64,000 nucleotides of DNA. Origin: an uncultured Acidobacteriota bacterium (GTDB taxonomy: Bacteria; Actinomycetota; Acidimicrobiia; Spongiisociales; ZC4RG35). The translations under genes were made by a program, and so were the position numbers. The stretch lies in NCBI GenBank assembly GCA_963828465.1, contig CAWHEU010000020.1, positions 32,001 to 96,000 on the forward strand, given 5' to 3'. Of the stretch, positions 1 to 64,000 are shown one piece after another (positions within the stretch are counted from its first letter, which is position 1; every line of letters starts with the position of its first letter). The notes under the pieces are model-generated. The model did not search any database and was not told the DNA's origin. It saw only the letters and a program-made list of their open reading frames with translations.

Positions 1-588
1 GATCTCGCCGGCCATGGTGGGCTCGCGGTCGAGCAGGGAAACGGTCCTGTCGACCTGGCGGATCTCGCCGAGGCGGCCGTGGCCGAGCACGTCGGCCCCG
101 CTCGGGCCCGCGGGGTGAATGTGGAGCTCGTCGGGACATCTCATATGACCCTCCCCTCGGTCGACCCGGCCGCCGTGCGCACCGCGATCGGAAACTTTCT
201 CAGCAACGCGGTCCGGATGGCGCCGCAGGGTTCATCGGTTGGCATCGACTGGGGTCGGCTCGACGGTTGGGCCTGGATCGCAGTGATCGACGAGGGGCCC
301 GGCCTGGCCCCCCATCTCCACGCCCGTGTCTTCGAGAGGGGATGGCAGGGCCACCACGAGCGCGAACGTGGAGGGGGGAATGGCGAGGGGGGATTGGGGC
401 TCACCATCGCCCGCCAGCTCACCGAAGCCCAGGGCGGGGCGGTAACCGTCGAATCCGAGGAGGGCGGAGGCGCTACTTTTGCCGTTTGGCTGCCGCTGGA
501 GATCGGCGCAGACCCGAGGACTGTTGTCGCCCCCGATCAGGTCCATGCCCTGGCCCAACCCTGGCTCCGGGCCTCGCTCATCGCTTGA
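1..588 (+). CDS. Sensor histidine kinase, C-terminal HATPase_c part (5' truncated by window)
   Basis: Frame open from base 1; N box (NFLSNAVR), G1 (DEGPG), F box (VFERG), G2 (GGLGLTIAR). Confidence 0.9.
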   Translation, partial: DLAGHGGLAVEQGNGPVDLADLAEAAVAEHVGPARARGVNVELVGTSHMTLPSVDPAAVRTAIGNFLSNAVRMAPQGSSVGIDWGRLDGWAWIAVIDEGPGLAPHLHARVFERGWQGHHERERGGGNGEGGLGLTIARQLTEAQGGAVTVESEEGGGATFAVWLPLEIGADPRTVVAPDQVHALAQPWLRASLIA

Positions 589-627
589 CGGGCCTGTCTT
601 CGGGGTCGAGCGCCTCCGAATTGGAAA

Positions 628-1386
628 CTAGGGCGTCGCCGCCAGGGATTGGTCGAGCCATTCTGCGAACCGGGTCGCTCCGAGTGTCGCCTCCCCGGCC
701 GGGACCAGAGTTCGCTCGCCCAATACAGCACCGAAGTACCTGGCCTCCGGGTCGGCGATCACCTCACGGGGATCTTGACGTGCGCTCAGCCCCTGTTCGA
801 CGAATTCGTCGAGTCGGAACTGCTCCGGCCCTGCCACCTCGACTGTGCCGTTGACCGGCGGTCCGACGGCGGTCCGGCCCACCACCATTGCCACATCATC
901 AGCGGCCATGGGCTGGATCAATACCGGCGCCAGTCGGACGATGTTCTCTTCGGTCGCACCGTCGGCGATGCTCTTGAGGAATTCGAAGAACTGGGTGGCG
1001 TGAACGATGGAGTAGGGGATCGGGGACTCTTTGATCAGCTTCTCCTGGGCGATCTTGGCGCGGAAGTACCCACTCTCGGAGAGGCGTTCTGTCCCCACCA
1101 CCGACAAAGCGACGTGATGACCAACCCCAGCCGCTGCTTCCGCGGCGAGGAGATTGCCGGTGGACGTCGAGAAGAACTCGAGCACCGCCGCTTCTTCGAA
1201 CGACGGCGAGTTCGACACATCGACAACCACATCGGCCCCGGCGAGCGCTTCGGACAACCCCTCACCGGTGAGAGTGTTCACCCCGGTGTTCGGGGATGCC
1301 GGCACCGCCTCGTGGCCCTGCTCGATCAGCCCCTTGACCAGCTTGGAGCCGATGAGCCCGGTTCCGCCGATGACGACGAGCTTCAC
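628..1386 (-). CDS. NmrA/atypical SDR NAD(P)-binding protein
   Basis: GTG start after GAAAGGA RBS; KLVVIGGTGLIG Rossmann motif; HHVALSVVG and YFRAKIAQE motifs. Confidence 0.88.
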   Translation of the reverse strand: MKLVVIGGTGLIGSKLVKGLIEQGHEAVPASPNTGVNTLTGEGLSEALAGADVVVDVSNSPSFEEAAVLEFFSTSTGNLLAAEAAAGVGHHVALSVVGTERLSESGYFRAKIAQEKLIKESPIPYSIVHATQFFEFLKSIADGATEENIVRLAPVLIQPMAADDVAMVVGRTAVGPPVNGTVEVAGPEQFRLDEFVEQGLSARQDPREVIADPEARYFGAVLGERTLVPAGEATLGATRFAEWLDQSLAATP

Positions 1387-1480
1387 GATGCGTCCTTTCG
1401 GTGTCTGACACCGGCCTGGCTTGACGGGCCTTTTAAAGGCCATCTCATATGTTGCGGCGGTTGACCACACGGAGGATGCC

Positions 1481-2641
1481 TTGACCCAACTCGACCCTAG
1501 CCCGCCCAAGCTCCGCCCCAGACGGCGGTCCTGGCGCGATCTTCCGGCTTCGCCGCCCATCGGTGAACCGCACCCGCCGATCACCGAGGAGCAACCGGTG
1601 GTGGCCCCGATAGCGCCGGCCGAGGTGACGGAGAAGACGCCGAGAAGCGGTCTGCGCATCTTCACTTACGCGCTCACAGGTGTCGTCGTGGTACTGGTTG
1701 GCGCCGCTGTCTGGCTCTGGCAGCGCGAAGAGCCGGTCGCCACGACACCGACAGTGGCGGCCAATGAGGCCGAAGCCGGCAGTCCGGGCGCCGTTGCAGC
1801 AGCGCTGGGCCCGGCTGTGGTTCACATCGAGATCCTCGGAGGGTTGGAGGCCGGCGGAGGGGTCGGCTCGGGCGTGATCTACGACACCTCAGGACTCGTG
1901 CTCACCGCACATCACGTCGTCTCATTCTCCGACGAGGTCACAGTCATGACGGCCGACGGGCGGTCGTTCAACGGACGAGTGGTGGGGCGGATTCCCGAGC
2001 GTGATCTCGCCATCGTTGCTCTAGACGATGCAACCGACCTGGTGGCGGCGACGATCGCCGAGCCGGGGACGGTCGAAGTGGGCGAGCCGGCCATCGCACT
2101 GGGGAGCCCGTTCGGTTTCCAGCAGTCGGTGACTGCCGGGATCATCTCGGGTCTCGATCGTGAGCTGGAGACGCCAATGGGCACTCTCACCGGGCTCATC
2201 CAGACCGACGCCCCCATCAACCCGGGCAATTCGGGAGGCCCTCTGGCCGACGCCGAGGCCAAGGTGATCGGCATCAACACCGCCATCGCGTCGATGTCGG
2301 GCGGCAACGACGGTGTCGGGTTCGCCGTGCCTGTCGAGGACTTCGCGTCGCTGATCGAAGAGGTCGAGGCGAACGGTGGCGTGGAGGCACCGACCATTCC
2401 CGCCCCCGAGGACGCCGGTTCCATGGGAGGGCTGGTTCCCGGTCTCGAAGACCTTTTGCCCGGGCTCGAAGATCTATTCGGCCCTCAAGGACCGGGAGGT
2501 CTGGAGGATCTTCCCGGCCTCGAAGAGATGCTCGACGAGATGTTCGGCACTACCGACATCCCGCCGGAGCTGCGACAGCTGTTGGAGGAACTGCTTGGGG
2601 TCCCCGCCCCGGCGGCGCCAGGGGAGGGAGAGACCTCATGA
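1481..2641 (+). CDS. Membrane-anchored HtrA/S1C trypsin-like serine protease lacking a PDZ domain
   Basis: GGAGG RBS then TTG at 1481; one TM helix; triad motifs LTAHHVV, RDLAIV, INPGNSGGPL; acidic repeat tail. Confidence 0.88.
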   Translation: MTQLDPSPPKLRPRRRSWRDLPASPPIGEPHPPITEEQPVVAPIAPAEVTEKTPRSGLRIFTYALTGVVVVLVGAAVWLWQREEPVATTPTVAANEAEAGSPGAVAAALGPAVVHIEILGGLEAGGGVGSGVIYDTSGLVLTAHHVVSFSDEVTVMTADGRSFNGRVVGRIPERDLAIVALDDATDLVAATIAEPGTVEVGEPAIALGSPFGFQQSVTAGIISGLDRELETPMGTLTGLIQTDAPINPGNSGGPLADAEAKVIGINTAIASMSGGNDGVGFAVPVEDFASLIEEVEANGGVEAPTIPAPEDAGSMGGLVPGLEDLLPGLEDLFGPQGPGGLEDLPGLEEMLDEMFGTTDIPPELRQLLEELLGVPAPAAPGEGETS

Positions 2642-3681
2642 CCACGAGTCAATTCACACCGAGGAGCGACGCTGCTCAGCCGGAACTCCACGCTGTACAG
2701 CTCCGTGAGGTGATGGCCGAATTGCAGCGGGTCATCGTCGGCCAGGACCGGGTCCTGGAGCGTGTCCTCGTCGCACTCATGGCCGGCGGCCATTGTCTTC
2801 TCGAGGGCGTGCCCGGCCTGGGCAAGACCCTCACGGTGTCCACCCTGGCCAGAACTCTCGGGGGGACATTCACCCGGATCCAGTTCACACCCGACCTGTT
2901 GCCTTCGGACATCGTCGGCACCCGGATCTACCGGCCGTCGACTGAGCGATTCGATGTCGAGTTGGGCCCGGTCTTCGCCAACTTCGTGCTGGCCGACGAG
3001 ATCAACCGTGCCCCGGCCAAGGTCCAGTCGGCCCTGCTCGAGGTGATGGGCGAGCGTCAGATCTCGATCGGGGGCACCACGTATCCGTTGCCATTGCCGT
3101 TCCTGGTGCTTGCCACCCAGAACCCGATCGAGTCGGAGGGGGTATACCCCCTGCCGGAGGCTCAGCGGGACCGGTTCTTGATGCGGATCCCGGTGGACTA
3201 CCCGACACCCGACCAGGAACACGAGATCGTCGATCGTTCCCGGCACCAGGCATCCGGATCACCGGTTGCGCTTCTGTCGACCGATGATGTGGCCGGGCTT
3301 CAGGCGGCCGCGTCTGCGGTTTACGTCGATCGGGCTGTGCAGGACTACGCCGTCAGGCTGGTGCTCGCCACCAGGAACCCGGCCGAGCACGGCGTGGCCA
3401 TCGACGGGCTCCTCGCCTATGGCGCCAGTCCCCGGGCCAGCATCGGGCTCATCAACGCGGGAAGGGCGCTTGCCCTGCTGCGGGGGCGGGACCATCTCCT
3501 TCCCCAGGACGTCTACGACATCGCCTACGACGTACTCAACCACCGGCTGGTCTTGTCCTTTGACGCTGTCGCCGACGGGGTCACCGTCGACGATGTGTTG
3601 GTCGAGGTGCTGACGACCGTGGTCTCACCACGTGTCTCGTCTTCCCAGTTGGCCGGGAACCGGACTTCGCTGGCAGTCTGA
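2638..3681 (+). CDS. moxR: MoxR-family AAA+ ATPase
   Basis: LLEGVPGLGKT, RIQFTPDLLPSDI, LADEINRAPAKVQSALLE, ATQNPIESEGVYPLPEAQRDRF. Confidence 0.95.
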   Translation: MTTSQFTPRSDAAQPELHAVQLREVMAELQRVIVGQDRVLERVLVALMAGGHCLLEGVPGLGKTLTVSTLARTLGGTFTRIQFTPDLLPSDIVGTRIYRPSTERFDVELGPVFANFVLADEINRAPAKVQSALLEVMGERQISIGGTTYPLPLPFLVLATQNPIESEGVYPLPEAQRDRFLMRIPVDYPTPDQEHEIVDRSRHQASGSPVALLSTDDVAGLQAAASAVYVDRAVQDYAVRLVLATRNPAEHGVAIDGLLAYGASPRASIGLINAGRALALLRGRDHLLPQDVYDIAYDVLNHRLVLSFDAVADGVTVDDVLVEVLTTVVSPRVSSSQLAGNRTSLAV

Positions 3682-4652
3682 TGCTGCTCAGACGATCCGG
3701 GCCCCCCAAGGGGGTCGAGCCGATCCCGCGCACCTCGCGTCTCACATCGCCGTCGCAGGTACCGATCGAACGGCTGAGGCTCACCGTGCTCCGCCGGCTG
3801 AATGGCCTACTCGCCGGCGATCATGCCGGGCTCTTCCCGGGCCACGGGACGGAGCGGGGGGAATCCCGGCCCTACGTGCCCGGCGACGATCCCCGTCACA
3901 TCGACTGGGCGGTGACGGCCCGCACCCATGACACCCACGTCCGTGACATGGTTGCCGACCACGAGCTGGACGTCTGGCTGATCCTCGATTCGTCGTCGAG
4001 TCTCGGCTTCGGCACAGGCCGTGCCACCAAGCACGAGGTTGCCTGGTCCGCGGCCGGTGCCTTCGCCCTGCTCGCCTCCAACAGCGGCAATCGGGTGGGG
4101 GCGGCTCGGTCGACCAACCGCAAAGGACGTTCGCGTCCGCTCCTCATCCCGGCCCGTGGTGGCTCGGCACATGCGGGGGGAGTCCTCAGTGCTCTCCTCG
4201 ACGCTCCTGAGGACGGGCAGACCGGGGACCTTGGTCGAGCCATCGAAATGGTTGGCCAGGTCGCTCGCCGTCGGGGCATGGCGGTGGTCATCTCCGACTT
4301 CCTGGGAACTCCCGACTGGGAGCGCCCTCTGCGGGCTATGTCCCATCGACACGAGGTGATCGCCGTGGAGGTGGTGGATCCCCGAGAGATCGACCTGCCG
4401 GATGTCGGGCTGATCGCAGTGGTCGACCCCGAGACGGGCAGGCGTCGATTGATCGACACCGCCCAGGATGGCGTTCGTGAGCGCTACGCCGCGCTGGCAG
4501 AGCAGCGCCGGGCCGATGTCGCGAGCCGTCTCAAGTCGTGTGGCGCTGATCACCTGGTGCTGCGAACTGATCGGGACTGGGTCCTCGACTTCGTGCGCTT
4601 CGTCTCAGGTCGCAAGGCGAGGCTGATGTCGGCCGGGAGGTCGGGACGATGA
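3681..4652 (+). CDS. DUF58 protein (MoxR-associated)
   Basis: RPYVPGDDPRHIDWAVTAR, VISDF motifs; directly follows moxR. Confidence 0.9.
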   Translation: MLLRRSGPPKGVEPIPRTSRLTSPSQVPIERLRLTVLRRLNGLLAGDHAGLFPGHGTERGESRPYVPGDDPRHIDWAVTARTHDTHVRDMVADHELDVWLILDSSSSLGFGTGRATKHEVAWSAAGAFALLASNSGNRVGAARSTNRKGRSRPLLIPARGGSAHAGGVLSALLDAPEDGQTGDLGRAIEMVGQVARRRGMAVVISDFLGTPDWERPLRAMSHRHEVIAVEVVDPREIDLPDVGLIAVVDPETGRRRLIDTAQDGVRERYAALAEQRRADVASRLKSCGADHLVLRTDRDWVLDFVRFVSGRKARLMSAGRSGR

Positions 4653-5635
4653 GTGATTTCGGCTTTCTCTCACCCGGCCGTCTGGCCATTCTCATCGTGC
4701 CCGTTGCGCTTGCGATCGGCTATCTCGTGCTGCAGGCGAGACGGCGTCGCTATGCGGTGCGGTTCACCACGGTCGAGATGCTCGACCAGGTGGCACCCGA
4801 CCGTCCCGGATGGCGCCGCCATCTGCCGGCGATGGGGCTGATAGTTGCCGCTGTGGTGGCGACCATGGCCTTCGCCCGCCCTGTCATTGCCGGTGAGACC
4901 CGCGAGTCGACACAGCTCGTCGTGCTGGCAATCGACACATCGATCTCGATGGAGGCGGAAGACGTGGCGCCGTCGAGGGTCGATGCCGCCCGCGAAGCTG
5001 CCGGGGCGTTCCTCGACTCGGTGCCCGAGGGCGTCGCGGTCGGTGTGGTCGGATTCGACGGCATTGCCCGACAGTTGATTGCCCCCACCACGCGGATTGA
5101 CGCTGTGCGCCGGGTTATCGACGGATCCATAAACCACAGTGGCCTGGGCGAGGGGACGGCGATTGGTGAGGCGGTTTTCCTCGGTATCGAGGCCATAGAG
5201 GCATCCGGCGGTGAGACGGAGGACGAGTCTGCGCCCTCCGCTGAGGCGGCCGGCACCATCGTGGTCCTCTCCGATGGTGAGACGACGATGGGGCGGAGCA
5301 ACGACGAGGCAGCCACCGCGGCGCGCAGCGCCGATATCCCGGTGCACACGATCGCCTTCGGGACTGACGCCGGGACGATTACGGATCCGTTCGAAGGTGA
5401 GATCCCGGTCCCGGTCAACGAGGAGGCTTTGGCCAAGCTGGCAGGCCAGACCGACGGCAAGGCACTCACTGCGGCGTCTGTCGAGCAGCTCAGCCAGGTC
5501 TACGAGGACCTGGGGCGTTCGGTCACCGTGGAAAAGGAACAAGTCGAGATCGGTGACTGGTTTGCCGGCGCCGCTCTGGCACTCCTCAGCCTGGCCGGTG
5601 TCGGCTCGCTGGTTTGGTTCGGCCGTCTGCCCTAA
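4649..5635 (+). CDS. VWA-domain membrane protein (BatA/Rv1481-like)
   Basis: N- and C-terminal TM helices; MIDAS DTSISM; GTAIGEA; LSDGE. Confidence 0.92.
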   Translation: MSDFGFLSPGRLAILIVPVALAIGYLVLQARRRRYAVRFTTVEMLDQVAPDRPGWRRHLPAMGLIVAAVVATMAFARPVIAGETRESTQLVVLAIDTSISMEAEDVAPSRVDAAREAAGAFLDSVPEGVAVGVVGFDGIARQLIAPTTRIDAVRRVIDGSINHSGLGEGTAIGEAVFLGIEAIEASGGETEDESAPSAEAAGTIVVLSDGETTMGRSNDEAATAARSADIPVHTIAFGTDAGTITDPFEGEIPVPVNEEALAKLAGQTDGKALTAASVEQLSQVYEDLGRSVTVEKEQVEIGDWFAGAALALLSLAGVGSLVWFGRLP

Positions 5636-5665
5636 CGACGGCCGTCAGCGGCACTTGCAAAGGAC

Positions 5666-6895
5666 TCACTGGAACAGAGAGCGCAGATGTGGGTTGAGAA
5701 AGGTCCCGATGGGGTCGAATCGCCGACGCATCTCGAGGAAGTCCTGATAGCGGGGGAACAGGGTCTCGATGCGCTCCGGTGTCATGAAATGGATCTTGCC
5801 CCAATGGGGCCGGCCGCCGTACTCGGCGAACAGCTTGTCACAGGCGCGGAGGTAGGGCCAGTAGTCGGTTCCCGGCTCGCCCGAGATGGAGACCACGAGA
5901 TTGTCCCTCTGATAATTGGGGCTCAGCCAGGCATCGTCGGCGGCGACCACCCGGATCTCCAGCGGGTAGACGCTCAGCGGGAGCCAATCGAGCATGAGCT
6001 TTCGCATCCCGTCCATGATTTCCCGGGTTTGCTCGATGGGCAGGAAGTACTCGACTTCGTGGAAATTAGGGTCGTAGACCATCGGGTAGATCCGATAGGA
6101 GCGGTCGATTCGCTGATTCTCGGGAAGACCCTCCGACGACGTGCCGGTGTCTACCTCGCGATAGCGCTTGACAACGCAATCATCGGCACCGGCGTCATGG
6201 AGGTTGTAGAGAGTTGCCGAGGCGTCGGTCGGCATCCAGAAGAGGCCGAAATGGCGGTACTCCTCCACGTCTGCCTCGAATCGCTCCATTACCTCGTCGT
6301 ACTTCATGATGTCGACCCGGGCGTGCAGGTCGTAGGCGGGGACTACCTTCAGCGTGACCTCGGTCATGACGCCCAGCAGACCGATCGACGCCTGGAGTGC
6401 GTGGAGGAGATCCGGGTCGCTGTCAATTGTGATCTCGACGAGATTCCCCAACCCGTCGACGATCCTCGCTCCCTCGAGCGCCGCCGAGAAGTTGGGCTGT
6501 TTCAGACCCGACCCGTGAGTCGCGGTGGCGATGGCGCCGGCGATCGCCTGCGTGTCGATGTCTCCTTGATTGGCGAGGGCCAGGCCGTGCTCCCACAGCG
6601 GGTCGCCGAAATCACCGATGGTGGTCTTCGGCCCCGCCTTCACCGTGAGTTGGCTCGTGTCGACATCGATGATCCCGCGGAGCGGGCTGGTGTCGAGCAG
6701 TACGTCGGTCTCGACAATGGGGGTGAACGAATGCCCGGTGCCAACTGTGCGGATCGAGTATTCGCCAGACGCCGCCCTGGCGACTTCTCGCTGCACGTCG
6801 GTTTCGGAATCGACCTTCACCATCTCTCTCGGTGAGAAAGACTGGTTGCCGACCCAATTGGTCCACTTCCCACCGTCGTTCGAACTGGTTGTCAC
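5666..6895 (-). CDS. FAD-linked sugar-1,4-lactone/alditol oxidase family (ALO domain)
   Basis: WTNWVGNQ, GTGHSF, AIATATHGSG, PLEIR, GRPHWGK. Confidence 0.88.
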   Translation of the reverse strand: MTTSSNDGGKWTNWVGNQSFSPREMVKVDSETDVQREVARAASGEYSIRTVGTGHSFTPIVETDVLLDTSPLRGIIDVDTSQLTVKAGPKTTIGDFGDPLWEHGLALANQGDIDTQAIAGAIATATHGSGLKQPNFSAALEGARIVDGLGNLVEITIDSDPDLLHALQASIGLLGVMTEVTLKVVPAYDLHARVDIMKYDEVMERFEADVEEYRHFGLFWMPTDASATLYNLHDAGADDCVVKRYREVDTGTSSEGLPENQRIDRSYRIYPMVYDPNFHEVEYFLPIEQTREIMDGMRKLMLDWLPLSVYPLEIRVVAADDAWLSPNYQRDNLVVSISGEPGTDYWPYLRACDKLFAEYGGRPHWGKIHFMTPERIETLFPRYQDFLEMRRRFDPIGTFLNPHLRSLFQ

Positions 6896-6943
6896 CGGCC
6901 CGGAATGTACCCAGGGACTCCGGGCCGGTGACAGGTTCGACGA

Positions 6944-8257
6944 TCAACCCTCCAGTGACTCCAACAAACTCTTGGCATGGGGCGCCTGGAGCGGATGGAA
7001 CATTGGTGCCTTGTCCAGGGCCTCGGCCAGCTCGACTCGCGCCTGCTCCTCATTCCCCTCAGCCAGGGCGATCAGGCCAGAGTGGTACAGGATCTGCGGC
7101 TCCCGGAGTCCGACAGCGAGGACCTGGTCGATCTGGCTCCTGGCCTCCTCGACCCGGCCGGCTCTGTACAGGGCCCAGGCGTAGGTGTCGAGGCCAAACG
7201 GATCCGACCGCTGGCTCACGTCGGCCTCGGCGAGCTCGACTGCACGCTCCGGCTCCAGATCGTGATCGGCCAGGTATTGGGCCAACGTCCGCCGATAGGC
7301 GTCTTGATGGACCTCGGTCTCGCTGGCTGCGGGCTCCACCCGGTCATAGAAGGCGTCGGCCGCCCCCTCGTCTCCCAGGGCAACCGAGAGATCACCGAGA
7401 ATGGCGAGGGTGCCGGGGTCCGGGCTCAACGCTGCCGCGACCTCATAGGCGGTGAACGCCTCCTCGAGCCTGCCGTCTGACATCAAGACGGCGCCCAACG
7501 TCGCTCGTGAGGACGGCCACGTGGGATCGACCTCGATGGCCCGGTTCAAAATGGTCTCAGCCTGTTCGTATCGGCCGAGATCGTTGAGAAAGTGGGCTGC
7601 GAAGGTCAGATGGAAGGCGAGACGCCGGGGCTCGGAGCCTTCGGTTTCGGTGATCCGTAACGCTTCCTCGGCATATCCGAGTGCTGCGGGGACGTCCCCC
7701 ATCGAATCGGCGTGCTGAGCGCGGCGAGTCAGGATCTCGGGTATCTCACCCGTCAGCGCGGCCACCTTCTCCAATGCGTCGGCCGCTGCTTCGGCGTCAC
7801 CGAGCTCGAATTGGGCGTCCGCCACCACCAGCTGTGCCGCCGCGTCCGTGGTGTCGGATGCGGCGAGGCTCGAGGCGAGCCCGAGCGCCTCGTCGAAACG
7901 ATGCACGGCGAGCGATGCCTGGGCGAGCCGCAGCGTCGCCGCCCGGTCCTCGGGAGCCAGGCTGACGGCCTGCTCGAGACTTTCGATTGCCGATCCGTAG
8001 TCGCCAAGATCATCGACTAGGTCTGCTCTTTCCAGATAGAGCCTGCCCAGCTCTCCCATGTCCAGCGGGTCGCCGTTCTCGGCAACCCGTTGCTCGAACA
8101 CCGTGATAAGGCGCTCGACCTCACCGAGACGGGGGATCGGGGTCTGTTCCAGCACACCAGGTGGGGCCGCTTCTGTCGTGTCGGTCAGGGAACGGAGGCC
8201 GTAGGAACCGGCAACCAGCAGCCCGACAGCGATGAGGGCGGTGAGTGCTCTTCTCAT
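6944..8257 (-). CDS. Exported tetratricopeptide-repeat protein (DUF4331 partner)
   Basis: N-terminal signal/TM; helical TPR-like repeats; LDTYAWALY and ILYHSGLI motifs. Confidence 0.8.
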   Translation of the reverse strand: MRRALTALIAVGLLVAGSYGLRSLTDTTEAAPPGVLEQTPIPRLGEVERLITVFEQRVAENGDPLDMGELGRLYLERADLVDDLGDYGSAIESLEQAVSLAPEDRAATLRLAQASLAVHRFDEALGLASSLAASDTTDAAAQLVVADAQFELGDAEAAADALEKVAALTGEIPEILTRRAQHADSMGDVPAALGYAEEALRITETEGSEPRRLAFHLTFAAHFLNDLGRYEQAETILNRAIEVDPTWPSSRATLGAVLMSDGRLEEAFTAYEVAAALSPDPGTLAILGDLSVALGDEGAADAFYDRVEPAASETEVHQDAYRRTLAQYLADHDLEPERAVELAEADVSQRSDPFGLDTYAWALYRAGRVEEARSQIDQVLAVGLREPQILYHSGLIALAEGNEEQARVELAEALDKAPMFHPLQAPHAKSLLESLEG

Positions 8258-8286
8258 TTTTCGAACCTCTCCATAGATATGAGGGG

Positions 8287-8317
8287 TTTGGCCGGTGGGT
8301 CACCCCCACCGGCCAAA
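8287..8317. terminator. GC-rich stem-loop between DUF4331 and TPR genes
   Basis: TTTGGCCGGTGGG-tcacc-CCCACCGGCCAAA, perfect 13-bp stem. Confidence 0.6.
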
Positions 8318-8323
8318 GGATCT

Positions 8324-9472
8324 TCAGTGGGGAATCCCCAGGTAGGGGAATTCCGCCATGTAGTCGGTATGGGGCCCGATGCCATCTGTGTTGATGGCGC
8401 CGTCGGCGTCCCGGTCATCGAACAGCTCCAGTGGGTCTCCACCGGTGACAATGCGAAGCTCGACGTCGATGACGTCATCGGCGAGGGCCCGGCCGTTCAA
8501 CGGGCCGGCGGCCGTGGTGGCCGTGTCGTAGGTGATGACATCCGGCAGCAACACGCCTGCGAGGGCGCCTGCCGCGGCATCGCTGTATGCGAGTTCGGTG
8601 TCCAGCGATGAGAAGGCCTTCAGCGCAGCGATGGTGCCAGCTGTGAAGTTGGCCGCGTCGCGCTTCGGCTTACCGGCGTTGAACACGTTCTTGGCATTCG
8701 GATCGGCGCCGACGATCGGACCGGAGCTGTTGACAACGGTGTTGATCGCGGGCCGGCCCATGCGGTCGACCTGGCTTTCTCGACGGCCGTCCTCGGAGCT
8801 CGTGGTCGCCCAGACTCCGATCTGGCTGCCCAGCTTCGAGTCCGGCACTTCGACGACGATGGCAAGTGTGTTCAGTTGAGCAAAGAAGTCGCTCTGCATG
8901 CCGTCATTGAGCGTTCGGGGCCCGACGCCCTCGACGGTTCCACGGAATCCACCCAGATCGAAGAAGAACGGGTCGGACCTGAGCCCGGTGAACGCCTTGC
9001 CCCTTTCGGAGAAGAGCCGGATCGAGTCTTCGGTGGTCCCGAGCCCGATCACCCTTCCGTCAGGGGAGACCTCTCGAGCCTCGGAACCTGTGGCCTTTCG
9101 CACCGTGACGAACTGGCCGTCACGATTCCGGCGATCCTTGAAGCTGAACGTGTACGTCAGATCTTCGACGGCATCGCCGTCCTTGTCGATCCTCAGGTGA
9201 TACGCCCCTTCTCGCTTGTTGGCGAACATGGTGTCGCCAGTGGCCGCCGGATTGACTGTCGCCGCCAGCACTGTGTTCGAGGGGTCAGAACCCTGGAAGA
9301 CGTACACGTCGTTGATGTCGAGTTGGGTCTTGCCTCCCGGCGAGGTCAAACCTGGCGCATCGAGATGATCCGCTCCGCGCGCTCCCAATGGAGCAAGCGC
9401 GAACGTGGCTATCAGGGCGAGCAACACCCAGATCGCCACATTGGACACTGCCTTTCGTGTGGTCGTCATCAC
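8324..9472 (-). CDS. DUF4331 family secreted protein
   Basis: Signal peptide then ADHLDAP; DINDVYVF; GLRSDPFFFD; QVDRMGRPAIN; NGRALADDVID; FPYLGIPH. Confidence 0.88.
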   Translation of the reverse strand: MMTTTRKAVSNVAIWVLLALIATFALAPLGARGADHLDAPGLTSPGGKTQLDINDVYVFQGSDPSNTVLAATVNPAATGDTMFANKREGAYHLRIDKDGDAVEDLTYTFSFKDRRNRDGQFVTVRKATGSEAREVSPDGRVIGLGTTEDSIRLFSERGKAFTGLRSDPFFFDLGGFRGTVEGVGPRTLNDGMQSDFFAQLNTLAIVVEVPDSKLGSQIGVWATTSSEDGRRESQVDRMGRPAINTVVNSSGPIVGADPNAKNVFNAGKPKRDAANFTAGTIAALKAFSSLDTELAYSDAAAGALAGVLLPDVITYDTATTAAGPLNGRALADDVIDVELRIVTGGDPLELFDDRDADGAINTDGIGPHTDYMAEFPYLGIPH

Positions 9473-9508
9473 TGCCTCCTTCCAAATGTGTGCAGATGAC
9501 GTCTGTGG

Positions 9509-9535
9509 TTCGCCGCAGACGCCGGCATGGTTTGG
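9509..9535 (-). promoter_or_regulatory. Possible SigK-like ECF promoter for the DUF4331-TPR operon
   Basis: Minus strand CCAAACC-N16-CGAA resembles the SigK CCATCC/CCGAA consensus. Confidence 0.3.
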
Positions 9536-9568
9536 AAGGAATTGGCGCGGTGGGAAGCGGGCCTGCGG

Positions 9569-9985
9569 TCAGGCCCTAACAACCCTCGGGTTCGATCCCG
9601 CCGATACATCCACGAAGTCGGGGAGGGTCTTGAGCACGTCCTCGGCGCCCGCCGGGGCGTAAACGGCGAGGATCACCATCGGCTCGTAGCTGGTGTTCAG
9701 GGTCGAATGCCACACACCTTTTGGGATCCAGACCGCGTCCCCGGGTACCACCGGCTTGGGCTCCCCATCGTCGATCATCTGGTCCCCCCTCCCCGAGAGG
9801 ATGTAGAGGATCTCGTCCGACTCCGGGTGGTTGTGTCGATCGTGGCCCTTTCCCGGGAACAGGATGACGTGCATGAGACTGCAGTCGCCGTCGTCCGTGT
9901 TGTCGGTGGCGATGAGGGGCTTGATGATTCCCCAGTCGAAGGTCCACGTCGGTATGGAATCCGGATCGACGAACTTGGCAGACAT
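9569..9985 (-). CDS. Cupin-domain protein
   Basis: HDRHNHPESDEILYILSGRG...PGDAVWIPKGVWH cupin metal motifs. Confidence 0.9.
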   Translation of the reverse strand: MSAKFVDPDSIPTWTFDWGIIKPLIATDNTDDGDCSLMHVILFPGKGHDRHNHPESDEILYILSGRGDQMIDDGEPKPVVPGDAVWIPKGVWHSTLNTSYEPMVILAVYAPAGAEDVLKTLPDFVDVSAGSNPRVVRA

Positions 9986-9999
9986 GTGCGTTCCTTGCT

Positions 10000-10821
10000 C
10001 TAGACGGTCAGGGACTTGAAGCGTCTCATGTTCTCGGTCATGGCCACCTCGGTGGGCAGACGCTCCATCGATGAGGCGCCGAAGAAGCCCACGATCCCCT
10101 CGGTGCGGTCCAGCACATACTGGGCATCGTCGGGCTCGGCGAGCGGCCCTCCGTGGCAGAGCACGACGATGTCTTTGTTGACGCCCACCGCGGCGTCATG
10201 CATGGCCTGGATCTCGACCACGCAATCGTCGAGCGTCTTGGCTGTCTGTGCCCCGATGGTCCCTGAGGTGGTGAGACCCATATGGGGGACAAGCACGTCG
10301 GCCCCGGCCTTGGCCATGGCAACGGCGTCGTCGGGATCGAACACGTAGGGAGAGGTGAGGAGTCCCAGACCGGAAGCCTCCCTGATCATGTCCACCTCCA
10401 ACCCGTACCCCATGCCGGTCTCCTCGAGGTTGGCGCGGAACGTCCCATCGATGAGGCCCACCGTGGGGAAGTTCTGCACCCCGGCGAATCCGGCATCCAT
10501 GACCTGGCGGAGGAAGTTGGGCATCATCCGAAAAGGATCGGTCCCGCACACGCCCGCCAGCACCGGCGTTTGGTCGACAACGGGCAGCACCTCGTTACCC
10601 ATCTCCATCACGATCGCATTGGCGTCGCCATAAGGGAGCAGCCCTGCCAGCGATCCCCGGCCCGCCATTCGATAACGACCCGAGTTGTAGATGATGATCA
10701 GGTCGGCGCCACCGGCTTCGGCGCACTTCGCCGAGAGGCCGGTCCCGGCGCCGGCCCCGATGATCGGACCCCCTCCCTCGAGGGTGGCCCGCAACCTGGC
10801 TCGAGCTTCATCCCCATTCAT
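10000..10821 (-). CDS. PEP-hydrolase-like TIM-barrel protein (homologous to the Tm-1 C-terminal domain)
   Basis: [47 protein letters not shown]; [11 protein letters not shown]. Confidence 0.92.
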
Positions 10822-12041
10822 CCTGTCCCTTTCATGTAGTCGTCCAGCTTCTGCGCCATTGCCGCCGCGAATGCGGGGTCATTGATGTCGCATTCCATCT
10901 CGATGAGCTCGACCGAGCTTGCGAGGTTCTCACGAATTGCGGAGAACAGCGCTTGGTCGGCAGCGGCGTCGTGAAAGGGCTGACCTTCGACAGCGATCAT
11001 CGATACGCCTCCCAGCGGCATGAACAGGGCCGTAGGCCCCGAGGCCGCCGAGAGCTTCTCCGCGATCTGCCGACCGAGCTGGGCCGACTCCTCGGCCGTG
11101 GTTCGCATCAGGGTGACGGAGGGGTTGTGTTGGTACATGGTCCGACCCTCGAACTTCTCCGGGACAGTTTCGGGGGCACCGAAGTTCACCATGTCGAGCG
11201 CGCCCAGTGAAACCACCTGGGGGACACCAGTCCGTGCAGCTGCTCCCAACCGGTCGGGGCCGGCCGTGAGGACACCGCCTACCAACTCGTCACAAAGCTC
11301 CGTCGTCGTCAGATCGAGAACCCCATCGAAGAATCCGGCATCGACCAGGCTCTCCATTGCCTTGCCGCCCGTGCCGGTGCAGTGGAATACGAGCACCTCG
11401 TAGCCGCGGCGCTCGAGGTCCTGGCGCGCCGCCGTTACTGCCGGTGTGGTAACGCCGAACATCGTGGCTGCGATCAGGGGGCGCTGATCATCGAGGGAGA
11501 CAGGAGCCTTTTTCACCATGCCTGCCATAGCGGCGGCGGCGTTCGCCAATATCAGAGCCGAGATGGAGTTGACCCCGGCGATATCGGTCACTGACGCCAT
11601 CATCGTTATGTCAATGCTGCCCATATACGACGATGTGTCGCCCGACGCCATCGTCGAGAGCATCAATTTCGGGACACCCACGGGCAGCGCCCGCATGACC
11701 TTGGTTGCGATTGCCGTGCCCCCGGATCCACCTGCCGCGAGGATGCCGTCGAACCTGCCCTCCCCGTAGAGCTGAGCCACGAAGACGGCGGCGGCCTCGG
11801 TCATCGTGGCGACTGCCTGTCCTCGGTCGCCAGCCGCGGCGAGCTCATCGGCGTCGGCCCCGATGGCGGCAGCCACCTGTTGCCGGGTCACGTCCGGTGT
11901 GATGCCTGCGGGCTCATGGACCCCTACGTCGACGACCAGCACCTCGACATCGTCGGCCGACAACCGGTCGCGCAGGTACGAGTATTCGAAGCCCTTGGTG
12001 TCGAGAGTGCCCAGAAGAAGCACGGTTGGCGAGTCAGGCAC
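10818..12041 (-). CDS. Tm-1-like ATP-binding domain protein (UPF0261), copy 1
   Basis: [48 protein letters not shown]. Confidence 0.92.
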
Positions 12042-12131
12042 AGGTTCTCCTCTCGAGGTATTGACCCGCCGGGGCGGGGCGAATGGTCAGGGTTAGGGTG
12101 GAGTGATGTTCTCGATGGGGGTGTTCTGGCG

Positions 12132-12896
12132 ATGACGGACGGGTTCCGCCTGGATGGCCGGACTGCTTTGGTCACCGGGGCCAGCCGCGGTCTCGGAAGG
12201 GCGATGGCCGAGGCCTTGGGCCGGGCTGGAGCGAGAGTGGTGCTCGTCAGCCGGACCATCGAGGACCTGGACCAAGCCGCCGATGAGCTTGCTGCTGCCT
12301 CGTGCGACGTGGTGGCAAAGGCCTTCGATCTCTCCGAAGTCGCTGGGATCGCGTCGTGGGTGGCCGATGTCTGGTCCGAGGTCGGCCCCGTAGAAATCGT
12401 TGTCCACTCGGCGGGTCATCAGCGCCGCGCCGGAGCGGTCGAGGTGGAGCTCGACGACTGGGATCGGATCCTGACGGTCAACCTCACCGCCCCGTTCTTT
12501 CTGTCCCGCGAGGTGGGGAAGCGCCAGATAGAAGCTGGTTCGACCGGATCCCATATCTTCATCGGGTCCTTGACGACGAACATCGGGATCGCCAGAGCGG
12601 CACCGTATGCGGCTTCGAAGGCCGGCATTGCCGGCGTGGTCAGGACACTTGCCGTCGAGTGGGCTCCTGCCGGGATTCGGGTGAACGCGGTGAGCCCGGG
12701 GTATTTCCGCACCCAGCTGACCGAGGGCGTCTTCCAGGACGCGGAGCGAAGCGCCTGGATTCACTCGCGGATCCCCATGGAGAGGGTGGGCTCTCCCGCT
12801 GATCTCGGTGGGGCCGTCGTCTTCCTCGCTTCCGACGCTTCGTCCTATATGACGGGGACGATCCTCAATGTCGATGGCGGCTGGCTCGCCGGCTGA
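12132..12896 (+). CDS. Classical SDR, gluconate 5-/2-deoxygluconate 3-dehydrogenase-like
   Basis: TGASRGLG, YAASK, VNAVSPGYFRT, DGGWLA. Confidence 0.85.
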   Translation: MTDGFRLDGRTALVTGASRGLGRAMAEALGRAGARVVLVSRTIEDLDQAADELAAASCDVVAKAFDLSEVAGIASWVADVWSEVGPVEIVVHSAGHQRRAGAVEVELDDWDRILTVNLTAPFFLSREVGKRQIEAGSTGSHIFIGSLTTNIGIARAAPYAASKAGIAGVVRTLAVEWAPAGIRVNAVSPGYFRTQLTEGVFQDAERSAWIHSRIPMERVGSPADLGGAVVFLASDASSYMTGTILNVDGGWLAG

Positions 12897-12919
12897 GAAA
12901 TGGTGAGCCGGACCCTGGC

Positions 12920-14371
12920 TCATCGCGGCGGACCGAAGCCGAGCTTGCCGGGATTGAGGATCCCGTCGGGGTCGATCGCCTCCTTGATCGCCTGCAGATA
13001 TGGCCAAGTCTCGCCGTATTGCTCGCGCATGAAACGGCCCAGCTTCACACCCACACCATGGTGCTCGTTGATCACTCCGCCCTGAGCGAGCGAAGTTCGC
13101 ACCGCCGAGTCCCACAGTCGATCGTGGAGGGCGAGCGCTTCCAGCGGGTCATCTGGGGGCTCATGGACGTAGAACCGGTCGTAGACCATCACCCCCCACG
13201 GGAACCAATGCGAGAAATGTGCCGTGTACTTGGCGCCGTACTCGGCGAAGCCCTCCTCGATGTTCTTTCGCTTCGCCCGGTACAGGTCGGGCATGTCGTC
13301 GAACGTGCAGACGGTGTCGGTCGTGCCGAAGATCGTCGGAGGTGTCGGCGCCTTCCCCTCGGCATACGGCTCGTACTTGCCATCCCACCAGGTTCTCGCC
13401 CCTTCGGGACCGAGGTAGGCCCCTCCGGCCTCGGTGCATATCTCGGTGACCGCCTCTGCCTCGAGATCGACGAGGCGCCGGTCCCCGTCGCAGATGACGA
13501 CGAGTAGGGCACCGGTGAGTTGGAGCCCCAGGATGTCGTTGAGCTTGTCCCGATCGGCTTCGTCGTACAGGCGCATGACGGCCGGCCGCCACCGTCGGGT
13601 CATGATCTGACGCCCGGCTTCGAGCCCGTCGAAGACCGTCTCGAACTCGAAGGTGAGAAAGGCCTGCGCCTCCGGAATCGGATCCATGCGAAGCCTGGCG
13701 GAGGTCAGAACACCCATCGTGCCTTCCGAGCCGACGAGCAGGGGGAGGAGCCCCGGTCCGGCGGCATGGCTCGGGACCGGGAGCGTTGAGACCAACCGCC
13801 CCGGAGGGAGGGCGACCTCGGCCTGGAGGACCAGATCTTCGGCCTTGCCATACTTCGTGGACCGGACCCCGGACCCGCGAGCCGCCAGCCAGCCGCCCAC
13901 CGTGGCTCCGAAGTGGAAAGACCCGGGCTCGTGGGCGACGGCGAGCCCGAGAGGGGACAGGGCCTGCTCGAGTTGTGGCCCCGTGACGCCTGCCTCGGCG
14001 GAAACCACCAGGCTCGTCTCGTCGACCTCGATGATCCGGTCCATTCGGGTCAGGTCGATGGAGATCCCGCCATACAGGGCGAAGGTCCCGCCCTGTGTGC
14101 CGGAACCGCCGCCCCGCGGTACCACCGGGACCCGATGGTCGCTGGCTATGCGCAGCACACCCGCGACCTCCTGGGCGGTGCCGGGGCGAACCATGACATC
14201 GGCCACAGGGAGCTGCATCCCGTGGAGCCTGTAGAGCTGAGACATCCAGGACCAGTCCGCGGCCTGCTCGGTGAGCTCACCGGCGTCAATCGAGGTGTGT
14301 TTGGCGCCGACGACGTCGGACAGCTCGTGTTGGAGCATCCTCAGTCGATATCCGGACCGGGCGTCAGACAT
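12920..14371 (-). CDS. FAD-binding oxidoreductase (GlcD/alkyl-DHAP synthase-like)
   Basis: PRGGGSG, GSEGTMGV, HFSH, EHHGVG, DPDGILNPGK. Confidence 0.88.
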   Translation of the reverse strand: MSDARSGYRLRMLQHELSDVVGAKHTSIDAGELTEQAADWSWMSQLYRLHGMQLPVADVMVRPGTAQEVAGVLRIASDHRVPVVPRGGGSGTQGGTFALYGGISIDLTRMDRIIEVDETSLVVSAEAGVTGPQLEQALSPLGLAVAHEPGSFHFGATVGGWLAARGSGVRSTKYGKAEDLVLQAEVALPPGRLVSTLPVPSHAAGPGLLPLLVGSEGTMGVLTSARLRMDPIPEAQAFLTFEFETVFDGLEAGRQIMTRRWRPAVMRLYDEADRDKLNDILGLQLTGALLVVICDGDRRLVDLEAEAVTEICTEAGGAYLGPEGARTWWDGKYEPYAEGKAPTPPTIFGTTDTVCTFDDMPDLYRAKRKNIEEGFAEYGAKYTAHFSHWFPWGVMVYDRFYVHEPPDDPLEALALHDRLWDSAVRTSLAQGGVINEHHGVGVKLGRFMREQYGETWPYLQAIKEAIDPDGILNPGKLGFGPPR

Positions 14372-15059
14372 GATCGAGGGCAGAGCTGTTCGTCGAGATG
14401 AATGGACGTGCCACGTCTAGCTGGCGAATCAGGCTGGCCTCCATGTGATCGATGTGGTCGTGGACGAGTCGGCGTGTCGCGTCATGGTCCGAGGCGGCGA
14501 CAGAGCCGGCGATCGAGGCGTGCTCCTCGGCGCAGAGAGCCAGTCGCTCGAGGCGGCCAGGCTCGGACGTCCAGAACCGGTGGAGCCGGCGCCGCTGCTT
14601 GGCTGCGATATCCGAGAGCAAGGTGTGATTGGAAGCCTTCTGCAGGATCTCGTGGAAGACACCGTCGCCTTCCGACCATCGGTCGAGGTCCTGTTCTGCC
14701 GCTGCCTCCTCCATCATGTCGACACACTCGCGCAGTGCCACACCTTGTTCCTCGGTCAGGTTCTCGGATGCTCGAATGAACACCGCGGTGTCGACGAGGC
14801 GGAGCACATCACACACCTCCCGGACATCGGTCGGGGTGAGCCCGGCGACCGAGTACCCGCTGTTGTGATTTCGACGCACCAGCTGGTCCAGCTCCAACCG
14901 TTGCAAAGCCGCCCGCACCGGTGTTCGACTGATTCCGAGCCACTCCGCCAGCGCCACCTCCTTGAGGTGGTCACCCGGGCTCACGCTGTCGCTGGTGAGG
15001 AGCTCGCGCAGCTGGGCGTAGGCCCGGTCGGTGACGGTGGTCGACTCGGCTTCTCCCAT
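14364..15059 (-). CDS. GntR-family regulator (FCD domain)
   Basis: LAEWLGISRTPVRAAL wHTH; FHEIL and EEHASI FCD motifs. Confidence 0.9.
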   Translation of the reverse strand: MGEAESTTVTDRAYAQLRELLTSDSVSPGDHLKEVALAEWLGISRTPVRAALQRLELDQLVRRNHNSGYSVAGLTPTDVREVCDVLRLVDTAVFIRASENLTEEQGVALRECVDMMEEAAAEQDLDRWSEGDGVFHEILQKASNHTLLSDIAAKQRRRLHRFWTSEPGRLERLALCAEEHASIAGSVAASDHDATRRLVHDHIDHMEASLIRQLDVARPFISTNSSALDHV

Positions 15060-15967
15060 CACATGACCCGGTCGACGAACTCTCGGTTCTCGACCTTGAC
15101 CGGCACCTGCATGAGCTCGAGCACACCTCGAGCCACGTGCTCGGAGTATCTCCTGAACGACTCCTCGCCCTTCTCCTTGGTGGCGCGCATCGGGTTGCCG
15201 ATCACCCCGGTCTCGGTGAACTCGTGATGATCCATGGGAAAGTTGAAATAGGTGTAGCCCTCGAACTCCACGTCCGGGGCACCGTCGAATTTCCTGAATG
15301 AGTCGGGGAGGAAGTCGGGGATAGACGTGGGGGTGTGCTCGGCCCTGTCCATTCGAACCAGATCCTCGTTCCACGCCAGGCACTGGGAGGTCTCCCACTC
15401 ACTCGAGTGCCAGCCCGGGGTCTCCTCGGGCGGGTTCTCGAAGATCCCCTCGACCACCCCGACGTATCGCTCCATGTAGGGCTTGACCAATCCGATCAGC
15501 GCACCCGTCTCGTACCGGAGTTTGCGGAGGACCGGGTCGACCACCTTGATGTTCGAGCCGTGCCCGTTCACGAACACGATCCGGTTGAACCCGTGGTGGA
15601 TGAGGCTTCGCGCCACGTCTTCCATCAGGGCAAGCAATGTCGTCGAGCGGACAGTGATGGTGCCCCGACCCTCACCGGGACGGTGCATGTGTTGCGGTGA
15701 GTAACCCGTCCAGATCGGCGGGGTGTGCAGAACTCCGATCAGACGGGACACCCGGGCCGATATCTCGATGGCCGTGATGGTGTCGCAGTAGAGCGGGAGA
15801 TGCGGCCCGTGCTGTTCCGTGCTCGCCATCGGCACCAGCACCATGTCCTTCTCTTCGAGGTAGGCACGGATGTCCACATAGGACAGCTCCGCCAGGTTCC
15901 AGGAGACGAACTGCTCTCGGAATGCCCGTTCGGCTTCAGTGATATCCAGCAAAGAGTCTGTGGTCAT
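15059..15967 (-). CDS. Creatininase/creatinine amidohydrolase family (IolN/MftE-like)
   Basis: GGAGAG RBS; PMASTEQHGPHLPLYCD, VNGHGSN, WHSSEWETS, GVIGNP. Confidence 0.88.
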   Translation of the reverse strand: MTTDSLLDITEAERAFREQFVSWNLAELSYVDIRAYLEEKDMVLVPMASTEQHGPHLPLYCDTITAIEISARVSRLIGVLHTPPIWTGYSPQHMHRPGEGRGTITVRSTTLLALMEDVARSLIHHGFNRIVFVNGHGSNIKVVDPVLRKLRYETGALIGLVKPYMERYVGVVEGIFENPPEETPGWHSSEWETSQCLAWNEDLVRMDRAEHTPTSIPDFLPDSFRKFDGAPDVEFEGYTYFNFPMDHHEFTETGVIGNPMRATKEKGEESFRRYSEHVARGVLELMQVPVKVENREFVDRVM

Positions 15968-17225
15968 TTCGCTCTCTCCAGTTGTGCTGTGGATGGGCCG
16001 GCGTGCTCGCAGCAGGTCGACGAACAGGTCGGCGACGATCTCCCCAAAGCGGGGGTCGTTGACGTGATGCTCGAAGTCGTGAATCGTGATGTCGGGTCGG
16101 AGGTCGTTCCGCAGGCTCGTGACGAAGGCCTGGTCGGCGTCCGGGTCCCAGAACACCCCACCCGGCACATTGGGGATGGACAGACCCTCGGTGGGGATGG
16201 CGAGGGCAATCGGGCCGGTCGCCCGATTGAGGCGCTCTGCGAAGAGATGCCCGATTTGCTCCATCTGGCTCTCCGGTGTCCGGACGAGGGTGTACTCGGG
16301 GTTGTGGTCGTAGGTCGGTCGTGTCGGCCAGATCGGGAGGAACCTGGCCACTGGCGAACACACTGAAATCGATGCACCCCGGAACCACGATCTGAGGCAG
16401 ACCTGCCTCGCCGACCCTCTGTAGTCGGCGCGGCCCTCCGTCGTGGATGCCCCCGACCATCGGATCGGTGACCTCGTTGGTGGTGAAGTCGATGACGCCG
16501 ATGAACTGCCCCGCCTCGGCCAGCTCCTCCATGGCAGGCCCGCCGACACCATTGGAGTGGAAGACGACGGCCTGGTAGCCGTGCTCGGCCAGGCGATCGC
16601 GCAGAGCCATGACCGCCTTGGTGGTGTTGCCGAGCATCGTCACGCCGACGAAACGGCTGTCTGGACCACCTGGTTGGAGTCGGCGCGGATTGGCGGCCAT
16701 GGCGGCCACCGCCGTGGCCACGTTGTCGAACACCGTGGTCGCCACCGGGTTCAGACCCATGATGTCGACCACGGTGTGCACCACCATCATGTCCGAAGTG
16801 CCCACCAGGGGCCCGAACTCGTGACGACCGGACGCGATCGGGCTCAACAGCACTTTTGGCACGCCGATCGGGAGCACCATCAGAGCGGCGGCGCCCATCA
16901 CCGCGCCCTCCGCTCCGCCCAGCCCGATTGCGGCATCGACCATCCCACGATCGTGCAGCTCCGTCATCAACGACTGGATGGCGCTGCGCATCGTGGCGAC
17001 CGCCCGCCCCCGGGTGCCGGCCTGGCGGACCTCCTCGATCGTGGTCCCCGCGTACGCGGCCACCTCGCCGTGGTCTATGTCGGGAACGATGCCGAGTGGC
17101 TCGCCCAGGATCCCGACGTCTATCACCGTCGTGGCACAACCCTGCTCGATGAGACGATCACGGATGTACGCCACCTCCGGGCCCTTGGTGTCCAGGGTGC
17201 CGACGACGACGACGTTTGGGGCCAC
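15964..17225 (-). pseudogene. Tm-1-like (UPF0261) protein, copy 2, frameshifted (possibly a sequencing artefact)
   Basis: VGTLDTKG..LPIGVPKV..FHSNGVGG..PGCIDF in one frame, continuing YDHNPEYTLVRT..HVNDPRF in another (shift near 16320); second shift likely near the 3' end. Confidence 0.75.
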
Positions 17226-17227
17226 TC

Positions 17228-18118
17228 TCAGTCTTGGATCAGCGGCAGCACGTGGGCGCTGGCCTTCTCGACCATCCAGTCGTAGAACTCCTCACTGAGG
17301 GTCGAGCTGCCGTGGTCCTGGATGAACTTGAGCTGCTCGGGGGAGATTCCGGCCGGGTTGTTGTCGATCGCGTTGGGATAGGGATTGGCCGGGGTCCGGT
17401 CGATCGGAGCCACGAATTCCATGGTCAACGCACCGTCGTAGCCGACCTGCCGCAGGAGGGCAACCACCTCGGCCCAGTCGTAGTCACCCATGCCCGGGGG
17501 CATCCGATTGTTCTCGGCGACGTGGAAATCGGTGAGACGGTCGCCGACATCGAGGATGGCTTGGCGCCAGTCCGCTTCCTCGATGTTGATGTGGAAGGCA
17601 TCCATGCAAACCCCACAGTCGGGGCCCGTGGCCTCGGCCAGCGCCAGTGCCTGCTCCCCGCGGTTGATGAAGTAGGTCTCGAACCGGTTCAGTGGCTCGA
17701 TACACGGGCGAACGCCCTCGACGAGGGCATGAGCCATGATCTCGGCCATGCCGTCCACGGCCCACTTCCACTCCTCCTCGGGGGAGGCGTCGGGGATGAT
17801 CTTCCCCACCGTGGCGGGCACGATGGTGATCTCCTGGCCCTGCAGCTCTTTGACCATCGTGATGCAGTCCTTGACGTACTTCACCGAGGCTGCCCGCTGT
17901 GCCTCGTCCTTCGCCACCAGGTTGCGATCGCCGAGCATCAGTGTCACCGCACCCCAGCATTCGAGGCCGGCGTCGTCCAGCAGCCCCTTGACATGCTTGG
18001 TGTCGTAGATGTCCGGCTCCCCGCTGATCTCGATGCTCGAGTAGCCGAATTTGGCAAGCCGGGTGATGGTCACCTCGATTGGCTCGGCTCGCATCCAGTT
18101 GTGCATGGACAGGTGCAT
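17228..18118 (-). CDS. Sugar isomerase/epimerase TIM barrel (D-tagatose 3-epimerase-like)
   Basis: IEPLNRFETYFIN, DAFHINIEE, HVAENNR, TMEF catalytic/metal motifs. Confidence 0.88.
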   Translation of the reverse strand: MHLSMHNWMRAEPIEVTITRLAKFGYSSIEISGEPDIYDTKHVKGLLDDAGLECWGAVTLMLGDRNLVAKDEAQRAASVKYVKDCITMVKELQGQEITIVPATVGKIIPDASPEEEWKWAVDGMAEIMAHALVEGVRPCIEPLNRFETYFINRGEQALALAEATGPDCGVCMDAFHINIEEADWRQAILDVGDRLTDFHVAENNRMPPGMGDYDWAEVVALLRQVGYDGALTMEFVAPIDRTPANPYPNAIDNNPAGISPEQLKFIQDHGSSTLSEEFYDWMVEKASAHVLPLIQD

Positions 18119-18173
18119 CGGTCCTCCTCCTCGACTCAGGAGCGTTCTGGGCGCCGCTCACAGGGGCCAGAAA

Positions 18174-18195
18174 TTGTATACACGTTTGTACACAC
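18174..18195. promoter_or_regulatory. Putative GntR operator in divergent promoter region
   Basis: TTGTATACAC-gt-TTGTACACAC tandem near-palindromes typical of GntR/FadR sites; AT-rich patch in GC-rich DNA; GntR gene is in the cluster. Confidence 0.65.
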
Positions 18196-18236
18196 GCGCC
18201 CTGGCGAGCCGTGGTACTTTCGTCGCCGGTGAATAG

Positions 18237-19316
18237 ATGAGTCTGGCCAGAACTGCCGGGTCAGAGGCAATGGGAGGCGCCCGGAGACGGCCGGAGCTGA
18301 GGCGCCGCATCCTGATTGCCGTGGCGGCTGTGCCCCTTCTGTTGCTCCTCGCCTGGGTCCTGTTCCTCGCCCGAGGGACATCGGCGGGCCCGGCCATCGC
18401 CGAACCTGGAGAGTTCCTCGTCACGCTGCTCGACGCGATCACCGTGGCCGGGCTGTTCTTCGTGGTGGCTTCGGGATTCACTCTCATCTTCGGCTTGATG
18501 CGAACCGTGAACATGGCCCATGGGTCGCTCTTTCTGATGGCCGCCTATCTCGGCATCACCGTGCAGCAGACCATGGTGGGGAAGACGCGCAACATCGAGC
18601 CTGCAGACGTGAGCATGGCCGCCTGGTTCGTCCCGCTGTTGGTGGGGGCACTGGTGGCTGCTGTGATCGGCATCATCGTCCAGCAGGTGCTGTTGCGTTG
18701 GAACGAGGGTCAGGAGCTGCGCCAGGCCCTGATCACGCTGGCCGTGGCAGTGATCCTGGCCGATCAGATGTTGGCGTGGTTCGGCGGGTTGGCCACCAGG
18801 ATGATCTGGCCCGGAGCGGTGACCCATTTCTTCGAGATCGCCGGTGAGCGCTATGCCACTTCGAGGTTGTTCATGCTCGGCGTCGCCCTGGTGGTCGGTG
18901 TGGCACTTTGGCTTTGGCTGGGCAGGACACGAATGGGAATGATCATCCGTGCCGGTGTCGATGACCGCGACATGGTCCGGGCACTCGGGATAAACATCCT
19001 TGCGGTCTTTGCCATCACCTTCTTCGTCGGCGCTTTCCTGGCCGGTGTGGGTGGGGTCATGGGCGCCTCATTCGCCGGTGTCGCGCCGGGGGCGGACGGG
19101 CAGTGGCTCCTCAATTCGCTGGTGGTGGTGATCGTTGGAGGCTTGGGCTCGCTGAAAGGGGCGGTGGCCGGGTCCCTCCTCTTCGGATTGGTCGTCTCGT
19201 TCTCTCCTGCCTACCTGCCCGCGGAGTTCACCTTCTACAGCATCATCCTCACCTTCGTGCTGCTGGCAGTGGTTCTCGCAGTCCGGCCATACGGTCTGTT
19301 CGGGAGACCGGCGTGA
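18237..19316 (+). CDS. livH: Branched-chain-amino-acid-type ABC permease (LivH-like)
   Basis: GFTLIFGLMRTVNMAHG; GMIIRA; VVIVGGLGS; start could be 18270. Confidence 0.88.
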   Translation: MSLARTAGSEAMGGARRRPELRRRILIAVAAVPLLLLLAWVLFLARGTSAGPAIAEPGEFLVTLLDAITVAGLFFVVASGFTLIFGLMRTVNMAHGSLFLMAAYLGITVQQTMVGKTRNIEPADVSMAAWFVPLLVGALVAAVIGIIVQQVLLRWNEGQELRQALITLAVAVILADQMLAWFGGLATRMIWPGAVTHFFEIAGERYATSRLFMLGVALVVGVALWLWLGRTRMGMIIRAGVDDRDMVRALGINILAVFAITFFVGAFLAGVGGVMGASFAGVAPGADGQWLLNSLVVVIVGGLGSLKGAVAGSLLFGLVVSFSPAYLPAEFTFYSIILTFVLLAVVLAVRPYGLFGRPA

Positions 19317-20333
19317 GCGCCTCACCATCCAAGATCGCCCTCGTCGCGGTGTGCCGCAGCATTGGTGGCACTCCCGCTGGTGTCATCCGAGTTCGTCACG
19401 TCTTTCCTCATGACCAGGATCCTGATCCTCGCCATCGCCGCTGCCTCGATCGTGTTCCTGTTCCGTTATGGCGGGATGGTCTCCCTCGGCCAGTTCCTCA
19501 TATTCGGGGTGGCAGGGTTCATGGTGGGCAACGCGGTGGGCGACTCCGGGTCGAAGGGGCTCAAACTGGGTTGGGATCCCTGGGTGGGAGTGATCTTTGC
19601 CCTTGCGATCTGCCTGGTCGTCGCCTTGGTGCTGGGAGCGCTGGCCAGCCGGACGAGTGGCATCTACTTCCTGATGTTGACTCTGACCTACGCGGTGATC
19701 GGGTACTACTTCTTCGGGCAGGTCACCACCTTGTCGGGATTCGGAGGCATCACCGGGATCAGACCGCCGCCCCTGTTCGAGGGGCACCCCTGGCGTCTCT
19801 ACTACGTCGCCCTCGGCCTCTCGTTGGTGGTATATCTCGGTTTCAAGGCAATCGCCCGAACGCCTTTTGGCCTGGCCTTGCAGGGCACCCGGGACGACCC
19901 GATCAGGATGGCGTCACTCGGCTTCAACGTGCCTCTGCACCGGACCCTGGCATTTGTCATCGCGGGGTTCGTCGCGGGATGCGCCGGGATACTCAACATC
20001 TGGTGGAACGGCCAGATCGACCCGACATCGATCTCGATCGGGCCGACGCTCGATCTCCTCATAATCGCGGTCATCGGCGGCATCTCCTATTTCGAAGGCG
20101 CCTGGCTCGGCGCGGCCGTCTACGTCTCGGCCAACATCTATTTGCGAAACGTCCCGCTGGTCGACCAGATCGGCATCACGGAGGCACGGTTCAACACAGT
20201 GATCGGGCTCCTGGTGCTGTTGATCATGGTTCTCTCGCCCGAGGGAATCATGGGCATCATCGACCGGCTTCGTCGGGGGAAGCGAGAAGCGGAAGCCTCG
20301 GTGCCCGCGATGGCCAGAGTCGGTAGCGGGTGA
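19313..20333 (+). CDS. livM: ABC permease (LivM-like); apparent 1-nt frameshift near 19350
   Basis: GTG overlapping the upstream TGA; GGMVSLGQ, GIYFLMLTL, PEGIMG; first ~13 codons are in another frame. Confidence 0.82.
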
Positions 20334-20401
20334 TGCCCGAGCCGGCGGACGACAACAAGGAAGAGCGCGAGAGACGAATGCTCGCCGATGAGGAGGAACG
20401 A

Positions 20402-21928
20402 ATGAGAGCAACTGAGACCGGACGGTCGAGGCCAGCTCGGTGGCTGGCCTTACTCGCCGTTCTGGCGTTGACCGTGGCGGCATGTGCCGGCGAGACCACG
20501 GACACCACTGGCACCACGTCAGGTGCCGCGGACACGACCGAGGCCACCGAGGAGACCACGGCGACCACCGAGGCTTCGACCGACACGACCGCAGCAAGCG
20601 GCGAGTCGATCAAGCTCGGGATCCTCGCCGAGTGTGAGGGAGCCTTCGGCGGCTTCAACGAAGATGTCGTGGCCGGGGTGACGTTGGCACTCATCAACCA
20701 CGCTGGAGCTACCAGCAATTCGACGACCACCGCCCTCGACGGGTTCGCCAACGCCGTCGCCGGTGGCCGCGAGATCGAGCTGGTCGGGATCGGTTGTGGT
20801 GATGACACGGCCGACCGGATCATCCAGGAGATACGGACGCTCGTCGAGGAGAACGGCGCCGAGATCGTGATCGGGCCACTATCCGGTGACGAGTCGATCG
20901 CTGTCGCCAACTATGCGAAAGACCATCCGGAGATCACGGTTCTCAGTGGCATCGCCGGTGCTCAAGAGACGACCTTGCAGGTGCAGGCGCCCAACTACTT
21001 CCGGTTCCACGGCGATGGCGCCCAGTGGAATGCGGGTCTGGGTGACATCCTGCACAACCAGGCAGGATGGGACACAGCCGCCATCATCGTCGACGACTAC
21101 AGCTTCGGCTGGACATCGTCTGCGGGGTTCATCGCCGACTTCTGTGCGGTCGGTGGAACGATCGCGCCCGAGGCGCGGATCTACCCGCCATTGGGGACGA
21201 CGGACTACTCGTCGTTCATCCAGCAGCTGCCCGACCCGGATGAGGTCGACGGTTACTTCTGGGTCGTCGGCGGGACCGGGACCACGGCTGCGCTCGAAGC
21301 GTTCGTCAACGCCAAGGGCGAGCTGACTGGCGATCAGCATGCCGGCAACCTGTTCTTCAACCCGGGGCTCGCCTCGACATTGGGCCCGGGCATCGCCGGC
21401 GCCTATGTCGGTGGATTCGCCACTCCTCCAGGTGACGTGAGCTCGCCGGAGATCGACGAGTACCTGGCCAGCGCCGACGCGGCCTGGGAGACCCTGGCGG
21501 GTGCCCTGAGCGGCAACGAGCCCGCACCACCATCGGTGGCGGCTGCGTTCGGGTTCTTCTACGGCTACTACGGCGGCGGTGTTGCGCTGGTCAATGCGCT
21601 GAATGCGGTCGAAGGAGACCTGTCGAACAACCATGAGGCGCTGCGTGCCGAGCTCGCAGGGATGACTCTCGAGCTGCCCTATGGGCCGGTGAGCCTGGAC
21701 GAGAACCGTCACGGCATCGTCGACGTCTACCTCTCCCAGCTGGTCCTCGATGGCGAGGAAGTGGTGCAGAAGACCGTGGCCCTGATCCCGCAAGTGGATC
21801 AGACCTTCGGTGGCACGTTCAGCGCCGACACCCCGGGCCCCTCCAGGGACTTCCCGGAGTGTGAACCGGCGGAGCTGCCGTGGAGCGGGAACGCGATACC
21901 GGTTGTCGACGGTGTCCCGCAGGAGTAG
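20402..21928 (+). CDS. ABC substrate-binding lipoprotein (LivJ/PBP type I)
   Basis: GGAGG RBS; lipobox VAAC; Thr-rich linker; IGPLSGDE; DDYSFG. Confidence 0.88.
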   Translation: MRATETGRSRPARWLALLAVLALTVAACAGETTDTTGTTSGAADTTEATEETTATTEASTDTTAASGESIKLGILAECEGAFGGFNEDVVAGVTLALINHAGATSNSTTTALDGFANAVAGGREIELVGIGCGDDTADRIIQEIRTLVEENGAEIVIGPLSGDESIAVANYAKDHPEITVLSGIAGAQETTLQVQAPNYFRFHGDGAQWNAGLGDILHNQAGWDTAAIIVDDYSFGWTSSAGFIADFCAVGGTIAPEARIYPPLGTTDYSSFIQQLPDPDEVDGYFWVVGGTGTTAALEAFVNAKGELTGDQHAGNLFFNPGLASTLGPGIAGAYVGGFATPPGDVSSPEIDEYLASADAAWETLAGALSGNEPAPPSVAAAFGFFYGYYGGGVALVNALNAVEGDLSNNHEALRAELAGMTLELPYGPVSLDENRHGIVDVYLSQLVLDGEEVVQKTVALIPQVDQTFGGTFSADTPGPSRDFPECEPAELPWSGNAIPVVDGVPQE

Positions 21929-21941
21929 GTGAGGAAGCAGG

Positions 21942-22728
21942 GTGGACCCGAATCCAGAGGTCCCGATCGAAGCACCTCAGGGCCCTGCCCTGAGTCTCCG
22001 GTCGGTGACCAAGGCGTTCGGAGGACTGGTGGCCGTGGACGGCATCGATCTCGATGTCGTCCACGGCCAACGCTTGGGTCTTCTCGGCCCCAATGGGGCC
22101 GGGAAAACCACCCTTTTCAATCTGGTCGCCGGGGACATGCGACCTACCTCAGGGACCATCGAGATCGGAGGCGTGGATTGCACGATGCTCGCCTCGCGTC
22201 ACCGTGCGGCCATGGGCGTCGCCCGCACCTATCAGAGGACCCGTCTCTTCGGAGGATTGACCGTCACCGACAATCTCTATCTCGCCCAGACCGGTAAGAG
22301 CGGGCGCCACAGGGCATTGTGGAAATCCGAGGGGGATGAGTTGCTGCGCGAGAAGGCTGCAGGACGCGGCAGCAAAGGTGTGGCTCGGCAAACGCAAGGA
22401 CGACATAGTGGACGACCTCTCCCACGGTGAGCGCCGGCAACTGGAAGTGGCCATGGCATTGGTCACCGACCCTTCGATCCTCCTTCTCGATGAGCCGGCC
22501 TCGGGCCTCTCCCAGGGCGAGCGGGAGAACCTGACCCAGTTGTTGCTCGGGCTCCCCCGAGAGTTGACACTGGTCCTCATCGAGCATGACATGGATGTGG
22601 CCCTCCGGGCCGCAGAGCGAATCGTGGTCATGTCCGACGGGAAGATGGTGGCCTCCGGCACCACGGAGGAGATCCGGCACGATCCCATCGTCCATGAGAT
22701 CTATCTCGGCGAACCCGGCGAAGACTGA
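21942..22728 (+). CDS. livG: ABC ATP-binding protein (LivG-like), frameshift near 22358
   Basis: FGGLVAV, GPNGAGKTT in frame 1; LSHGERRQLE, LLDEP, IEHDM, EIYLG in frame 2. Confidence 0.85.
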
Positions 22729-23438
22729 TGGCCGACCCACTGCTCCAGGTCGACATGCTCCAGGCCGGCTACGGCCAGTCGACGGTCCTCGACGGGCTCT
22801 CCTTCTCCATGGGAACCGAGTCGGTGGCGATCATCGGGCGCAATGGCATGGGGAAGACGACCCTGTGCAAGACGATCATGGGGCTGGTCAGACCGACCCG
22901 CGGGTCGGTGGTGTTCGACGGCCAGGATCTGACCGGTCTCCCGCCCGAGAAGATATCGCGGGCAGGGATCGCCTATGTGCCCCAGGGTCGGCGGCTCTTT
23001 CCATCGCTCACCGTCGATGAGCATCTGCGGATGCTGGCCAATGGGACCAAGGGCAAACGGTGGACGGCGGATGCCGTGTACGAGTTGTTTCCCCGCCTCG
23101 CCCAGCGCCGCCAGAACCATGGGGGTGACCTGTCCGGGGGAGAGCAACAGATGTTGGCGGTGGGCCGGGCACTGATGCTGAACAGCAAGCTGATCCTGAT
23201 GGACGAGCCATCCGAGGGTCTCGCCCCGACCATCGTGGAGACGCTGATAGCCGCGGTTCACACCCTCGTGGCCGAGGGAGTGGCGGTCCTTGCGGTCGAG
23301 CAGAACATCCATGCCGCAACCGCCATGGCCGAGCGCCAGCTGGCGATGGTGTCGGGGCGGATCGAGGCAGAGTTCGGCGCCGAGGAGATTCGAAACGACC
23401 CCACGCTGCAACGGCTGTACTTGGGCGTCGATGCCTGA
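22728..23438 (+). CDS. livF: ABC ATP-binding protein (LivF-like)
   Basis: GRNGMGKTT, VPQGRRLF, LSGGEQQMLA, MDEPSEGLAP, VEQN. Confidence 0.92.
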   Translation: MADPLLQVDMLQAGYGQSTVLDGLSFSMGTESVAIIGRNGMGKTTLCKTIMGLVRPTRGSVVFDGQDLTGLPPEKISRAGIAYVPQGRRLFPSLTVDEHLRMLANGTKGKRWTADAVYELFPRLAQRRQNHGGDLSGGEQQMLAVGRALMLNSKLILMDEPSEGLAPTIVETLIAAVHTLVAEGVAVLAVEQNIHAATAMAERQLAMVSGRIEAEFGAEEIRNDPTLQRLYLGVDA

Positions 23439-23466
23439 GACGGCGGTCTCGAGGAGAGAAAGGCCT

Positions 23467-24651
23467 ATGACCACCACCAACGTCGCACTCCTGGGCTCGA
23501 AGTTCATGGGCCGTGCCCATTCCAACGCCTGGATGAGCGTCGGCAAGTATTTCCCTGATGCCGGAGCCGCCAACCTGCACACCGTGGCGGCCCGGAATGC
23601 AGAAGACCTGGAGAGATTCGCAGACTCCTGGGGGTGGTCGGCTTGGACCACCGATTGGCGCGAGGCCGCGACCCATTCCGAGGTCGATCTGGTGGATGTC
23701 GCCACTCCCAACGATGTCCACGCCGAGCAAGCGATCGCCGCCCTGGAGGCAGGCAAACACGTCGCCTGTGAGAAACCCCTCGCTGCCGATCTGGATGGCG
23801 CCAAGGCCATGGCGGGCGCCGCGGCCAAAGCCGAAGGGAAGGCGTTCGTCTGGTACATGTACCGCCGGGTGCCGGCCCTCGCCCTTGCTCACCGATTGGT
23901 GAAGGACGGCGCGTTGGGCCGGATCTATCACAGCCGGGCGGCGTATCTGCAGAGCTGGGGTGGGCCCGATACTCCCCTCCTGTGGCGCTTTCAGGGCGAC
24001 GTGGCGGGCTCGGGCGCCCACGGCGATCTCAATGCCCACATCATCGATGCCGTGCGGTTCATCACAGGCGAGGAAATCGTCACCGTCGACGGGGCGATCG
24101 AGCACACCTTCATCGAGGAACGAACGGTTCTCGAAGGAGCCGCGGGAGGCGAGATCGCCGGCGCCGGCGCCGCCACCGCGGGCGCCAAAGGCAGGAGCAC
24201 TGTCGACGACGCGGTTCTCTTCATCGGCCGGCTATCAGGGGGCGGGCTGGCCAGCTTCGAGGCGACCCGGCTCGCCACCGGCTATCACAACGCCAACCGA
24301 ATCGAGATCCACGGCGAGAGAGGTGCCCTTCGGTTCGACTTCGAGCGGATGAACGAGCTGGGCTACTACGACGCAAGCGGTGAGCCCTCTACCCAGGGCT
24401 GGACCACGATCGACGTGACCAGGGGAGGCGACGGCCACCCGTACGCCGACGCATGGTGGCCTGCCAGCCATGGCCTCGGATACGAGAACACTTTCGTCAA
24501 CCAGGCCGCCGACATGCTCCGGGCGATCGGGGGGCAAGAGCCTGTGGTACCGCTACCCGACTTCGCCGACGCCCTCGAGACCCAAAGAGTCTTGGCGGCA
24601 GCTCTCGTCTCGGCGCGGGAGCACTCGCCTGTCGACATCGCGGAACTTTGA
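23467..24651 (+). CDS. Gfo/Idh/MocA oxidoreductase (levoglucosan/inositol dehydrogenase-like)
   Basis: [36 protein letters not shown]. Confidence 0.9.
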
Positions 24652-24673
24652 GATCTCCAAGAGAGGAACACAC

Positions 24674-25918
24674 ATGAGCAACGCAGCACCCTTCGATCCC
24701 GTATTCATGCCCGTCGGCGTCTTGACCGCCGCCCTCCAAGAGCTGACACCACGGGACAAGAGAGACCCGGATCCCGACCTCGCGATCGAGGAATGGCTCG
24801 ATTTCGCCTCCGAGCTTGGAGTCGACTGCATCGAGCTTTCCGCCGCCGTCCATCCTGACCTTGCCGACATCCCACCCGAGGCGATGCTCGACCCAGTCGC
24901 CAATACGCTCGACCTGCGCCAACCGTTCGACCAGGGCCGGGCAGATCGCGTTCAGGCCGCGATCAAAGACTCAGGCGTCTGGCTGGCAGACCTCGCCTAC
25001 TTCGACAACCTCCTGCACGACGACCCGGCAATTCGACGCGACAAGCACGATTTCATGCTGAGAGTCATGGACGCAGCCGTGCTGCTCGGAGTGCCGGCGG
25101 TGGCCGGGTTCGTGGGCAGGGACCAGACCAGATCGATGGACCAGAACCTGATCGAGTTCGAGGAGAGCTTCGTTCCACTACTCAAAGCCGCAAAGGATCG
25201 AGGCCTGACCTATCGGGTGGAGCAGTGCCCGATGCCCGGATGGACGCCCAGCGACAATTATCACAACAACATCGGTTACACCCCCGGTATGTGGATCGCT
25301 CTTCATCGGATCGCCGAGAAGCACGGCGTGGGCGACCAGTTCCGGATTCACTACGACCCGTCTCATTCGATTCTGATGGGTCAGGACACCCGTTCCATGT
25401 TTCAGTACCTGGCCGACGAGGGCTACGGGTTCTTGATCGGCGGGCTGCATGTCAAGGGGCAGGTCATCGACAGCAGAGGTGTGGCGGCCTGGGGATACGG
25501 CGGCCAGACAGTGCAGAGAGGCGACTGGATCGACGGCGAGATCTCGCCGAATCCTGTCGACTGGGGCAAGTCATGGCAGATCCAAACGGTGCTGGCCGAG
25601 CACGAGCTGCCCGGCACTGCCAAGCACGACCCTCTGGCCTATCTCCAGAATCGCTCGGTGGACTGGCTGGACCATCAACTCGCTCTGCGTGAGCTTCTCG
25701 ACGTCGACGTGGCGAATACCCCACTCATCGTGGAGCACGAGTACCCGCCGGCCCGTGTGCAGGACAAGGCCGACCTCAAGCCCATCCTGGAAGGGTCGAT
25801 CGCGTTCACCCGCTACATCGATCAGGCGGCCGCCGCCATGTATGCGTTGCAGAACGAGGTGCTCTCCGCTCAGGACATCGCGGTCCAGGGAATCGGTCGA
25901 GAGGCGTTCCGGAGCTGA
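24674..25918 (+). CDS. Sugar phosphate isomerase/epimerase TIM barrel (AP_endonuc_2)
   Basis: [21 protein letters not shown] motifs. Confidence 0.8.
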
Positions 25919-26057
25919 TCGAGGATGCTGAGGCGGAGAGCCGACCCGCTTGACCCTGCGTTTGACGCCATGTGCTCATGACCACTGGGGAGATGGTTGA
26001 GTGCACTTGAAATGCTGAGAAATACCCGTTTGGAGACGGGAGCGACTCGAGCATGAG

Positions 26058-27005
26058 TTGCTCGCCCCGGAGGCCACGAAAGCATCCGAGTCAGTCGGTC
26101 GGGAGGAGGACGAGGAGCCCGACGAGTTTCGCACTGCATTCGAGCGGGACCGGGACCGCGTCATCCACACCAAGGCGTTTCGCCGTCTGAAGCACAAGAC
26201 CCAGGTTTTCCTCAACCCCGACGGTGACCATTTCGTCACCCGGATGACCCATACCATCCAGGTGAACCAGGTGGGGCGGGCCATGGCCCGCGCCCTCGGC
26301 CTCAACGAGGATCTCACCGAGGCGATTTGCCTCGGTCATGACGTCGGCCATTCACCATTCGGGCACACCGGCGAGGACGCGCTGAGCCCGGTGATCGGGG
26401 AAACCTGGCTCCACTCGGCGCACGGCGTGCGCACTCTGACGCTCATCGAGCCACAAAACCTCACCGGAGAGGTACTCGACGGGATCCGCGCACATTCCTG
26501 GCGAATTGACCCTCCCCCATCAACACCGGAGGGCATGTTGTGTCGGTTCGCAGACCGAATCGCCTATCTCACCCACGACGTGGCCGACGCGTTGCGGGCC
26601 AACGTCATCGAGTACCACCAGATACCCACCCGGGCTCTGACCACGCTAGGAGCGACCTCACGAGAGTGGATCGGGTCGCTCGCAACTTCGGTCATCGAGG
26701 CCAGCGCCGAATCAGGCCAGGTCGTGATGGGCGATCATCATCTGGAGGTGATGGGCGAGCTACGGGAGTTCATGTTTGCCCGGGTCTACCTGACGCCCGA
26801 AAGCGAGATGCAGAAGCAGAAGGCGATAACGGTCATCCAGGACCTCGTCGGCTATTTCACCGACCATCCCGCCGAGGTACCCGATTCGGCCACAGTTCCC
26901 GACGCCGCCGAGCTCGACCGGGCGGTGGACTACGTGGCCGGAATGACCGATCGCTTCGCCCTTCATACCCACGACCGGCTGTTCCGGCCAACACTTCTCG
27001 ACTGA
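26058..27005 (+). CDS. dgt: Short dGTP triphosphohydrolase-like HD protein
   Basis: RTAFERDRDRVIH, FRRLKHKTQV, TRMTH, LGHDVGHSPFGH, DYVAGMTD; true start possibly ATG 26012 with an indel. Confidence 0.88.
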   Translation: MLAPEATKASESVGREEDEEPDEFRTAFERDRDRVIHTKAFRRLKHKTQVFLNPDGDHFVTRMTHTIQVNQVGRAMARALGLNEDLTEAICLGHDVGHSPFGHTGEDALSPVIGETWLHSAHGVRTLTLIEPQNLTGEVLDGIRAHSWRIDPPPSTPEGMLCRFADRIAYLTHDVADALRANVIEYHQIPTRALTTLGATSREWIGSLATSVIEASAESGQVVMGDHHLEVMGELREFMFARVYLTPESEMQKQKAITVIQDLVGYFTDHPAEVPDSATVPDAAELDRAVDYVAGMTDRFALHTHDRLFRPTLLD

Positions 27006-27021
27006 GGGGAATCCCCAGCGC

Positions 27022-27192
27022 TCAGGCCCTGAGCGGGTCGCGGAGCCGGAGGAAACGCCGTCGCCGTCTCGGCTTCGGCTCTCTGCTGGCCTTGTTGGCC
27101 TGCTTCACCTCACGCACCAACCTCGCGTGCTCGGCCTCCCTCATACGCTCCGCCATCACCGCACTGACATGATCGTTTTGCAAGTAAGTCAT
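27022..27192 (-). CDS. Small basic hypothetical protein (56 aa)
   Basis: AAAGGGG RBS then ATG; helical sequence with Arg-rich tail; sits just downstream of the LuxR regulator. Confidence 0.6.
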   Translation of the reverse strand: MTYLQNDHVSAVMAERMREAEHARLVREVKQANKASREPKPRRRRRFLRLRDPLRA

Positions 27193-27271
27193 CGTGTTTC
27201 CCCTTTGTCGATGCCCGTAGTGGCACATTGCGAAGGTACGACAAGCGCCATCTGATGGAATCGGTGGGAGA

Positions 27272-27304
27272 TGCCTAGATGTTGGGTGCGTGGCTGCCTA
27301 TATG
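27272..27304 (-). promoter_or_regulatory. Direct repeat, candidate LuxR-STAND binding site
   Basis: TGCCTAGATG (27272) and TGCCTATATG (27295), 23-bp period, upstream of the small ORF. Confidence 0.4.
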
Positions 27305-27314
27305 GGCAGAACCG

Positions 27315-29891
27315 TCACCTATCGAGCAGCCCGGCGTCACGCGCCATCGATGCTGCGTCTGAACGACTGTTGGCACCCAGCTTGCCGAGGATGGCCGAGA
27401 CGTGGTGATCGACTGTTCGGTTCGAGACGAAGAGCCGGTCGGCAATCTCGGCATTGGTCATGCCCTCGGAGAGATGGCGAAGCACTTCCAGCTGGCGCGA
27501 TGTCAGGCCGAATGGGTTATCCCGCGTGGTCCTGGTCGGTCCCCTGGGGACTCGATTCACCCCCGCCTCGGCCAGCTCCGCGCGGAGCCGGGCTGCCACC
27601 GGAATAGCGCCGAGATCGTCGAAGATCCCCAGCGCCTCGATACGAGCATCGGTGTCTCCATGACTCAGGGCCAGGGCCCTGTCATAGGGAATGCCGCGCT
27701 CCTTCCAGAATGCGGCGGCGCCCTCCCAGTCCCCAGCGCCGGCCAGGCGATACGGCTCGGGGGCGATATCGGGTATCTGGTCTATCTCGCCGATCAAACG
27801 GAGCCAGAAGGCGAGCTCTCCGGCCATCCATGGAGAGTCGCGTTCGATGCAATCAGCCAGAATCTCCCGCATCTGGGGGAAGATCGTCTCATCGAGCTTG
27901 CCCCCGATCCAGACGTACTCGGCCAGCGAAATCGCCGCCGGCGTGGTCCGCTGAACTTCGTTGGCCTGAAGAGAACGTTCCCACCCATCCATCAAGTGCG
28001 TCTTGGCATCCGGCTCGCCTCGACGGGCCTGAAGTCGACCCAGCAACGTGCTGGCCACGATGTTGGCCGTGCCCAGCTCGGCGAGGGTGTCGAGCACGAA
28101 GCAGACCTTCGCTTCTGCTTCTGCCCAGTTCCCCCTCATCTCGTCAATCAGCGCGAGTTCCCCGGTCACATACGCATCGAACGAAGCGATTTCCCGATCA
28201 ATCGAGAGCTCGTGGGCCCTACCCGCCCACAACTCGGCAGTCGGGAGGTCGCGGTAATAGATCGCGCCCCAGCTGATGTTGACTGCGGCCCGGATCTGGT
28301 CGTGGCTGGAATGGATGTCGGCGGACATGACGTAGCTCTCTTCCAGCTCCTCCATGCCTTCCGGATATCGGGCGATGATCTTCGCCGTCCCGATGTTGTT
28401 GAGGGCGTGTGCCCGGGCCTGGCTCGGCCCCTCGCCGGCCACTGCCAGGGCCTTCTCCCCGTACCAGCGCGTTCGCTTCTCATCGCCGGCCAACATCGCC
28501 AGTTGTGAGATCGCTGAGTATGCGGTCGCCAGAGGTAATCCACCGACCGACTCCAGGACCGACGCCGCCTCATTGGCCATCTCGGTGGCGAGCGCTCGAC
28601 GATTACGCACCCAAGCGATTCGGCTCCCGATCAGCAAGGAGTTGCCGAGCTTCTCTGGATTGCCCAATCTCCGCCGGATGCCTATTCCGATCTCGATGAT
28701 CTCCTCGGCCCATGCGATCTCACTACCGAGGTATTCCTCGAAGGCCCAGAGGTCGTAGTGGTCGGCGCACATCTCGGGTTCCAGCTGATCGACGTACGGC
28801 TCGAGGGCTCGCAGGTGAGCAACCGCCTCACTGTGGCTCTCCATGGCCGAGGCGCGCCGGGCGGCGAGGGGCGCCAAACGCAGGAGAGCTTCGACATCGC
28901 CCCCTACCCGGGCGTGGTGAGCGGCCCGAGAAACGTCGTAGCCGAGGTCCTCTACAGCCCGAAGCACATCGTGATTGATCTCCCGTCTCCTGATCTGGGG
29001 AAGGTCGGTCTCGACCGAGCGGCGGGCGAGTTCGTGCCGAAATGTGAGTGCGTTCTCCGTGAGCACGATTACCCCCGCCGCCTCCGCCTCACTGGCGGCC
29101 TCCTCCGAGGAACCGAGAACAGATTCGACCAGCTCCAACTCGGCCCGGCCCGGCACGACGGAAACCAGGTCTACCAATGCCCGCGAAGCTGGAGAGAGAC
29201 GAGAGACTCTCCCCATCACCGCGTCACGCACCGAGCCAGGAACCGACTCGTGCTCGGCGCCGAGAACCTCGGTCAGAAAGAAGGGGTTGCCCCCGGTCAG
29301 CTCCCAGAGACCGTCAGTGACGCCTCCTTTCTCCGATGCCAGCTCGGACACTGCTGCCGGAGAGAGCGGAGTCAGGGTGATCCGCTCCAGGACCGAAGCA
29401 GCGATGTCTGACAGGGCGACGCGCAGAGGACGGTCGCCCGGCACCTGCCCATCTCGATAGGTGAGGATCAGCAGGCCATGGGTCCGGGCGATTCGTCTGC
29501 CGAGGAACTTGATCAGATCCAGCGTGGCCTCGTCGGCCCAGTGGATGTCCTCGATGACGATCACGGTGGGTCGCAGGGACCGGGACATGAGCTCGAGGAC
29601 GAGGGCGAACACCTCGTAGCGATCGTGGCCGCGCAGAGCTTCGCTCAGAGAAGGTTCGTCGAGGGCCATGTCCCAGATGGGCCCCAGGGGCCGGGCGGTG
29701 AGCAGGTCGTCGCAGCCACCCCAGAGAACGTGGGCGTCTTCCAGATGAGAATCGGTGAAGACGCGGACAGCCGACGTCTTGCCGATACCGGCTTCTCCGC
29801 GTACCAGCACCGCCCGCCCATCGCCATCTCTGGCGGTGGCGAGCAACTTCTCCAGACGCTGGAGGACGTCGTCGCGTTCCAACAGGTTCAT
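27315..29891 (-). CDS. Large ATP-binding LuxR regulator (AAA_16/STAND + TPR + HTH)
   Basis: GEAGIGKT, IEDIHWAD, TGGNPFF, FRHELAR, LTSRQLEVL..TVDHHVSAILGKL. Confidence 0.93.
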   Translation of the reverse strand: MNLLERDDVLQRLEKLLATARDGDGRAVLVRGEAGIGKTSAVRVFTDSHLEDAHVLWGGCDDLLTARPLGPIWDMALDEPSLSEALRGHDRYEVFALVLELMSRSLRPTVIVIEDIHWADEATLDLIKFLGRRIARTHGLLILTYRDGQVPGDRPLRVALSDIAASVLERITLTPLSPAAVSELASEKGGVTDGLWELTGGNPFFLTEVLGAEHESVPGSVRDAVMGRVSRLSPASRALVDLVSVVPGRAELELVESVLGSSEEAASEAEAAGVIVLTENALTFRHELARRSVETDLPQIRRREINHDVLRAVEDLGYDVSRAAHHARVGGDVEALLRLAPLAARRASAMESHSEAVAHLRALEPYVDQLEPEMCADHYDLWAFEEYLGSEIAWAEEIIEIGIGIRRRLGNPEKLGNSLLIGSRIAWVRNRRALATEMANEAASVLESVGGLPLATAYSAISQLAMLAGDEKRTRWYGEKALAVAGEGPSQARAHALNNIGTAKIIARYPEGMEELEESYVMSADIHSSHDQIRAAVNISWGAIYYRDLPTAELWAGRAHELSIDREIASFDAYVTGELALIDEMRGNWAEAEAKVCFVLDTLAELGTANIVASTLLGRLQARRGEPDAKTHLMDGWERSLQANEVQRTTPAAISLAEYVWIGGKLDETIFPQMREILADCIERDSPWMAGELAFWLRLIGEIDQIPDIAPEPYRLAGAGDWEGAAAFWKERGIPYDRALALSHGDTDARIEALGIFDDLGAIPVAARLRAELAEAGVNRVPRGPTRTTRDNPFGLTSRQLEVLRHLSEGMTNAEIADRLFVSNRTVDHHVSAILGKLGANSRSDAASMARDAGLLDR

Positions 29892-29956
29892 GGTCGAAGG
29901 ATGGTAACGAGAGGGCGGTTTAGCTCCTATGGGGGACGACCCCTATCCTCCGATCG

Positions 29957-30844
29957 GTGCTCGCCCTGAAAGACCTGCACAAGCGCTACGACGAGGTCGT
30001 CGCCCTCGCCGGGTGCACTCTGCAGGTCGACCGAGGTCGAATGCTCGGTTTCCTTGGTCCCAACGGCGCCGGAAAGACCACTGCCATGCGCACGATTTTC
30101 GGGTTGGTCACGCCCGACTCCGGTGAGGTCACATGGGATGGCGGGCCGATAGGGATCGAGCAGAAACGCCGGTTCGGCTACATGCCGGAGCAGCGTGGCC
30201 TCTACCCCAAGATGCGGGCACAGGAGCAACTGGCGTATCTGGGGCGGCTTCGCGGCATGGACGCCAACGGGGCCTCAGCTTCGGCCGATCGCTGGCTGGA
30301 GCGTCTCGGGCTGGCCGACCGCCGGATGGACCGGGTCGAGGTGCTTTCCCACGGCAACCAGCAGCGTGTGCAGCTGGCGGCGGCCCTGGTGCACGATCCC
30401 GAGCTCTTGATCATGGACGAGCCGTTCAGCGGCCTCGACCCGATCGCCACCGAGACCATGGCCGACATCCTCCGTGAGCAGGCGGCACTGGGCAAAGCTG
30501 TGGTGTTCTCGTCACATCAGCTCGACCTGGTCGAGGACATCTGCGAGGAGGTTGCCATCATCAACGCCGGGCAGATAGTGGTCGAGGGGGACGTGCGCGA
30601 ACTGAAGGATGCGGCTCCGATCCGCCACCTCGAGGTCGAGCTCGATGGGGAGGTCGGGAACCTGTTCGACAGCCTCGATGGAGTGCGCCAGATCCGATCG
30701 GATGATCACATCCACACCGCGATAATCGACTCCGACACCGACGTTCGAAGCTTTCTGTCCAGGGCTCAGGAAATCGGACAGCTGCGTCATTTCGCCTATA
30801 CGACTCCCTCGCTGTCCGACCTGTTCAGGGAGGCGGTCAAGTGA
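29957..30844 (+). CDS. ABC-2 exporter ATP-binding protein (NatA/YhaQ-like)
   Basis: GPNGAGKTT, LSHGNQQ, DEPFSGLDP, FSSHQL. Confidence 0.92.
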   Translation: MLALKDLHKRYDEVVALAGCTLQVDRGRMLGFLGPNGAGKTTAMRTIFGLVTPDSGEVTWDGGPIGIEQKRRFGYMPEQRGLYPKMRAQEQLAYLGRLRGMDANGASASADRWLERLGLADRRMDRVEVLSHGNQQRVQLAAALVHDPELLIMDEPFSGLDPIATETMADILREQAALGKAVVFSSHQLDLVEDICEEVAIINAGQIVVEGDVRELKDAAPIRHLEVELDGEVGNLFDSLDGVRQIRSDDHIHTAIIDSDTDVRSFLSRAQEIGQLRHFAYTTPSLSDLFREAVK

Positions 30845-32052
30845 GCTCGATGGGAACCGTGTGGCGGATAGCAATGCGGGAAATCCGCGAGCACGGAAGG
30901 TCGAAGTCGTTCTTGATCACGACGGTGGTCACGTTCCTGCTGGTGGGCGCTCTGGTCGTGGTCCCCGGGCTCATCGGCGGGGGCACCGAGGAATCCACTG
31001 TGGGCGGCGTCGGCGAGGGCAATGAGCCGATCGTTGCCGCAGCCGAGCAACTCGGCAATGCCTCCGACGAGCCCGACGCCGAGCCCTCGGTCTCGATGGA
31101 GCTGCAGGAATTCGAGGATCGGGAGGCTGCGGAAGCCGCCCTCGACGAGGGCGAGATCGATGCCATCCTGATCGACGGTTCGGAGGTGGTCGTCGAAAGT
31201 GTTGGAGGCTTTGGCGAGTCGAGCCTGCTCAGCCTCCTCCAGCGAGGCGCTGCTTCGGTCGAGTTGGAGGCCGTCGTCGCTGAAGGTGGCCAGGCCGCGG
31301 CGGATGTGATCGAGGTCATGACGTCGGATCCATTGGAGACCACGACCCTCACGGGTCCTGAAGCCGGTGACGAGACCCGGGGAGCGGTGGCGTACGCCGG
31401 GCTTCTCCTCCTCTATATCGCCGTCTTGCTCTACGGGAACTGGATGCTTTCAGGGGTGACCGAGGAGAAGTCCAATCGAGTGGTCGAGGTCCTCCTGTCG
31501 AGCGTCAAGCCGTGGCAGATCCTCGCCGGGAAGATCATCGGGATCGGCTCACTCGGCATCGCCCAGTTCGCCGGGACCATCCTGGTGGCCTTCCTCGCAG
31601 TCAATCTCACGGGTGCCATCGAATTGCCAAGTCTCGACGTGGTAGTCGTGGCCAACCTCATCTTCTGGTTCATCCTCGGGTTCCTCCTCTTCGCGGTGAT
31701 GTACGGCGCGGCAGGATCCTTGGTCAGCCGCATGGAGGACGCCCAGAACGTGGCCTTCCCGATGTCGATGATCGCTGTTGCCGGGTTTTTCGTATCGATC
31801 GCGGCACTGGGAGATCCCGACGGCACTGTCGCTGTGGTTGGCACCTTCATCCCCTTCACGGCTCCCTTCGTGGTCCCGGTCAGGGCCGCTCTCGGGGCCA
31901 TACCGGCATGGCAGTACATCGCGTCGGTCGTGATCACGATCGCCACCATCGTCGGCCTGGTGCTGGTTGCGGGCCGGATCTATGCCGGAGGACTGCTCAG
32001 GTTCGGAAGCCGAGTCAAGCTCAGGGAGGCGTGGCGTTCAGCCGACGTCTGA
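30841..32052 (+). CDS. ABC-2 exporter permease (NatB/YhaP-like)
   Basis: EEKSNRVVEVLLS..GKIIG; 1+5 TM pattern. Confidence 0.9.
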   Translation: MSSMGTVWRIAMREIREHGRSKSFLITTVVTFLLVGALVVVPGLIGGGTEESTVGGVGEGNEPIVAAAEQLGNASDEPDAEPSVSMELQEFEDREAAEAALDEGEIDAILIDGSEVVVESVGGFGESSLLSLLQRGAASVELEAVVAEGGQAAADVIEVMTSDPLETTTLTGPEAGDETRGAVAYAGLLLLYIAVLLYGNWMLSGVTEEKSNRVVEVLLSSVKPWQILAGKIIGIGSLGIAQFAGTILVAFLAVNLTGAIELPSLDVVVVANLIFWFILGFLLFAVMYGAAGSLVSRMEDAQNVAFPMSMIAVAGFFVSIAALGDPDGTVAVVGTFIPFTAPFVVPVRAALGAIPAWQYIASVVITIATIVGLVLVAGRIYAGGLLRFGSRVKLREAWRSADV

Positions 32053-32059
32053 TCTTGCC

Positions 32060-32108
32060 CAAATTGGGACCGGCAGTACCGCATGCGACATTTCTCGGTC
32101 CCAATTTG
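32060..32108. repeat. Intergenic perfect 13-bp inverted repeat (REP-like)
   Basis: CAAATTGGGACCG-N23-CGGTCCCAATTTG. Confidence 0.6.
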
Positions 32109-32128
32109 AGACGTAAAGTCGACGTTCG

Positions 32129-32458
32129 ATGGCCTACGACGAGGCACTGGCGTCCCGGGTTCGGGAGACCTTAGGCGAGAACCCCGAGATCAATGAACGA
32201 AAGATGTTCGGGGGGATCGCCTTCATGCTCTCCGGCAACATGGCGGTCGGGGTCAGCAAGGACGACCTCATGGTCCGAATCGACCCTGACGACCAGGACG
32301 AGGCGTTGGCTCAATCAGGTGTTCGAGTCTTCGACATGACCGGTCGCCCCATGAAAGGCTGGATCCTCGTGGCCCCCGAGGCCACCGAAGACGACGACGC
32401 CCTGCTCAGATGGGTAGAGGCCGGGCTCGACTTCGCCGGATCCCTCCCACCCAAATAG
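32129..32458 (+). CDS. TfoX/Sxy N-terminal-domain protein
   Basis: MAYDEALA..ERKMFGG..FM..GNM..LMVR..PMKGW. Confidence 0.88.
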   Translation: MAYDEALASRVRETLGENPEINERKMFGGIAFMLSGNMAVGVSKDDLMVRIDPDDQDEALAQSGVRVFDMTGRPMKGWILVAPEATEDDDALLRWVEAGLDFAGSLPPK

Positions 32459-32467
32459 GCTCACCGC

Positions 32468-33277
32468 GTGGGCTACGAGCACATCGAGATCGAGAGGGGC
32501 GGACATCTCGCCACCCTCTGGATAAACAGGCCCGAGAAGCTGAATGCGATGTCGGCGGACATTTGGAGGGACATCCCTGCGGCCATGGCCGAGATCGATG
32601 CCGACGACTCGGCCCGAGTCGTGATCCTGGCGGGTCGCGGGCCGGCATTCACGGTCGGTATAGACATCGAGCTCCTCGCCTCGTTGCAACCGGGAGCCGG
32701 TTCACGGGCCGAGACCAGCCTGAATCTCTATCGCACCATCAAGGACCTACAGCGCACCGCCAGCTGCCTCGCCCAATCACCCAAGCCGGTGATCGCGGCG
32801 GTCCATGGCTATTGCCTGGGAGGCGGTATGGACCTGATTACCGCGTGTGACATTCGTGTTGCCTCTGAGGACGCGACCTTCTCGATACGCGAGACCCGGA
32901 TGGGGCTGGTCGCCGATGTGGGGTCGTTGCAGCGTCTGCCGGCCATCGTCGGGCCGGGCCACACCGCCGAGCTCGCCTACACGGGCAAGGACATCGACGC
33001 CGCCCGGGCATTGGAGATCGGCCTGGTCAACTCTGTGCTTCCCTCCGCAGACGCCGCCCTCCAAAGCGCCAGAGACACTGCCGCCGAGATCGCCAATAAC
33101 TCGCCTCTTGTCGTTCGGGGCATCAAGCAGGCTCTCGCCGGCAACGAGGGGCAAACGGTCGAGCAGGCGCTGGACAAGGCGGCACAGTGGAACGCCGCGT
33201 ATTTGATCTCGAACGATCTGACTGAGGCGATCACCTCCTTCGTTCAGAAGAGGAAGCCGGACTTCACCGGCACCTGA
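32468..33277 (+). CDS. Enoyl-CoA hydratase/isomerase (crotonase; ECH1-like)
   Basis: NRPEKLNAM, FTVGID, HGYCLGGGMDL..ACDIR, ADVGSLQRL. Confidence 0.92.
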   Translation: MGYEHIEIERGGHLATLWINRPEKLNAMSADIWRDIPAAMAEIDADDSARVVILAGRGPAFTVGIDIELLASLQPGAGSRAETSLNLYRTIKDLQRTASCLAQSPKPVIAAVHGYCLGGGMDLITACDIRVASEDATFSIRETRMGLVADVGSLQRLPAIVGPGHTAELAYTGKDIDAARALEIGLVNSVLPSADAALQSARDTAAEIANNSPLVVRGIKQALAGNEGQTVEQALDKAAQWNAAYLISNDLTEAITSFVQKRKPDFTGT

Positions 33278-34059
33278 TGGGGTCACGATCCGCCCTGGCC
33301 GTTCTCGCGGCCTCCATGCTCGTCGTAGGCGCCTGTGGCGGGGACGCCGCTTCATCGACCACCACAACGACCGCCATCGAAACCACGACATCATCCCTCG
33401 TCACCACGACCACATCGATAGCGACCACCACCAGCACCACCTCAGCAACGACCACCACCACACCGGGGACCACCACCAGCGCATCAGAGCTGCCGGGGGA
33501 GCCGATCGACTTCGGACCGGCAGCAGGCGACACCCTTGCGGTGGTCGGGGTCGCCCACGACGATGTCCTGAACCTGCGGGCAGCCCCCGGGGTTGACCGG
33601 GAGATCCTGGATGGGATCCCGCCCACCTACGACTCCCTGACTGCCGTAGGCCAGACCCGTGAGCTACCGGAGTCGTTCTGGATCGCCGTCGACTACGAGG
33701 GCACCGAGGGCTGGGTGAACCTCACCTTCATCGGGTATCTCGGCGACACCGCCGACATCACCCATGCCGTGACCGAGCAACTCGGCGGGACTTCTGGAGC
33801 AGAGACGATGCTCGAACTCGGATTGATCGTTGCCGAGGGCATTGCAGGTGACTCTTCAGCCGACATCGTGATGAGCGTGGCACCCACCGTGGGTGACCTC
33901 GGAGAAGTCACATTCGACGTCACCGGCTTCGAAGATGACTCCGTTCGTGGAAGCCGGCTCCATGTCTTCGGCCAGCCGATCGACGAGGCCTTCTTGCTCG
34001 CCTCTGTCGAAGAAACCGTCATATGCGCCAGGGGTGTCGACGCCGGCAACTGCGTCTGA
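33277..34059 (+). CDS. Lipoprotein with Thr-rich stalk and SH3-like domain
   Basis: Lipobox VGAC; poly-Thr tract; DDVLNLRAAPG...W..V...EGWVN; DDSVRG. Confidence 0.7.
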   Translation: MGSRSALAVLAASMLVVGACGGDAASSTTTTTAIETTTSSLVTTTTSIATTTSTTSATTTTTPGTTTSASELPGEPIDFGPAAGDTLAVVGVAHDDVLNLRAAPGVDREILDGIPPTYDSLTAVGQTRELPESFWIAVDYEGTEGWVNLTFIGYLGDTADITHAVTEQLGGTSGAETMLELGLIVAEGIAGDSSADIVMSVAPTVGDLGEVTFDVTGFEDDSVRGSRLHVFGQPIDEAFLLASVEETVICARGVDAGNCV

Positions 34060-34094
34060 ACAGGAGTGGTGAAAGGCTCCGCTGGTTGGGATCT

Positions 34095-35276
34095 TCAGTC
34101 ACGCAACCAGAGTGACATCGACTTTGGGTGCATGCTGTCTGCCGCCACGACCTGGAGATCTCGCCCCAGCTCGTCCAGGTCGACCTCGGTGCGGAGACGT
34201 TGTGCGAAGGCTTCAATGGTTCGGGACAGGTCGTAGCGGGTGCGGTTGAACCTGCGATCGACGATCGACTGGACTCGCCGACGAAGCGGGTTGAAGAGTG
34301 CCGCGACTGCCAAGGTCGAGGCGGCCACGACAAGGCTGTTTCCTTGTGCAGGAAGTAGGTCACCGAGCACGAAGACCAACGCGACATAGGTCAAAGCAAG
34401 AAGAGCGGTGACTGCACCGTATGACACCGTGCGGGAGATGATTCGGTCAATGTCATAGAGCCTGTATCGAAGGATCGCCATCCCGATCGAGACCGGCACC
34501 ACGGTGATTGACAACGCGGTCACGAGGTTCCCGGTGTCGTCGCTCAACTCGGTCGATCCATTGACCATGTCCCAAACAACGGTTCCCGCCAAACCGATCG
34601 CGAGCACCACGACGCCAAACGCCACCCACTTCAGTTGTTGCTTCTCTTCGGCCAAGGCGCGGCGATATCGGACGATCAGCGAGGACACCGAGGCCAGGAT
34701 CGATATCAGGGTCAAGTAGAACCCGCCTTCGAACACGCGGAGTATCGGGCTTGCCTCTTCGATGGCGAGCGGGTTCTCGATGGGAAGACCCTCGAAAGCT
34801 CCCGGGCCGAACAGGACCGCCGAGAACATCAAAGCCATGCCGATCGCCGACATCCAGCCCACCAACCTCCAGCGCGGCGAGGGGAGGCGACCGGTGGGGA
34901 ACAGAAGTAACAGAAATGTCGCCGACACCCCGAAGCCCAGCTGGAACATGAGATCGCCGAGCCAGACCGCCATCGGGCCAACGGGTAGGGAGCCCGGTTC
35001 GGCGACGGCAACCTCGACATAGGCGACCAGCAACGAGCCGGTGGCGAAGCCAAAGGCGGCGAGCCGGAGAAGCCACCCGATCGTGTTCCCGGGCCGGCGC
35101 AGCCCGATGAGGGTCCCAACGACGCCGGTGGTCACGACGAATAGCACCGTGGCGTAGGCTGTGGCGTCGGACCCAGGGCCCCGCCCGGTGAGAGTCGACA
35201 GGAAAATGGCGCCGACTATCTCGAGCATGATCAAGGCGAAGGTCGCGACCACAGGCCATGAACCGGATCGCTTCAT
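34095..35276 (-). CDS. Multi-pass membrane sensor-like protein, paralog R1
   Basis: RPGNTIGW, LLFPTGR, QQLKWV, RYRLYDIDRIISRTVSY..AALFNPLRRRVQ..DRRFNR..HPKSMSLWLR. Confidence 0.85.
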   Translation of the reverse strand: MKRSGSWPVVATFALIMLEIVGAIFLSTLTGRGPGSDATAYATVLFVVTTGVVGTLIGLRRPGNTIGWLLRLAAFGFATGSLLVAYVEVAVAEPGSLPVGPMAVWLGDLMFQLGFGVSATFLLLLFPTGRLPSPRWRLVGWMSAIGMALMFSAVLFGPGAFEGLPIENPLAIEEASPILRVFEGGFYLTLISILASVSSLIVRYRRALAEEKQQLKWVAFGVVVLAIGLAGTVVWDMVNGSTELSDDTGNLVTALSITVVPVSIGMAILRYRLYDIDRIISRTVSYGAVTALLALTYVALVFVLGDLLPAQGNSLVVAASTLAVAALFNPLRRRVQSIVDRRFNRTRYDLSRTIEAFAQRLRTEVDLDELGRDLQVVAADSMHPKSMSLWLRD

Positions 35277-35743
35277 GGTCGCATCGGCCGTTCATCGCGG
35301 ACGGTGTTTTCGCCGTGATTTCGACCCACCATCGTCAAGACGATCAGGATCACGGGCAGGACGATATTCGCGATCACAACGCCTGTCGTCAGCCCGACGC
35401 CCGATCCGGTCCGAAGCAGTCTCCACGTGATGGGTTCCGCAAGCATCCCGACTAGAAAACCCGCGGCGAGCACTGCCAGGGCAACCAACCCGACGTCAGC
35501 ATGTCCGCGTTCCCTGTGAAGCACCACGTTTGCCGCTACCAGGGCGATCAGTAGGACAAGAGGTGCGGACAGGGCGGTGCCCAGGCCGAAGACAAAGCTG
35601 GGCAGCGGGGCCATGCCTAGGTCCCAGCCGAAGGGACGGCCGGCCATACCCTCCTGCACCGCCACCCAGGTGCCCAGTGCCGCCGTACCGATGTAGAGCC
35701 CCGACACCGTTGTGATCGCCAACAGCCGACCGCTGACGTTCAC
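35273..35743 (-). CDS. Hypothetical integral membrane protein
   Basis: About four hydrophobic segments; stop overlaps the R1 start. Confidence 0.65.
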   Translation of the reverse strand: MNVSGRLLAITTVSGLYIGTAALGTWVAVQEGMAGRPFGWDLGMAPLPSFVFGLGTALSAPLVLLIALVAANVVLHRERGHADVGLVALAVLAAGFLVGMLAEPITWRLLRTGSGVGLTTGVVIANIVLPVILIVLTMVGRNHGENTVRDERPMRP

Positions 35744-35753
35744 ACTCCCGCTG

Positions 35754-36437
35754 CTACCGATCTTGACGTAGGAGTGTGCGCAGGGCCGAGTTCTTGTAGA
35801 TATTGGAGAACTGATTCCACTGTCGCTTCTTGTCGACCAGCTGCACGCTGGTCTCGACGACGGGCGTCACGATCCCGAAGTGCGCCGCTACCTGGGTCAG
35901 CGTGTGGGTCCAGATCCTGTCCTCCAGCCGTGAGGTGTAGAGCTTGAAGCTCGCCTCGTAGAGGGGGTCGTTGGCGCGCACCAAGAGATGGATTCGGGTC
36001 ACGGTCACTCCGTCATCCGCCTCATGGGCGCTGAATGTGATAATGGCCGCCCACGGATGGCCCTCTGGCGTCATGTATGACCAGGATCGATCGTCGGCGT
36101 AGATGACCCGGACGCCCGTCGTGATCTTGGCCGGCCCCTTACCCCCTCCGATAACAGCCACCTCACCGGGGGCGATGCCGCCTACCGGGGCGTAGAACTT
36201 GTTGTCGGGGTGCCAGAACTCGCCGAAGTTGGCCTTCCACGTGGCGATGACCTCTTCCGGTGTCGGGCCCGGGATGCGCACCTCATAGGTCTTCTGCCAC
36301 AGCTGGCCGAAGCCCTGCAGCGGGCCGGTGGGCTTGCGACCCTCCACGTTGCCCTTGCGTGCACCCTCGGCGACTTCCCCGACGTGGAAAGCATCCACCG
36401 GCTGTGCCCAATTCTCAGTATCCCTCGGCTCGGTCAA
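35754..36437 (-). CDS. Conserved-looking soluble hypothetical protein (possibly DUF1990/START-like)
   Basis: GAAAGGA RBS then TTG; GPLQGFGQLWQKTY, MTPEGHP, RANDPLYE; family assignment tentative. Confidence 0.65.
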   Translation of the reverse strand: MTEPRDTENWAQPVDAFHVGEVAEGARKGNVEGRKPTGPLQGFGQLWQKTYEVRIPGPTPEEVIATWKANFGEFWHPDNKFYAPVGGIAPGEVAVIGGGKGPAKITTGVRVIYADDRSWSYMTPEGHPWAAIITFSAHEADDGVTVTRIHLLVRANDPLYEASFKLYTSRLEDRIWTHTLTQVAAHFGIVTPVVETSVQLVDKKRQWNQFSNIYKNSALRTLLRQDR

Positions 36438-36477
36438 CTCGGTCCTTTCTCCGATGCCACCCACTAGACCACAGAGG

Positions 36478-36555
36478 CGTTCCGCCATCGTTACGGGCGA
36501 CTTCGTCCCGGCTCGAGTAGCTGGTGACCATGTCGTAACGCTCCTCGGGCACAAT
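36478..36555. promoter_or_regulatory. Two back-to-back GTAACG direct-repeat promoters (divergent)
   Basis: Minus: GTAACG-atggc-GGAACG (36478-36494). Plus: GTGACC-atgtc-GTAACG-N9-CACAAT (36524-36555). Confidence 0.6.
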
Positions 36556-36564
36556 CATGGGCAT

Positions 36565-37959
36565 ATGGTCGAATATGACGCAGTCGTCGTCGGCTCCGGC
36601 CCCAACGGGCTCTCCGCCGCCGCGGAGCTGTCACGACGCGGGCGAAGGGTGCTGGTAGTCGAGCAGGCCGACGAGATTGGTGGTGGGACCAGGACCGAGG
36701 AATTGACCCTTCCCGGGTTCGCCCATGACATCTGTTCGGCGATCCATCCCCTCGGTGTCGCCTCGCCATTCTTCCGCGACCTCGGGCTCGAGGTGGAGTG
36801 GGTGCATCCCGCCGTCCCCCTCGCCCACCCGCTCGGCGAAGGCCGAGCCGGAGTCGTTTTTCGAGACGTCGACGCCACTGCCGATCGATTCGGCCCAGAC
36901 GCCCGCCACTACACGCGAATCTTCGGGCCGCTGGTCGAGGCGGCAGATGCGGTGATGGAGGACTTCCTGGGACCAATGACCCTGGTCCCCGACAACCCGG
37001 GGAGCTTCGTCAAGCTGGCCACTCGGGGCGCCCTACCGGCTTCGATCATTGCCTCAGGGTTCTCCTCGGAGGAGGCCCGCGGCGTCCTCGCCGGTCTGGC
37101 CGCCCACGCCATCGCCCCGTTCAGCTCTCCCCTCACCGGAGGCGTGGCACTGCTCTTCGGGGTCGCTGCCCACGCATATGGCTGGCCGATGGCCCGCGGT
37201 GGATCACAACGAATCGCCGAGGCACTCGCCAAGATCATCCTCGACGGAGGCGGCAGCATCGAGACAGGCCGCATGATCGGCTCCATCGACGAACTTCCCA
37301 GCAACGACGCGGTCATTCTGGACGTGATGCCTCGTGCCGCCGTACGAATCGGCGGCGGCCGGGTCAGCCCTCGCGAGCGCCGCCGGATGACGGGTTTGAA
37401 GGTCGGGCCGGCTGTGTTCAAAGTCGACTGGGCCTTGGACGGCCCGATCCCGTGGGCAGACGAGTGGAGTCCCCAGGCCGGGACCGTCCATGTCGGCGGG
37501 ACCTGGGAGCAGGTCGCCGAAGCAGAGGACCAGGTTCACGCCGGGAATCATCCAGAGCGACCGCTGGTCCTGGTCGCCCAACAGTCCAGGTTCGACCCCA
37601 CCCGGGCGCCGGAGGGGAAACACACTGCCTGGGGCTACTGCCACGTCCCTTCGGGATCCGATGTCGACATGACCGAGGCGATCGAGACGCAGATGGAGCG
37701 TTTCGCCCCTGGCTTCAGGGACCTGATCCTCGAGCGGCACACCATGAACGCCGGCCAGTTCGAAGCGCACAACCCCAACTACATCCGGGGCGACATCGCC
37801 GGGGGCGGGTTCGGAGTGAAGAAGGTCTTCCAGCTCGGTGCGACGGCCCCGTATCGGATCGGCGACGGTCTTTTCCTGTGCTCGTCAGCCACCCCACCCG
37901 GAGCAGGGGTGCACGGTATGTGTGGCTACTACGCCGCCCGGGCCGCCCTCAAGGGCTAG
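36565..37959 (+). CDS. Phytoene-desaturase-like FAD-dependent oxidoreductase
   Basis: VVGSGPNGL..E, HDICSAIHP, FAPGFRD, CSSATPPGAGVHGMCG. Confidence 0.9.
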   Translation: MVEYDAVVVGSGPNGLSAAAELSRRGRRVLVVEQADEIGGGTRTEELTLPGFAHDICSAIHPLGVASPFFRDLGLEVEWVHPAVPLAHPLGEGRAGVVFRDVDATADRFGPDARHYTRIFGPLVEAADAVMEDFLGPMTLVPDNPGSFVKLATRGALPASIIASGFSSEEARGVLAGLAAHAIAPFSSPLTGGVALLFGVAAHAYGWPMARGGSQRIAEALAKIILDGGGSIETGRMIGSIDELPSNDAVILDVMPRAAVRIGGGRVSPRERRRMTGLKVGPAVFKVDWALDGPIPWADEWSPQAGTVHVGGTWEQVAEAEDQVHAGNHPERPLVLVAQQSRFDPTRAPEGKHTAWGYCHVPSGSDVDMTEAIETQMERFAPGFRDLILERHTMNAGQFEAHNPNYIRGDIAGGGFGVKKVFQLGATAPYRIGDGLFLCSSATPPGAGVHGMCGYYAARAALKG

Positions 37960-39172
37960 ACGGGGCAGGTGCTTCCTCCACACCTCGCACCCACATGCCA
38001 ATGGAATCGGGCTGCATGGTCGACGAGACCACATCGACCCAGCCGGTCGTCACCTCTTCAGGGTCGACTTGGTCCCGGAGGGAAAAAGCGAAGCCGTCCA
38101 TCACCCGCTGGGCGTCATAGCGCTGGCGATTGAACCGGCGGTCCACCCCACCCTGGACCCTCCTCCGGAGCGGATTGAACAGGGCAGCCACGACCAGCGT
38201 CGAGCCGGCCACTGCAAGGTCCGATGACTCGGTCGGCAGCAGAGATGACATCAAGGCGACCACACCGAGGAACGCTCCTGCCAACACCCCGACCACCAGG
38301 GCATAAGAAACCGTCCGGGACACGATCCGGTCGATCTCATAGAGCCGGTAGCGGAGGACGGCCACGCCGAACGAGAGTGGAAACAGAATCATCATCACGT
38401 AAGCGGGGCTCCAAGCATCATCACCCGGATCACCTGCGCCGATACCGATCGAGATGAAGATGTACATGAAGGTGCCGACCACCGCCGTGGTCAAGAGGAC
38501 GAAGGCGAAAACCACCCAGGTGAACTGAGCCCGCTCCGCGCCGACGGCGCGGCGCCTCTTGATCACAAGCGACACGGCCCCGCCGAGCAGAATGGCCACG
38601 ATGCCGAGGAGGGCGACATAACCGAGCCACTCGGGGAGAAAGCCGATTGGGTTGACCGTCTCGGTCGACGATTCGGCACCGCCCAGGGTCTCGGTGAGGG
38701 CGGTGGCGATCAGCAGGATCGGGAGCATCCTGACAGCCGCACGTCCTGCCCTGGCCCATAGACCGCTGCCCGCGGGCAGATGCCCGGAGGGAAAGGTCAA
38801 GGTCAGGACGGCGAACAGGCAAAACACCAGAGCCCAACCCCAGCTCGACACCCAGGCGGCGAGCACAGGGGAAACACCCGGCAGACCAATGAGCCCGTCG
38901 GCCCACAACACGGCCAAACCAATGAGGATCAGCAGCCAGCCGGTGGGGTGGCCGTCCCGACGTATGACGATCAGACCGCCGATCGCCGCATAGATCACAA
39001 AGCCGAAGGCGACGAGGACGTCGTCGGCGAGGGCACGATCTCCCAGTGTCAACTGAACGCCGGAGAGCCCAAGCCCGGCCGCGATGAGCAGGCCAAGCAG
39101 GGCCCAGCGAGCAAAACGATTGGGTCGAGCCGATGTCTCCGTCGACTCTGTCACGGGTTCCACCACGGCCAT
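37949..39172 (-). CDS. Multi-pass membrane sensor-like protein, paralog R2
   Basis: LTFPSG; RYRLYEIDRIVSRTVSY..LFNPLRRRVQ..RYDAQ..TMQPDSIGMWVR; start may be a GTG a few codons in. Confidence 0.85.
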   Translation of the reverse strand: MAVVEPVTESTETSARPNRFARWALLGLLIAAGLGLSGVQLTLGDRALADDVLVAFGFVIYAAIGGLIVIRRDGHPTGWLLILIGLAVLWADGLIGLPGVSPVLAAWVSSWGWALVFCLFAVLTLTFPSGHLPAGSGLWARAGRAAVRMLPILLIATALTETLGGAESSTETVNPIGFLPEWLGYVALLGIVAILLGGAVSLVIKRRRAVGAERAQFTWVVFAFVLLTTAVVGTFMYIFISIGIGAGDPGDDAWSPAYVMMILFPLSFGVAVLRYRLYEIDRIVSRTVSYALVVGVLAGAFLGVVALMSSLLPTESSDLAVAGSTLVVAALFNPLRRRVQGGVDRRFNRQRYDAQRVMDGFAFSLRDQVDPEEVTTGWVDVVSSTMQPDSIGMWVRGVEEAPAPSSP

Positions 39173-39202
39173 TCTGCCCGGGAGCCGTTACGAAAGCGGT
39201 AC
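39171..39202 (-). promoter_or_regulatory. GTAACG direct-repeat promoter of R2
   Basis: Minus: GTACCG-ctttc-GTAACG-N9-CAGAAT. Confidence 0.6.
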
Positions 39203-39296
39203 AGAGTCGCGATCAGAGACGAGCACTCATACGCCCAACCCCGAAGCTGAGACGATTCGACCCGGATATGGGCCGGAGAACCTGAGGTTCGCCGAA

Positions 39297-39647
39297 TTAA
39301 ACGGCGGCCAGGGCCGACGACTCGTCGTCGAAGATCTCGATCGCCTCGTCGAGACGAGTGAGCGAGAAGATCTGGGTGTAGTGATCAGTCAGGCCGTAGG
39401 CCATGAGTCGATGGCCACTGCGCTGAGCGCGGATCAGCGTGGTGACCAGGAGGCCAATGCCTCCACTGTTCATGTAATCGAGACCCTCGAAATTGAGTAC
39501 GACTGCGGCGACCCCGCCCTGCGAGGCCTCGTCGTGTGCGGCCGAGATCTCCTTCTCGGAGAACCCGGTGATCTCACCGGTGATGTCGATGACTCTGACC
39601 GTCGGAGTCGCCTCCCTCACGGTCATCGTCACATTGGCTGTTGGCAT
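39297..39647 (-). CDS. STAS anti-anti-sigma factor (RsbV-like) 2
   Basis: GGAGGA RBS; LDYMNSGGIG phospho-Ser motif; IFSLTRLD. Confidence 0.9.
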   Translation of the reverse strand: MPTANVTMTVREATPTVRVIDITGEITGFSEKEISAAHDEASQGGVAAVVLNFEGLDYMNSGGIGLLVTTLIRAQRSGHRLMAYGLTDHYTQIFSLTRLDEAIEIFDDESSALAAV

Positions 39648-39661
39648 TTTCCTCCCTCTCC

Positions 39662-40003
39662 TCACCCGGCCGCTACTGCGGCCGTCTCATCGTCATAGAT
39701 AGTCATGAAATCGGACAGACGGGTGATGTTGAACACCTCCCGATAGTGCTCGGTCAGACCGAAAGCGCCGACCTCACGGTCCTCCGCCCGGGCCATGGCC
39801 AGCACCCCGACGATGACCGCGATCCCGGTGGAATTGATGTAGTCCACCCCCCGGAAGTCCATCAGGATCCGCCCGGGATGGGCGGCCGCTTCCTCGTAGG
39901 CCGTCTCCAGGTCCTGCTTGGCTGCCCGGTTCACGGTCCCGCTCATGACCACCACCGAACCCTCGTCGGTCCTGGCCACCGTTGCCTCGAACACGCTCTC
40001 CAT
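39662..40003 (-). CDS. STAS anti-anti-sigma factor (RsbV-like) 1
   Basis: VDYINSTGIA phospho-Ser motif; VFNITRL. Confidence 0.9.
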   Translation of the reverse strand: MESVFEATVARTDEGSVVVMSGTVNRAAKQDLETAYEEAAAHPGRILMDFRGVDYINSTGIAVIVGVLAMARAEDREVGAFGLTEHYREVFNITRLSDFMTIYDDETAAVAAG

Positions 40004-41592
40004 CAGGAAGCTCCTTCCCTGTTCATCACGAGCTCAATCGTGTGGGTTGCACCGTCACTGGTCGAGCGCACCTCGTCGACCATCTTCTCGATCAGGAACA
40101 GACCCCATCCACGAGGGGTTTGCTGTCCGGCGAGCTTGGCGTCGAGGTCGGGCACTGTGGCCTCCGGGATCAACCGGTCGCCACCCTGATCGCTGACCAG
40201 GACACTGACCGATTCGTCGTTGGCACAAACCTGGACATCTACGTCGAGCTCGGAGCGATTCTCGTTTCCATGCTCGATGGCGTTCATCACGGTTTCGCCA
40301 ACCGCGGTCTTGAGCCGCTCGAGCCGTGCCGGCTCTAGACCGAGCTCGTCGACTGCCGCCGTCACCTTGGCGATGGCGATGCGCTCATTTCCCTCTTCGC
40401 TGGGTATGGCGAACTTCGCCAGGACCTGCCGCCGGTCCTCGAATGTCTCTGCAGAAGTCTGAGCCGAGGAGGTCCGCTTCACGACGACGAGCGTGATGTC
40501 GTCTTCCTGCTCGGCGCCCTCACCGGTGAAGGCCTCCAGTTCGGTGACCACGGCGTTGAGGACGTCGTCGTTGATCGGCCTCCGGGCAACGCGGTCCATG
40601 AGCCGGGCAAACCCGTACATCTCACCTTCGGCGTTGTGGGCCTCGGTGATCCCGTCACTGGTCAGGACCATCACCTCGCCCGGCGACATCTCATACTTGG
40701 TCTCGTCGTAACCCATCCCGGGCATGAGCCCGAGGGGCATGCCGGTGGCCCTCAACTCGAGGACCCCGCCATCGTGCCTCACATAGGGCAGGTTGTGGCC
40801 GGCGTTGGCGAACACCACCTTCCCGGCCTCGGTATCGATGATTGCGTAGAGACAGGTCACGAACATGGCCGGCGGGATCTCCGGCACCAGGCCATCGTTG
40901 ACATCGGCCAGGACTGCCGACGGAGAGGTGTGACGCTGGGCTGCGGCCCGCAACATCGATCGACAGGTGGCCATCACCAGTGCGGCGGGCACGCCCTTGT
41001 CGGTGACGTCCCCGATGACCACACCGAGCCGACCATCTTCGAGCGCGATGAAGTCGTAGAAGTCGCCGCCAACTGCCCGCGCCGGGCGATAGAAAGCGTC
41101 GACCTGCCAGCCGGCGATCGCCGGCAATTCCTTGGGGAGGAGGGTCTGTTGGATCAGGGCCGCGACCTGGAGCTCCTGGTGGATGCGTTCCCGCTCCTTG
41201 GCCTCGGCCTGCTGCTCGCGGACGAGTTGGGCCACCTTCATGGCCGGAGCCACCTGCGAGGCGAGGCTGCCGAGAAGCCTGCGGTCGTCGGTCGAATAGG
41301 GCTGGTCGGAGAGCCGGGGGCCGAGGTAGAGGGCGCCGAGAAGCTCCCCCTGGCCGATGAGGGGCACGATGAGCTCCACACCGGCTTCTCTGAGCGTGTC
41401 CACCGTCTCCGACTCCAGTTCGAGGTCGCGCAACACGACAGGCCCGCCCGAGGTCAGGAGAAGCGTCTCCAACGGATCGCCTAGCGGAATAGGGATGGCC
41501 TCGATCAGCCGGGTCTTCGACTCCGGGATCTGTGTTTCGTCTCCGACAGGTGTCTCTTCTTCGGCTCTGCGCCGTCTCATCAGCTGAACCAT
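40003..41592 (-). CDS. Partial GAF + SpoIIE/RsbU PP2C phosphatase + RsbW-like Ser kinase (HATPase_c_2) fusion, 529 aa
   Basis: VPLIGQGELLGALYLG..DDRRLL; IQQTLLP; VGGDFYD; GDVTDKGVPAAL; NAGH; SDGITEA; DDIT; ETVMNAIEHG; DQG; RGWGLFLI. Confidence 0.92.
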   Translation of the reverse strand: MVQLMRRRRAEEETPVGDETQIPESKTRLIEAIPIPLGDPLETLLLTSGGPVVLRDLELESETVDTLREAGVELIVPLIGQGELLGALYLGPRLSDQPYSTDDRRLLGSLASQVAPAMKVAQLVREQQAEAKERERIHQELQVAALIQQTLLPKELPAIAGWQVDAFYRPARAVGGDFYDFIALEDGRLGVVIGDVTDKGVPAALVMATCRSMLRAAAQRHTSPSAVLADVNDGLVPEIPPAMFVTCLYAIIDTEAGKVVFANAGHNLPYVRHDGGVLELRATGMPLGLMPGMGYDETKYEMSPGEVMVLTSDGITEAHNAEGEMYGFARLMDRVARRPINDDVLNAVVTELEAFTGEGAEQEDDITLVVVKRTSSAQTSAETFEDRRQVLAKFAIPSEEGNERIAIAKVTAAVDELGLEPARLERLKTAVGETVMNAIEHGNENRSELDVDVQVCANDESVSVLVSDQGGDRLIPEATVPDLDAKLAGQQTPRGWGLFLIEKMVDEVRSTSDGATHTIELVMNREGAS

Positions 41593-41599
41593 GGCCCCA

Positions 41600-41631
41600 T
41601 TTCTATCTCTCCATCGTCCCGAAATCGTTAC
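41600..41631 (-). promoter_or_regulatory. Internal GTAACG direct-repeat promoter of the phosphatase-STAS-STAS unit
   Basis: Minus: GTAACG-atttc-GGGACG-N9-TAGAAA-N7-ATG. Confidence 0.55.
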
Positions 41632-42755
41632 GAATCCACACCGAGATCGATGTCGGGTGCATCGTTTCCGAAACGACATCGACCCAGCCCGTCCACGACC
41701 GTGTCCGGGTCGACGTCCTGCCGCAGTGATCCCGAGAAACGTTCCATCACCTGTTGCGCGTCGTAGCGCGATCGGTTGAAACGTCTCTCCACCCCCGCCT
41801 GAACCCGTCTTCGCAAAGGATTGAAGAGGGCGGCAACGGCAAGAGTAGAAGCCGCCACGGACAACGAGGAGTCCGAGGGGAGGAAATTGGTCATCGCGGT
41901 CAGTCCGAGCAGATAGACCCCGGCAAGGAGGCCGATCACGATGACGTAAGACACGGTCCGGGACAGGATCCGGTCGATGTCGTAGAGGCGATATCGCAAG
42001 ACGGCAAAGAGGATCGAGACCGGAATCGCCGCTATGCCGATCGATACCACCCACCAGACGGCTTCGTTCGAGTCGTCTGACATCGCCCCGGCCACATAGG
42101 CGACGGCAAGGAGGCTCGTTGCGGCGAGCAGCCACTTGATCTGCTGCCGCTCGACCGACTCGGCCTTCCGATAACGAGCGACGACCGACAACGTCGCCGG
42201 GATGACGGAGACGAACCCAAGGATGAACCCGGCGTCCACCAGTGGATACCAGCGGGTGGCGCTGACGAGCTGGTCGTCCACCAGTGTCTCCAACGGGAGC
42301 CCCCAGAAAAGGACTGCGCCGATCATGGTCGACACTGCGCCGATCATGGGTCCGAGGCCGATCACACGCCACCATCCGACCGGCTTTCCGGTGGGGAAGC
42401 AGAGAATCAGCAGCGACACCCCAATGAGGAACAAGGCGCCGGTCCACGAACCGAGCCAACCGAAGAAGTAGGCCAAAGGCAGGGGGTCGCCTGATTCGAT
42501 GGCGAGCGTTGCGTAACCCCTACCGAACAGATAGAGGACCCACGCCGAACCTGCGAGAAGCGAAAGCAGGCCGACCGAGTTCGACGGCACTTTCACGGTG
42601 AGAATCGCACCGACGACCACTGAGCAGACCGAGGCGAAAAGCACCCCGAGCGACGCGTCGATCTTGCCCGCAAATATCAGCCAGGCGACTGCGGCGGCCA
42701 CCATGAGCACAGCCCAAATGGCGATCATCGCCTTGAAACTCATCGTGTCCCTCAT
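41603..42755 (-). CDS. Membrane sensor-like paralog R3 (one extra G near 41690)
   Basis: Family motifs; removing one G restores GWVDVVSETMHPTSISVWIR..MER* ending at 41603. Confidence 0.8.
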
Positions 42756-43792
42756 CCCTGGCGCACCCATACCCCGGCCACAGTGGGCTGCATCGTCTGT
42801 GCGACGACCCCGACCCAACCTTCGATCACCCGAACCGGATCCACCTGGTCACGCAATGAATCGGAGAAGCCGTCCATGACCTTCTGGGCGTCGTAGCGAG
42901 ACCGATTGAACCGGCGATCGACCCGGCTCTGGACCCGTTTCCTGAGCGGATTGAACAACGCGGCCACGGCGAGCGTGGACGCGGCGATCACCAGATCGCT
43001 GTCAGTCTCGAGCAGCGATCCAGCGGCTGTCACCACGCCGATGAATAGCGCGGCGAGTAGACCGACCACCAACAGGTAGCTGACGGTTCTGGAGACCAGC
43101 CGGTCGATCTCGTAGAGGCGAAACCGGGTGATCGCAACGGCGATCGACACCGGCACTCCGATGGTGATGATCATCGTTATCAGAGTGGTGAGCGTTTGGG
43201 CAGGGGCGGTATCCCCGAAGGCCACGCTGACAAGGATCAGCGAAACCACACCCAGAACCAATAACAGGACCGGTCCGGCGATCTGACGGCGGACCAATGG
43301 GGAGCCCTTGATCAACCGGTAGACGAGAGGCAGAAGGCCGAGAACCAGAATGACCGTGATGAAGCTGCCCGCCAAGACGCTGAAGACAATTACGGCGGCG
43401 GCGTGAGCCCAGGGCCACCATGACCGGCTGTACCGCCCATCGGGGAAGAGCGTCAGCGACGAGAACAGGGCGAGCAACCCCGCATCGAAGACGATCTCGG
43501 ACGGTGTGACCAGGCCGGGCACGTCGAGAGTCTCGGCTATCTCCTGGAGGGCGACTCCAGCCCCCACCAGCAGCGGGCCGATTATGAAGAGCCAGCCCAC
43601 CGCATTCGCCGGGATCCGCCGAGCGAGGAACACCCCGACGGTCGGGAACGCGAAGAAAGACAAAGCCCACAGCTTGTCGAGTGGGCCGGTGACTTCATCC
43701 GACCCGCGGTCGAACCAAAATGCCATAGCCCAGGCGACAATGGCCAGGATCAGGAGCGCCCACGGCAAGATCGCGACGAGCCTGGCCTTCAT
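42752..43792 (-). CDS. Membrane sensor-like paralog R4
   Basis: ATGA overlap start; RFRLYEIDRLVSRTVSY..TMQPTVAGVWVR. Confidence 0.85.
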   Translation of the reverse strand: MKARLVAILPWALLILAIVAWAMAFWFDRGSDEVTGPLDKLWALSFFAFPTVGVFLARRIPANAVGWLFIIGPLLVGAGVALQEIAETLDVPGLVTPSEIVFDAGLLALFSSLTLFPDGRYSRSWWPWAHAAAVIVFSVLAGSFITVILVLGLLPLVYRLIKGSPLVRRQIAGPVLLLVLGVVSLILVSVAFGDTAPAQTLTTLITMIITIGVPVSIAVAITRFRLYEIDRLVSRTVSYLLVVGLLAALFIGVVTAAGSLLETDSDLVIAASTLAVAALFNPLRKRVQSRVDRRFNRSRYDAQKVMDGFSDSLRDQVDPVRVIEGWVGVVAQTMQPTVAGVWVRQG

Positions 43793-44916
43793 CGTGATTC
43801 CCTCACCCATACACCGGCCGCGGCGGGCTGCATGGTCTCGGCGACCACCCCCACCCAGCCGTCGACCACTCCTGCGCTGTCGACCCGGCCGCGGAGAGAC
43901 CCGGCAAATTCGTCCACGACCAGCTGAGCGTTGTACCGGGAACGATTGAACCGCTGGTCCACCCATGCCTGCACTCGCTTCCGCACCGGGTTGAACAACG
44001 CAGCAGCGGCCAGGGTGGAGGCCGCTATCGCCAGATCGCTGTCCGTTCGCAGGAGCGAGCTCGTCGCTGCCACCAATCCGAAGAACACGGCCGCCAGCGC
44101 ACCGACCACCAACAGGTAGGTCACGGTGCGCGAGATGAGACGGTCGATCTCGTAGAGGCGGTAACGGAGCACTGCGATGCCGATTGCAGCCGGAATGGCC
44201 GCCCCCGCTAACAGCCACAACCACTCGGCGATGCCGTCCTCGGGTATGAGCCCGAGATTGCCCGCCGCAATGATGAGTAGGAAGACGAACGAGCCCATGA
44301 AAAGCCATCGATACTGGAGTCGCTCCACGCCTGCGCTCTGACGCCACCGCGAGACCAGCACCCCGACGGCGGCCAGGACAAGGGCGAGGACCACCAGGAA
44401 CCCACCATCACCTGCGACGAGCGACGCGGCTTCTCCAAGGGAAGGAATTGCAAGTGGGCTGGGCAAACCCGTGTCCTCCATCGGAGCAGGGTCCACGGCA
44501 AAGGCGGCTGAAACAACGATGCCAAGACCGATCGTGATGCGCCCGATAACGCGTTCGGCCCTGCCCGGATAAGAGCCGGAAGGGAAGACGAGCAAGAGCC
44601 ATACGATCGCCAGCCAGGGCAGCGCCCCGAAGATGCTGTCGCCCAACTCGAGCCAAGCGGCAATGGAGTCGTTGGAAACGATAACGCTCAGGGTGAGCAT
44701 GTAGAACCCAATTCCCCACAGGAGACCGATGAGAAGGGCGGCAGCACCCACGCCGTTCCCCGGGCGCTTGACCAGAATCAGATAGCCGACCGGCGCCCAG
44801 AGGATCCAGGCAATCGGCCACAGCTTCTCGCTCTCGGCCAGTGCCGGCCCAAGGGCGCCGACAAGGATGCCCCCGGTGGCCACGACCAGAGCGAGCATCA
44901 GCCAGACCCGTCTCAC
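43789..44916 (-). CDS. Membrane sensor-like paralog R5
   Basis: GTGA overlap start; RYRLYEIDRLISRTVTY..TMQPAAAGVWVR. Confidence 0.85.
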   Translation of the reverse strand: MRRVWLMLALVVATGGILVGALGPALAESEKLWPIAWILWAPVGYLILVKRPGNGVGAAALLIGLLWGIGFYMLTLSVIVSNDSIAAWLELGDSIFGALPWLAIVWLLLVFPSGSYPGRAERVIGRITIGLGIVVSAAFAVDPAPMEDTGLPSPLAIPSLGEAASLVAGDGGFLVVLALVLAAVGVLVSRWRQSAGVERLQYRWLFMGSFVFLLIIAAGNLGLIPEDGIAEWLWLLAGAAIPAAIGIAVLRYRLYEIDRLISRTVTYLLVVGALAAVFFGLVAATSSLLRTDSDLAIAASTLAAAALFNPVRKRVQAWVDQRFNRSRYNAQLVVDEFAGSLRGRVDSAGVVDGWVGVVAETMQPAAAGVWVRESR

Positions 44917-46016
44917 GACGACCCCCTCACCCAGACTGCGGCCGTCGCCGGCTGCATGGTCTGGGCGACAACTCCCACCCAGCCGTCCAACACCTCGTGG
45001 CTGTCGACCTGGTCGCGCAGCGATCCCGCAAACCGATCCATGACCTTCTGGGCGTCGTAACGGGATCGGTTGAAGCGGTGGTCCACCTCCCGCTGTACTC
45101 GCTTGCGGAGAGGGTTGAACAGTGCAGCTACGGCCAAGGTCGAAGCAGCGATCACGAGATCATCGGAGGTGCCGAGCAGCGTGCTAGTGGCAGTGACAAC
45201 ACCGAAGAAAACCCCAGCCAATAGGCCGACTACGACTACATAGCTCACCGTTCGGGACAGGATTCGGTCGACCTCGTACAGCCGATACCTGGTGACGGCG
45301 ATTCCGATCGACGCCGGGATCAGAATGAACCCTGCGGGCAAGAAGACATTGGCCACGATCGATCCCTGAAAGCCGCCGAATTCAGCGAGGACGCCGACTA
45401 GGAAGACGACAAAGGCGAGGACCAGCCACTTCATCTGCAACCTCTCCACGTCCCTGGACCGAACCCAACGGACGACGAGCGAAACGATCGCGGCGACGAT
45501 CCCGACGAGGATCAGGAGCAACCCAATGATGTTGGAGCACGTGGCGACTGAGACACAGGAGTCGACGTCAGCCGATCCCGCACCCTCCAGAGCGAGAAGA
45601 GCCCATCCGCCGATGAGACCGATCACGCCAACCGTCGCCACAACCGAGACCCAGCGCCAGCGAGTGGTCAGGGCCCGGCCGGTGGGGAACCAGAGGGGCA
45701 CGAAGACGCCAAGACCAGGAAGCAGGAGGGCGAAGAGGGCGATGCCACCGACGATCTCGATGAGACTGCCGGGCTCTGCGCCGTCGGCGGCGTTCATCAG
45801 GCCGTCGCCCAGGGCAACCAGCAACATCACCCATGACAGCCGGTTCTCGGGCACCTTCAATACGAGCAGTACTCCTGTAGCGAGAAGGGAGAGGGTGCCG
45901 AGAGCGAACGCCAAGCCCTCGCCGCTGATGCCCGACCGATTCACAGCGGTCACCAAGGAGACCAGCACCACGACAGTGACCAGAGCCACAGCCAGGATTC
46001 GCCAACGCCTGTTCAT
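44913..46016 (-). CDS. Membrane sensor-like paralog R6
   Basis: LWFPTGR; RYRLYEVDRILSRTVSY..TMQPATAAVWVR. Confidence 0.85.
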   Translation of the reverse strand: MNRRWRILAVALVTVVVLVSLVTAVNRSGISGEGLAFALGTLSLLATGVLLVLKVPENRLSWVMLLVALGDGLMNAADGAEPGSLIEIVGGIALFALLLPGLGVFVPLWFPTGRALTTRWRWVSVVATVGVIGLIGGWALLALEGAGSADVDSCVSVATCSNIIGLLLILVGIVAAIVSLVVRWVRSRDVERLQMKWLVLAFVVFLVGVLAEFGGFQGSIVANVFLPAGFILIPASIGIAVTRYRLYEVDRILSRTVSYVVVVGLLAGVFFGVVTATSTLLGTSDDLVIAASTLAVAALFNPLRKRVQREVDHRFNRSRYDAQKVMDRFAGSLRDQVDSHEVLDGWVGVVAQTMQPATAAVWVRGSS

Positions 46017-46017
46017 G

Positions 46018-47220
46018 TCAGACGCCATCCCTGACCCACACCGCAGCAGTCGTCGGATGCATCGTCTCGGAGACGACTTCGAGCCAGCCATTTACCACCG
46101 CCGGCCCATCCACGACGTTGCGTAACGACCCGGAGAACTCATCCATGACCTTCTCGGCGTCATAGCGCGATCGGTTGAAACGCCGATCGACCCTGTTTAG
46201 GACCAGCCGTCGAATCGGGCTGAACAACGCAGCAACCCCCAACGTTGATGCGGCCACAACCAGATCGGACTCGTCGGGAAGGAGCGAGGTGAGCCAGGTC
46301 ACAGCGCCCAGATAGACGGCCGCCAGCAAGATGACCACCAGGGCATATCCCACGGTTCGGGAAATGACTCGATTGATCTCGTACAGACCGTGGCGAGTGA
46401 TAGCGATGCCAATGGCTGCTGCAGTCCCATTCCCCCACAGGGCAAATACGATCACCACCGGATCGAAACCCTCGACGCCGAGAACGAAGTCCTCGAGAAA
46501 ACCTGTGGCCAAGAACATCACCGGGAACGCCGCCATAGCCAGAACGAACCAACGGAACTGCAGGCGCTCGACACCCGACGAGCGCCGAAACCGGATGACC
46601 AAATCGACCACCGCGACGAGAGCAATCACGGCCAGGGCAGTGCTCAGCCACTCGGTTGCCGGGTCGAGCAGGTCTCGGGCCCCGGGGATGCCGAGCGGGT
46701 TGTCCGGAGGGGTGTCACCCTGCACCGGGCCCGGGCGGAAGGCAAAGACCAGCGCGTCCGCCAAAGTCACAATGAGGAACGCTCGGAGGATCCACCGGCC
46801 GAACCGGCTCGGGTCGCCCGACGGGTAGGTCACGACGAGCGTCATCACCAGGGCCACTACGGGGAGGAATCCCCAGGTCGCCACCCACGCCGCCGGTTGG
46901 CCTAGCGGCCAGCCGCCTGGATCCGTGACGAGAGCGAACCGTGAGTATTCGCCGGCAAACAGACTGAGACCGACCGCGAGAGTTACTCCGCTCATGATCC
47001 ACCCGATGCGATTGGCGGGGCGGCTTGAGACCACCAACGCGCCGACCAGGCCGAATCCGATCCAAGTCGACAGCCAGATCGCCCCCTCGAGCGCCGACTC
47101 CTCCGCCTGCGTGGTCGAGATCGGCGGGTTCACCTCGCTGAGGACCGCAGCCAGGACGATCAATGCAACCCCTGACAGCCATAGCACCCATGCGATCCAG
47201 CGGCTCGTACGAGAGCTCAT
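46018..47220 (-). CDS. Membrane sensor-like paralog R7
   Basis: RPANRIGW; DNPLG; RHGLYEINRVISRTVGY..TMHPTTAAVWVR. Confidence 0.85.
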   Translation of the reverse strand: MSSRTSRWIAWVLWLSGVALIVLAAVLSEVNPPISTTQAEESALEGAIWLSTWIGFGLVGALVVSSRPANRIGWIMSGVTLAVGLSLFAGEYSRFALVTDPGGWPLGQPAAWVATWGFLPVVALVMTLVVTYPSGDPSRFGRWILRAFLIVTLADALVFAFRPGPVQGDTPPDNPLGIPGARDLLDPATEWLSTALAVIALVAVVDLVIRFRRSSGVERLQFRWFVLAMAAFPVMFLATGFLEDFVLGVEGFDPVVIVFALWGNGTAAAIGIAITRHGLYEINRVISRTVGYALVVILLAAVYLGAVTWLTSLLPDESDLVVAASTLGVAALFSPIRRLVLNRVDRRFNRSRYDAEKVMDEFSGSLRNVVDGPAVVNGWLEVVSETMHPTTAAVWVRDGV

Positions 47221-48335
47221 GACTCGTCTCTCACCCAAACCCCCGCCAAAGCAGGCTGCATCGTCTCCGAGACGACCCCGACCCATCCGTCCACCAGATC
47301 GTCTTCATCCACGCGGTCCTGCAACGACCCGGCGAACCGGTCCATCACGCGTTCGGCGTCGTATTTCGAGCGGTTGAAGCGACGGTCCACCCAACCTTGG
47401 AGCCGCTTGCGCAAGGGGTTGAACAGTGCGGCGACAGCGAGAGTGGACCCGGCCACCGCCAGCTGGCTCTCAGCCGGCGACACCCAGGTGAGAACAGTCA
47501 CGACCCCGACGAATACGAGCCCAAGCACACCCACCACCAGGATGTATCCGACGGTCCGGGAGATGAGCCGATCGATCTCGAAGAGCCGGTATCTGACGAC
47601 CGCGACACCAATACAGATCGGGATGGCCGATCCTCCCACCAGCCAGAAAAATTCGAATACGGAGTCTTCAGGCAAGACCTGCCCGGCGGCGGAGATGACC
47701 ACGAACAGAGATGCACCCAGGAGCAGCCAGCGGTACTGCTGGCGTTCGATGCCGGCGCTCCTTCGGCTCCGGCGGATGAGGCTGACAATCGCCGCTGCAG
47801 AGAGACCCACGACGAAGAAAAACCCCGTATCACTGGTGATGAAATTCAAGACCGAGCTCAGCTCTACACCGAGAGGGTTGTCCAGTCCTGTGTCCGTGAG
47901 TGGCACCGGGCTCAAGACGAAGCCGATCACCGCCAAGGACCCGACAACGATGAGCGCCCGCCCCACGAATTTCTCCAAAGGACCGGCGTACTCACCGGTC
48001 GGGAAGGTCGTCAGGAGCCAAACGACGATTAGCCAGGGTACGACGCCCAATATCGTGTAAACGAGCTCGATCCAGGCGGATGCTTCGAGCGACACACGAA
48101 GCACGATCGACTGGAGCCCGAAGGAAACTCCCCAGACCAACCCGATGGCGACACAGGCCATCCCGATGGTGTTCCCCGGCCGTCGTATCAGGATGATCCA
48201 GCCCACGACCGACCACGCCACCCAGGACGCCGGCCACAGCTGATCACTGGTTTCAGCCAAGGGCCCAAAGAACATTCCCAAGATCAGGCCGCCTAGCGAC
48301 AACAAGAGGAGTGCGGTGAGGAGAATCTTCCTCAT
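47217..48335 (-). CDS. Membrane sensor-like paralog R8
   Basis: RPGNTIG; RYRLFEIDRLISRTVGY..TMQPALAGVWVR. Confidence 0.85.
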   Translation of the reverse strand: MRKILLTALLLLSLGGLILGMFFGPLAETSDQLWPASWVAWSVVGWIILIRRPGNTIGMACVAIGLVWGVSFGLQSIVLRVSLEASAWIELVYTILGVVPWLIVVWLLTTFPTGEYAGPLEKFVGRALIVVGSLAVIGFVLSPVPLTDTGLDNPLGVELSSVLNFITSDTGFFFVVGLSAAAIVSLIRRSRRSAGIERQQYRWLLLGASLFVVISAAGQVLPEDSVFEFFWLVGGSAIPICIGVAVVRYRLFEIDRLISRTVGYILVVGVLGLVFVGVVTVLTWVSPAESQLAVAGSTLAVAALFNPLRKRLQGWVDRRFNRSKYDAERVMDRFAGSLQDRVDEDDLVDGWVGVVSETMQPALAGVWVRDES

Positions 48336-49489
48336 GCTCCCTCCCTCAGCCACACCCCCGCCGACGCCGGATGCATCGTCCTGGAAACAACATCCACCCA
48401 ACCGCTGACCAGCTGTCGCCCGTCGACCCGATCTCGCAACGAGCCGGCGAATTCATCGATCACCCGCTCGGCGTCGTAACGGGAGCGGTTGAATCGGCGG
48501 TCGACGAACCCCTGGACGCGTTTTCGCAGAGGGTTGAACAAGGCTGCCACGGCCAAGGTGGCCGCGGCGACGGCCAGGGGGGACTCCGTGTCGAGCATGG
48601 AGGTGAGCCCGGTCAGGCCCAACGCATATGTCGCTCCGAGCACGACGACCACGATGACGTATGAGACGGTCCGGGAGAAGATTCGATCGATGTCGTAGAG
48701 GCGGTACCGGAGGACTGCCAGCGAGATGGAGACAGGTAGGCCGACGACGGCGACCCCGAGCAGGAGATTGTTGAGCCAGAGGGGCATCACCTGTTCCGGG
48801 ATGAACATCCAGGCGACGAAGAAGATCGCATCGATGGCCAGCCACTTCAGCTGCTGGCGCTCTACTCCCTTGGCCTTCAAGAGACGCACCGCGAGGGAGG
48901 CGACTGCCAAGACGAGAACGACGACCATGATCGCGAGAATCGGCGTGGAGATCGCCCCATACTCCGGGTTGGGCACTCCCGGGATGCCGATCGGGTTGTC
49001 GACCCAGACATCGCACTGGCTGTCGGACCCTTCGACGCAGAGACTTTCCGCGAAGAGGCCTGTGATTCCAACGAAGCCCACGAAAAGACCCCCGAGCCAC
49101 TGCACCCACCGCCAGCGCGGCGACGGCACCCGGCCGGTGGGGAACCACAGGACGAGAAAGCCGACCGAGATGAACCAGCTGGTCCACATCCAGTAGCTGA
49201 TGGCTCCGCCAAGCACCCAGCCCTGTCCGCCGAGCCCCACCGCCACCCCGCTCACTACGAGCAGCATGCCGTTGGCGGTCAGTACCCATCCCACTCGATG
49301 ACCGGGCACCCGGCTCATCACCAGCGAGCCCATGAACACGAATGCCAGGGCGGCGGCGAGGAGTATGTAGGTGGAGCCGTCCTCCTCGCCCTGGCCGATC
49401 CCGGGGCCAGCGAAGGCGAACACGGCGAGCACTCCGAGGGCGATCCCCATGTTGATGGGGATCCAGGGGATGGACCTGCCTGATCTCAC
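48332..49489 (-). CDS. Membrane sensor-like paralog R9
   Basis: LWFPTGR; Cys-pair loop; RYRLYDIDRIFSRTVSY..TMHPASAGVWLR. Confidence 0.85.
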   Translation of the reverse strand: MRSGRSIPWIPINMGIALGVLAVFAFAGPGIGQGEEDGSTYILLAAALAFVFMGSLVMSRVPGHRVGWVLTANGMLLVVSGVAVGLGGQGWVLGGAISYWMWTSWFISVGFLVLWFPTGRVPSPRWRWVQWLGGLFVGFVGITGLFAESLCVEGSDSQCDVWVDNPIGIPGVPNPEYGAISTPILAIMVVVLVLAVASLAVRLLKAKGVERQQLKWLAIDAIFFVAWMFIPEQVMPLWLNNLLLGVAVVGLPVSISLAVLRYRLYDIDRIFSRTVSYVIVVVVLGATYALGLTGLTSMLDTESPLAVAAATLAVAALFNPLRKRVQGFVDRRFNRSRYDAERVIDEFAGSLRDRVDGRQLVSGWVDVVSRTMHPASAGVWLREGA

Positions 49490-50687
49490 GCCCCGTCCCT
49501 CAACCAGACGCCGGCCGAGACCGGCCGCATCGTCTCGGACACGACATCCACCCAGCCACCGACCACCGAGTCGGGATCGACCTCATCGCGCAGGGACCCG
49601 GTGAACCCCGCCATGACCCGCTCGGCGTCGTACTTGGTCCGGTTGAAGCGGTGGTCGACGAAGGCCTGAACCCGTCTCCGCAATGGGTTGAACAACGCGG
49701 CTGCGGCCAGGGTGGCGGCAGCAACGGCTAGCGGTGACTCCGAATCGAGGAGGGAGGTCAGCCCGGTCAGCCCGATTGCGTAGACCGAGGCGAGGACAGC
49801 GATGACGATGGCATAAGACACTGTGCGGGAGATGATCCGATTGATTTCATAGAGGCGGTAGCGGAGGATGGCGAGCGTGGCGGCGATCGGGATGGCGAGG
49901 ATCGACAACGAGATCCAAGCGTCGACCAGGAATGGTGGCTCGAAAGTGCCAAGTGCCTCGAGGACTATCTCGGCACCAAGGGCCGCCACGAAGGAGGCGC
50001 ATGCAAAGAGGAACCACTTCAATTGGAGTCGCTCGATGGTCCCGGCCTTCCGGTACCGCATGAAGAGCGACAGGACCGCTCCGCCCATGAACACCGGGTA
50101 CAAGGCGAAGAGGGGTCCACCCAGCCAGCCGAACTCTGGGTTGGGCACTCCGGGGATGCCAATCGGGTTGGCGGCCCAAACCGCACAGCCACCCGCACCG
50201 GAGGTATCGATACAGAGCTGCTCGGTGAAGATGTAGGTGAAAAAGGTCACTGCCAAGAGTCCGAATCCGACCCACTGCAGCCACAACCAGCGTCTGCTCG
50301 GGACATGCCCCGTTGGGAACCACAAGACCAGGGTTCCGATCAGAACGATCCAACCAAGCCAGAGGGCACCACCAATAGCTTCAAAGGCCAGCGAGCCCTG
50401 ATCGGCCAGGCCGCCGGCGATCGCCGCACCGAGGAACATCAGCCCGATGGCAGCTGAAAATCCAACCGACCCGGTTGCCTGCTGCCTTCCACAGGATGAG
50501 ATCGCCGAGGAAGAGGAACAACAGCATCGTCGCCAAGTTCAGGAGGGTGTCTGCAATCCCAGGTGGCCTCCCACCAGCCCACAAGCCTGCCCACTACCAG
50601 CGCGGCCAGCGACACCACGCTGACGATCGCCACGACGAGCGCGGCCGTCTTGTCGGCGCCCCTGACCGGCACCTCTCCATCCCTCAT
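49486..50687 (-). CDS. Membrane sensor-like paralog R10 (first gene of the array; two apparent frameshifts near 50575 and 50450)
   Basis: Three consecutive frames join into TM1, GNRVGWIFS and the family body ending TMRPVSAGVWLR. Confidence 0.75.
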
Positions 50688-50695
50688 CAGGGCAC

Positions 50696-50727
50696 AGATT
50701 GGTAGTGAAGCGTTACGTAAGTGAAAC
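50696..50727 (-). promoter_or_regulatory. GTAACG promoter at the head of the receptor array
   Basis: Minus: GTTTCA-cttac-GTAACG-N9-CAATCT-N8-ATG. Confidence 0.55.
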
Positions 50728-50834
50728 GGGCCCCCGGCACGGAACAGCTCGCGATCCGTTCCGGCTTGACGACGAAGTTCTCATAGCCGTAACGATGCGA
50801 ACTACCTTTGCACCGCCGACCCAGGTTCTCCTTC

Positions 50835-53576
50835 ATGCTCGATATCAAGTTGCTCGGCCAACCCGATGTGTCCATATCCGGACGCCCCGTCGTGGTCGAC
50901 ACCCGCAAGGCCATCGCCCTCCTCGCCTACCTGGTGGTGGAGAAATCAGCGAGCAGGGACACGTTGGCCGGCTTGTTCTGGGCCGATGCCTCCCAGGAAC
51001 GGGCTCGGGCGACACTGCGCCGGACCCTGTCAGCCCTGCAGGGGGCAACCGGGACCGAACTCATCGATGCCGACCGAAATCTCATCACGCTCGTAGGCGA
51101 CGTCAGCTCGGACCTCGACATCCTGAAGCGGGAGTTGGAGGCCACAAGCGAGCATGGCCATGACTCCCGCGATGTTTGCGACCGATGCATCCCGCATCTG
51201 CGCCGCGCCACCAGCCTCTATCGGGGCGACTTCCTCGCAGGCTTCTCCGTCAAGGCGTCACCCGAGTTCGACGATTGGGTGAGGAGTGTCGCCGAGTCGA
51301 CCCGGATTCGAATCGGTGAGGCGTTCAACCGGCAGGGAACTGCATTGGCGGCCGCCGGCGAGTACCCCGCAGCAATCAACGCCGTTGCCCAATGGATCGA
51401 GCTCGACCCGCTGCACGAACCGGCACACCGCTTTCTCATGCTGCTCCACGCTTGGGCCGGTGACCGGCCCGGCGCCATCGAGGCATATCGCAACTGCGTG
51501 ACCATTCTCGACCAGGAGCTCGGGGTTGCCCCTCTCGAGGAGACGACCGAGCTCTACGAGGCCATCCTCGACGAAGACCTCCCGCCTGCCCCGGGCGCTC
51601 CGCGAAGGGTTAAGGCCGAGATCGCGACTCGACGTCAGCCACGGCCTGACTTGATCGATCGGGAGGCCGAGCTCGTCCAACTGCAGGAGGCGCTGGGCAG
51701 CACCTCGAGCGGAAGCGGGCTCGTCTTCGCCCTGACCGGAGCCCCGTGGATGGGGAAGACACGTCTTCTGGAGGAGCTGGCCTCGATCGCATCCACAGAC
51801 CGGGATGTCCTGATCGGCCGCGCTTTCCGAATGGAGCAGACTCTGCCGTACGGGGTCGCCGCCCAGGTCCTTGGCGGTGCATCCGCCCGAATCGATGCCC
51901 TGCGGGACGAGCTCCCGGAATGGGCCATGAATGAGCTCGGCAGGCTCTCGCCCGGATTCGCCCCGGCTGCCGGCGAGACGACTCACGACCGATTCGGCGA
52001 ACTGCGGCTGCTCGAGGGGATCCAAACGGTGATGTCCGTCCTGGCCCGAGAACGTCCGATGTTGATCATCCTGGACGACGCGCAGTGGATGGATACGTCA
52101 TCCGCAGCCCTCTTCTCCTACCTGGCACGTCGCATCTCGGAGATGCCGGTGGTCATGGTGGTGGCGGCCAGGGCGGAGGACGATCTCCTCCCGGCCGTCG
52201 CCGAGATGATGGCTGCGGCGGATCAGTCGGCTGCCATGCGCCCGCTCACCCTCCAGCACTTGCTCCCGCTGGTGGGCGGTGACGAGAACGCGGCAAGGCG
52301 GCTCCGGGAGAAGACCGGAGGTGTCCCGCTTCTCGTCAACGAGGCCCTCGCCAACGATGTCGACACGCTGCCCGCCACCCCCGGCATGGCGCGATACATG
52401 GAGGCGCGGCTCCTGGAGATCGACGATCTGGGCCGGCAGATCCTCACGGCGGCGGCGGCGCTCAACGGCATCTGTGACGCGACCCTCCTCAGAGAGACGA
52501 GCGGGCGAAGTGAGGAAGAAGTGGTGGAGGCCGTCGAGGAGCTCGTCGCCGCCGGACTACTGAGGGAGATCCCCGAATCAGAAGGTCTCAGCTTCACGCT
52601 CGATGCGCTCGAACGGGTCACCTACGAAACGACCTCCATGGTCCGGCGCCGTCTGCTCCATCGTCGTGCCGCCCGTGCCCTGGCCGAACGGGGGTATTCC
52701 CGATCCGATGCCCGGCTCGCCGCGGCCGTCGCCGGGCAGTATCGAGCGGCGGGCGATCCCGAGGCGGCGGCCTGGTACCACCTTGCCGGGGATTTGGCCC
52801 AGTCGATGTTCGCCAACGAGTCCGCTGTCCAGTTCTACGAAACCGCTCTCGCGTTGGATGACCCCGACATCTCCGGTGCCCGACTCGCTCTCGGAGAGCT
52901 GGCCATGGCCGGCGGAGATTACGACCGGGCCCGACGCGAGCTGACCCTGGCCTCGTCAAATGCCGGCCCGGATTCCATCGGTGTCATCGAGCATCGGACC
53001 GGTGAGGTCGAGCGTCTGCTCGGCCGGTTCGAAGACGCCGAAGAGCATTTCCAGCGATCCATCGAGAATCATCCGGCTCCGGCGGCCGTGCTCGCCGACT
53101 GGGCGCTCCTGGCGTACCGAACTGGAGATGGGGCGAAGGCGGTGACCCTGGCCGGCCGTGCCAGAGATGCCGCCGAGCGGGAAGACGATCCTGCCCAGAT
53201 GTCCCGGGTCCGCAACATCCTCGCCGTGGTGACGTCCGATCACGACGAGGCGTTGGAGCATGTCGAGGAGGCGATGCGTCTCGCTCGTGACGACGATCTG
53301 CTCCGCATGGCCGCCCTGAACAACAAGGCGCTGTTGCTATCCGACAACGGGGAGACCGGTCGTTCGATCGAGCTCGTCGAAGAGGCCATCGCCATCGCGG
53401 AGCGGACCGGGCACCGTCATCGGGAGGCCGCGCTCTGGAACCACATGGCCGATCTCCATCATCGCGCCGGCCGGGAGAACGATGCGCGTCAATCTCTCAC
53501 CACCGCCGTCTCACTCTTCGCCGATATCGACTCGGGCGACCTGGAGCCCGAGTTGTGGCTCCTCTCCCGTTGGTGA
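50835..53576 (+). CDS. SARP/AfsR-like regulator: wHTH-BTAD-AAA ATPase-TPR
   Basis: IKLLG..KAIALLAYL..LAGLFW; LYRGDFL..FDDW; DPLHEPAHR; LDQELGVAP; GAPWMGKT; ILDDAQWMD; TPR tail. Confidence 0.92.
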   Translation: MLDIKLLGQPDVSISGRPVVVDTRKAIALLAYLVVEKSASRDTLAGLFWADASQERARATLRRTLSALQGATGTELIDADRNLITLVGDVSSDLDILKRELEATSEHGHDSRDVCDRCIPHLRRATSLYRGDFLAGFSVKASPEFDDWVRSVAESTRIRIGEAFNRQGTALAAAGEYPAAINAVAQWIELDPLHEPAHRFLMLLHAWAGDRPGAIEAYRNCVTILDQELGVAPLEETTELYEAILDEDLPPAPGAPRRVKAEIATRRQPRPDLIDREAELVQLQEALGSTSSGSGLVFALTGAPWMGKTRLLEELASIASTDRDVLIGRAFRMEQTLPYGVAAQVLGGASARIDALRDELPEWAMNELGRLSPGFAPAAGETTHDRFGELRLLEGIQTVMSVLARERPMLIILDDAQWMDTSSAALFSYLARRISEMPVVMVVAARAEDDLLPAVAEMMAAADQSAAMRPLTLQHLLPLVGGDENAARRLREKTGGVPLLVNEALANDVDTLPATPGMARYMEARLLEIDDLGRQILTAAAALNGICDATLLRETSGRSEEEVVEAVEELVAAGLLREIPESEGLSFTLDALERVTYETTSMVRRRLLHRRAARALAERGYSRSDARLAAAVAGQYRAAGDPEAAAWYHLAGDLAQSMFANESAVQFYETALALDDPDISGARLALGELAMAGGDYDRARRELTLASSNAGPDSIGVIEHRTGEVERLLGRFEDAEEHFQRSIENHPAPAAVLADWALLAYRTGDGAKAVTLAGRARDAAEREDDPAQMSRVRNILAVVTSDHDEALEHVEEAMRLARDDDLLRMAALNNKALLLSDNGETGRSIELVEEAIAIAERTGHRHREAALWNHMADLHHRAGRENDARQSLTTAVSLFADIDSGDLEPELWLLSRW

Positions 53577-53580
53577 GCCC

Positions 53581-53612
53581 GTAACGCTGCCGTACCGCAC
53601 CACCGAAAGTAT
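53581..53612 (+). promoter_or_regulatory. GTAACG direct-repeat promoter of the cupredoxin lipoprotein
   Basis: GTAACG-ctgcc-GTACCG-N9-AAGTAT immediately after the SARP stop. Confidence 0.6.
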
Positions 53613-53637
53613 CCAGGCAAACGACTGAAGGAGAGTC

Positions 53638-54405
53638 ATGGGGAGAGCAACACCGCGTAAGTCTTGGATCCTGATGGTGCCGGCCTTGGTCTTGGCGGCC
53701 TGCAGCGGAGGCCCGTCCGCCGACGTATCTGCCTTCTGTGATTCAGTTGTGAATGTGGAGGCACTGCTGTCGAGCGAACCCGATGATTCGGCAGCCTGGG
53801 CAGAGGAGGCCACTACCGCCCTGACTGCCCTCCAGGAGGACGCCCCCGACGAAGTCTCCGGAGCCGTTGGGACCATCACGGATGCCCTGATCCCCGCCAT
53901 CGAGTCCGGTGACGAGGAGCAGTTCTTCGCCGCATTCGAAAGCGAGGAAGTCGGCGAGGCCTCAGAGGTGGTCGACTCTTACATGGTTGATGAGTGCGGC
54001 TGGGAGGTCACCCCGGTCACCGCCAGGGAGTACGAGTTCGAGGGCGATCTTGACGGGCTCGAGGCAGGCATGAACGGCCTCGGGTTCGAGAACGGCGGGA
54101 CCGAGTTGCACGAAATGGTCCTGTTCCGCATCAACGACGACGCCACCGAGAGCATCGACGAGCTGCTCGCCCTCCCCGAGGAGGAGGCACAGGGGAAGGT
54201 GACAGATGCCGGAGGCGCCTTCGGATTCCCGGGGGACACCGACACAGTGTTCGTCGATCTCGACCCCGGTCGCTACGCCATCGTGTGCTTCCTGCCTATG
54301 GGCGCCACTCCCGACAACATGGAGGCTCTCGAGTCCGGGGAGTTCGACGATGCACCGCCACATTTCACGCAGGGAATGTTCCGGGAGTTCACCGTCGAGG
54401 GTTGA
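53638..54405 (+). CDS. Lipoprotein with C-terminal cupredoxin-like (type-1 copper) domain
   Basis: Lipobox LAAC; HEMVL...GRYAIVCFLP...PHFTQGM gives His/Cys/His/Met ligands. Confidence 0.75.
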   Translation: MGRATPRKSWILMVPALVLAACSGGPSADVSAFCDSVVNVEALLSSEPDDSAAWAEEATTALTALQEDAPDEVSGAVGTITDALIPAIESGDEEQFFAAFESEEVGEASEVVDSYMVDECGWEVTPVTAREYEFEGDLDGLEAGMNGLGFENGGTELHEMVLFRINDDATESIDELLALPEEEAQGKVTDAGGAFGFPGDTDTVFVDLDPGRYAIVCFLPMGATPDNMEALESGEFDDAPPHFTQGMFREFTVEG

Positions 54406-54420
54406 AAGACGACATTCCTG

Positions 54421-54454
54421 ATGCAGGGCGTCACGCATCCGTGACGCCCTGCAT
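54421..54454. terminator. Perfect 15-bp hairpin
   Basis: ATGCAGGGCGTCACG-catc-CGTGACGCCCTGCAT just after the lipoprotein stop. Confidence 0.6.
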
Positions 54455-54520
54455 TCTGTTCGATCGACCCACCCGTGCTACCTCAAGAAAACGGCGGGCA
54501 CTGCCGAAGTATCCGGCACG

Positions 54521-54793
54521 ATGACAGTCTCCACCATCACATCACTCGACGAGTGGGCGGCGCATCCCTATGGCAAGGCGGCCCGGATCGCCCTCGCCGT
54601 CCTCGGTCTGGAGTCGGCAGTCCTGGTCCTCCTGGTGGCCACACTGCAAAGCCAGGCGGCTTGGCTCCTCGTACTTCTCGGTGTGGCACTTGCCGCCACA
54701 ACGGTGCGAGCCGCGTCGAAGCCGAGCGTCATCCGGCTCACCTCTCTTGGAGCGGTGATGGTCTCAGTCCTCTACGTGGGACAGACGTTCTAA
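54521..54793 (+). CDS. Small membrane protein (about 3 TM)
   Basis: 90-aa hydrophobic ORF followed by a terminator-like hairpin. Confidence 0.6.
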   Translation: MTVSTITSLDEWAAHPYGKAARIALAVLGLESAVLVLLVATLQSQAAWLLVLLGVALAATTVRAASKPSVIRLTSLGAVMVSVLYVGQTF

Positions 54794-54836
54794 AGGTCTT
54801 AGCGAAGGGCCACAAAGGCCCCGGCGCCCTGCGCAC

Positions 54837-54870
54837 ACGGCCACCGGCTAACGGTGGCCGTTGTGTTTTC
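54837..54870 (+). terminator. Intrinsic terminator
   Basis: ACGGCCACCG-gctaa-CGGTGGCCGT then TGTGTTTT. Confidence 0.65.
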
Positions 54871-54910
54871 CAAAACGTTCGGACCGCATTTCACGCAGCC
54901 GTCGACATAC

Positions 54911-54928
54911 ATGGGGGTAATCCCCTAT
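54911..54928. promoter_or_regulatory. Putative NarL-type response-regulator box 1
   Basis: ATGGGGG-TAAT-CCCCTAT; near-identical to the box at 56882. Confidence 0.5.
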
Positions 54929-54959
54929 TGGCTTTTCCACAGGGTTCGACATGATTGTG

Positions 54960-55041
54960 GTGCGGGTACTTCAGGGCATCACTCCGTCCCTTGAAGCGAC
55001 AATGGGGACCATCGGGGGACTGCGGAAGCAGTCCCCCTTTG
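54960..55041 (+). ncRNA. Candidate small RNA 1
   Basis: Box, then CATGAT -10 (54950); CTTCAGGG/CCCTTGAAG hairpin; terminator GGGGGACTGC-ggaa-GCAGTCCCCC-TTT. Confidence 0.35.
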
Positions 55042-55118
55042 ATTGCGAAAAGAACGCCATCCAACTCTCACCACTCCCAAGGACCAACCCGCCTCCCGCC
55101 CCGCTAGCTTCCGGGGAA

Positions 55119-56231
55119 ATGAGCAGTTTCACGAAGCGAGGCAGCGCCGACCTCGAAGGGACCCTCCGACGGATGGTCGTCGTCTTCCGCTTCCTCGGCC
55201 TGATCTGGATGCTGATCCTGGTCGCGGTGACCGTGTTGGCAGATCCGCCACCGGAGATGTGGATCGTTTGGGCTTCGGTCGGTCTCGCCGTCTTCTGGAC
55301 TTTCCTCACCTGGCTCGTGGCCAGGACCCAGCCCAACTTCATGGCCGGGTGGTGGTGGTTCACCTTGGACGCCTTGGCCATGCTGGCGATTGGTGCGGCA
55401 TCAGTTGCTTCGGGAGCGGACGAGCTCTTCCACGGCGGTCTGCCCCTGTCACTGGTCTTCACCGGGGCATTGCTCGGGGGCCTGCCCGGATCTCTCATAG
55501 CCGCCGTTCTCTTGGGCGTGGAGCAATTCCTGGTCCATGTCATCGCCGACCTCGGCGCGGTTCGGGCCGCTGGCAGCGTCATCTTCTTCGTGGTCGGGGC
55601 AATCGTCGGCTGGACGTTCGACAAACTCCGCGATTACGACCTCGCCCGCCAGGCGGCACAAGACGAGCTAGCCGCCGAGCAGGCTGCGGTCGTGCTCCAC
55701 GAGGAGCGGGCCGCCCTGGCCGACCGTCTGCACGACTCGGTGCTCCAGACTCTCCACGCCATCCGAATGGGTGCCGATGATCCGGGCCAGTCCCGATATC
55801 TGGCGAGACGTCAGGAACGAGAGCTCCGGCGAAACATCGAAGAGTGGCGGTCCGAATACCGGGACAGCTTCCGAGCCGCCCTGCTCGCCGTGAGAGATGA
55901 GGTGGAGGACACCCATCGGGTGGAGATCGAGGCCGTCATCCGCGACGATGCGCCGATCGACCCCAACCTGACCGCTGCGATCGAGGCCGCCCGCGAGGCA
56001 ATGGCCAATGCGGCGAAGCACTCCGGTTCGCCCGCCATCACCCTCTACTCCGAGTTTGCCAATGGGGAAGCCCACATCCACGTTCGCGACAGTGGCACCG
56101 GGTTCGCCGATGATGCCCAGCGAAACCGGGTGCATGAGCGTCTCGCCCGGCGGGTCGAGAACGTCGGTGGGCTGGTCGAGATCGACAGCGCCGAGACCGG
56201 CACCGAAGTGAAAATCACGGTCGAGAAATGA
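55119..56231 (+). CDS. Membrane sensor histidine kinase (NarX/HisKA_3 class)
   Basis: Several TM helices; ERAALADRLHDSVLQTL H-box; EAMANAAKHS; DSGTGF. Confidence 0.88.
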   Translation: MSSFTKRGSADLEGTLRRMVVVFRFLGLIWMLILVAVTVLADPPPEMWIVWASVGLAVFWTFLTWLVARTQPNFMAGWWWFTLDALAMLAIGAASVASGADELFHGGLPLSLVFTGALLGGLPGSLIAAVLLGVEQFLVHVIADLGAVRAAGSVIFFVVGAIVGWTFDKLRDYDLARQAAQDELAAEQAAVVLHEERAALADRLHDSVLQTLHAIRMGADDPGQSRYLARRQERELRRNIEEWRSEYRDSFRAALLAVRDEVEDTHRVEIEAVIRDDAPIDPNLTAAIEAAREAMANAAKHSGSPAITLYSEFANGEAHIHVRDSGTGFADDAQRNRVHERLARRVENVGGLVEIDSAETGTEVKITVEK

Positions 56232-56878
56232 CAGACCGCCTCCGGCTGATCATCGTCGACGATCACGATGTCGTTAGGGCCGGGATGCGGGCGATCCTCG
56301 AGCCGTCTTTCGACATCGTCGGCGAGGCCGACAACGTGGACAGCGCCATCGAGTTGATCAAGGAACGGCTCCCGGACCTCGTCGTACTCGACGTCAAGCT
56401 GCCCGGGGGCGGGGGTGCGGCGGTGATCCCGGCGGTGCGAAGAGACTTTCCGGACATTCGATTCATGGCCCTCACCGTGTCGACTTCGAAAGAAGACGTG
56501 GCGCGGCTCCTCGACGCCGGAGTCGACGGCTACATCACCAAGACCACACTCGGGGCGGATCTTCCTGACCTGGTTCGCCAGACGTACGTCGGAGCTCGGC
56601 CGGTTTCTCCGGACGTGGCCGCCTATCTCCTCGATATCGACGAAGACATCACCGGGGAGACTCCGATCTCCCGCCTCACCCCGAGGGAGCGTGAAGTGGT
56701 CAATCTCATCGCCCGCGGGTACACCTACCGGGAGAGCGCCGAGCGGCTGGGGATCACGGTCAAGACCCTCGAGAACCACATGGCGCACATCTTCGACAAG
56801 CTGAGCGTCGCGAGCCGTCACGAGCTCACCGCCCTGGCCTACGAGGAGGGTTATGTCCGACCCGACGACGAGAGGTGA
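56228..56878 (+). CDS. NarL/LuxR-family response regulator
   Basis: IVDDH, VLDVKLP, GYITK, LTPREREV..HIFDKL. Confidence 0.95.
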   Translation: MTDRLRLIIVDDHDVVRAGMRAILEPSFDIVGEADNVDSAIELIKERLPDLVVLDVKLPGGGGAAVIPAVRRDFPDIRFMALTVSTSKEDVARLLDAGVDGYITKTTLGADLPDLVRQTYVGARPVSPDVAAYLLDIDEDITGETPISRLTPREREVVNLIARGYTYRESAERLGITVKTLENHMAHIFDKLSVASRHELTALAYEEGYVRPDDER

Positions 56879-56881
56879 CGA

Positions 56882-56899
56882 ATAGGGGGAATTCCCCAT
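56882..56899. promoter_or_regulatory. Putative NarL-type response-regulator box 2
   Basis: ATAGGGG-GAAT-TCCCCAT. Confidence 0.5.
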
Positions 56900-56931
56900 T
56901 CCCGACTCGTCGAATCGGATGTAGAAATACA

Positions 56932-57042
56932 GTGGGTGGGCAAGGGACCTTCCTCCCGGAGCCACATCCCTGAGGGGGGAGGAGACAACCGAAAAGGCTT
57001 CGCATGAAGCCAGCAAGCCCCCGTCGCAAGACGGGGGCTTTT
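56932..57042 (+). ncRNA. Candidate small RNA 2
   Basis: Box, then TAGAAA -10 (56922); three hairpins, several GGA motifs, ends in a strong terminator. Confidence 0.35.
57015..57042. terminator. Intrinsic terminator, likely bidirectional
   Basis: AAGCCCCCGTC-gcaa-GACGGGGGCTT-TT between convergent units. Confidence 0.8.
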
Positions 57043-57045
57043 GCG

Positions 57046-58023
57046 TCAGAACTGGACGGCGGCCGCTGCCCAGTGAAAGCCCGCTCCGAAGGCGGTGAGG
57101 ACGACCAGGTCGCCCTCCTTCACCCGACCAGTCTCCACACACTCCCACAAGGCGAACGGCACAGTGGCAGAACCGGTGTTGCCGTACTCGTGGACATTGA
57201 CGAACACCTTGTCCTCGGATACCTGGAGCTTCTTGCGCACCGCCTCGATGATTCGCAAATTCGCCTGATGGGGGATGACAAGCGACACGTCACCGATCGT
57301 CTTGCCAATCCGGTCGAGCACCTCGCTCACAGCCTGGGTCATCCGGGCAACGGCTTCGGTGAAAACCCGCCGGCCGTCCATCACCAGCCGGTTGTACTCA
57401 CCAGATTCCAGTGTCTTGCGGTTGAAAGGATTTCGGGTGCCTCCTGCGGCCAAGGTCAGGATGCCTGCTGCCGAGCCGTCGGTGCCCGACACCACCTCGA
57501 GCACCCGGGCCCGTCCCGGATCGGGGCTGAGTACGACGGCGCCGGCGGCGTCGCCGAACAGCACGGCCGTGGAGCGGTCGCTCCAATCGAGCATTCGAGA
57601 TATCAGCTCCACCCCGACCACGAGCATCGTCCTCGGGCTGAAAGCGATCCTGGCCCGGGCAACGTCCAGGGCCTGGACGAACCCCGCACATCCAGAGCCG
57701 CCCAGGTCATAGGTAGGCACGTTGCGACAAGCGAGCAGGTCCTGAAGCAAGGCGGCCGTGTCAGGGGTGTACATCTCGGGGGTGTCGGTGGCGACGATGA
57801 TCTCGTCGATGTCGTCGGGGGTAAGCCCGGCATCCTTGATGGCCATGCGTGCGGCGTTGCCGGCCAGTGTCAGAGTCGACTCATCCGGGGCTGCGATGCG
57901 TCGCCGTTTTATCCCGGTGCGCTGGGTGATCCACTCATCGGTGGTGTCGACCAGCAAGGCCCACTCATCGTTGGTCATCACCCGCTCGGGCACATATCCC
58001 CCGAACCCCACGATGTGCATCAC
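57046..58023 (-). CDS. fabH: 3-oxoacyl-ACP synthase III
   Basis: DTTDEWITQRTGI, GCAGF, LFGDAAGA, PHQANLRI, GNTGSAT, FGAG. Confidence 0.92.
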   Translation of the reverse strand: MMHIVGFGGYVPERVMTNDEWALLVDTTDEWITQRTGIKRRRIAAPDESTLTLAGNAARMAIKDAGLTPDDIDEIIVATDTPEMYTPDTAALLQDLLACRNVPTYDLGGSGCAGFVQALDVARARIAFSPRTMLVVGVELISRMLDWSDRSTAVLFGDAAGAVVLSPDPGRARVLEVVSGTDGSAAGILTLAAGGTRNPFNRKTLESGEYNRLVMDGRRVFTEAVARMTQAVSEVLDRIGKTIGDVSLVIPHQANLRIIEAVRKKLQVSEDKVFVNVHEYGNTGSATVPFALWECVETGRVKEGDLVVLTAFGAGFHWAAAAVQF

Positions 58024-58032
58024 CGGCGGAGA

Positions 58033-59145
58033 TTACGCCCGGTACTTGCCCATGACCTCGACCAGGAGGTCGAGGGGAAGGGCGGGAGCGGTGTGACCGG
58101 CACGCCCGGTCATTGTCTGAGCGGCGCAAAGCGCATTGACGATGGCTTCCTCGGTTGCATCGGCCGCGGCATGAAACACAGGATCCATGGAGTCGAGGGG
58201 CAGGGTGCGGACCTCGAGCGGTGTCTCCCGGTCGCCACCTAGATGGTTCGCGGTGGAGAACGCGAGGAAGATGTCGCCACTGGACTCGTGCCCGTAGCCA
58301 CCGACGCGCGCAAGGCCGACGGTGGCCCGCTGCGCCAGGCGACGGCACTGGACCGGCAGGAGAGGTGCATCGGTGGCGATGACGATGATGATCGACCCCC
58401 CGTCGGGAGGGACTGTGATGATCGAGCCACCCACTGGCGGCTCGCGCCATGGCGAGGGGACCACCTCCACGCCGATCTCACGGCCGACAGGGACGCCATC
58501 GACGCGCAGGTCCGACCTCTCGCCGTAATTGGCCTGGACCAACACACCGACAGTGAACGCCTCACCGGCGGCCACTCCGACTCGCGAAGAGGTGCCGATC
58601 CCGCCCTTGAACTCGTGGCAGATCATCCCGGTGCCGCCACCAACCGATCCCTCCGTCACCGGCCCGGGGGCTGCCGCCGCCAACGCTGTGGCCGCGTGAT
58701 CGTTCGTCAGCGGGAACGACCCGGGCGTGCTCAGCCATCCATCCCACGTCTCTCCAACCACCGGCAAGTGGAACCCACCGACCACTCCTAGGCGGTGGGT
58801 CTCGGCCACCAGGAAGTCGCGGACCAGCCCGACCTGAGAGGTGCTGGTGATGCCGATCGGCGAGCCGAGCATGCCCGATTCCGCTACCCAGATCAGACCG
58901 GTCATCTCGCCGTCCCCGTTGAGGACATGACTGCCCGCGTAGACGTAGTCGGTCCAAACATCGGCTCGGGGCACCACCATGGTGATCCCGGTGCGGACCA
59001 CGTCGGGCTCGTCATGGATCAGGGTCGAGTGGCCGACAAGCACCCCCGGGACGTCCGTGATCGCATTCTCGGGACCGGTCTCCATGGTCCCGATTGGAAA
59101 GCCGAGCTGGCGCAACCGGGTCCGGGTCGAGGCGTTCGCTGACAC
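58033..59145 (-). CDS. DmpA/P1 (S58) aminopeptidase
   Basis: NAITDVPGVLVGH, GSVGGGTGM, FKGGIGTSSR, GSIII, SGDIFLAFST. Confidence 0.9.
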   Translation of the reverse strand: MSANASTRTRLRQLGFPIGTMETGPENAITDVPGVLVGHSTLIHDEPDVVRTGITMVVPRADVWTDYVYAGSHVLNGDGEMTGLIWVAESGMLGSPIGITSTSQVGLVRDFLVAETHRLGVVGGFHLPVVGETWDGWLSTPGSFPLTNDHAATALAAAAPGPVTEGSVGGGTGMICHEFKGGIGTSSRVGVAAGEAFTVGVLVQANYGERSDLRVDGVPVGREIGVEVVPSPWREPPVGGSIITVPPDGGSIIIVIATDAPLLPVQCRRLAQRATVGLARVGGYGHESSGDIFLAFSTANHLGGDRETPLEVRTLPLDSMDPVFHAAADATEEAIVNALCAAQTMTGRAGHTAPALPLDLLVEVMGKYRA

Positions 59146-59184
59146 CGCCGGGACGGTACCCGGGGGCGTAACGTGCCGCGGTCC

Positions 59185-60504
59185 ATGAACCCGTCGTCAT
59201 CGGTCTTCTCCAGAAGCCATCTGCCGCGTCCGACCGCCGTGTCGGCCAGCGGGGCATGGATCACCGACGCTGACGGCAACAAGTACCTGGATGCTGCCGG
59301 CGGTGCCATCGCTTCTCTGATCGGCCATGGAGACCCCACGGTCGCTGAGGCGATGGTGGCCCAGACCAGGTCCGTCGACTGGGTGCACGCATCAGCTTTC
59401 ACCACCGATCCCGTCGAGCGATACGCCGAGGCTGTGGCCGGCCTCGTCCCGATGGATCAAGCGAGAGTCTTCCCGGTTTCGGGCGGATCGGAGGCGATGG
59501 AGAGCGCGCTCAAGATGGCTCGGGCCTATCACCTCGCCCGAGGTGACACGGAGCGGTCTGTGATCATCGCCCGCGAGTCCTCTTATCACGGCAATACGAG
59601 GGGGGCTTTGGACGTGTCGGGACGAGAGCCCCTGCGCAGGCCCTACCAGCCCTGGCTGGGAAAGACGGTACGGGTCCCAGCGGTCAGTGAGTACCGCTGC
59701 CCAAATCCCACCCACCCTGTCGATTGCGCCCGGTTTCACGCCGACCACCTGGAAGAGGCGATCGAGGGGACAGGCCCGGAGCGGGTGGCAGTATTCGTCG
59801 CCGAGCCGATTGGAGGAGCCACCAGTGGAGCTGCCATCCCTCCCGATGGCTACTGGGAGACGATCGGCGAGGTGTGCCGGCGCTATGGCGTTCTGATCCT
59901 CGCCGACGAGGTCATGACCGGATTCGGAAGGACGGGTGAGTGGTTCGGCTCGGATCATTTCGGGCTCCACCCCGATCTCCTCATCGCGGCCAAAGGAGCA
60001 TCCTCCGGGTACTGGCCGCTAGGTCTGGCGATTGCGTCCGGTCCAATCCACGACGCCATCGAAGACGGCGGAGGATTGGTTCACGGCTTCACCTGGTCGC
60101 ACCATCCGGTCGGATCCGCCGTCGGCCTGGCCGTCCTCGACCGGATTCGGGAGTTGCGCCTGGTCGATCGGGCCCGCACACAGGGCGAGATGCTTCTCGC
60201 CCGGCTCCGGACAGCCCTGGAGGGCAATCCCCTGATCGGCGATGTGCGAGGCATCGGTCTGCTCATATGCGTTGAATTGGTCGAGGATCGGGAGTCGAAG
60301 AGGCCGTTCCCCCGGTCGGCCCGGATGACTGAGCGGGTGCTCGAGCGAGCGATGGAGATAGGGCTGATCCTCTACCCCTCCACGGGGAACGTCGACGGGT
60401 CTAACGGCGATTACCTGCTGATCGGCCCGCCGCTGACCGTCCTCGACGACGAGGTCGAGCTCATCGTGGACCGGGTGACGCGAGCCATGGCCGTGCCCGG
60501 GTGA
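59185..60504 (+). CDS. Class-III (omega) PLP aminotransferase
   Basis: YLDAAGG, SGGSEA, SYHGNT, AEPIGG, DEVMTGFGRTG, AKG. Confidence 0.92.
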   Translation: MNPSSSVFSRSHLPRPTAVSASGAWITDADGNKYLDAAGGAIASLIGHGDPTVAEAMVAQTRSVDWVHASAFTTDPVERYAEAVAGLVPMDQARVFPVSGGSEAMESALKMARAYHLARGDTERSVIIARESSYHGNTRGALDVSGREPLRRPYQPWLGKTVRVPAVSEYRCPNPTHPVDCARFHADHLEEAIEGTGPERVAVFVAEPIGGATSGAAIPPDGYWETIGEVCRRYGVLILADEVMTGFGRTGEWFGSDHFGLHPDLLIAAKGASSGYWPLGLAIASGPIHDAIEDGGGLVHGFTWSHHPVGSAVGLAVLDRIRELRLVDRARTQGEMLLARLRTALEGNPLIGDVRGIGLLICVELVEDRESKRPFPRSARMTERVLERAMEIGLILYPSTGNVDGSNGDYLLIGPPLTVLDDEVELIVDRVTRAMAVPG

Positions 60505-61556
60505 GCCTCGTTGCTGTCTGGTCGGACGGGTACCTGGCTCATGACGCCAAATGGCTGGTGTGGGCCGGGATGCGGCTCGACGGCGACGAGGAGGCTGATC
60601 GAGCGAAGATCCTGCGAGTCGGCCTCGAGCAAGCGGGTGTCGACTTGCTCCCCGCCGAGGAGCACGGCCGTGGGCCGATCGAAGCCATTCACGAAACGGG
60701 GATGATCGACTATCTAGAGCACGCATACGAGGGCTGGATCGACGCCGGATATACAGAGGAGCCGGGGTCGGATCGGGTCGTGCCCTACGCGTTCCCGCAT
60801 CCCGACGCCTTTGGCGCCTACCCGTCCCGGGTCCCGAAGAGCAGGGCAGCCATGGCGGGCGTCTACTGCATGGACACCGCCACGACCATTGGGCCCGGCA
60901 CCTACCGCGGAGCGCGGGCGGCGGTGGACGGCGCCCTGACCGCCGCACGAATGGTTCGCGATGGCGCCCCAGCGGTCTATGCCCCGGTGCGGCCCCCCGG
61001 CCATCACGCCGGCACTTCCTACTTCGGCGGGTCTTGCTACCTCAACAATGTGGCGATCGCAGCCCATTGGTTGAGCGGCCAGGGGGTAAGGGCGGTAGCG
61101 ATCGTCGACATCGACGCCCACCACGGCAACGGGACCCAGGAGATCTTCTACGAGCGAAGCGACGTCCACTATTTCTCGATCCACGTCGATCCTGGGGAGG
61201 GCTGGTTCCCCCACTGGTGTGGCTTCGCTGGGGAGACCGGTGCCGGTGCGGGAGAGGGTGCAAATCTGAACGTCCCGTTGGCGCCGGGCACCGAAGACTC
61301 GGGATACCTCGCCGTCCTCGACCAGATCTGCGCCAAAGTCGCCACCGTCGAACCAGAGTTCCTCGTGATCTCCCTTGGGGTGGACTCCGGTGCATCGGAC
61401 CCAGAGAGCCCGTTGCGGGTCAGCAACGACGGATTCCGGGAAATCGGGAGGCGGCTGGCCGCGCTGTCGACACCCACTGTCCTCATCCAAGAGGGGGGTT
61501 ATGACCTCAGGGCCCTCGGCCCCGATGTCATGGCGGTCCTCGACGCCTTCCGCTGA
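60501..61556 (+). CDS. Histone-deacetylase family / acetylpolyamine amidohydrolase-like
   Basis: RPPGHHA, CYLNN, DIDAHHGNGTQEIF, SLGVD, QEGGY. Confidence 0.9.
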   Translation: MSLVAVWSDGYLAHDAKWLVWAGMRLDGDEEADRAKILRVGLEQAGVDLLPAEEHGRGPIEAIHETGMIDYLEHAYEGWIDAGYTEEPGSDRVVPYAFPHPDAFGAYPSRVPKSRAAMAGVYCMDTATTIGPGTYRGARAAVDGALTAARMVRDGAPAVYAPVRPPGHHAGTSYFGGSCYLNNVAIAAHWLSGQGVRAVAIVDIDAHHGNGTQEIFYERSDVHYFSIHVDPGEGWFPHWCGFAGETGAGAGEGANLNVPLAPGTEDSGYLAVLDQICAKVATVEPEFLVISLGVDSGASDPESPLRVSNDGFREIGRRLAALSTPTVLIQEGGYDLRALGPDVMAVLDAFR

Positions 61557-61608
61557 CATCCAAGGCGGGGCTATCTTCTCAGAACCGGTCGTTCTCGGAG
61601 GTCCTTCG

Positions 61609-63417
61609 GTGAGCAAGCCCCTGTGGCTCGGCAAAGACGTCGTAGGTGGTGTCCCCAGCCAGCAACGCCCCGATCGCCGTCCTCCTGACCACTGGCGTCT
61701 CGAAGACGTGTTCGCCACGGGCCGCCCTCACCATCCTGCTCTGAGCCCTGACAGGGCCCGGATCGCATTCGTGCTCGACCTCGAAGGGACCACCGACATC
61801 TGGGCGATCGATGTTGACGGTGGGAGCCTCACCCGAATCACGACAAACCGAGGGTTGGTTGCATTCTGGGATGACAGCAGCCCGGCTTGGTCAGCCGATG
61901 GCGCCCGGATCGCCTACAACAGCGAGGGCTCGGTACACATCGTCCCCGCCGCCGGCGGGCCGTCACGCCGTCTGCTCGCCGGCTCGACCGGCAACTGGAT
62001 TGACGATGATCGACTAGCTGTCATCGTGGAGCGTGAGGGCTATTCGCGGCTGGCCGTCGTCGATATCAACGACCCGTGGGCCGCTCCTCTCGGGCCTGCC
62101 AACGGGGATGTGGGAAGGGCTCAGGTGGCGCCAGACGGGCGAATCCTCCTCTCCTTCTACCCAAAGGACGACTTCAGCCGCAGCGACATCGTCAGCATCG
62201 ACCCCGACGGTTCCTGGACGACCTTGATCGGCCATCCCGATCGACGGGCCGGCAACCAAGCAGTGGACGGAAGCCGGGTCGCCTACACCCTGGAAGAGGG
62301 GGATTGGTCCGGCGTCTTCCTCACCGACCTGGACGGGGGCGAACACACCAGGCTCGCTGCCGCCGAACGTGACTTCTCGTCCCTGACCTGGGACGACAAC
62401 GGGGAGACCCTTCTCGCCATCGCCACGTCGAGAGGCAAAAGCGATCTGGTCAGGATCGGCCTCGACGGGACCGTCGACCTCGTCGCCGAGGGCGGGTCCT
62501 GGGACTGGCCGATGCCGACGTCCCAGGGTGGTGTCGTCGCCATCCACGAGGCCTACGACTCGCCGGCTTCGATCACGCTCGTTGGAGCGGATGGCACCCG
62601 TTCGGTCCTCTACGACGGCGCACCTGCGGCGGTTCGCTCGGCGCCTCACTCCAAGCTGGAGAGGATCACTTTCAACTCATTCGACGGTTTGGAGATCGAG
62701 GGATTCCTATTCCGACCGGCCGACACGTCCAGTCCGGTGCCGGCTGTCGTCTATCCACATGGCGGGCCCACCGACCGTTACAGCGACGAGTGGGACGGCC
62801 ACGCCCAATACTTCGTCGACAAGGGCTACGCCTGGCTCGCTATCAATTTCCGCGGCTCGACGACCTACGGCCTCGCCTTCGAGCGGGCCAACCATGGGGA
62901 CTGGGGTCGGGGGGACGTCGAGGACTGCCTGGCCGCCGCCGGCCACCTGTCAACCCTGGGCTGGGTCGACCCGAATCGCATCGCCATCTTCGGGTCTAGT
63001 TACGGCTCCTATCTGGCTTTCGGTTCGCTGGTGCACCCCGAGAACCCGTTCGCCTGCGGGGCGGCGAAGTACGGCGACATCGACATCTTGACTTCATGGG
63101 CTCAGGGCGACCGCGAAGGGCGCGAAGATCTGGAGCGGATGATGGGTCATCCTGCCCAAGATCGGCGGGCCTATCACGCCGGTTCGCCCATCCATCAGAT
63201 CGCGCGCATCAGTCGCCCACTTCTCATCGCCCACGGGGAGCACGACGCCCGAGTGAGCCCGAAGCAGTCCGAGGAGCTGGTCGAAGCCCTGGACCAGATC
63301 GGCGCCAAGTATGAGTACATCACCTACCCGACCGAAGGACACGGCCTGCTCCGTCGCGAGCCCCAGCTCCACTTCTACCGCCGGCTCGAGCGTTTCCTCG
63401 ACTGGTACTTGATGTAG
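61609..63417 (+). CDS. S9 family peptidase (beta-propeller + alpha/beta hydrolase)
   Basis: PD40-like repeats; HGGP, NFRGS, GSSYG, HDARV, EGH. Confidence 0.9.
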   Translation: MSKPLWLGKDVVGGVPSQQRPDRRPPDHWRLEDVFATGRPHHPALSPDRARIAFVLDLEGTTDIWAIDVDGGSLTRITTNRGLVAFWDDSSPAWSADGARIAYNSEGSVHIVPAAGGPSRRLLAGSTGNWIDDDRLAVIVEREGYSRLAVVDINDPWAAPLGPANGDVGRAQVAPDGRILLSFYPKDDFSRSDIVSIDPDGSWTTLIGHPDRRAGNQAVDGSRVAYTLEEGDWSGVFLTDLDGGEHTRLAAAERDFSSLTWDDNGETLLAIATSRGKSDLVRIGLDGTVDLVAEGGSWDWPMPTSQGGVVAIHEAYDSPASITLVGADGTRSVLYDGAPAAVRSAPHSKLERITFNSFDGLEIEGFLFRPADTSSPVPAVVYPHGGPTDRYSDEWDGHAQYFVDKGYAWLAINFRGSTTYGLAFERANHGDWGRGDVEDCLAAAGHLSTLGWVDPNRIAIFGSSYGSYLAFGSLVHPENPFACGAAKYGDIDILTSWAQGDREGREDLERMMGHPAQDRRAYHAGSPIHQIARISRPLLIAHGEHDARVSPKQSEELVEALDQIGAKYEYITYPTEGHGLLRREPQLHFYRRLERFLDWYLM

Positions 63418-63424
63418 GGGTTGT

Positions 63425-64000
63425 GTGAGGTCACTTCGCGACTATGAAGTGCTCAGCTTCGACTGCTACGGCACCTTGATCGATTGGGAATCTGGGATCT
63501 GGACGGCCCTACAACCCATGCTCTTGGCGAACGACGCGCAGGCAAGCCGGCCGGAGGTGCTCGCCGAGTTCGGTCGTATCGAGGCTGCCCAGGAGGCGGG
63601 CAACCCTTCCCTCCTGTACTCCGATCTGCTCGCCGTCGTGCATAGGGATCTCGCCGCGAATCTCGATCTCGACACCAACGAAGACATGGATGTTGCGTTT
63701 GCGGCATCGGTGCCCGATTGGCCCGAGTTTGCTGATTCACCCGGAGCCCTCACCTTTCTCTCTGAGAGGTATCGGCTGGTGATCCTCTCCAATGTCGATC
63801 GTGTCAGCTTCGCCGGGTCGAATGAGAGGCTGAACGTGGAGTTCGACGCCATCTACACGGCCGAGGACATCGGCTCCTACAAGCCGGATCCGGCCAACTT
63901 CGACTACCTGCTTGGTCATCTCGCGGACGATTTCGAACTCGTCGCCGACTCGGTCCTCCACGTTGCTCAAAGCTTGTACCACGACCACGCACCGGCCAAG
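63425..64000 (+). CDS. HAD-family haloacid dehalogenase type II (3' truncated by window)
   Basis: LSFDCYGTLIDWE, ILSNVD, GSYKP, HVAQSLYHDH; missing from the ORF track because it has no stop. Confidence 0.88.
   Translation, partial: MRSLRDYEVLSFDCYGTLIDWESGIWTALQPMLLANDAQASRPEVLAEFGRIEAAQEAGNPSLLYSDLLAVVHRDLAANLDLDTNEDMDVAFAASVPDWPEFADSPGALTFLSERYRLVILSNVDRVSFAGSNERLNVEFDAIYTAEDIGSYKPDPANFDYLLGHLADDFELVADSVLHVAQSLYHDHAPAK

What the first reader, a model, noticed from the sequence alone, without database searches (positions are those of the whole stretch)
34095..54405. Candidate new system: a bank of ten receptors feeding one partner-switching module through a split GAF domain
Seen: ten paralogous multi-TM proteins with no catalytic domain all end in the same cytoplasmic tail (LFNPLRxRVQxxVDRRFNRSRYDAxxVxxxFxGSLRDxVDxxxVVxGWVxVVxETMQPxxAGVWVR) and stop within a few residues. 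The only downstream enzyme (40003-41592) has no TM segment and starts with IPLGDPL..ELIVPLIGQGELLGALYLGPRLSDQPYSTDDRRLLGSLASQVAPAM, then a coiled coil, PP2C and RsbW-like kinase. Known: in one-piece TM-GAF-SpoIIE or TM-GAF-kinase sensors these two segments correspond to the N-terminal helices plus first strand, and the remaining strands plus last helix, of one GAF domain (recalled, not searched). Inference: the GAF is genetically split, so any receptor can complete the fold in trans and plug into one shared phosphatase/kinase acting on two STAS proteins. This would be a many-input, one-output array like chemoreceptors, but for partner switching.
Basis: partly seen in the sequence, partly recalled or inferred. 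Interest (0 to 1): 0.92.

Follow-up and report, generated by a model that had tools for sequence, protein, structure and literature searches.

The report
Membrane receptor bank with split GAF
Many paralogous membrane receptors each end in the first helix and strand of a GAF sensor domain, while one soluble phosphatase-kinase next to them starts with the rest of that domain, which suggests a plug-in signalling design not found described in the papers searched.

Summary
Ten paralogous multi-TM genes lie at 34095-50439 on the minus strand. Eight are intact, one has a frameshift in its tail and one is broken at its 5' end. They flank a 529-aa SpoIIE/PP2C plus RsbW-like kinase and two STAS genes.

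The tail is the most conserved part of the receptors. In one-piece relatives the tail profile and the phosphatase N-terminal profile hit the same chain, in order and without overlap, and Pfam's whole GAF profile spans both. Alone, the phosphatase matches only GAF positions 47-132, and its AlphaFold model lacks the first helix and strand.

Receptors and half-GAF enzyme co-occur tightly. In a class sample, 24 of 27 tail-positive genomes hold the enzyme, against 0 of 274 tail-negative ones. In a phylum sample the figures are 60 of 80 and 0 of 321. The genes are usually adjacent.

The one complex prediction gave only weak support (0.55, best control 0.00). Physical complementation in trans is therefore likely but unproven.

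The split GAF is well supported. The many-inputs, one-output model is plausible. The system is not peculiar to this genome: it is widespread in Actinomycetota, its receptors are unannotated, and my literature searches found no description of it.

The parts
34095..35276 (-). Receptor 1 (393 aa), variant tail ending ...MSLWLRD
   Evidence: ORF and translation. Tail profile match. Its orthologue holds the same place in G003 (L014).
37949..39172 (-). Receptor 2 (407 aa), directly downstream of the STAS genes. It has orthologues in that position in most loci of the genus.
39297..39665 (-). STAS protein B (122 aa), anti-sigma-factor-antagonist type, with an NSGG motif
   Evidence: Pfam STAS 8.5e-13. 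NCBIfam ant_ant_sig 6.2e-14. Syntenic in all loci examined.
39662..40003 (-). STAS protein A (113 aa), with an NSTG motif
   Evidence: Pfam STAS 7.9e-10. NCBIfam 4.9e-12. Synteny.
40003..41592 (-). Half-GAF, coiled-coil helix, SpoIIE/PP2C phosphatase and RsbW-like HATPase_c_2 kinase (529 aa, no TM segment)
   Evidence: Pfam. AlphaFold model. Closest solved structure is 3KE6, the RsbU and RsbW domains of Rv1364c. 116 of the 120 best database relatives are 501-578 aa.
41188..41517 (-). The GAF remainder within the enzyme (about residues 26-135): strand 2 to the last helix. Residues 1-25 upstream of it are modelled as disordered.
   Evidence: GAF profile positions 47-132 match residues 33-117. 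DSSP of the model gives H40-48, H62-69, E74-80, E83-90 and H101-151. The segment aligns after the tail in one-piece forms.
41603..42818 (-). Receptor 3, adjacent to the enzyme. One extra G near 41687-41690 shifts the frame of its tail. The other frame keeps the orthologous ending ...VWIRNDFGTMER.
   Evidence: A 96%-alike soil-metagenome contig lacks one letter at 41687.
42752..43810 (-). Receptor 4 (about 346-352 aa; start uncertain)
43789..44916 (-). Receptor 5 (375 aa)
44913..46091 (-). Receptor 6 (392 aa as the longest ORF)
46018..47286 (-). Receptor 7 (422 aa as the longest ORF)
47217..48401 (-). Receptor 8 (394 aa). Its TM core gives a sub-threshold match to Pfam HisKA_7TM.
   Evidence: HisKA_7TM 6.3e-6, 26.6 bits against a cut-off of 28.6, residues 65-276.
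48332..49489 (-). Receptor 9 (385 aa). Its tail served as first row of alignment A1 and as the partner in the complex job.
49486..50439 (-). Receptor 10 (317 aa ORF). The tail is intact. The 5' part is broken over three frames compared with the 415-aa orthologue.
50808..53576 (+). SARP/AfsR-like regulator (BTAD, AAA_16, TPR), divergent from the array and syntenic with it. Membership in the system is inferred from synteny only.
   Evidence: Pfam. It sits next to the array in 11 of the 12 loci L013-L024 and in L036 and L037.
35754..36554 (-). DUF1990-like protein, conserved neighbour. In more distant genomes it directly follows STAS B. Role unknown.
   Evidence: Weak Pfam DUF1990 match, 0.0022. 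Synteny (L018, L024, L036, L037, L038).

Best explanation
This is a partner-switching sensor in which one GAF domain is encoded in two genes.

Each receptor has about ten TM helices, with a core distantly like the 7TM region of histidine kinases. It ends in a cytoplasmic piece of about 70 residues: a juxtamembrane helix, then the first GAF helix and first GAF strand, then a stop.

The soluble 529-aa enzyme begins with about 25 disordered residues. Then come GAF strand 2 through the last GAF helix, which runs on as a long linker helix into a SpoIIE/PP2C domain and a fused RsbW-like kinase domain.

Shown here:
- the two pieces map in order and without overlap onto the single GAF of one-piece relatives;
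- both truncation points are conserved in the related genomes examined;
- the two gene types are adjacent and co-inherited;
- the receptor tails are conserved while the TM parts diverge.

Inferred:
- a receptor tail docks into the incomplete sheet of the enzyme and completes the fold;
- docking brings the enzyme to the membrane and sets the state of the linker helix, and so the balance of phosphatase against kinase activity on the two STAS proteins;
- the many paralogous receptors (19 tail-bearing ORFs in this genome, including two frameshifted copies and two fragments; one enzyme) are alternative inputs to one output.

The target of the STAS proteins is unknown.
For: 1. Pfam finds only GAF profile positions 47-132 of 133 in the enzyme.

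2. In 15 of 42 longer relatives examined, both the tail profile and the enzyme N-terminal profile hit at E<=1e-3. In all 15 the tail hit comes first and there is no overlap. One of the 15, P0272, is a chimeric ORF.

3. Pfam's whole GAF profile spans both pieces in three relatives: P0276 (residues 436-585), P0303 (450-604) and P0274 (504-688).

4. Five one-piece TM-GAF-SpoIIE genes from the same order join the pieces directly. Alignment A5 shows contiguous coverage.

5. The AlphaFold model of the enzyme alone has residues 1-25 below pLDDT 50. Its N-domain has only two long strands and lacks the first helix and strand.

6. In the model of P0274, which holds both pieces in one chain, the tail equivalent (H483-500, H505-520, E524-529) has pLDDT 91-96.

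7. Co-occurrence:
- Relatives: 25 of 25 enzyme-positive genomes hold receptors at E<=1e-35, against 1 of 16 enzyme-negative ones.
- Class sample: 24 of 27 tail-positive and 0 of 274 tail-negative genomes hold the enzyme. Four genera are polymorphic, with the same genomes positive in both searches.
- Phylum sample: 60 of 80 tail-positive and 0 of 321 tail-negative genomes.

8. A receptor lies directly upstream of the enzyme in 11 of 12 loci L013-L024 and in L036 and L037.

9. Among the eight intact paralogues, mean pairwise identity is 0.14-0.35 over TM helices 1-7 and 0.52-0.79 over the tail.

10. The complex prediction of tail plus enzyme residues 1-135 gave weak support.
- The score was 0.55 (runs 0.53, 0.55, 0.58) and the best of 3 controls was 0.00. 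The runs agree in at least 83% of contacts, and the partner's pLDDT is at least 60.
- The mark was reached by 58 of 80 solved complexes and 2 of 110 mismatched pairs.
- At 0.60 or under, only 7 of those 80 solved complexes reached it, and so did both mismatches that passed.
Against: There is no experimental evidence of binding. The only complex prediction is rated weak, and no interface was returned.

The tools gave no coordinates or error maps. That the tail strand pairs with the GAF sheet in the P0274 model is therefore inferred from DSSP and pLDDT only. P0274 may itself be a read-through of two genes.

Some genomes break the pattern. G242, G326, G524, G641 and G689 hold strong tail matches but no clear half-GAF enzyme was found. 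All are draft assemblies.

In G010 and G120 the enzyme has no adjacent receptor.

Co-occurrence is partly expected for genes of one cluster, and related genomes are not independent.

One enzyme would have to accept visibly different tail variants, for example GVWVR and MSLWLR.

No sigma factor or other output was found among the neighbouring ORFs scanned.
Confidence: 0.55

Rival explanations
1. Fission relic without complementation. An ancestral TM-GAF-PP2C gene broke apart. The receptors now act on their own or through another partner, and keep the tail for their own folding or dimerisation. The enzyme works with a degenerate N-domain and is regulated otherwise.
For: The complex prediction is only weak. 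The enzyme's N-domain is modelled with pLDDT 84-89 without a partner. A few genomes hold receptors but no enzyme was found. Nine tail-bearing ORFs lie on contigs other than the enzyme's.
Against: The tail, including its last strand, is the most conserved part of the receptors. It is retained in thousands of cluster representatives, and in 147 of the 150 listed the match runs to the same end point of the query. No genome without tails held the enzyme: 0 of 274 and 0 of 321. Loss and presence go together within four genera. Adjacency is conserved across several families of the phylum.
Confidence: 0.25
2. The receptors do bind the enzyme through the split GAF, but as membrane anchors or sequestering (inhibitory) partners rather than as distinct signal inputs. 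Copy number would then tune dosage or localisation, not signal variety.
For: The structural and genomic evidence is the same as for the main explanation. The number of adjacent receptors varies from 0 to 8 between species of one genus, as expected for a dispensable, dosage-like component. Two of the ten copies here are damaged.
Against: The TM regions have diverged strongly while remaining open reading frames (0.14-0.35 identity). That looks like diversified sensing rather than mere anchoring. The TM core resembles a sensor-kinase 7TM module (as a lead only).
Confidence: 0.12
3. Artefact. The split comes from assembly errors, pseudogenes or wrong gene calls in a draft metagenome-assembled genome.
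For: The assembly is a 29-contig draft with 4.8% contamination. Two receptor copies carry frameshifts. At least one database 'fusion' (P0272) is a chimeric call.
Against: The stop after the tail and the start of the enzyme recur in independent genomes. 54 of 56 tail hits in fetched loci end at most 25 residues after the match. Enzyme orthologues lie in open frames of 529-534 aa, bounded by a stop just upstream. 116 of the 120 best database relatives are 501-578 aa.
Confidence: 0.02

Closest known systems
One-piece multi-TM, GAF and SpoIIE/PP2C sensors, with sister forms carrying histidine-kinase or adenylate-cyclase outputs
   Same: They have the same TM module, the same juxtamembrane motif (FxPxRRRxQxxVDRRFxRxxYD), the same small GAF and the same linker helix into PP2C. 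Examples are L025-L028 and L039 in the same order, P0276-P0298 (GAF-PAS-kinase), P0301 and P0303 (cyclase), and a TM-GAF-cyclase in this very genome at C25:115565-117562.
   Different: Here a conserved stop follows GAF strand 1, and the rest of the GAF starts a separate soluble protein. The receptor half is amplified to many copies per genome. The enzyme half also carries a fused RsbW-like kinase.
Rv1364c of Mycobacterium tuberculosis (PAS, RsbU-like PP2C, RsbW-like kinase and STAS in one chain; PDB 3KE6)
   Same: PP2C and the anti-sigma-type kinase are fused in one polypeptide and act on a STAS antagonist. It is the best structural match of the enzyme model (Foldseek E 1.6e-20; sequence E 1.6e-11). 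Its architecture is described in passages of PMC12143880.
   Different: Rv1364c has a complete N-terminal PAS sensor and a fused STAS domain. It has no membrane receptors and no split domain.
Bacillus subtilis stressosome with RsbT and RsbU (several RsbR paralogues feeding one PP2C)
   Same: Several paralogous sensors, variable in the sensing part and conserved in the output part, converge on one PP2C. That PP2C's N-terminal domain is activated by binding a partner protein in trans through a helical linker (abstract and passages of PMC12143880; abstract of PMC11821858 in the listing).
   Different: The stressosome is cytoplasmic, built of STAS-domain proteins, and signals through release of the kinase RsbT. 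Here the sensors are membrane proteins without a STAS domain (0 Pfam hits at E<=0.1). The proposed contact is completion of a split fold.
Chemoreceptor arrays
   Same: Many paralogous membrane receptors with a conserved cytoplasmic tip would serve one shared enzyme. This comparison is recalled, not tested.
   Different: There is no homology. No CheA, CheW, methylation or HAMP modules were seen, and nothing shows array formation.

Membership tests
GAF domain (Pfam PF01590 / PF13185), enzyme alone | A match over the whole profile, that is a complete fold with the first helix and first strand | tested here: not met
   Only profile positions 47-132 of 133 (PF01590) and 63-135 of 136 (PF13185) match, at residues 33-118. 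The model lacks the first helix and strand.
GAF domain, receptor tail and enzyme N-terminus taken together | The two pieces cover one GAF contiguously and without overlap | tested here: met
   In one-piece relatives the tail profile and the enzyme N-terminal profile hit in order without overlap. This holds for all 15 of the 42 examined in which both hits reach E<=1e-3. The whole Pfam GAF profile spans both in P0276, P0303 and P0274. Alignment A5 agrees. The tail alone gives no Pfam GAF hit.
Partner-switching module (RsbU / RsbW / RsbV type) | PPM/SpoIIE phosphatase with conserved metal-binding aspartates | tested here: met
   SpoIIE 2.3e-53. D177, D195, D313, D364 and D365 are invariant in 66 orthologues. 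That these are the metal ligands is recalled, not tested.
Partner-switching module (RsbU / RsbW / RsbV type) | Anti-sigma-type serine kinase (HATPase_c_2) | tested here: met
   HATPase_c_2 5.7e-19. NCBIfam spIIAB 8.7e-13 and RsbW 3.2e-9, both below the equivalog cut-offs. Anti-sigma F factor and RsbW chains appear among the PDB hits.
Partner-switching module (RsbU / RsbW / RsbV type) | STAS antagonist with a phosphorylatable serine | tested here: met
   Two STAS proteins are present (Pfam 7.9e-10 and 8.5e-13; NCBIfam ant_ant_sig). NSTG and NSGG motifs are seen. The position of the phospho-serine is recalled from SpoIIAA and RsbV.
Partner-switching module (RsbU / RsbW / RsbV type) | A sigma factor or other target released by the switch | tested here: inconclusive
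   No sigma factor was found among the neighbouring ORFs scanned. The rest of the window and genome was not scanned for one.
HisKA_7TM (Pfam PF16927), receptor TM core | A match above the gathering score | tested here: inconclusive
   1 of 5 receptors scanned matches, at 6.3e-6 and 26.6 bits against a cut-off of 28.6, over profile positions 11-222 of 224. The ESM Atlas's nearest named cluster is HisKA_7TM at 0.84, a lead only.
One-piece TM-GAF-SpoIIE sensors | Sensor, GAF and phosphatase in a single polypeptide | tested here: not met
   A conserved stop follows the tail, and the enzyme gene is separate and in another frame. Enzyme orthologues lie in 529-534-aa open frames.
Stressosome (RsbR / RsbS / RsbT) | STAS-domain scaffold proteins and an RsbT kinase | tested here: not met
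   The receptors have no STAS or other Pfam domain. Only the two small STAS proteins and the fused kinase are present. No RsbR-like gene was seen in the loci, though it was not searched genome-wide.

The most novel reading that the evidence does not exclude
Fold completion as a signalling interface. A family of 7TM-type receptors, amplified to a dozen or more copies per genome, each carries the first helix and strand of a GAF domain as a universal plug. A single cytosolic half-GAF PP2C-kinase is the socket. Assembly of one domain from two proteins couples many membrane inputs to one partner-switching output. The design is widespread: it was seen in 60 of 401 sampled genomes of the phylum.
Probability: 0.45. 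Interest if true: 0.9.

Novelty: new variant of a known kind. Interest (0 to 1): 0.8.

Why it matters
If receptor tails complete the GAF of the enzyme in trans, this would be a natural case of signalling by split-domain complementation. It would also be a membrane counterpart to the stressosome, with many sensors and one PP2C.

It would give a function to a very large unannotated membrane-protein family. That family has 19,298 cluster representatives at E<=1e-3 and no qualifying Pfam or NCBIfam match. Only one of five receptors scanned gave even a sub-threshold Pfam match.

It would explain the odd, conserved N-terminus of a common actinobacterial 'SpoIIE family phosphatase'.

It is directly testable with two-hybrid, pull-down and STAS-dephosphorylation assays. 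It also offers a ready-made natural scaffold for engineering modular sensors.

Even without binding, the data document a clean, ancient gene fission inside a domain, followed by massive amplification of one half.

Tried and rejected
**Read-through or frameshift fusion of the adjacent receptor with the enzyme.** Rejected. The two genes are in different frames, and the orthologues keep a stop and a conserved Shine-Dalgarno-like stretch between them.

**Extra half-GAF partners near dispersed receptors.** The GAF histidine kinases at C8:26156-27346 and C2:41064-42662 have complete GAF domains. A profile of the enzyme's N-terminus finds no second half-GAF in the genome.

**P0272 as a 'Rosetta stone' fusion.** Rejected. 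This 1410-aa protein is a chimeric ORF that runs through two receptors and the enzyme, with out-of-frame stretches. The 70-residue Ala/Gly/Pro-rich linker of P0274 may likewise be a read-through, so its model is treated as a tethered-complex prediction.

**Alignments A3 and A4.** MAFFT pushed the enzyme's first 30-60 residues onto the tail columns. These alignments were not used for folding. A5, with the enzyme rows cut at the start of the GAF remainder, was used instead.

**Open-frame length as a test for fusion.** This proved unreliable in such GC-rich DNA. The window's own 529-aa gene lies in an 838-aa open frame.

**Sequencing runs.** No run held half of the sampled words. RNA runs held small shares only, so nothing is claimed about expression or habitat. 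One DNA contig served only to show an intact frame in a relative.

**Literature.**
- 'split GAF domain': 0 papers.
- 'GAF domain' + 'partner-switching' + SpoIIE + transmembrane: 0 papers.
- Five partner-switching terms, at least four required: 5 papers, none on this system judging from their listings.
- Five phrases for partial, truncated, incomplete, half or in-trans GAF: 3 unrelated papers.

Supplements were closed, and subscription journals are not in the library.

**Unpublished genomes.** The co-occurrence counts include genomes flagged as unpublished: G018, G027 and G038; G281; and G343, G371, G403, G409, G438, G488, G548, G621 and G687. No locus was fetched from any of them.

Full report
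**What is there**

The window is G000:C20:32001-96000 of a 3.07-Mb, 29-contig draft genome of about 64% G+C. Near-identical database proteins are named by their sources as coming from Acidimicrobiia metagenome-assembled genomes.

On the minus strand between 34095 and 50439 lie ten paralogous ORFs of 317-422 aa. No Pfam match reaches E<=0.1 in three of them, and no NCBIfam match reaches E<=0.01 in two. Seven stand head to tail upstream of 41592 and an eighth abuts them. The other two lie downstream of the enzyme.

Between them are three genes:
- a 529-aa protein (40003-41592) with SpoIIE/PP2C (2.3e-53) and HATPase_c_2 (5.7e-19);
- two STAS proteins (39662-40003 and 39297-39665).

The copy next to the enzyme has one extra G near 41687-41690. 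The shifted frame still reads ...WVDVVSETMHPTSISVWIRNDFGTMER*, the ending of its orthologues in at least seven other genomes. A 96%-alike contig from a soil metagenome lacks one letter at 41687. The last copy is broken over three frames at its 5' end compared with its 415-aa orthologue. Whether these two defects are real or assembly errors cannot be told.

**The bank is larger than ten**

A profile of the tail finds 19 ORFs in the assembly: ten on this contig and nine on C2, C8, C9, C18, C25 and C26. All 19 end 0-18 residues after the match. Two of the nine are fragments or frameshifted, and the C2 and C8 pairs are nearly identical.

Only one protein in the genome starts with a GAF remainder.

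Among the eight intact paralogues in the window, mean pairwise identity varies by region:
- 0.14-0.35 over the first seven or so hydrophobic segments;
- 0.56-0.62 over the last two TM helices with the RYRLYxIDR loop;
- 0.52-0.79 over the tail.

One of five receptors gives a near-threshold match to Pfam HisKA_7TM (6.3e-6; 26.6 bits against 28.6; profile positions 11-222 of 224). The ESM Atlas calls its nearest clusters 'hypothetical protein', commonest in Actinomycetota, and the nearest named cluster is HisKA_7TM at 0.84, which is a lead only.

**Is the GAF split?**

Pfam matches the enzyme's residues 33-117 to GAF profile positions 47-132 of 133. The first third of the domain is missing.

One-piece relatives exist.
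- In the same genome there is a TM-GAF-adenylate-cyclase (C25:115565-117562).
- In five genomes of the same order there are 664-866-aa TM-GAF-SpoIIE frames, one of them cut by a contig end. In these the tail motif runs straight on into the sequence that matches the enzyme's N-terminus.
- Among 37 longer database relatives there are GAF-PAS-histidine-kinase, HisKA_3-kinase, cyclase and SpoIIE forms.

I built profiles of the tail (A1, 53 rows) and of the enzyme's first 128 residues (from A2). I then searched 42 such sequences.
- 40 gave both hits, always tail first and without overlap.
- In 15 of the 40, both hits have E<=1e-3. One of these, P0272, later proved to be a chimeric ORF.
- The other two of the 42 (P0271, P0273) are tandem receptor-receptor proteins that end in the tail.

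Pfam's whole GAF profile spans both pieces in P0276 (residues 436-585, with the tail hit at 397-466), P0303 (450-604, tail 410-466, remainder 501-610) and P0274 (504-688, tail 463-531, remainder 597-699).

So the tail consists of about 40 residues of juxtamembrane helix followed by the first 30 or so GAF positions (first helix and strand 1). The enzyme begins at strand 2. A clean alignment (A5) shows this contiguous, non-overlapping coverage.

**Structure predictions**

The enzyme alone (AlphaFold2, 66-row alignment, mean pLDDT 79.5) has residues 1-25 below pLDDT 50. Its N-domain comprises H40-48, a two-residue bridge, H62-69, E74-80, E83-90 and a long helix H101-151 that leads into the PP2C domain. 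It has no first helix and no first strand, so it is not modelled as a complete GAF by itself.

The best solved match of the model is 3KE6, the RsbU and RsbW domains of M. tuberculosis Rv1364c (Foldseek E 1.6e-20; phmmer E 1.6e-11).

P0274 holds both pieces in one chain, separated by about 70 Ala/Gly/Pro-rich residues. It was folded with A5 (mean pLDDT 74.6).
- The tail equivalent forms H483-500, H505-520 and a six-residue strand E524-529, at pLDDT 91-96.
- The linker (545-589) is below pLDDT 50.
- The remainder repeats the elements of the enzyme model at pLDDT of about 94.

No coordinates are returned. That the strand pairs with the GAF sheet is therefore inferred. P0274 may itself be a read-through of two genes.

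The single complex job used the tail of receptor 9 with A1, and enzyme residues 1-135 with A2. It gave weak support.
- The score was 0.55 (runs 0.53, 0.55, 0.58), and the best of three controls was 0.00.
- The runs agreed in at least 83% of contacts, and the partner's pLDDT was at least 60.
- By the tool's calibration the mark was reached by 58 of 80 solved complexes and 2 of 110 mismatched pairs.
- At 0.60 or under, only 7 of those 80 reached it, and so did both mismatches that passed.

**Comparative genomics**

The enzyme is a conserved protein. 2654 proteins match its first 150 residues at E<=1e-3. Of the 120 best, 116 are 501-578 aa and share 70-99% identity over the N-terminus. In several genomes the orthologue lies in a 529-534-aa open frame, so the start is not further upstream.

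The receptor family is very large. It has 19,298 representatives at E<=1e-3 and 3312 at E<=1e-30. Of the 150 best, 128 are 340-450 aa, and in 147 the match ends at query residues 394-407.

In 12 fetched loci of relatives (L013-L024) the gene order is as follows: a divergent SARP-like regulator, then 0-8 receptors, the enzyme, STAS A, STAS B, often one more receptor, then an FAD oxidoreductase and a DUF1990-like gene. A receptor sits directly upstream of the enzyme in 11 of the 12 loci; the exception is G010. A genome of another family of the class (G216) and one of another genus (G041) keep the order receptor(s), enzyme, STAS, STAS, DUF1990. In G120 the enzyme has no neighbouring receptor, but 13 tail matches lie elsewhere in that genome.

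Of 56 tail hits in these loci, 54 end at most 25 residues after the match. One of the other two is a one-piece form and the other a read-through into the next receptor.

**Co-occurrence**

| Sample | Genomes with tails or receptors | Of those, with the half-GAF enzyme | Enzyme in genomes without tails |
|---|---|---|---|
| 41 relatives | 26 with receptors at E<=1e-35 | 25 | 0 of 15 |
| Class, 301 genomes | 27 with tails (E<=1e-8) | 24 | 0 of 274 |
| Phylum, 401 genomes | 80 with tails (E<=1e-6; 64 at E<1e-20) | 60 (E<=1e-50) | 0 of 321 |

*Relatives.* All 25 enzyme-positive genomes hold receptors. The 16 enzyme-negative genomes break down as follows.
- One, G016 (69% complete), has a strong receptor match, at a contig end.
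- Five have only weak matches (E 1e-16 to 1e-21).
  - In G011 and G036 the tail-profile matches lie in 728-878-aa frames, that is in one-piece sensors.
  - G007 and G032 gave no tail match.
  - G026 holds a one-piece form plus a kinase-domain fragment.
- Ten have no match.

*Class sample.* The three tail-positive exceptions are G242 (one receptor), G326 (a stand-alone receptor plus a one-piece 820-aa form) and G129 (one weak hit). Four genera are polymorphic, with 3 of 4, 4 of 6, 1 of 4 and 1 of 2 genomes positive, and the same genomes are positive in both searches.

*Phylum sample.*
- 50 of the 60 best enzyme matches lie in frames of 396-680 aa, too short to hold a TM domain as well.
- Four genomes with strong tails lacked an enzyme match (G524, G566, G641, G689).
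- A search with the N-terminus alone then found a match in G566 (1.5e-26) but only weak or no matches in the others.
- In one family the enzyme ends after the PP2C domain (396-410-aa frames), so the fused kinase is not universal.
- In at least 20 of these distant genomes, tail and enzyme matches lie within about 10 kb on one contig (coordinates).

Kin are not independent, and genes of one cluster travel together. The counts also include genomes flagged as unpublished, listed under Tried and rejected. Still, the dispersed receptor copies share the distribution of the enzyme.

**How it most likely works**

Shown here:
- one GAF is encoded in two genes;
- both halves are under purifying selection at the break;
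- the two genes are linked and co-inherited;
- the variable part of the receptors is the membrane part.

From established knowledge: in PPM phosphatases of partner-switching systems, N-terminal sensor domains (PAS, receiver, GAF, HAMP) act through a helical linker. RsbU is switched on when RsbT binds its N-terminal domain in trans. This is taken from the abstract and passages of PMC12143880.

Inferred:
- The tail's helix and strand insert into the enzyme's incomplete sheet. The break lies in the strand 1 to strand 2 turn, a position that carries a long insertion in P0274.
- Docking tethers the enzyme to a receptor and stabilises or re-orients the GAF-linker helix.
- That shifts the balance between the PP2C and the fused RsbW-like kinase acting on the two STAS proteins. 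Both STAS proteins keep a serine in an NS(T/G)G motif (its role is recalled from SpoIIAA and RsbV).

The output is not known. No sigma factor was seen among the neighbouring ORFs scanned. The conserved neighbours are a SARP-like regulator and a DUF1990-like protein.

I give about 0.55 to functional coupling through trans-completion. The rivals:
- 0.25: a fission relic whose halves no longer touch.
- 0.12: binding that serves anchoring or sequestration rather than distinct inputs.
- 0.02: an artefact.

**Comparison and novelty**

The parts are ordinary: a TM sensor module, GAF, PP2C, an RsbW-like kinase and STAS. One-piece versions are common.

Three things are unusual:
- a conserved break inside a domain;
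- a single soluble socket.

The closest functional analogue, with many paralogous sensors feeding one PP2C through a partner that binds its N-domain, is the stressosome with RsbT and RsbU. It shares no sensor homology with this system.

Four literature searches found no description of a split GAF or of this receptor family. Subscription journals and supplements were not searchable.

I rate it a new variant of a known kind, with high interest. The comparative evidence is strong, the family is large and unannotated, and the key claim can be tested with simple binding and phosphatase assays.

Noticed in passing
window 50808-53576 (+): A 922-aa SARP/AfsR-like regulator (BTAD, AAA_16, TPR) is divergent from the receptor array. 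It keeps this position in 11 of the 12 loci L013-L024 and in L037; in L036 it lies next to the array on the same strand. It could control the operon or be its target.
   Followed up: partly
window 35754-36554 (-); L018, L024, L036, L037, L038: A DUF1990-like gene directly follows STAS B in the more distant genomes. In this genus it is separated from STAS B by a receptor and an FAD oxidoreductase (36328-37959, +). It is a conserved member of the neighbourhood, of unknown role.
   Followed up: partly
G000:C25:115565-117562 (+): The same genome holds a one-piece relative: the receptor-type TM domain, a complete small GAF and an adenylate/guanylate-cyclase-like C-terminus.
   Followed up: partly
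G000:C8:21405-27346 and G000:C2:41064-48775: Two contigs carry nearly identical pairs of receptors, each with a GAF-HisKA_3 kinase a few kb away. They may be strain duplicates in the assembly (contamination 4.8%) rather than true paralogues.
   Followed up: no
P0271, P0273; L018:14453-16534 (-): Tandem receptor-receptor proteins of about 811 aa end in the tail. One locus has an open frame that runs from one receptor's tail straight into the next receptor. Receptor genes may fuse head to tail.
   Followed up: no
phylum sample, family f63 (e.g. G470:C13:539268-540368, G445:C167:20006-21127): In one family the half-GAF phosphatase ends after the PP2C domain (396-410-aa frames). The RsbW-like kinase is therefore not fused there and may be a separate gene.
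   Followed up: no
window 41596-41640 (-): The last codons of the adjacent receptor (…RNDFGTMER) and the spacer before the enzyme's ATG are nearly identical in nucleotides between G000 and G003. They include a GGAGAG stretch. The conserved C-terminal extension probably reflects the enzyme's translation start region.
   Followed up: partly
window 54951-56878 (+): A 426-aa ORF has weak HisKA_3 and HATPase_c matches and hydrophobic N-terminal segments. It is followed by a NarL/LuxR-type response regulator (Response_reg 1.2e-21, GerE 3.6e-13). This looks like an ordinary two-component pair.
   Followed up: no
window 27315-29891 (-) and 29957-32052 (+): An 858-aa AAA_16-LuxR regulator lies next to an ABC-2 type transporter pair (ABC_tran, ABC2_membrane_3).
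   Followed up: no
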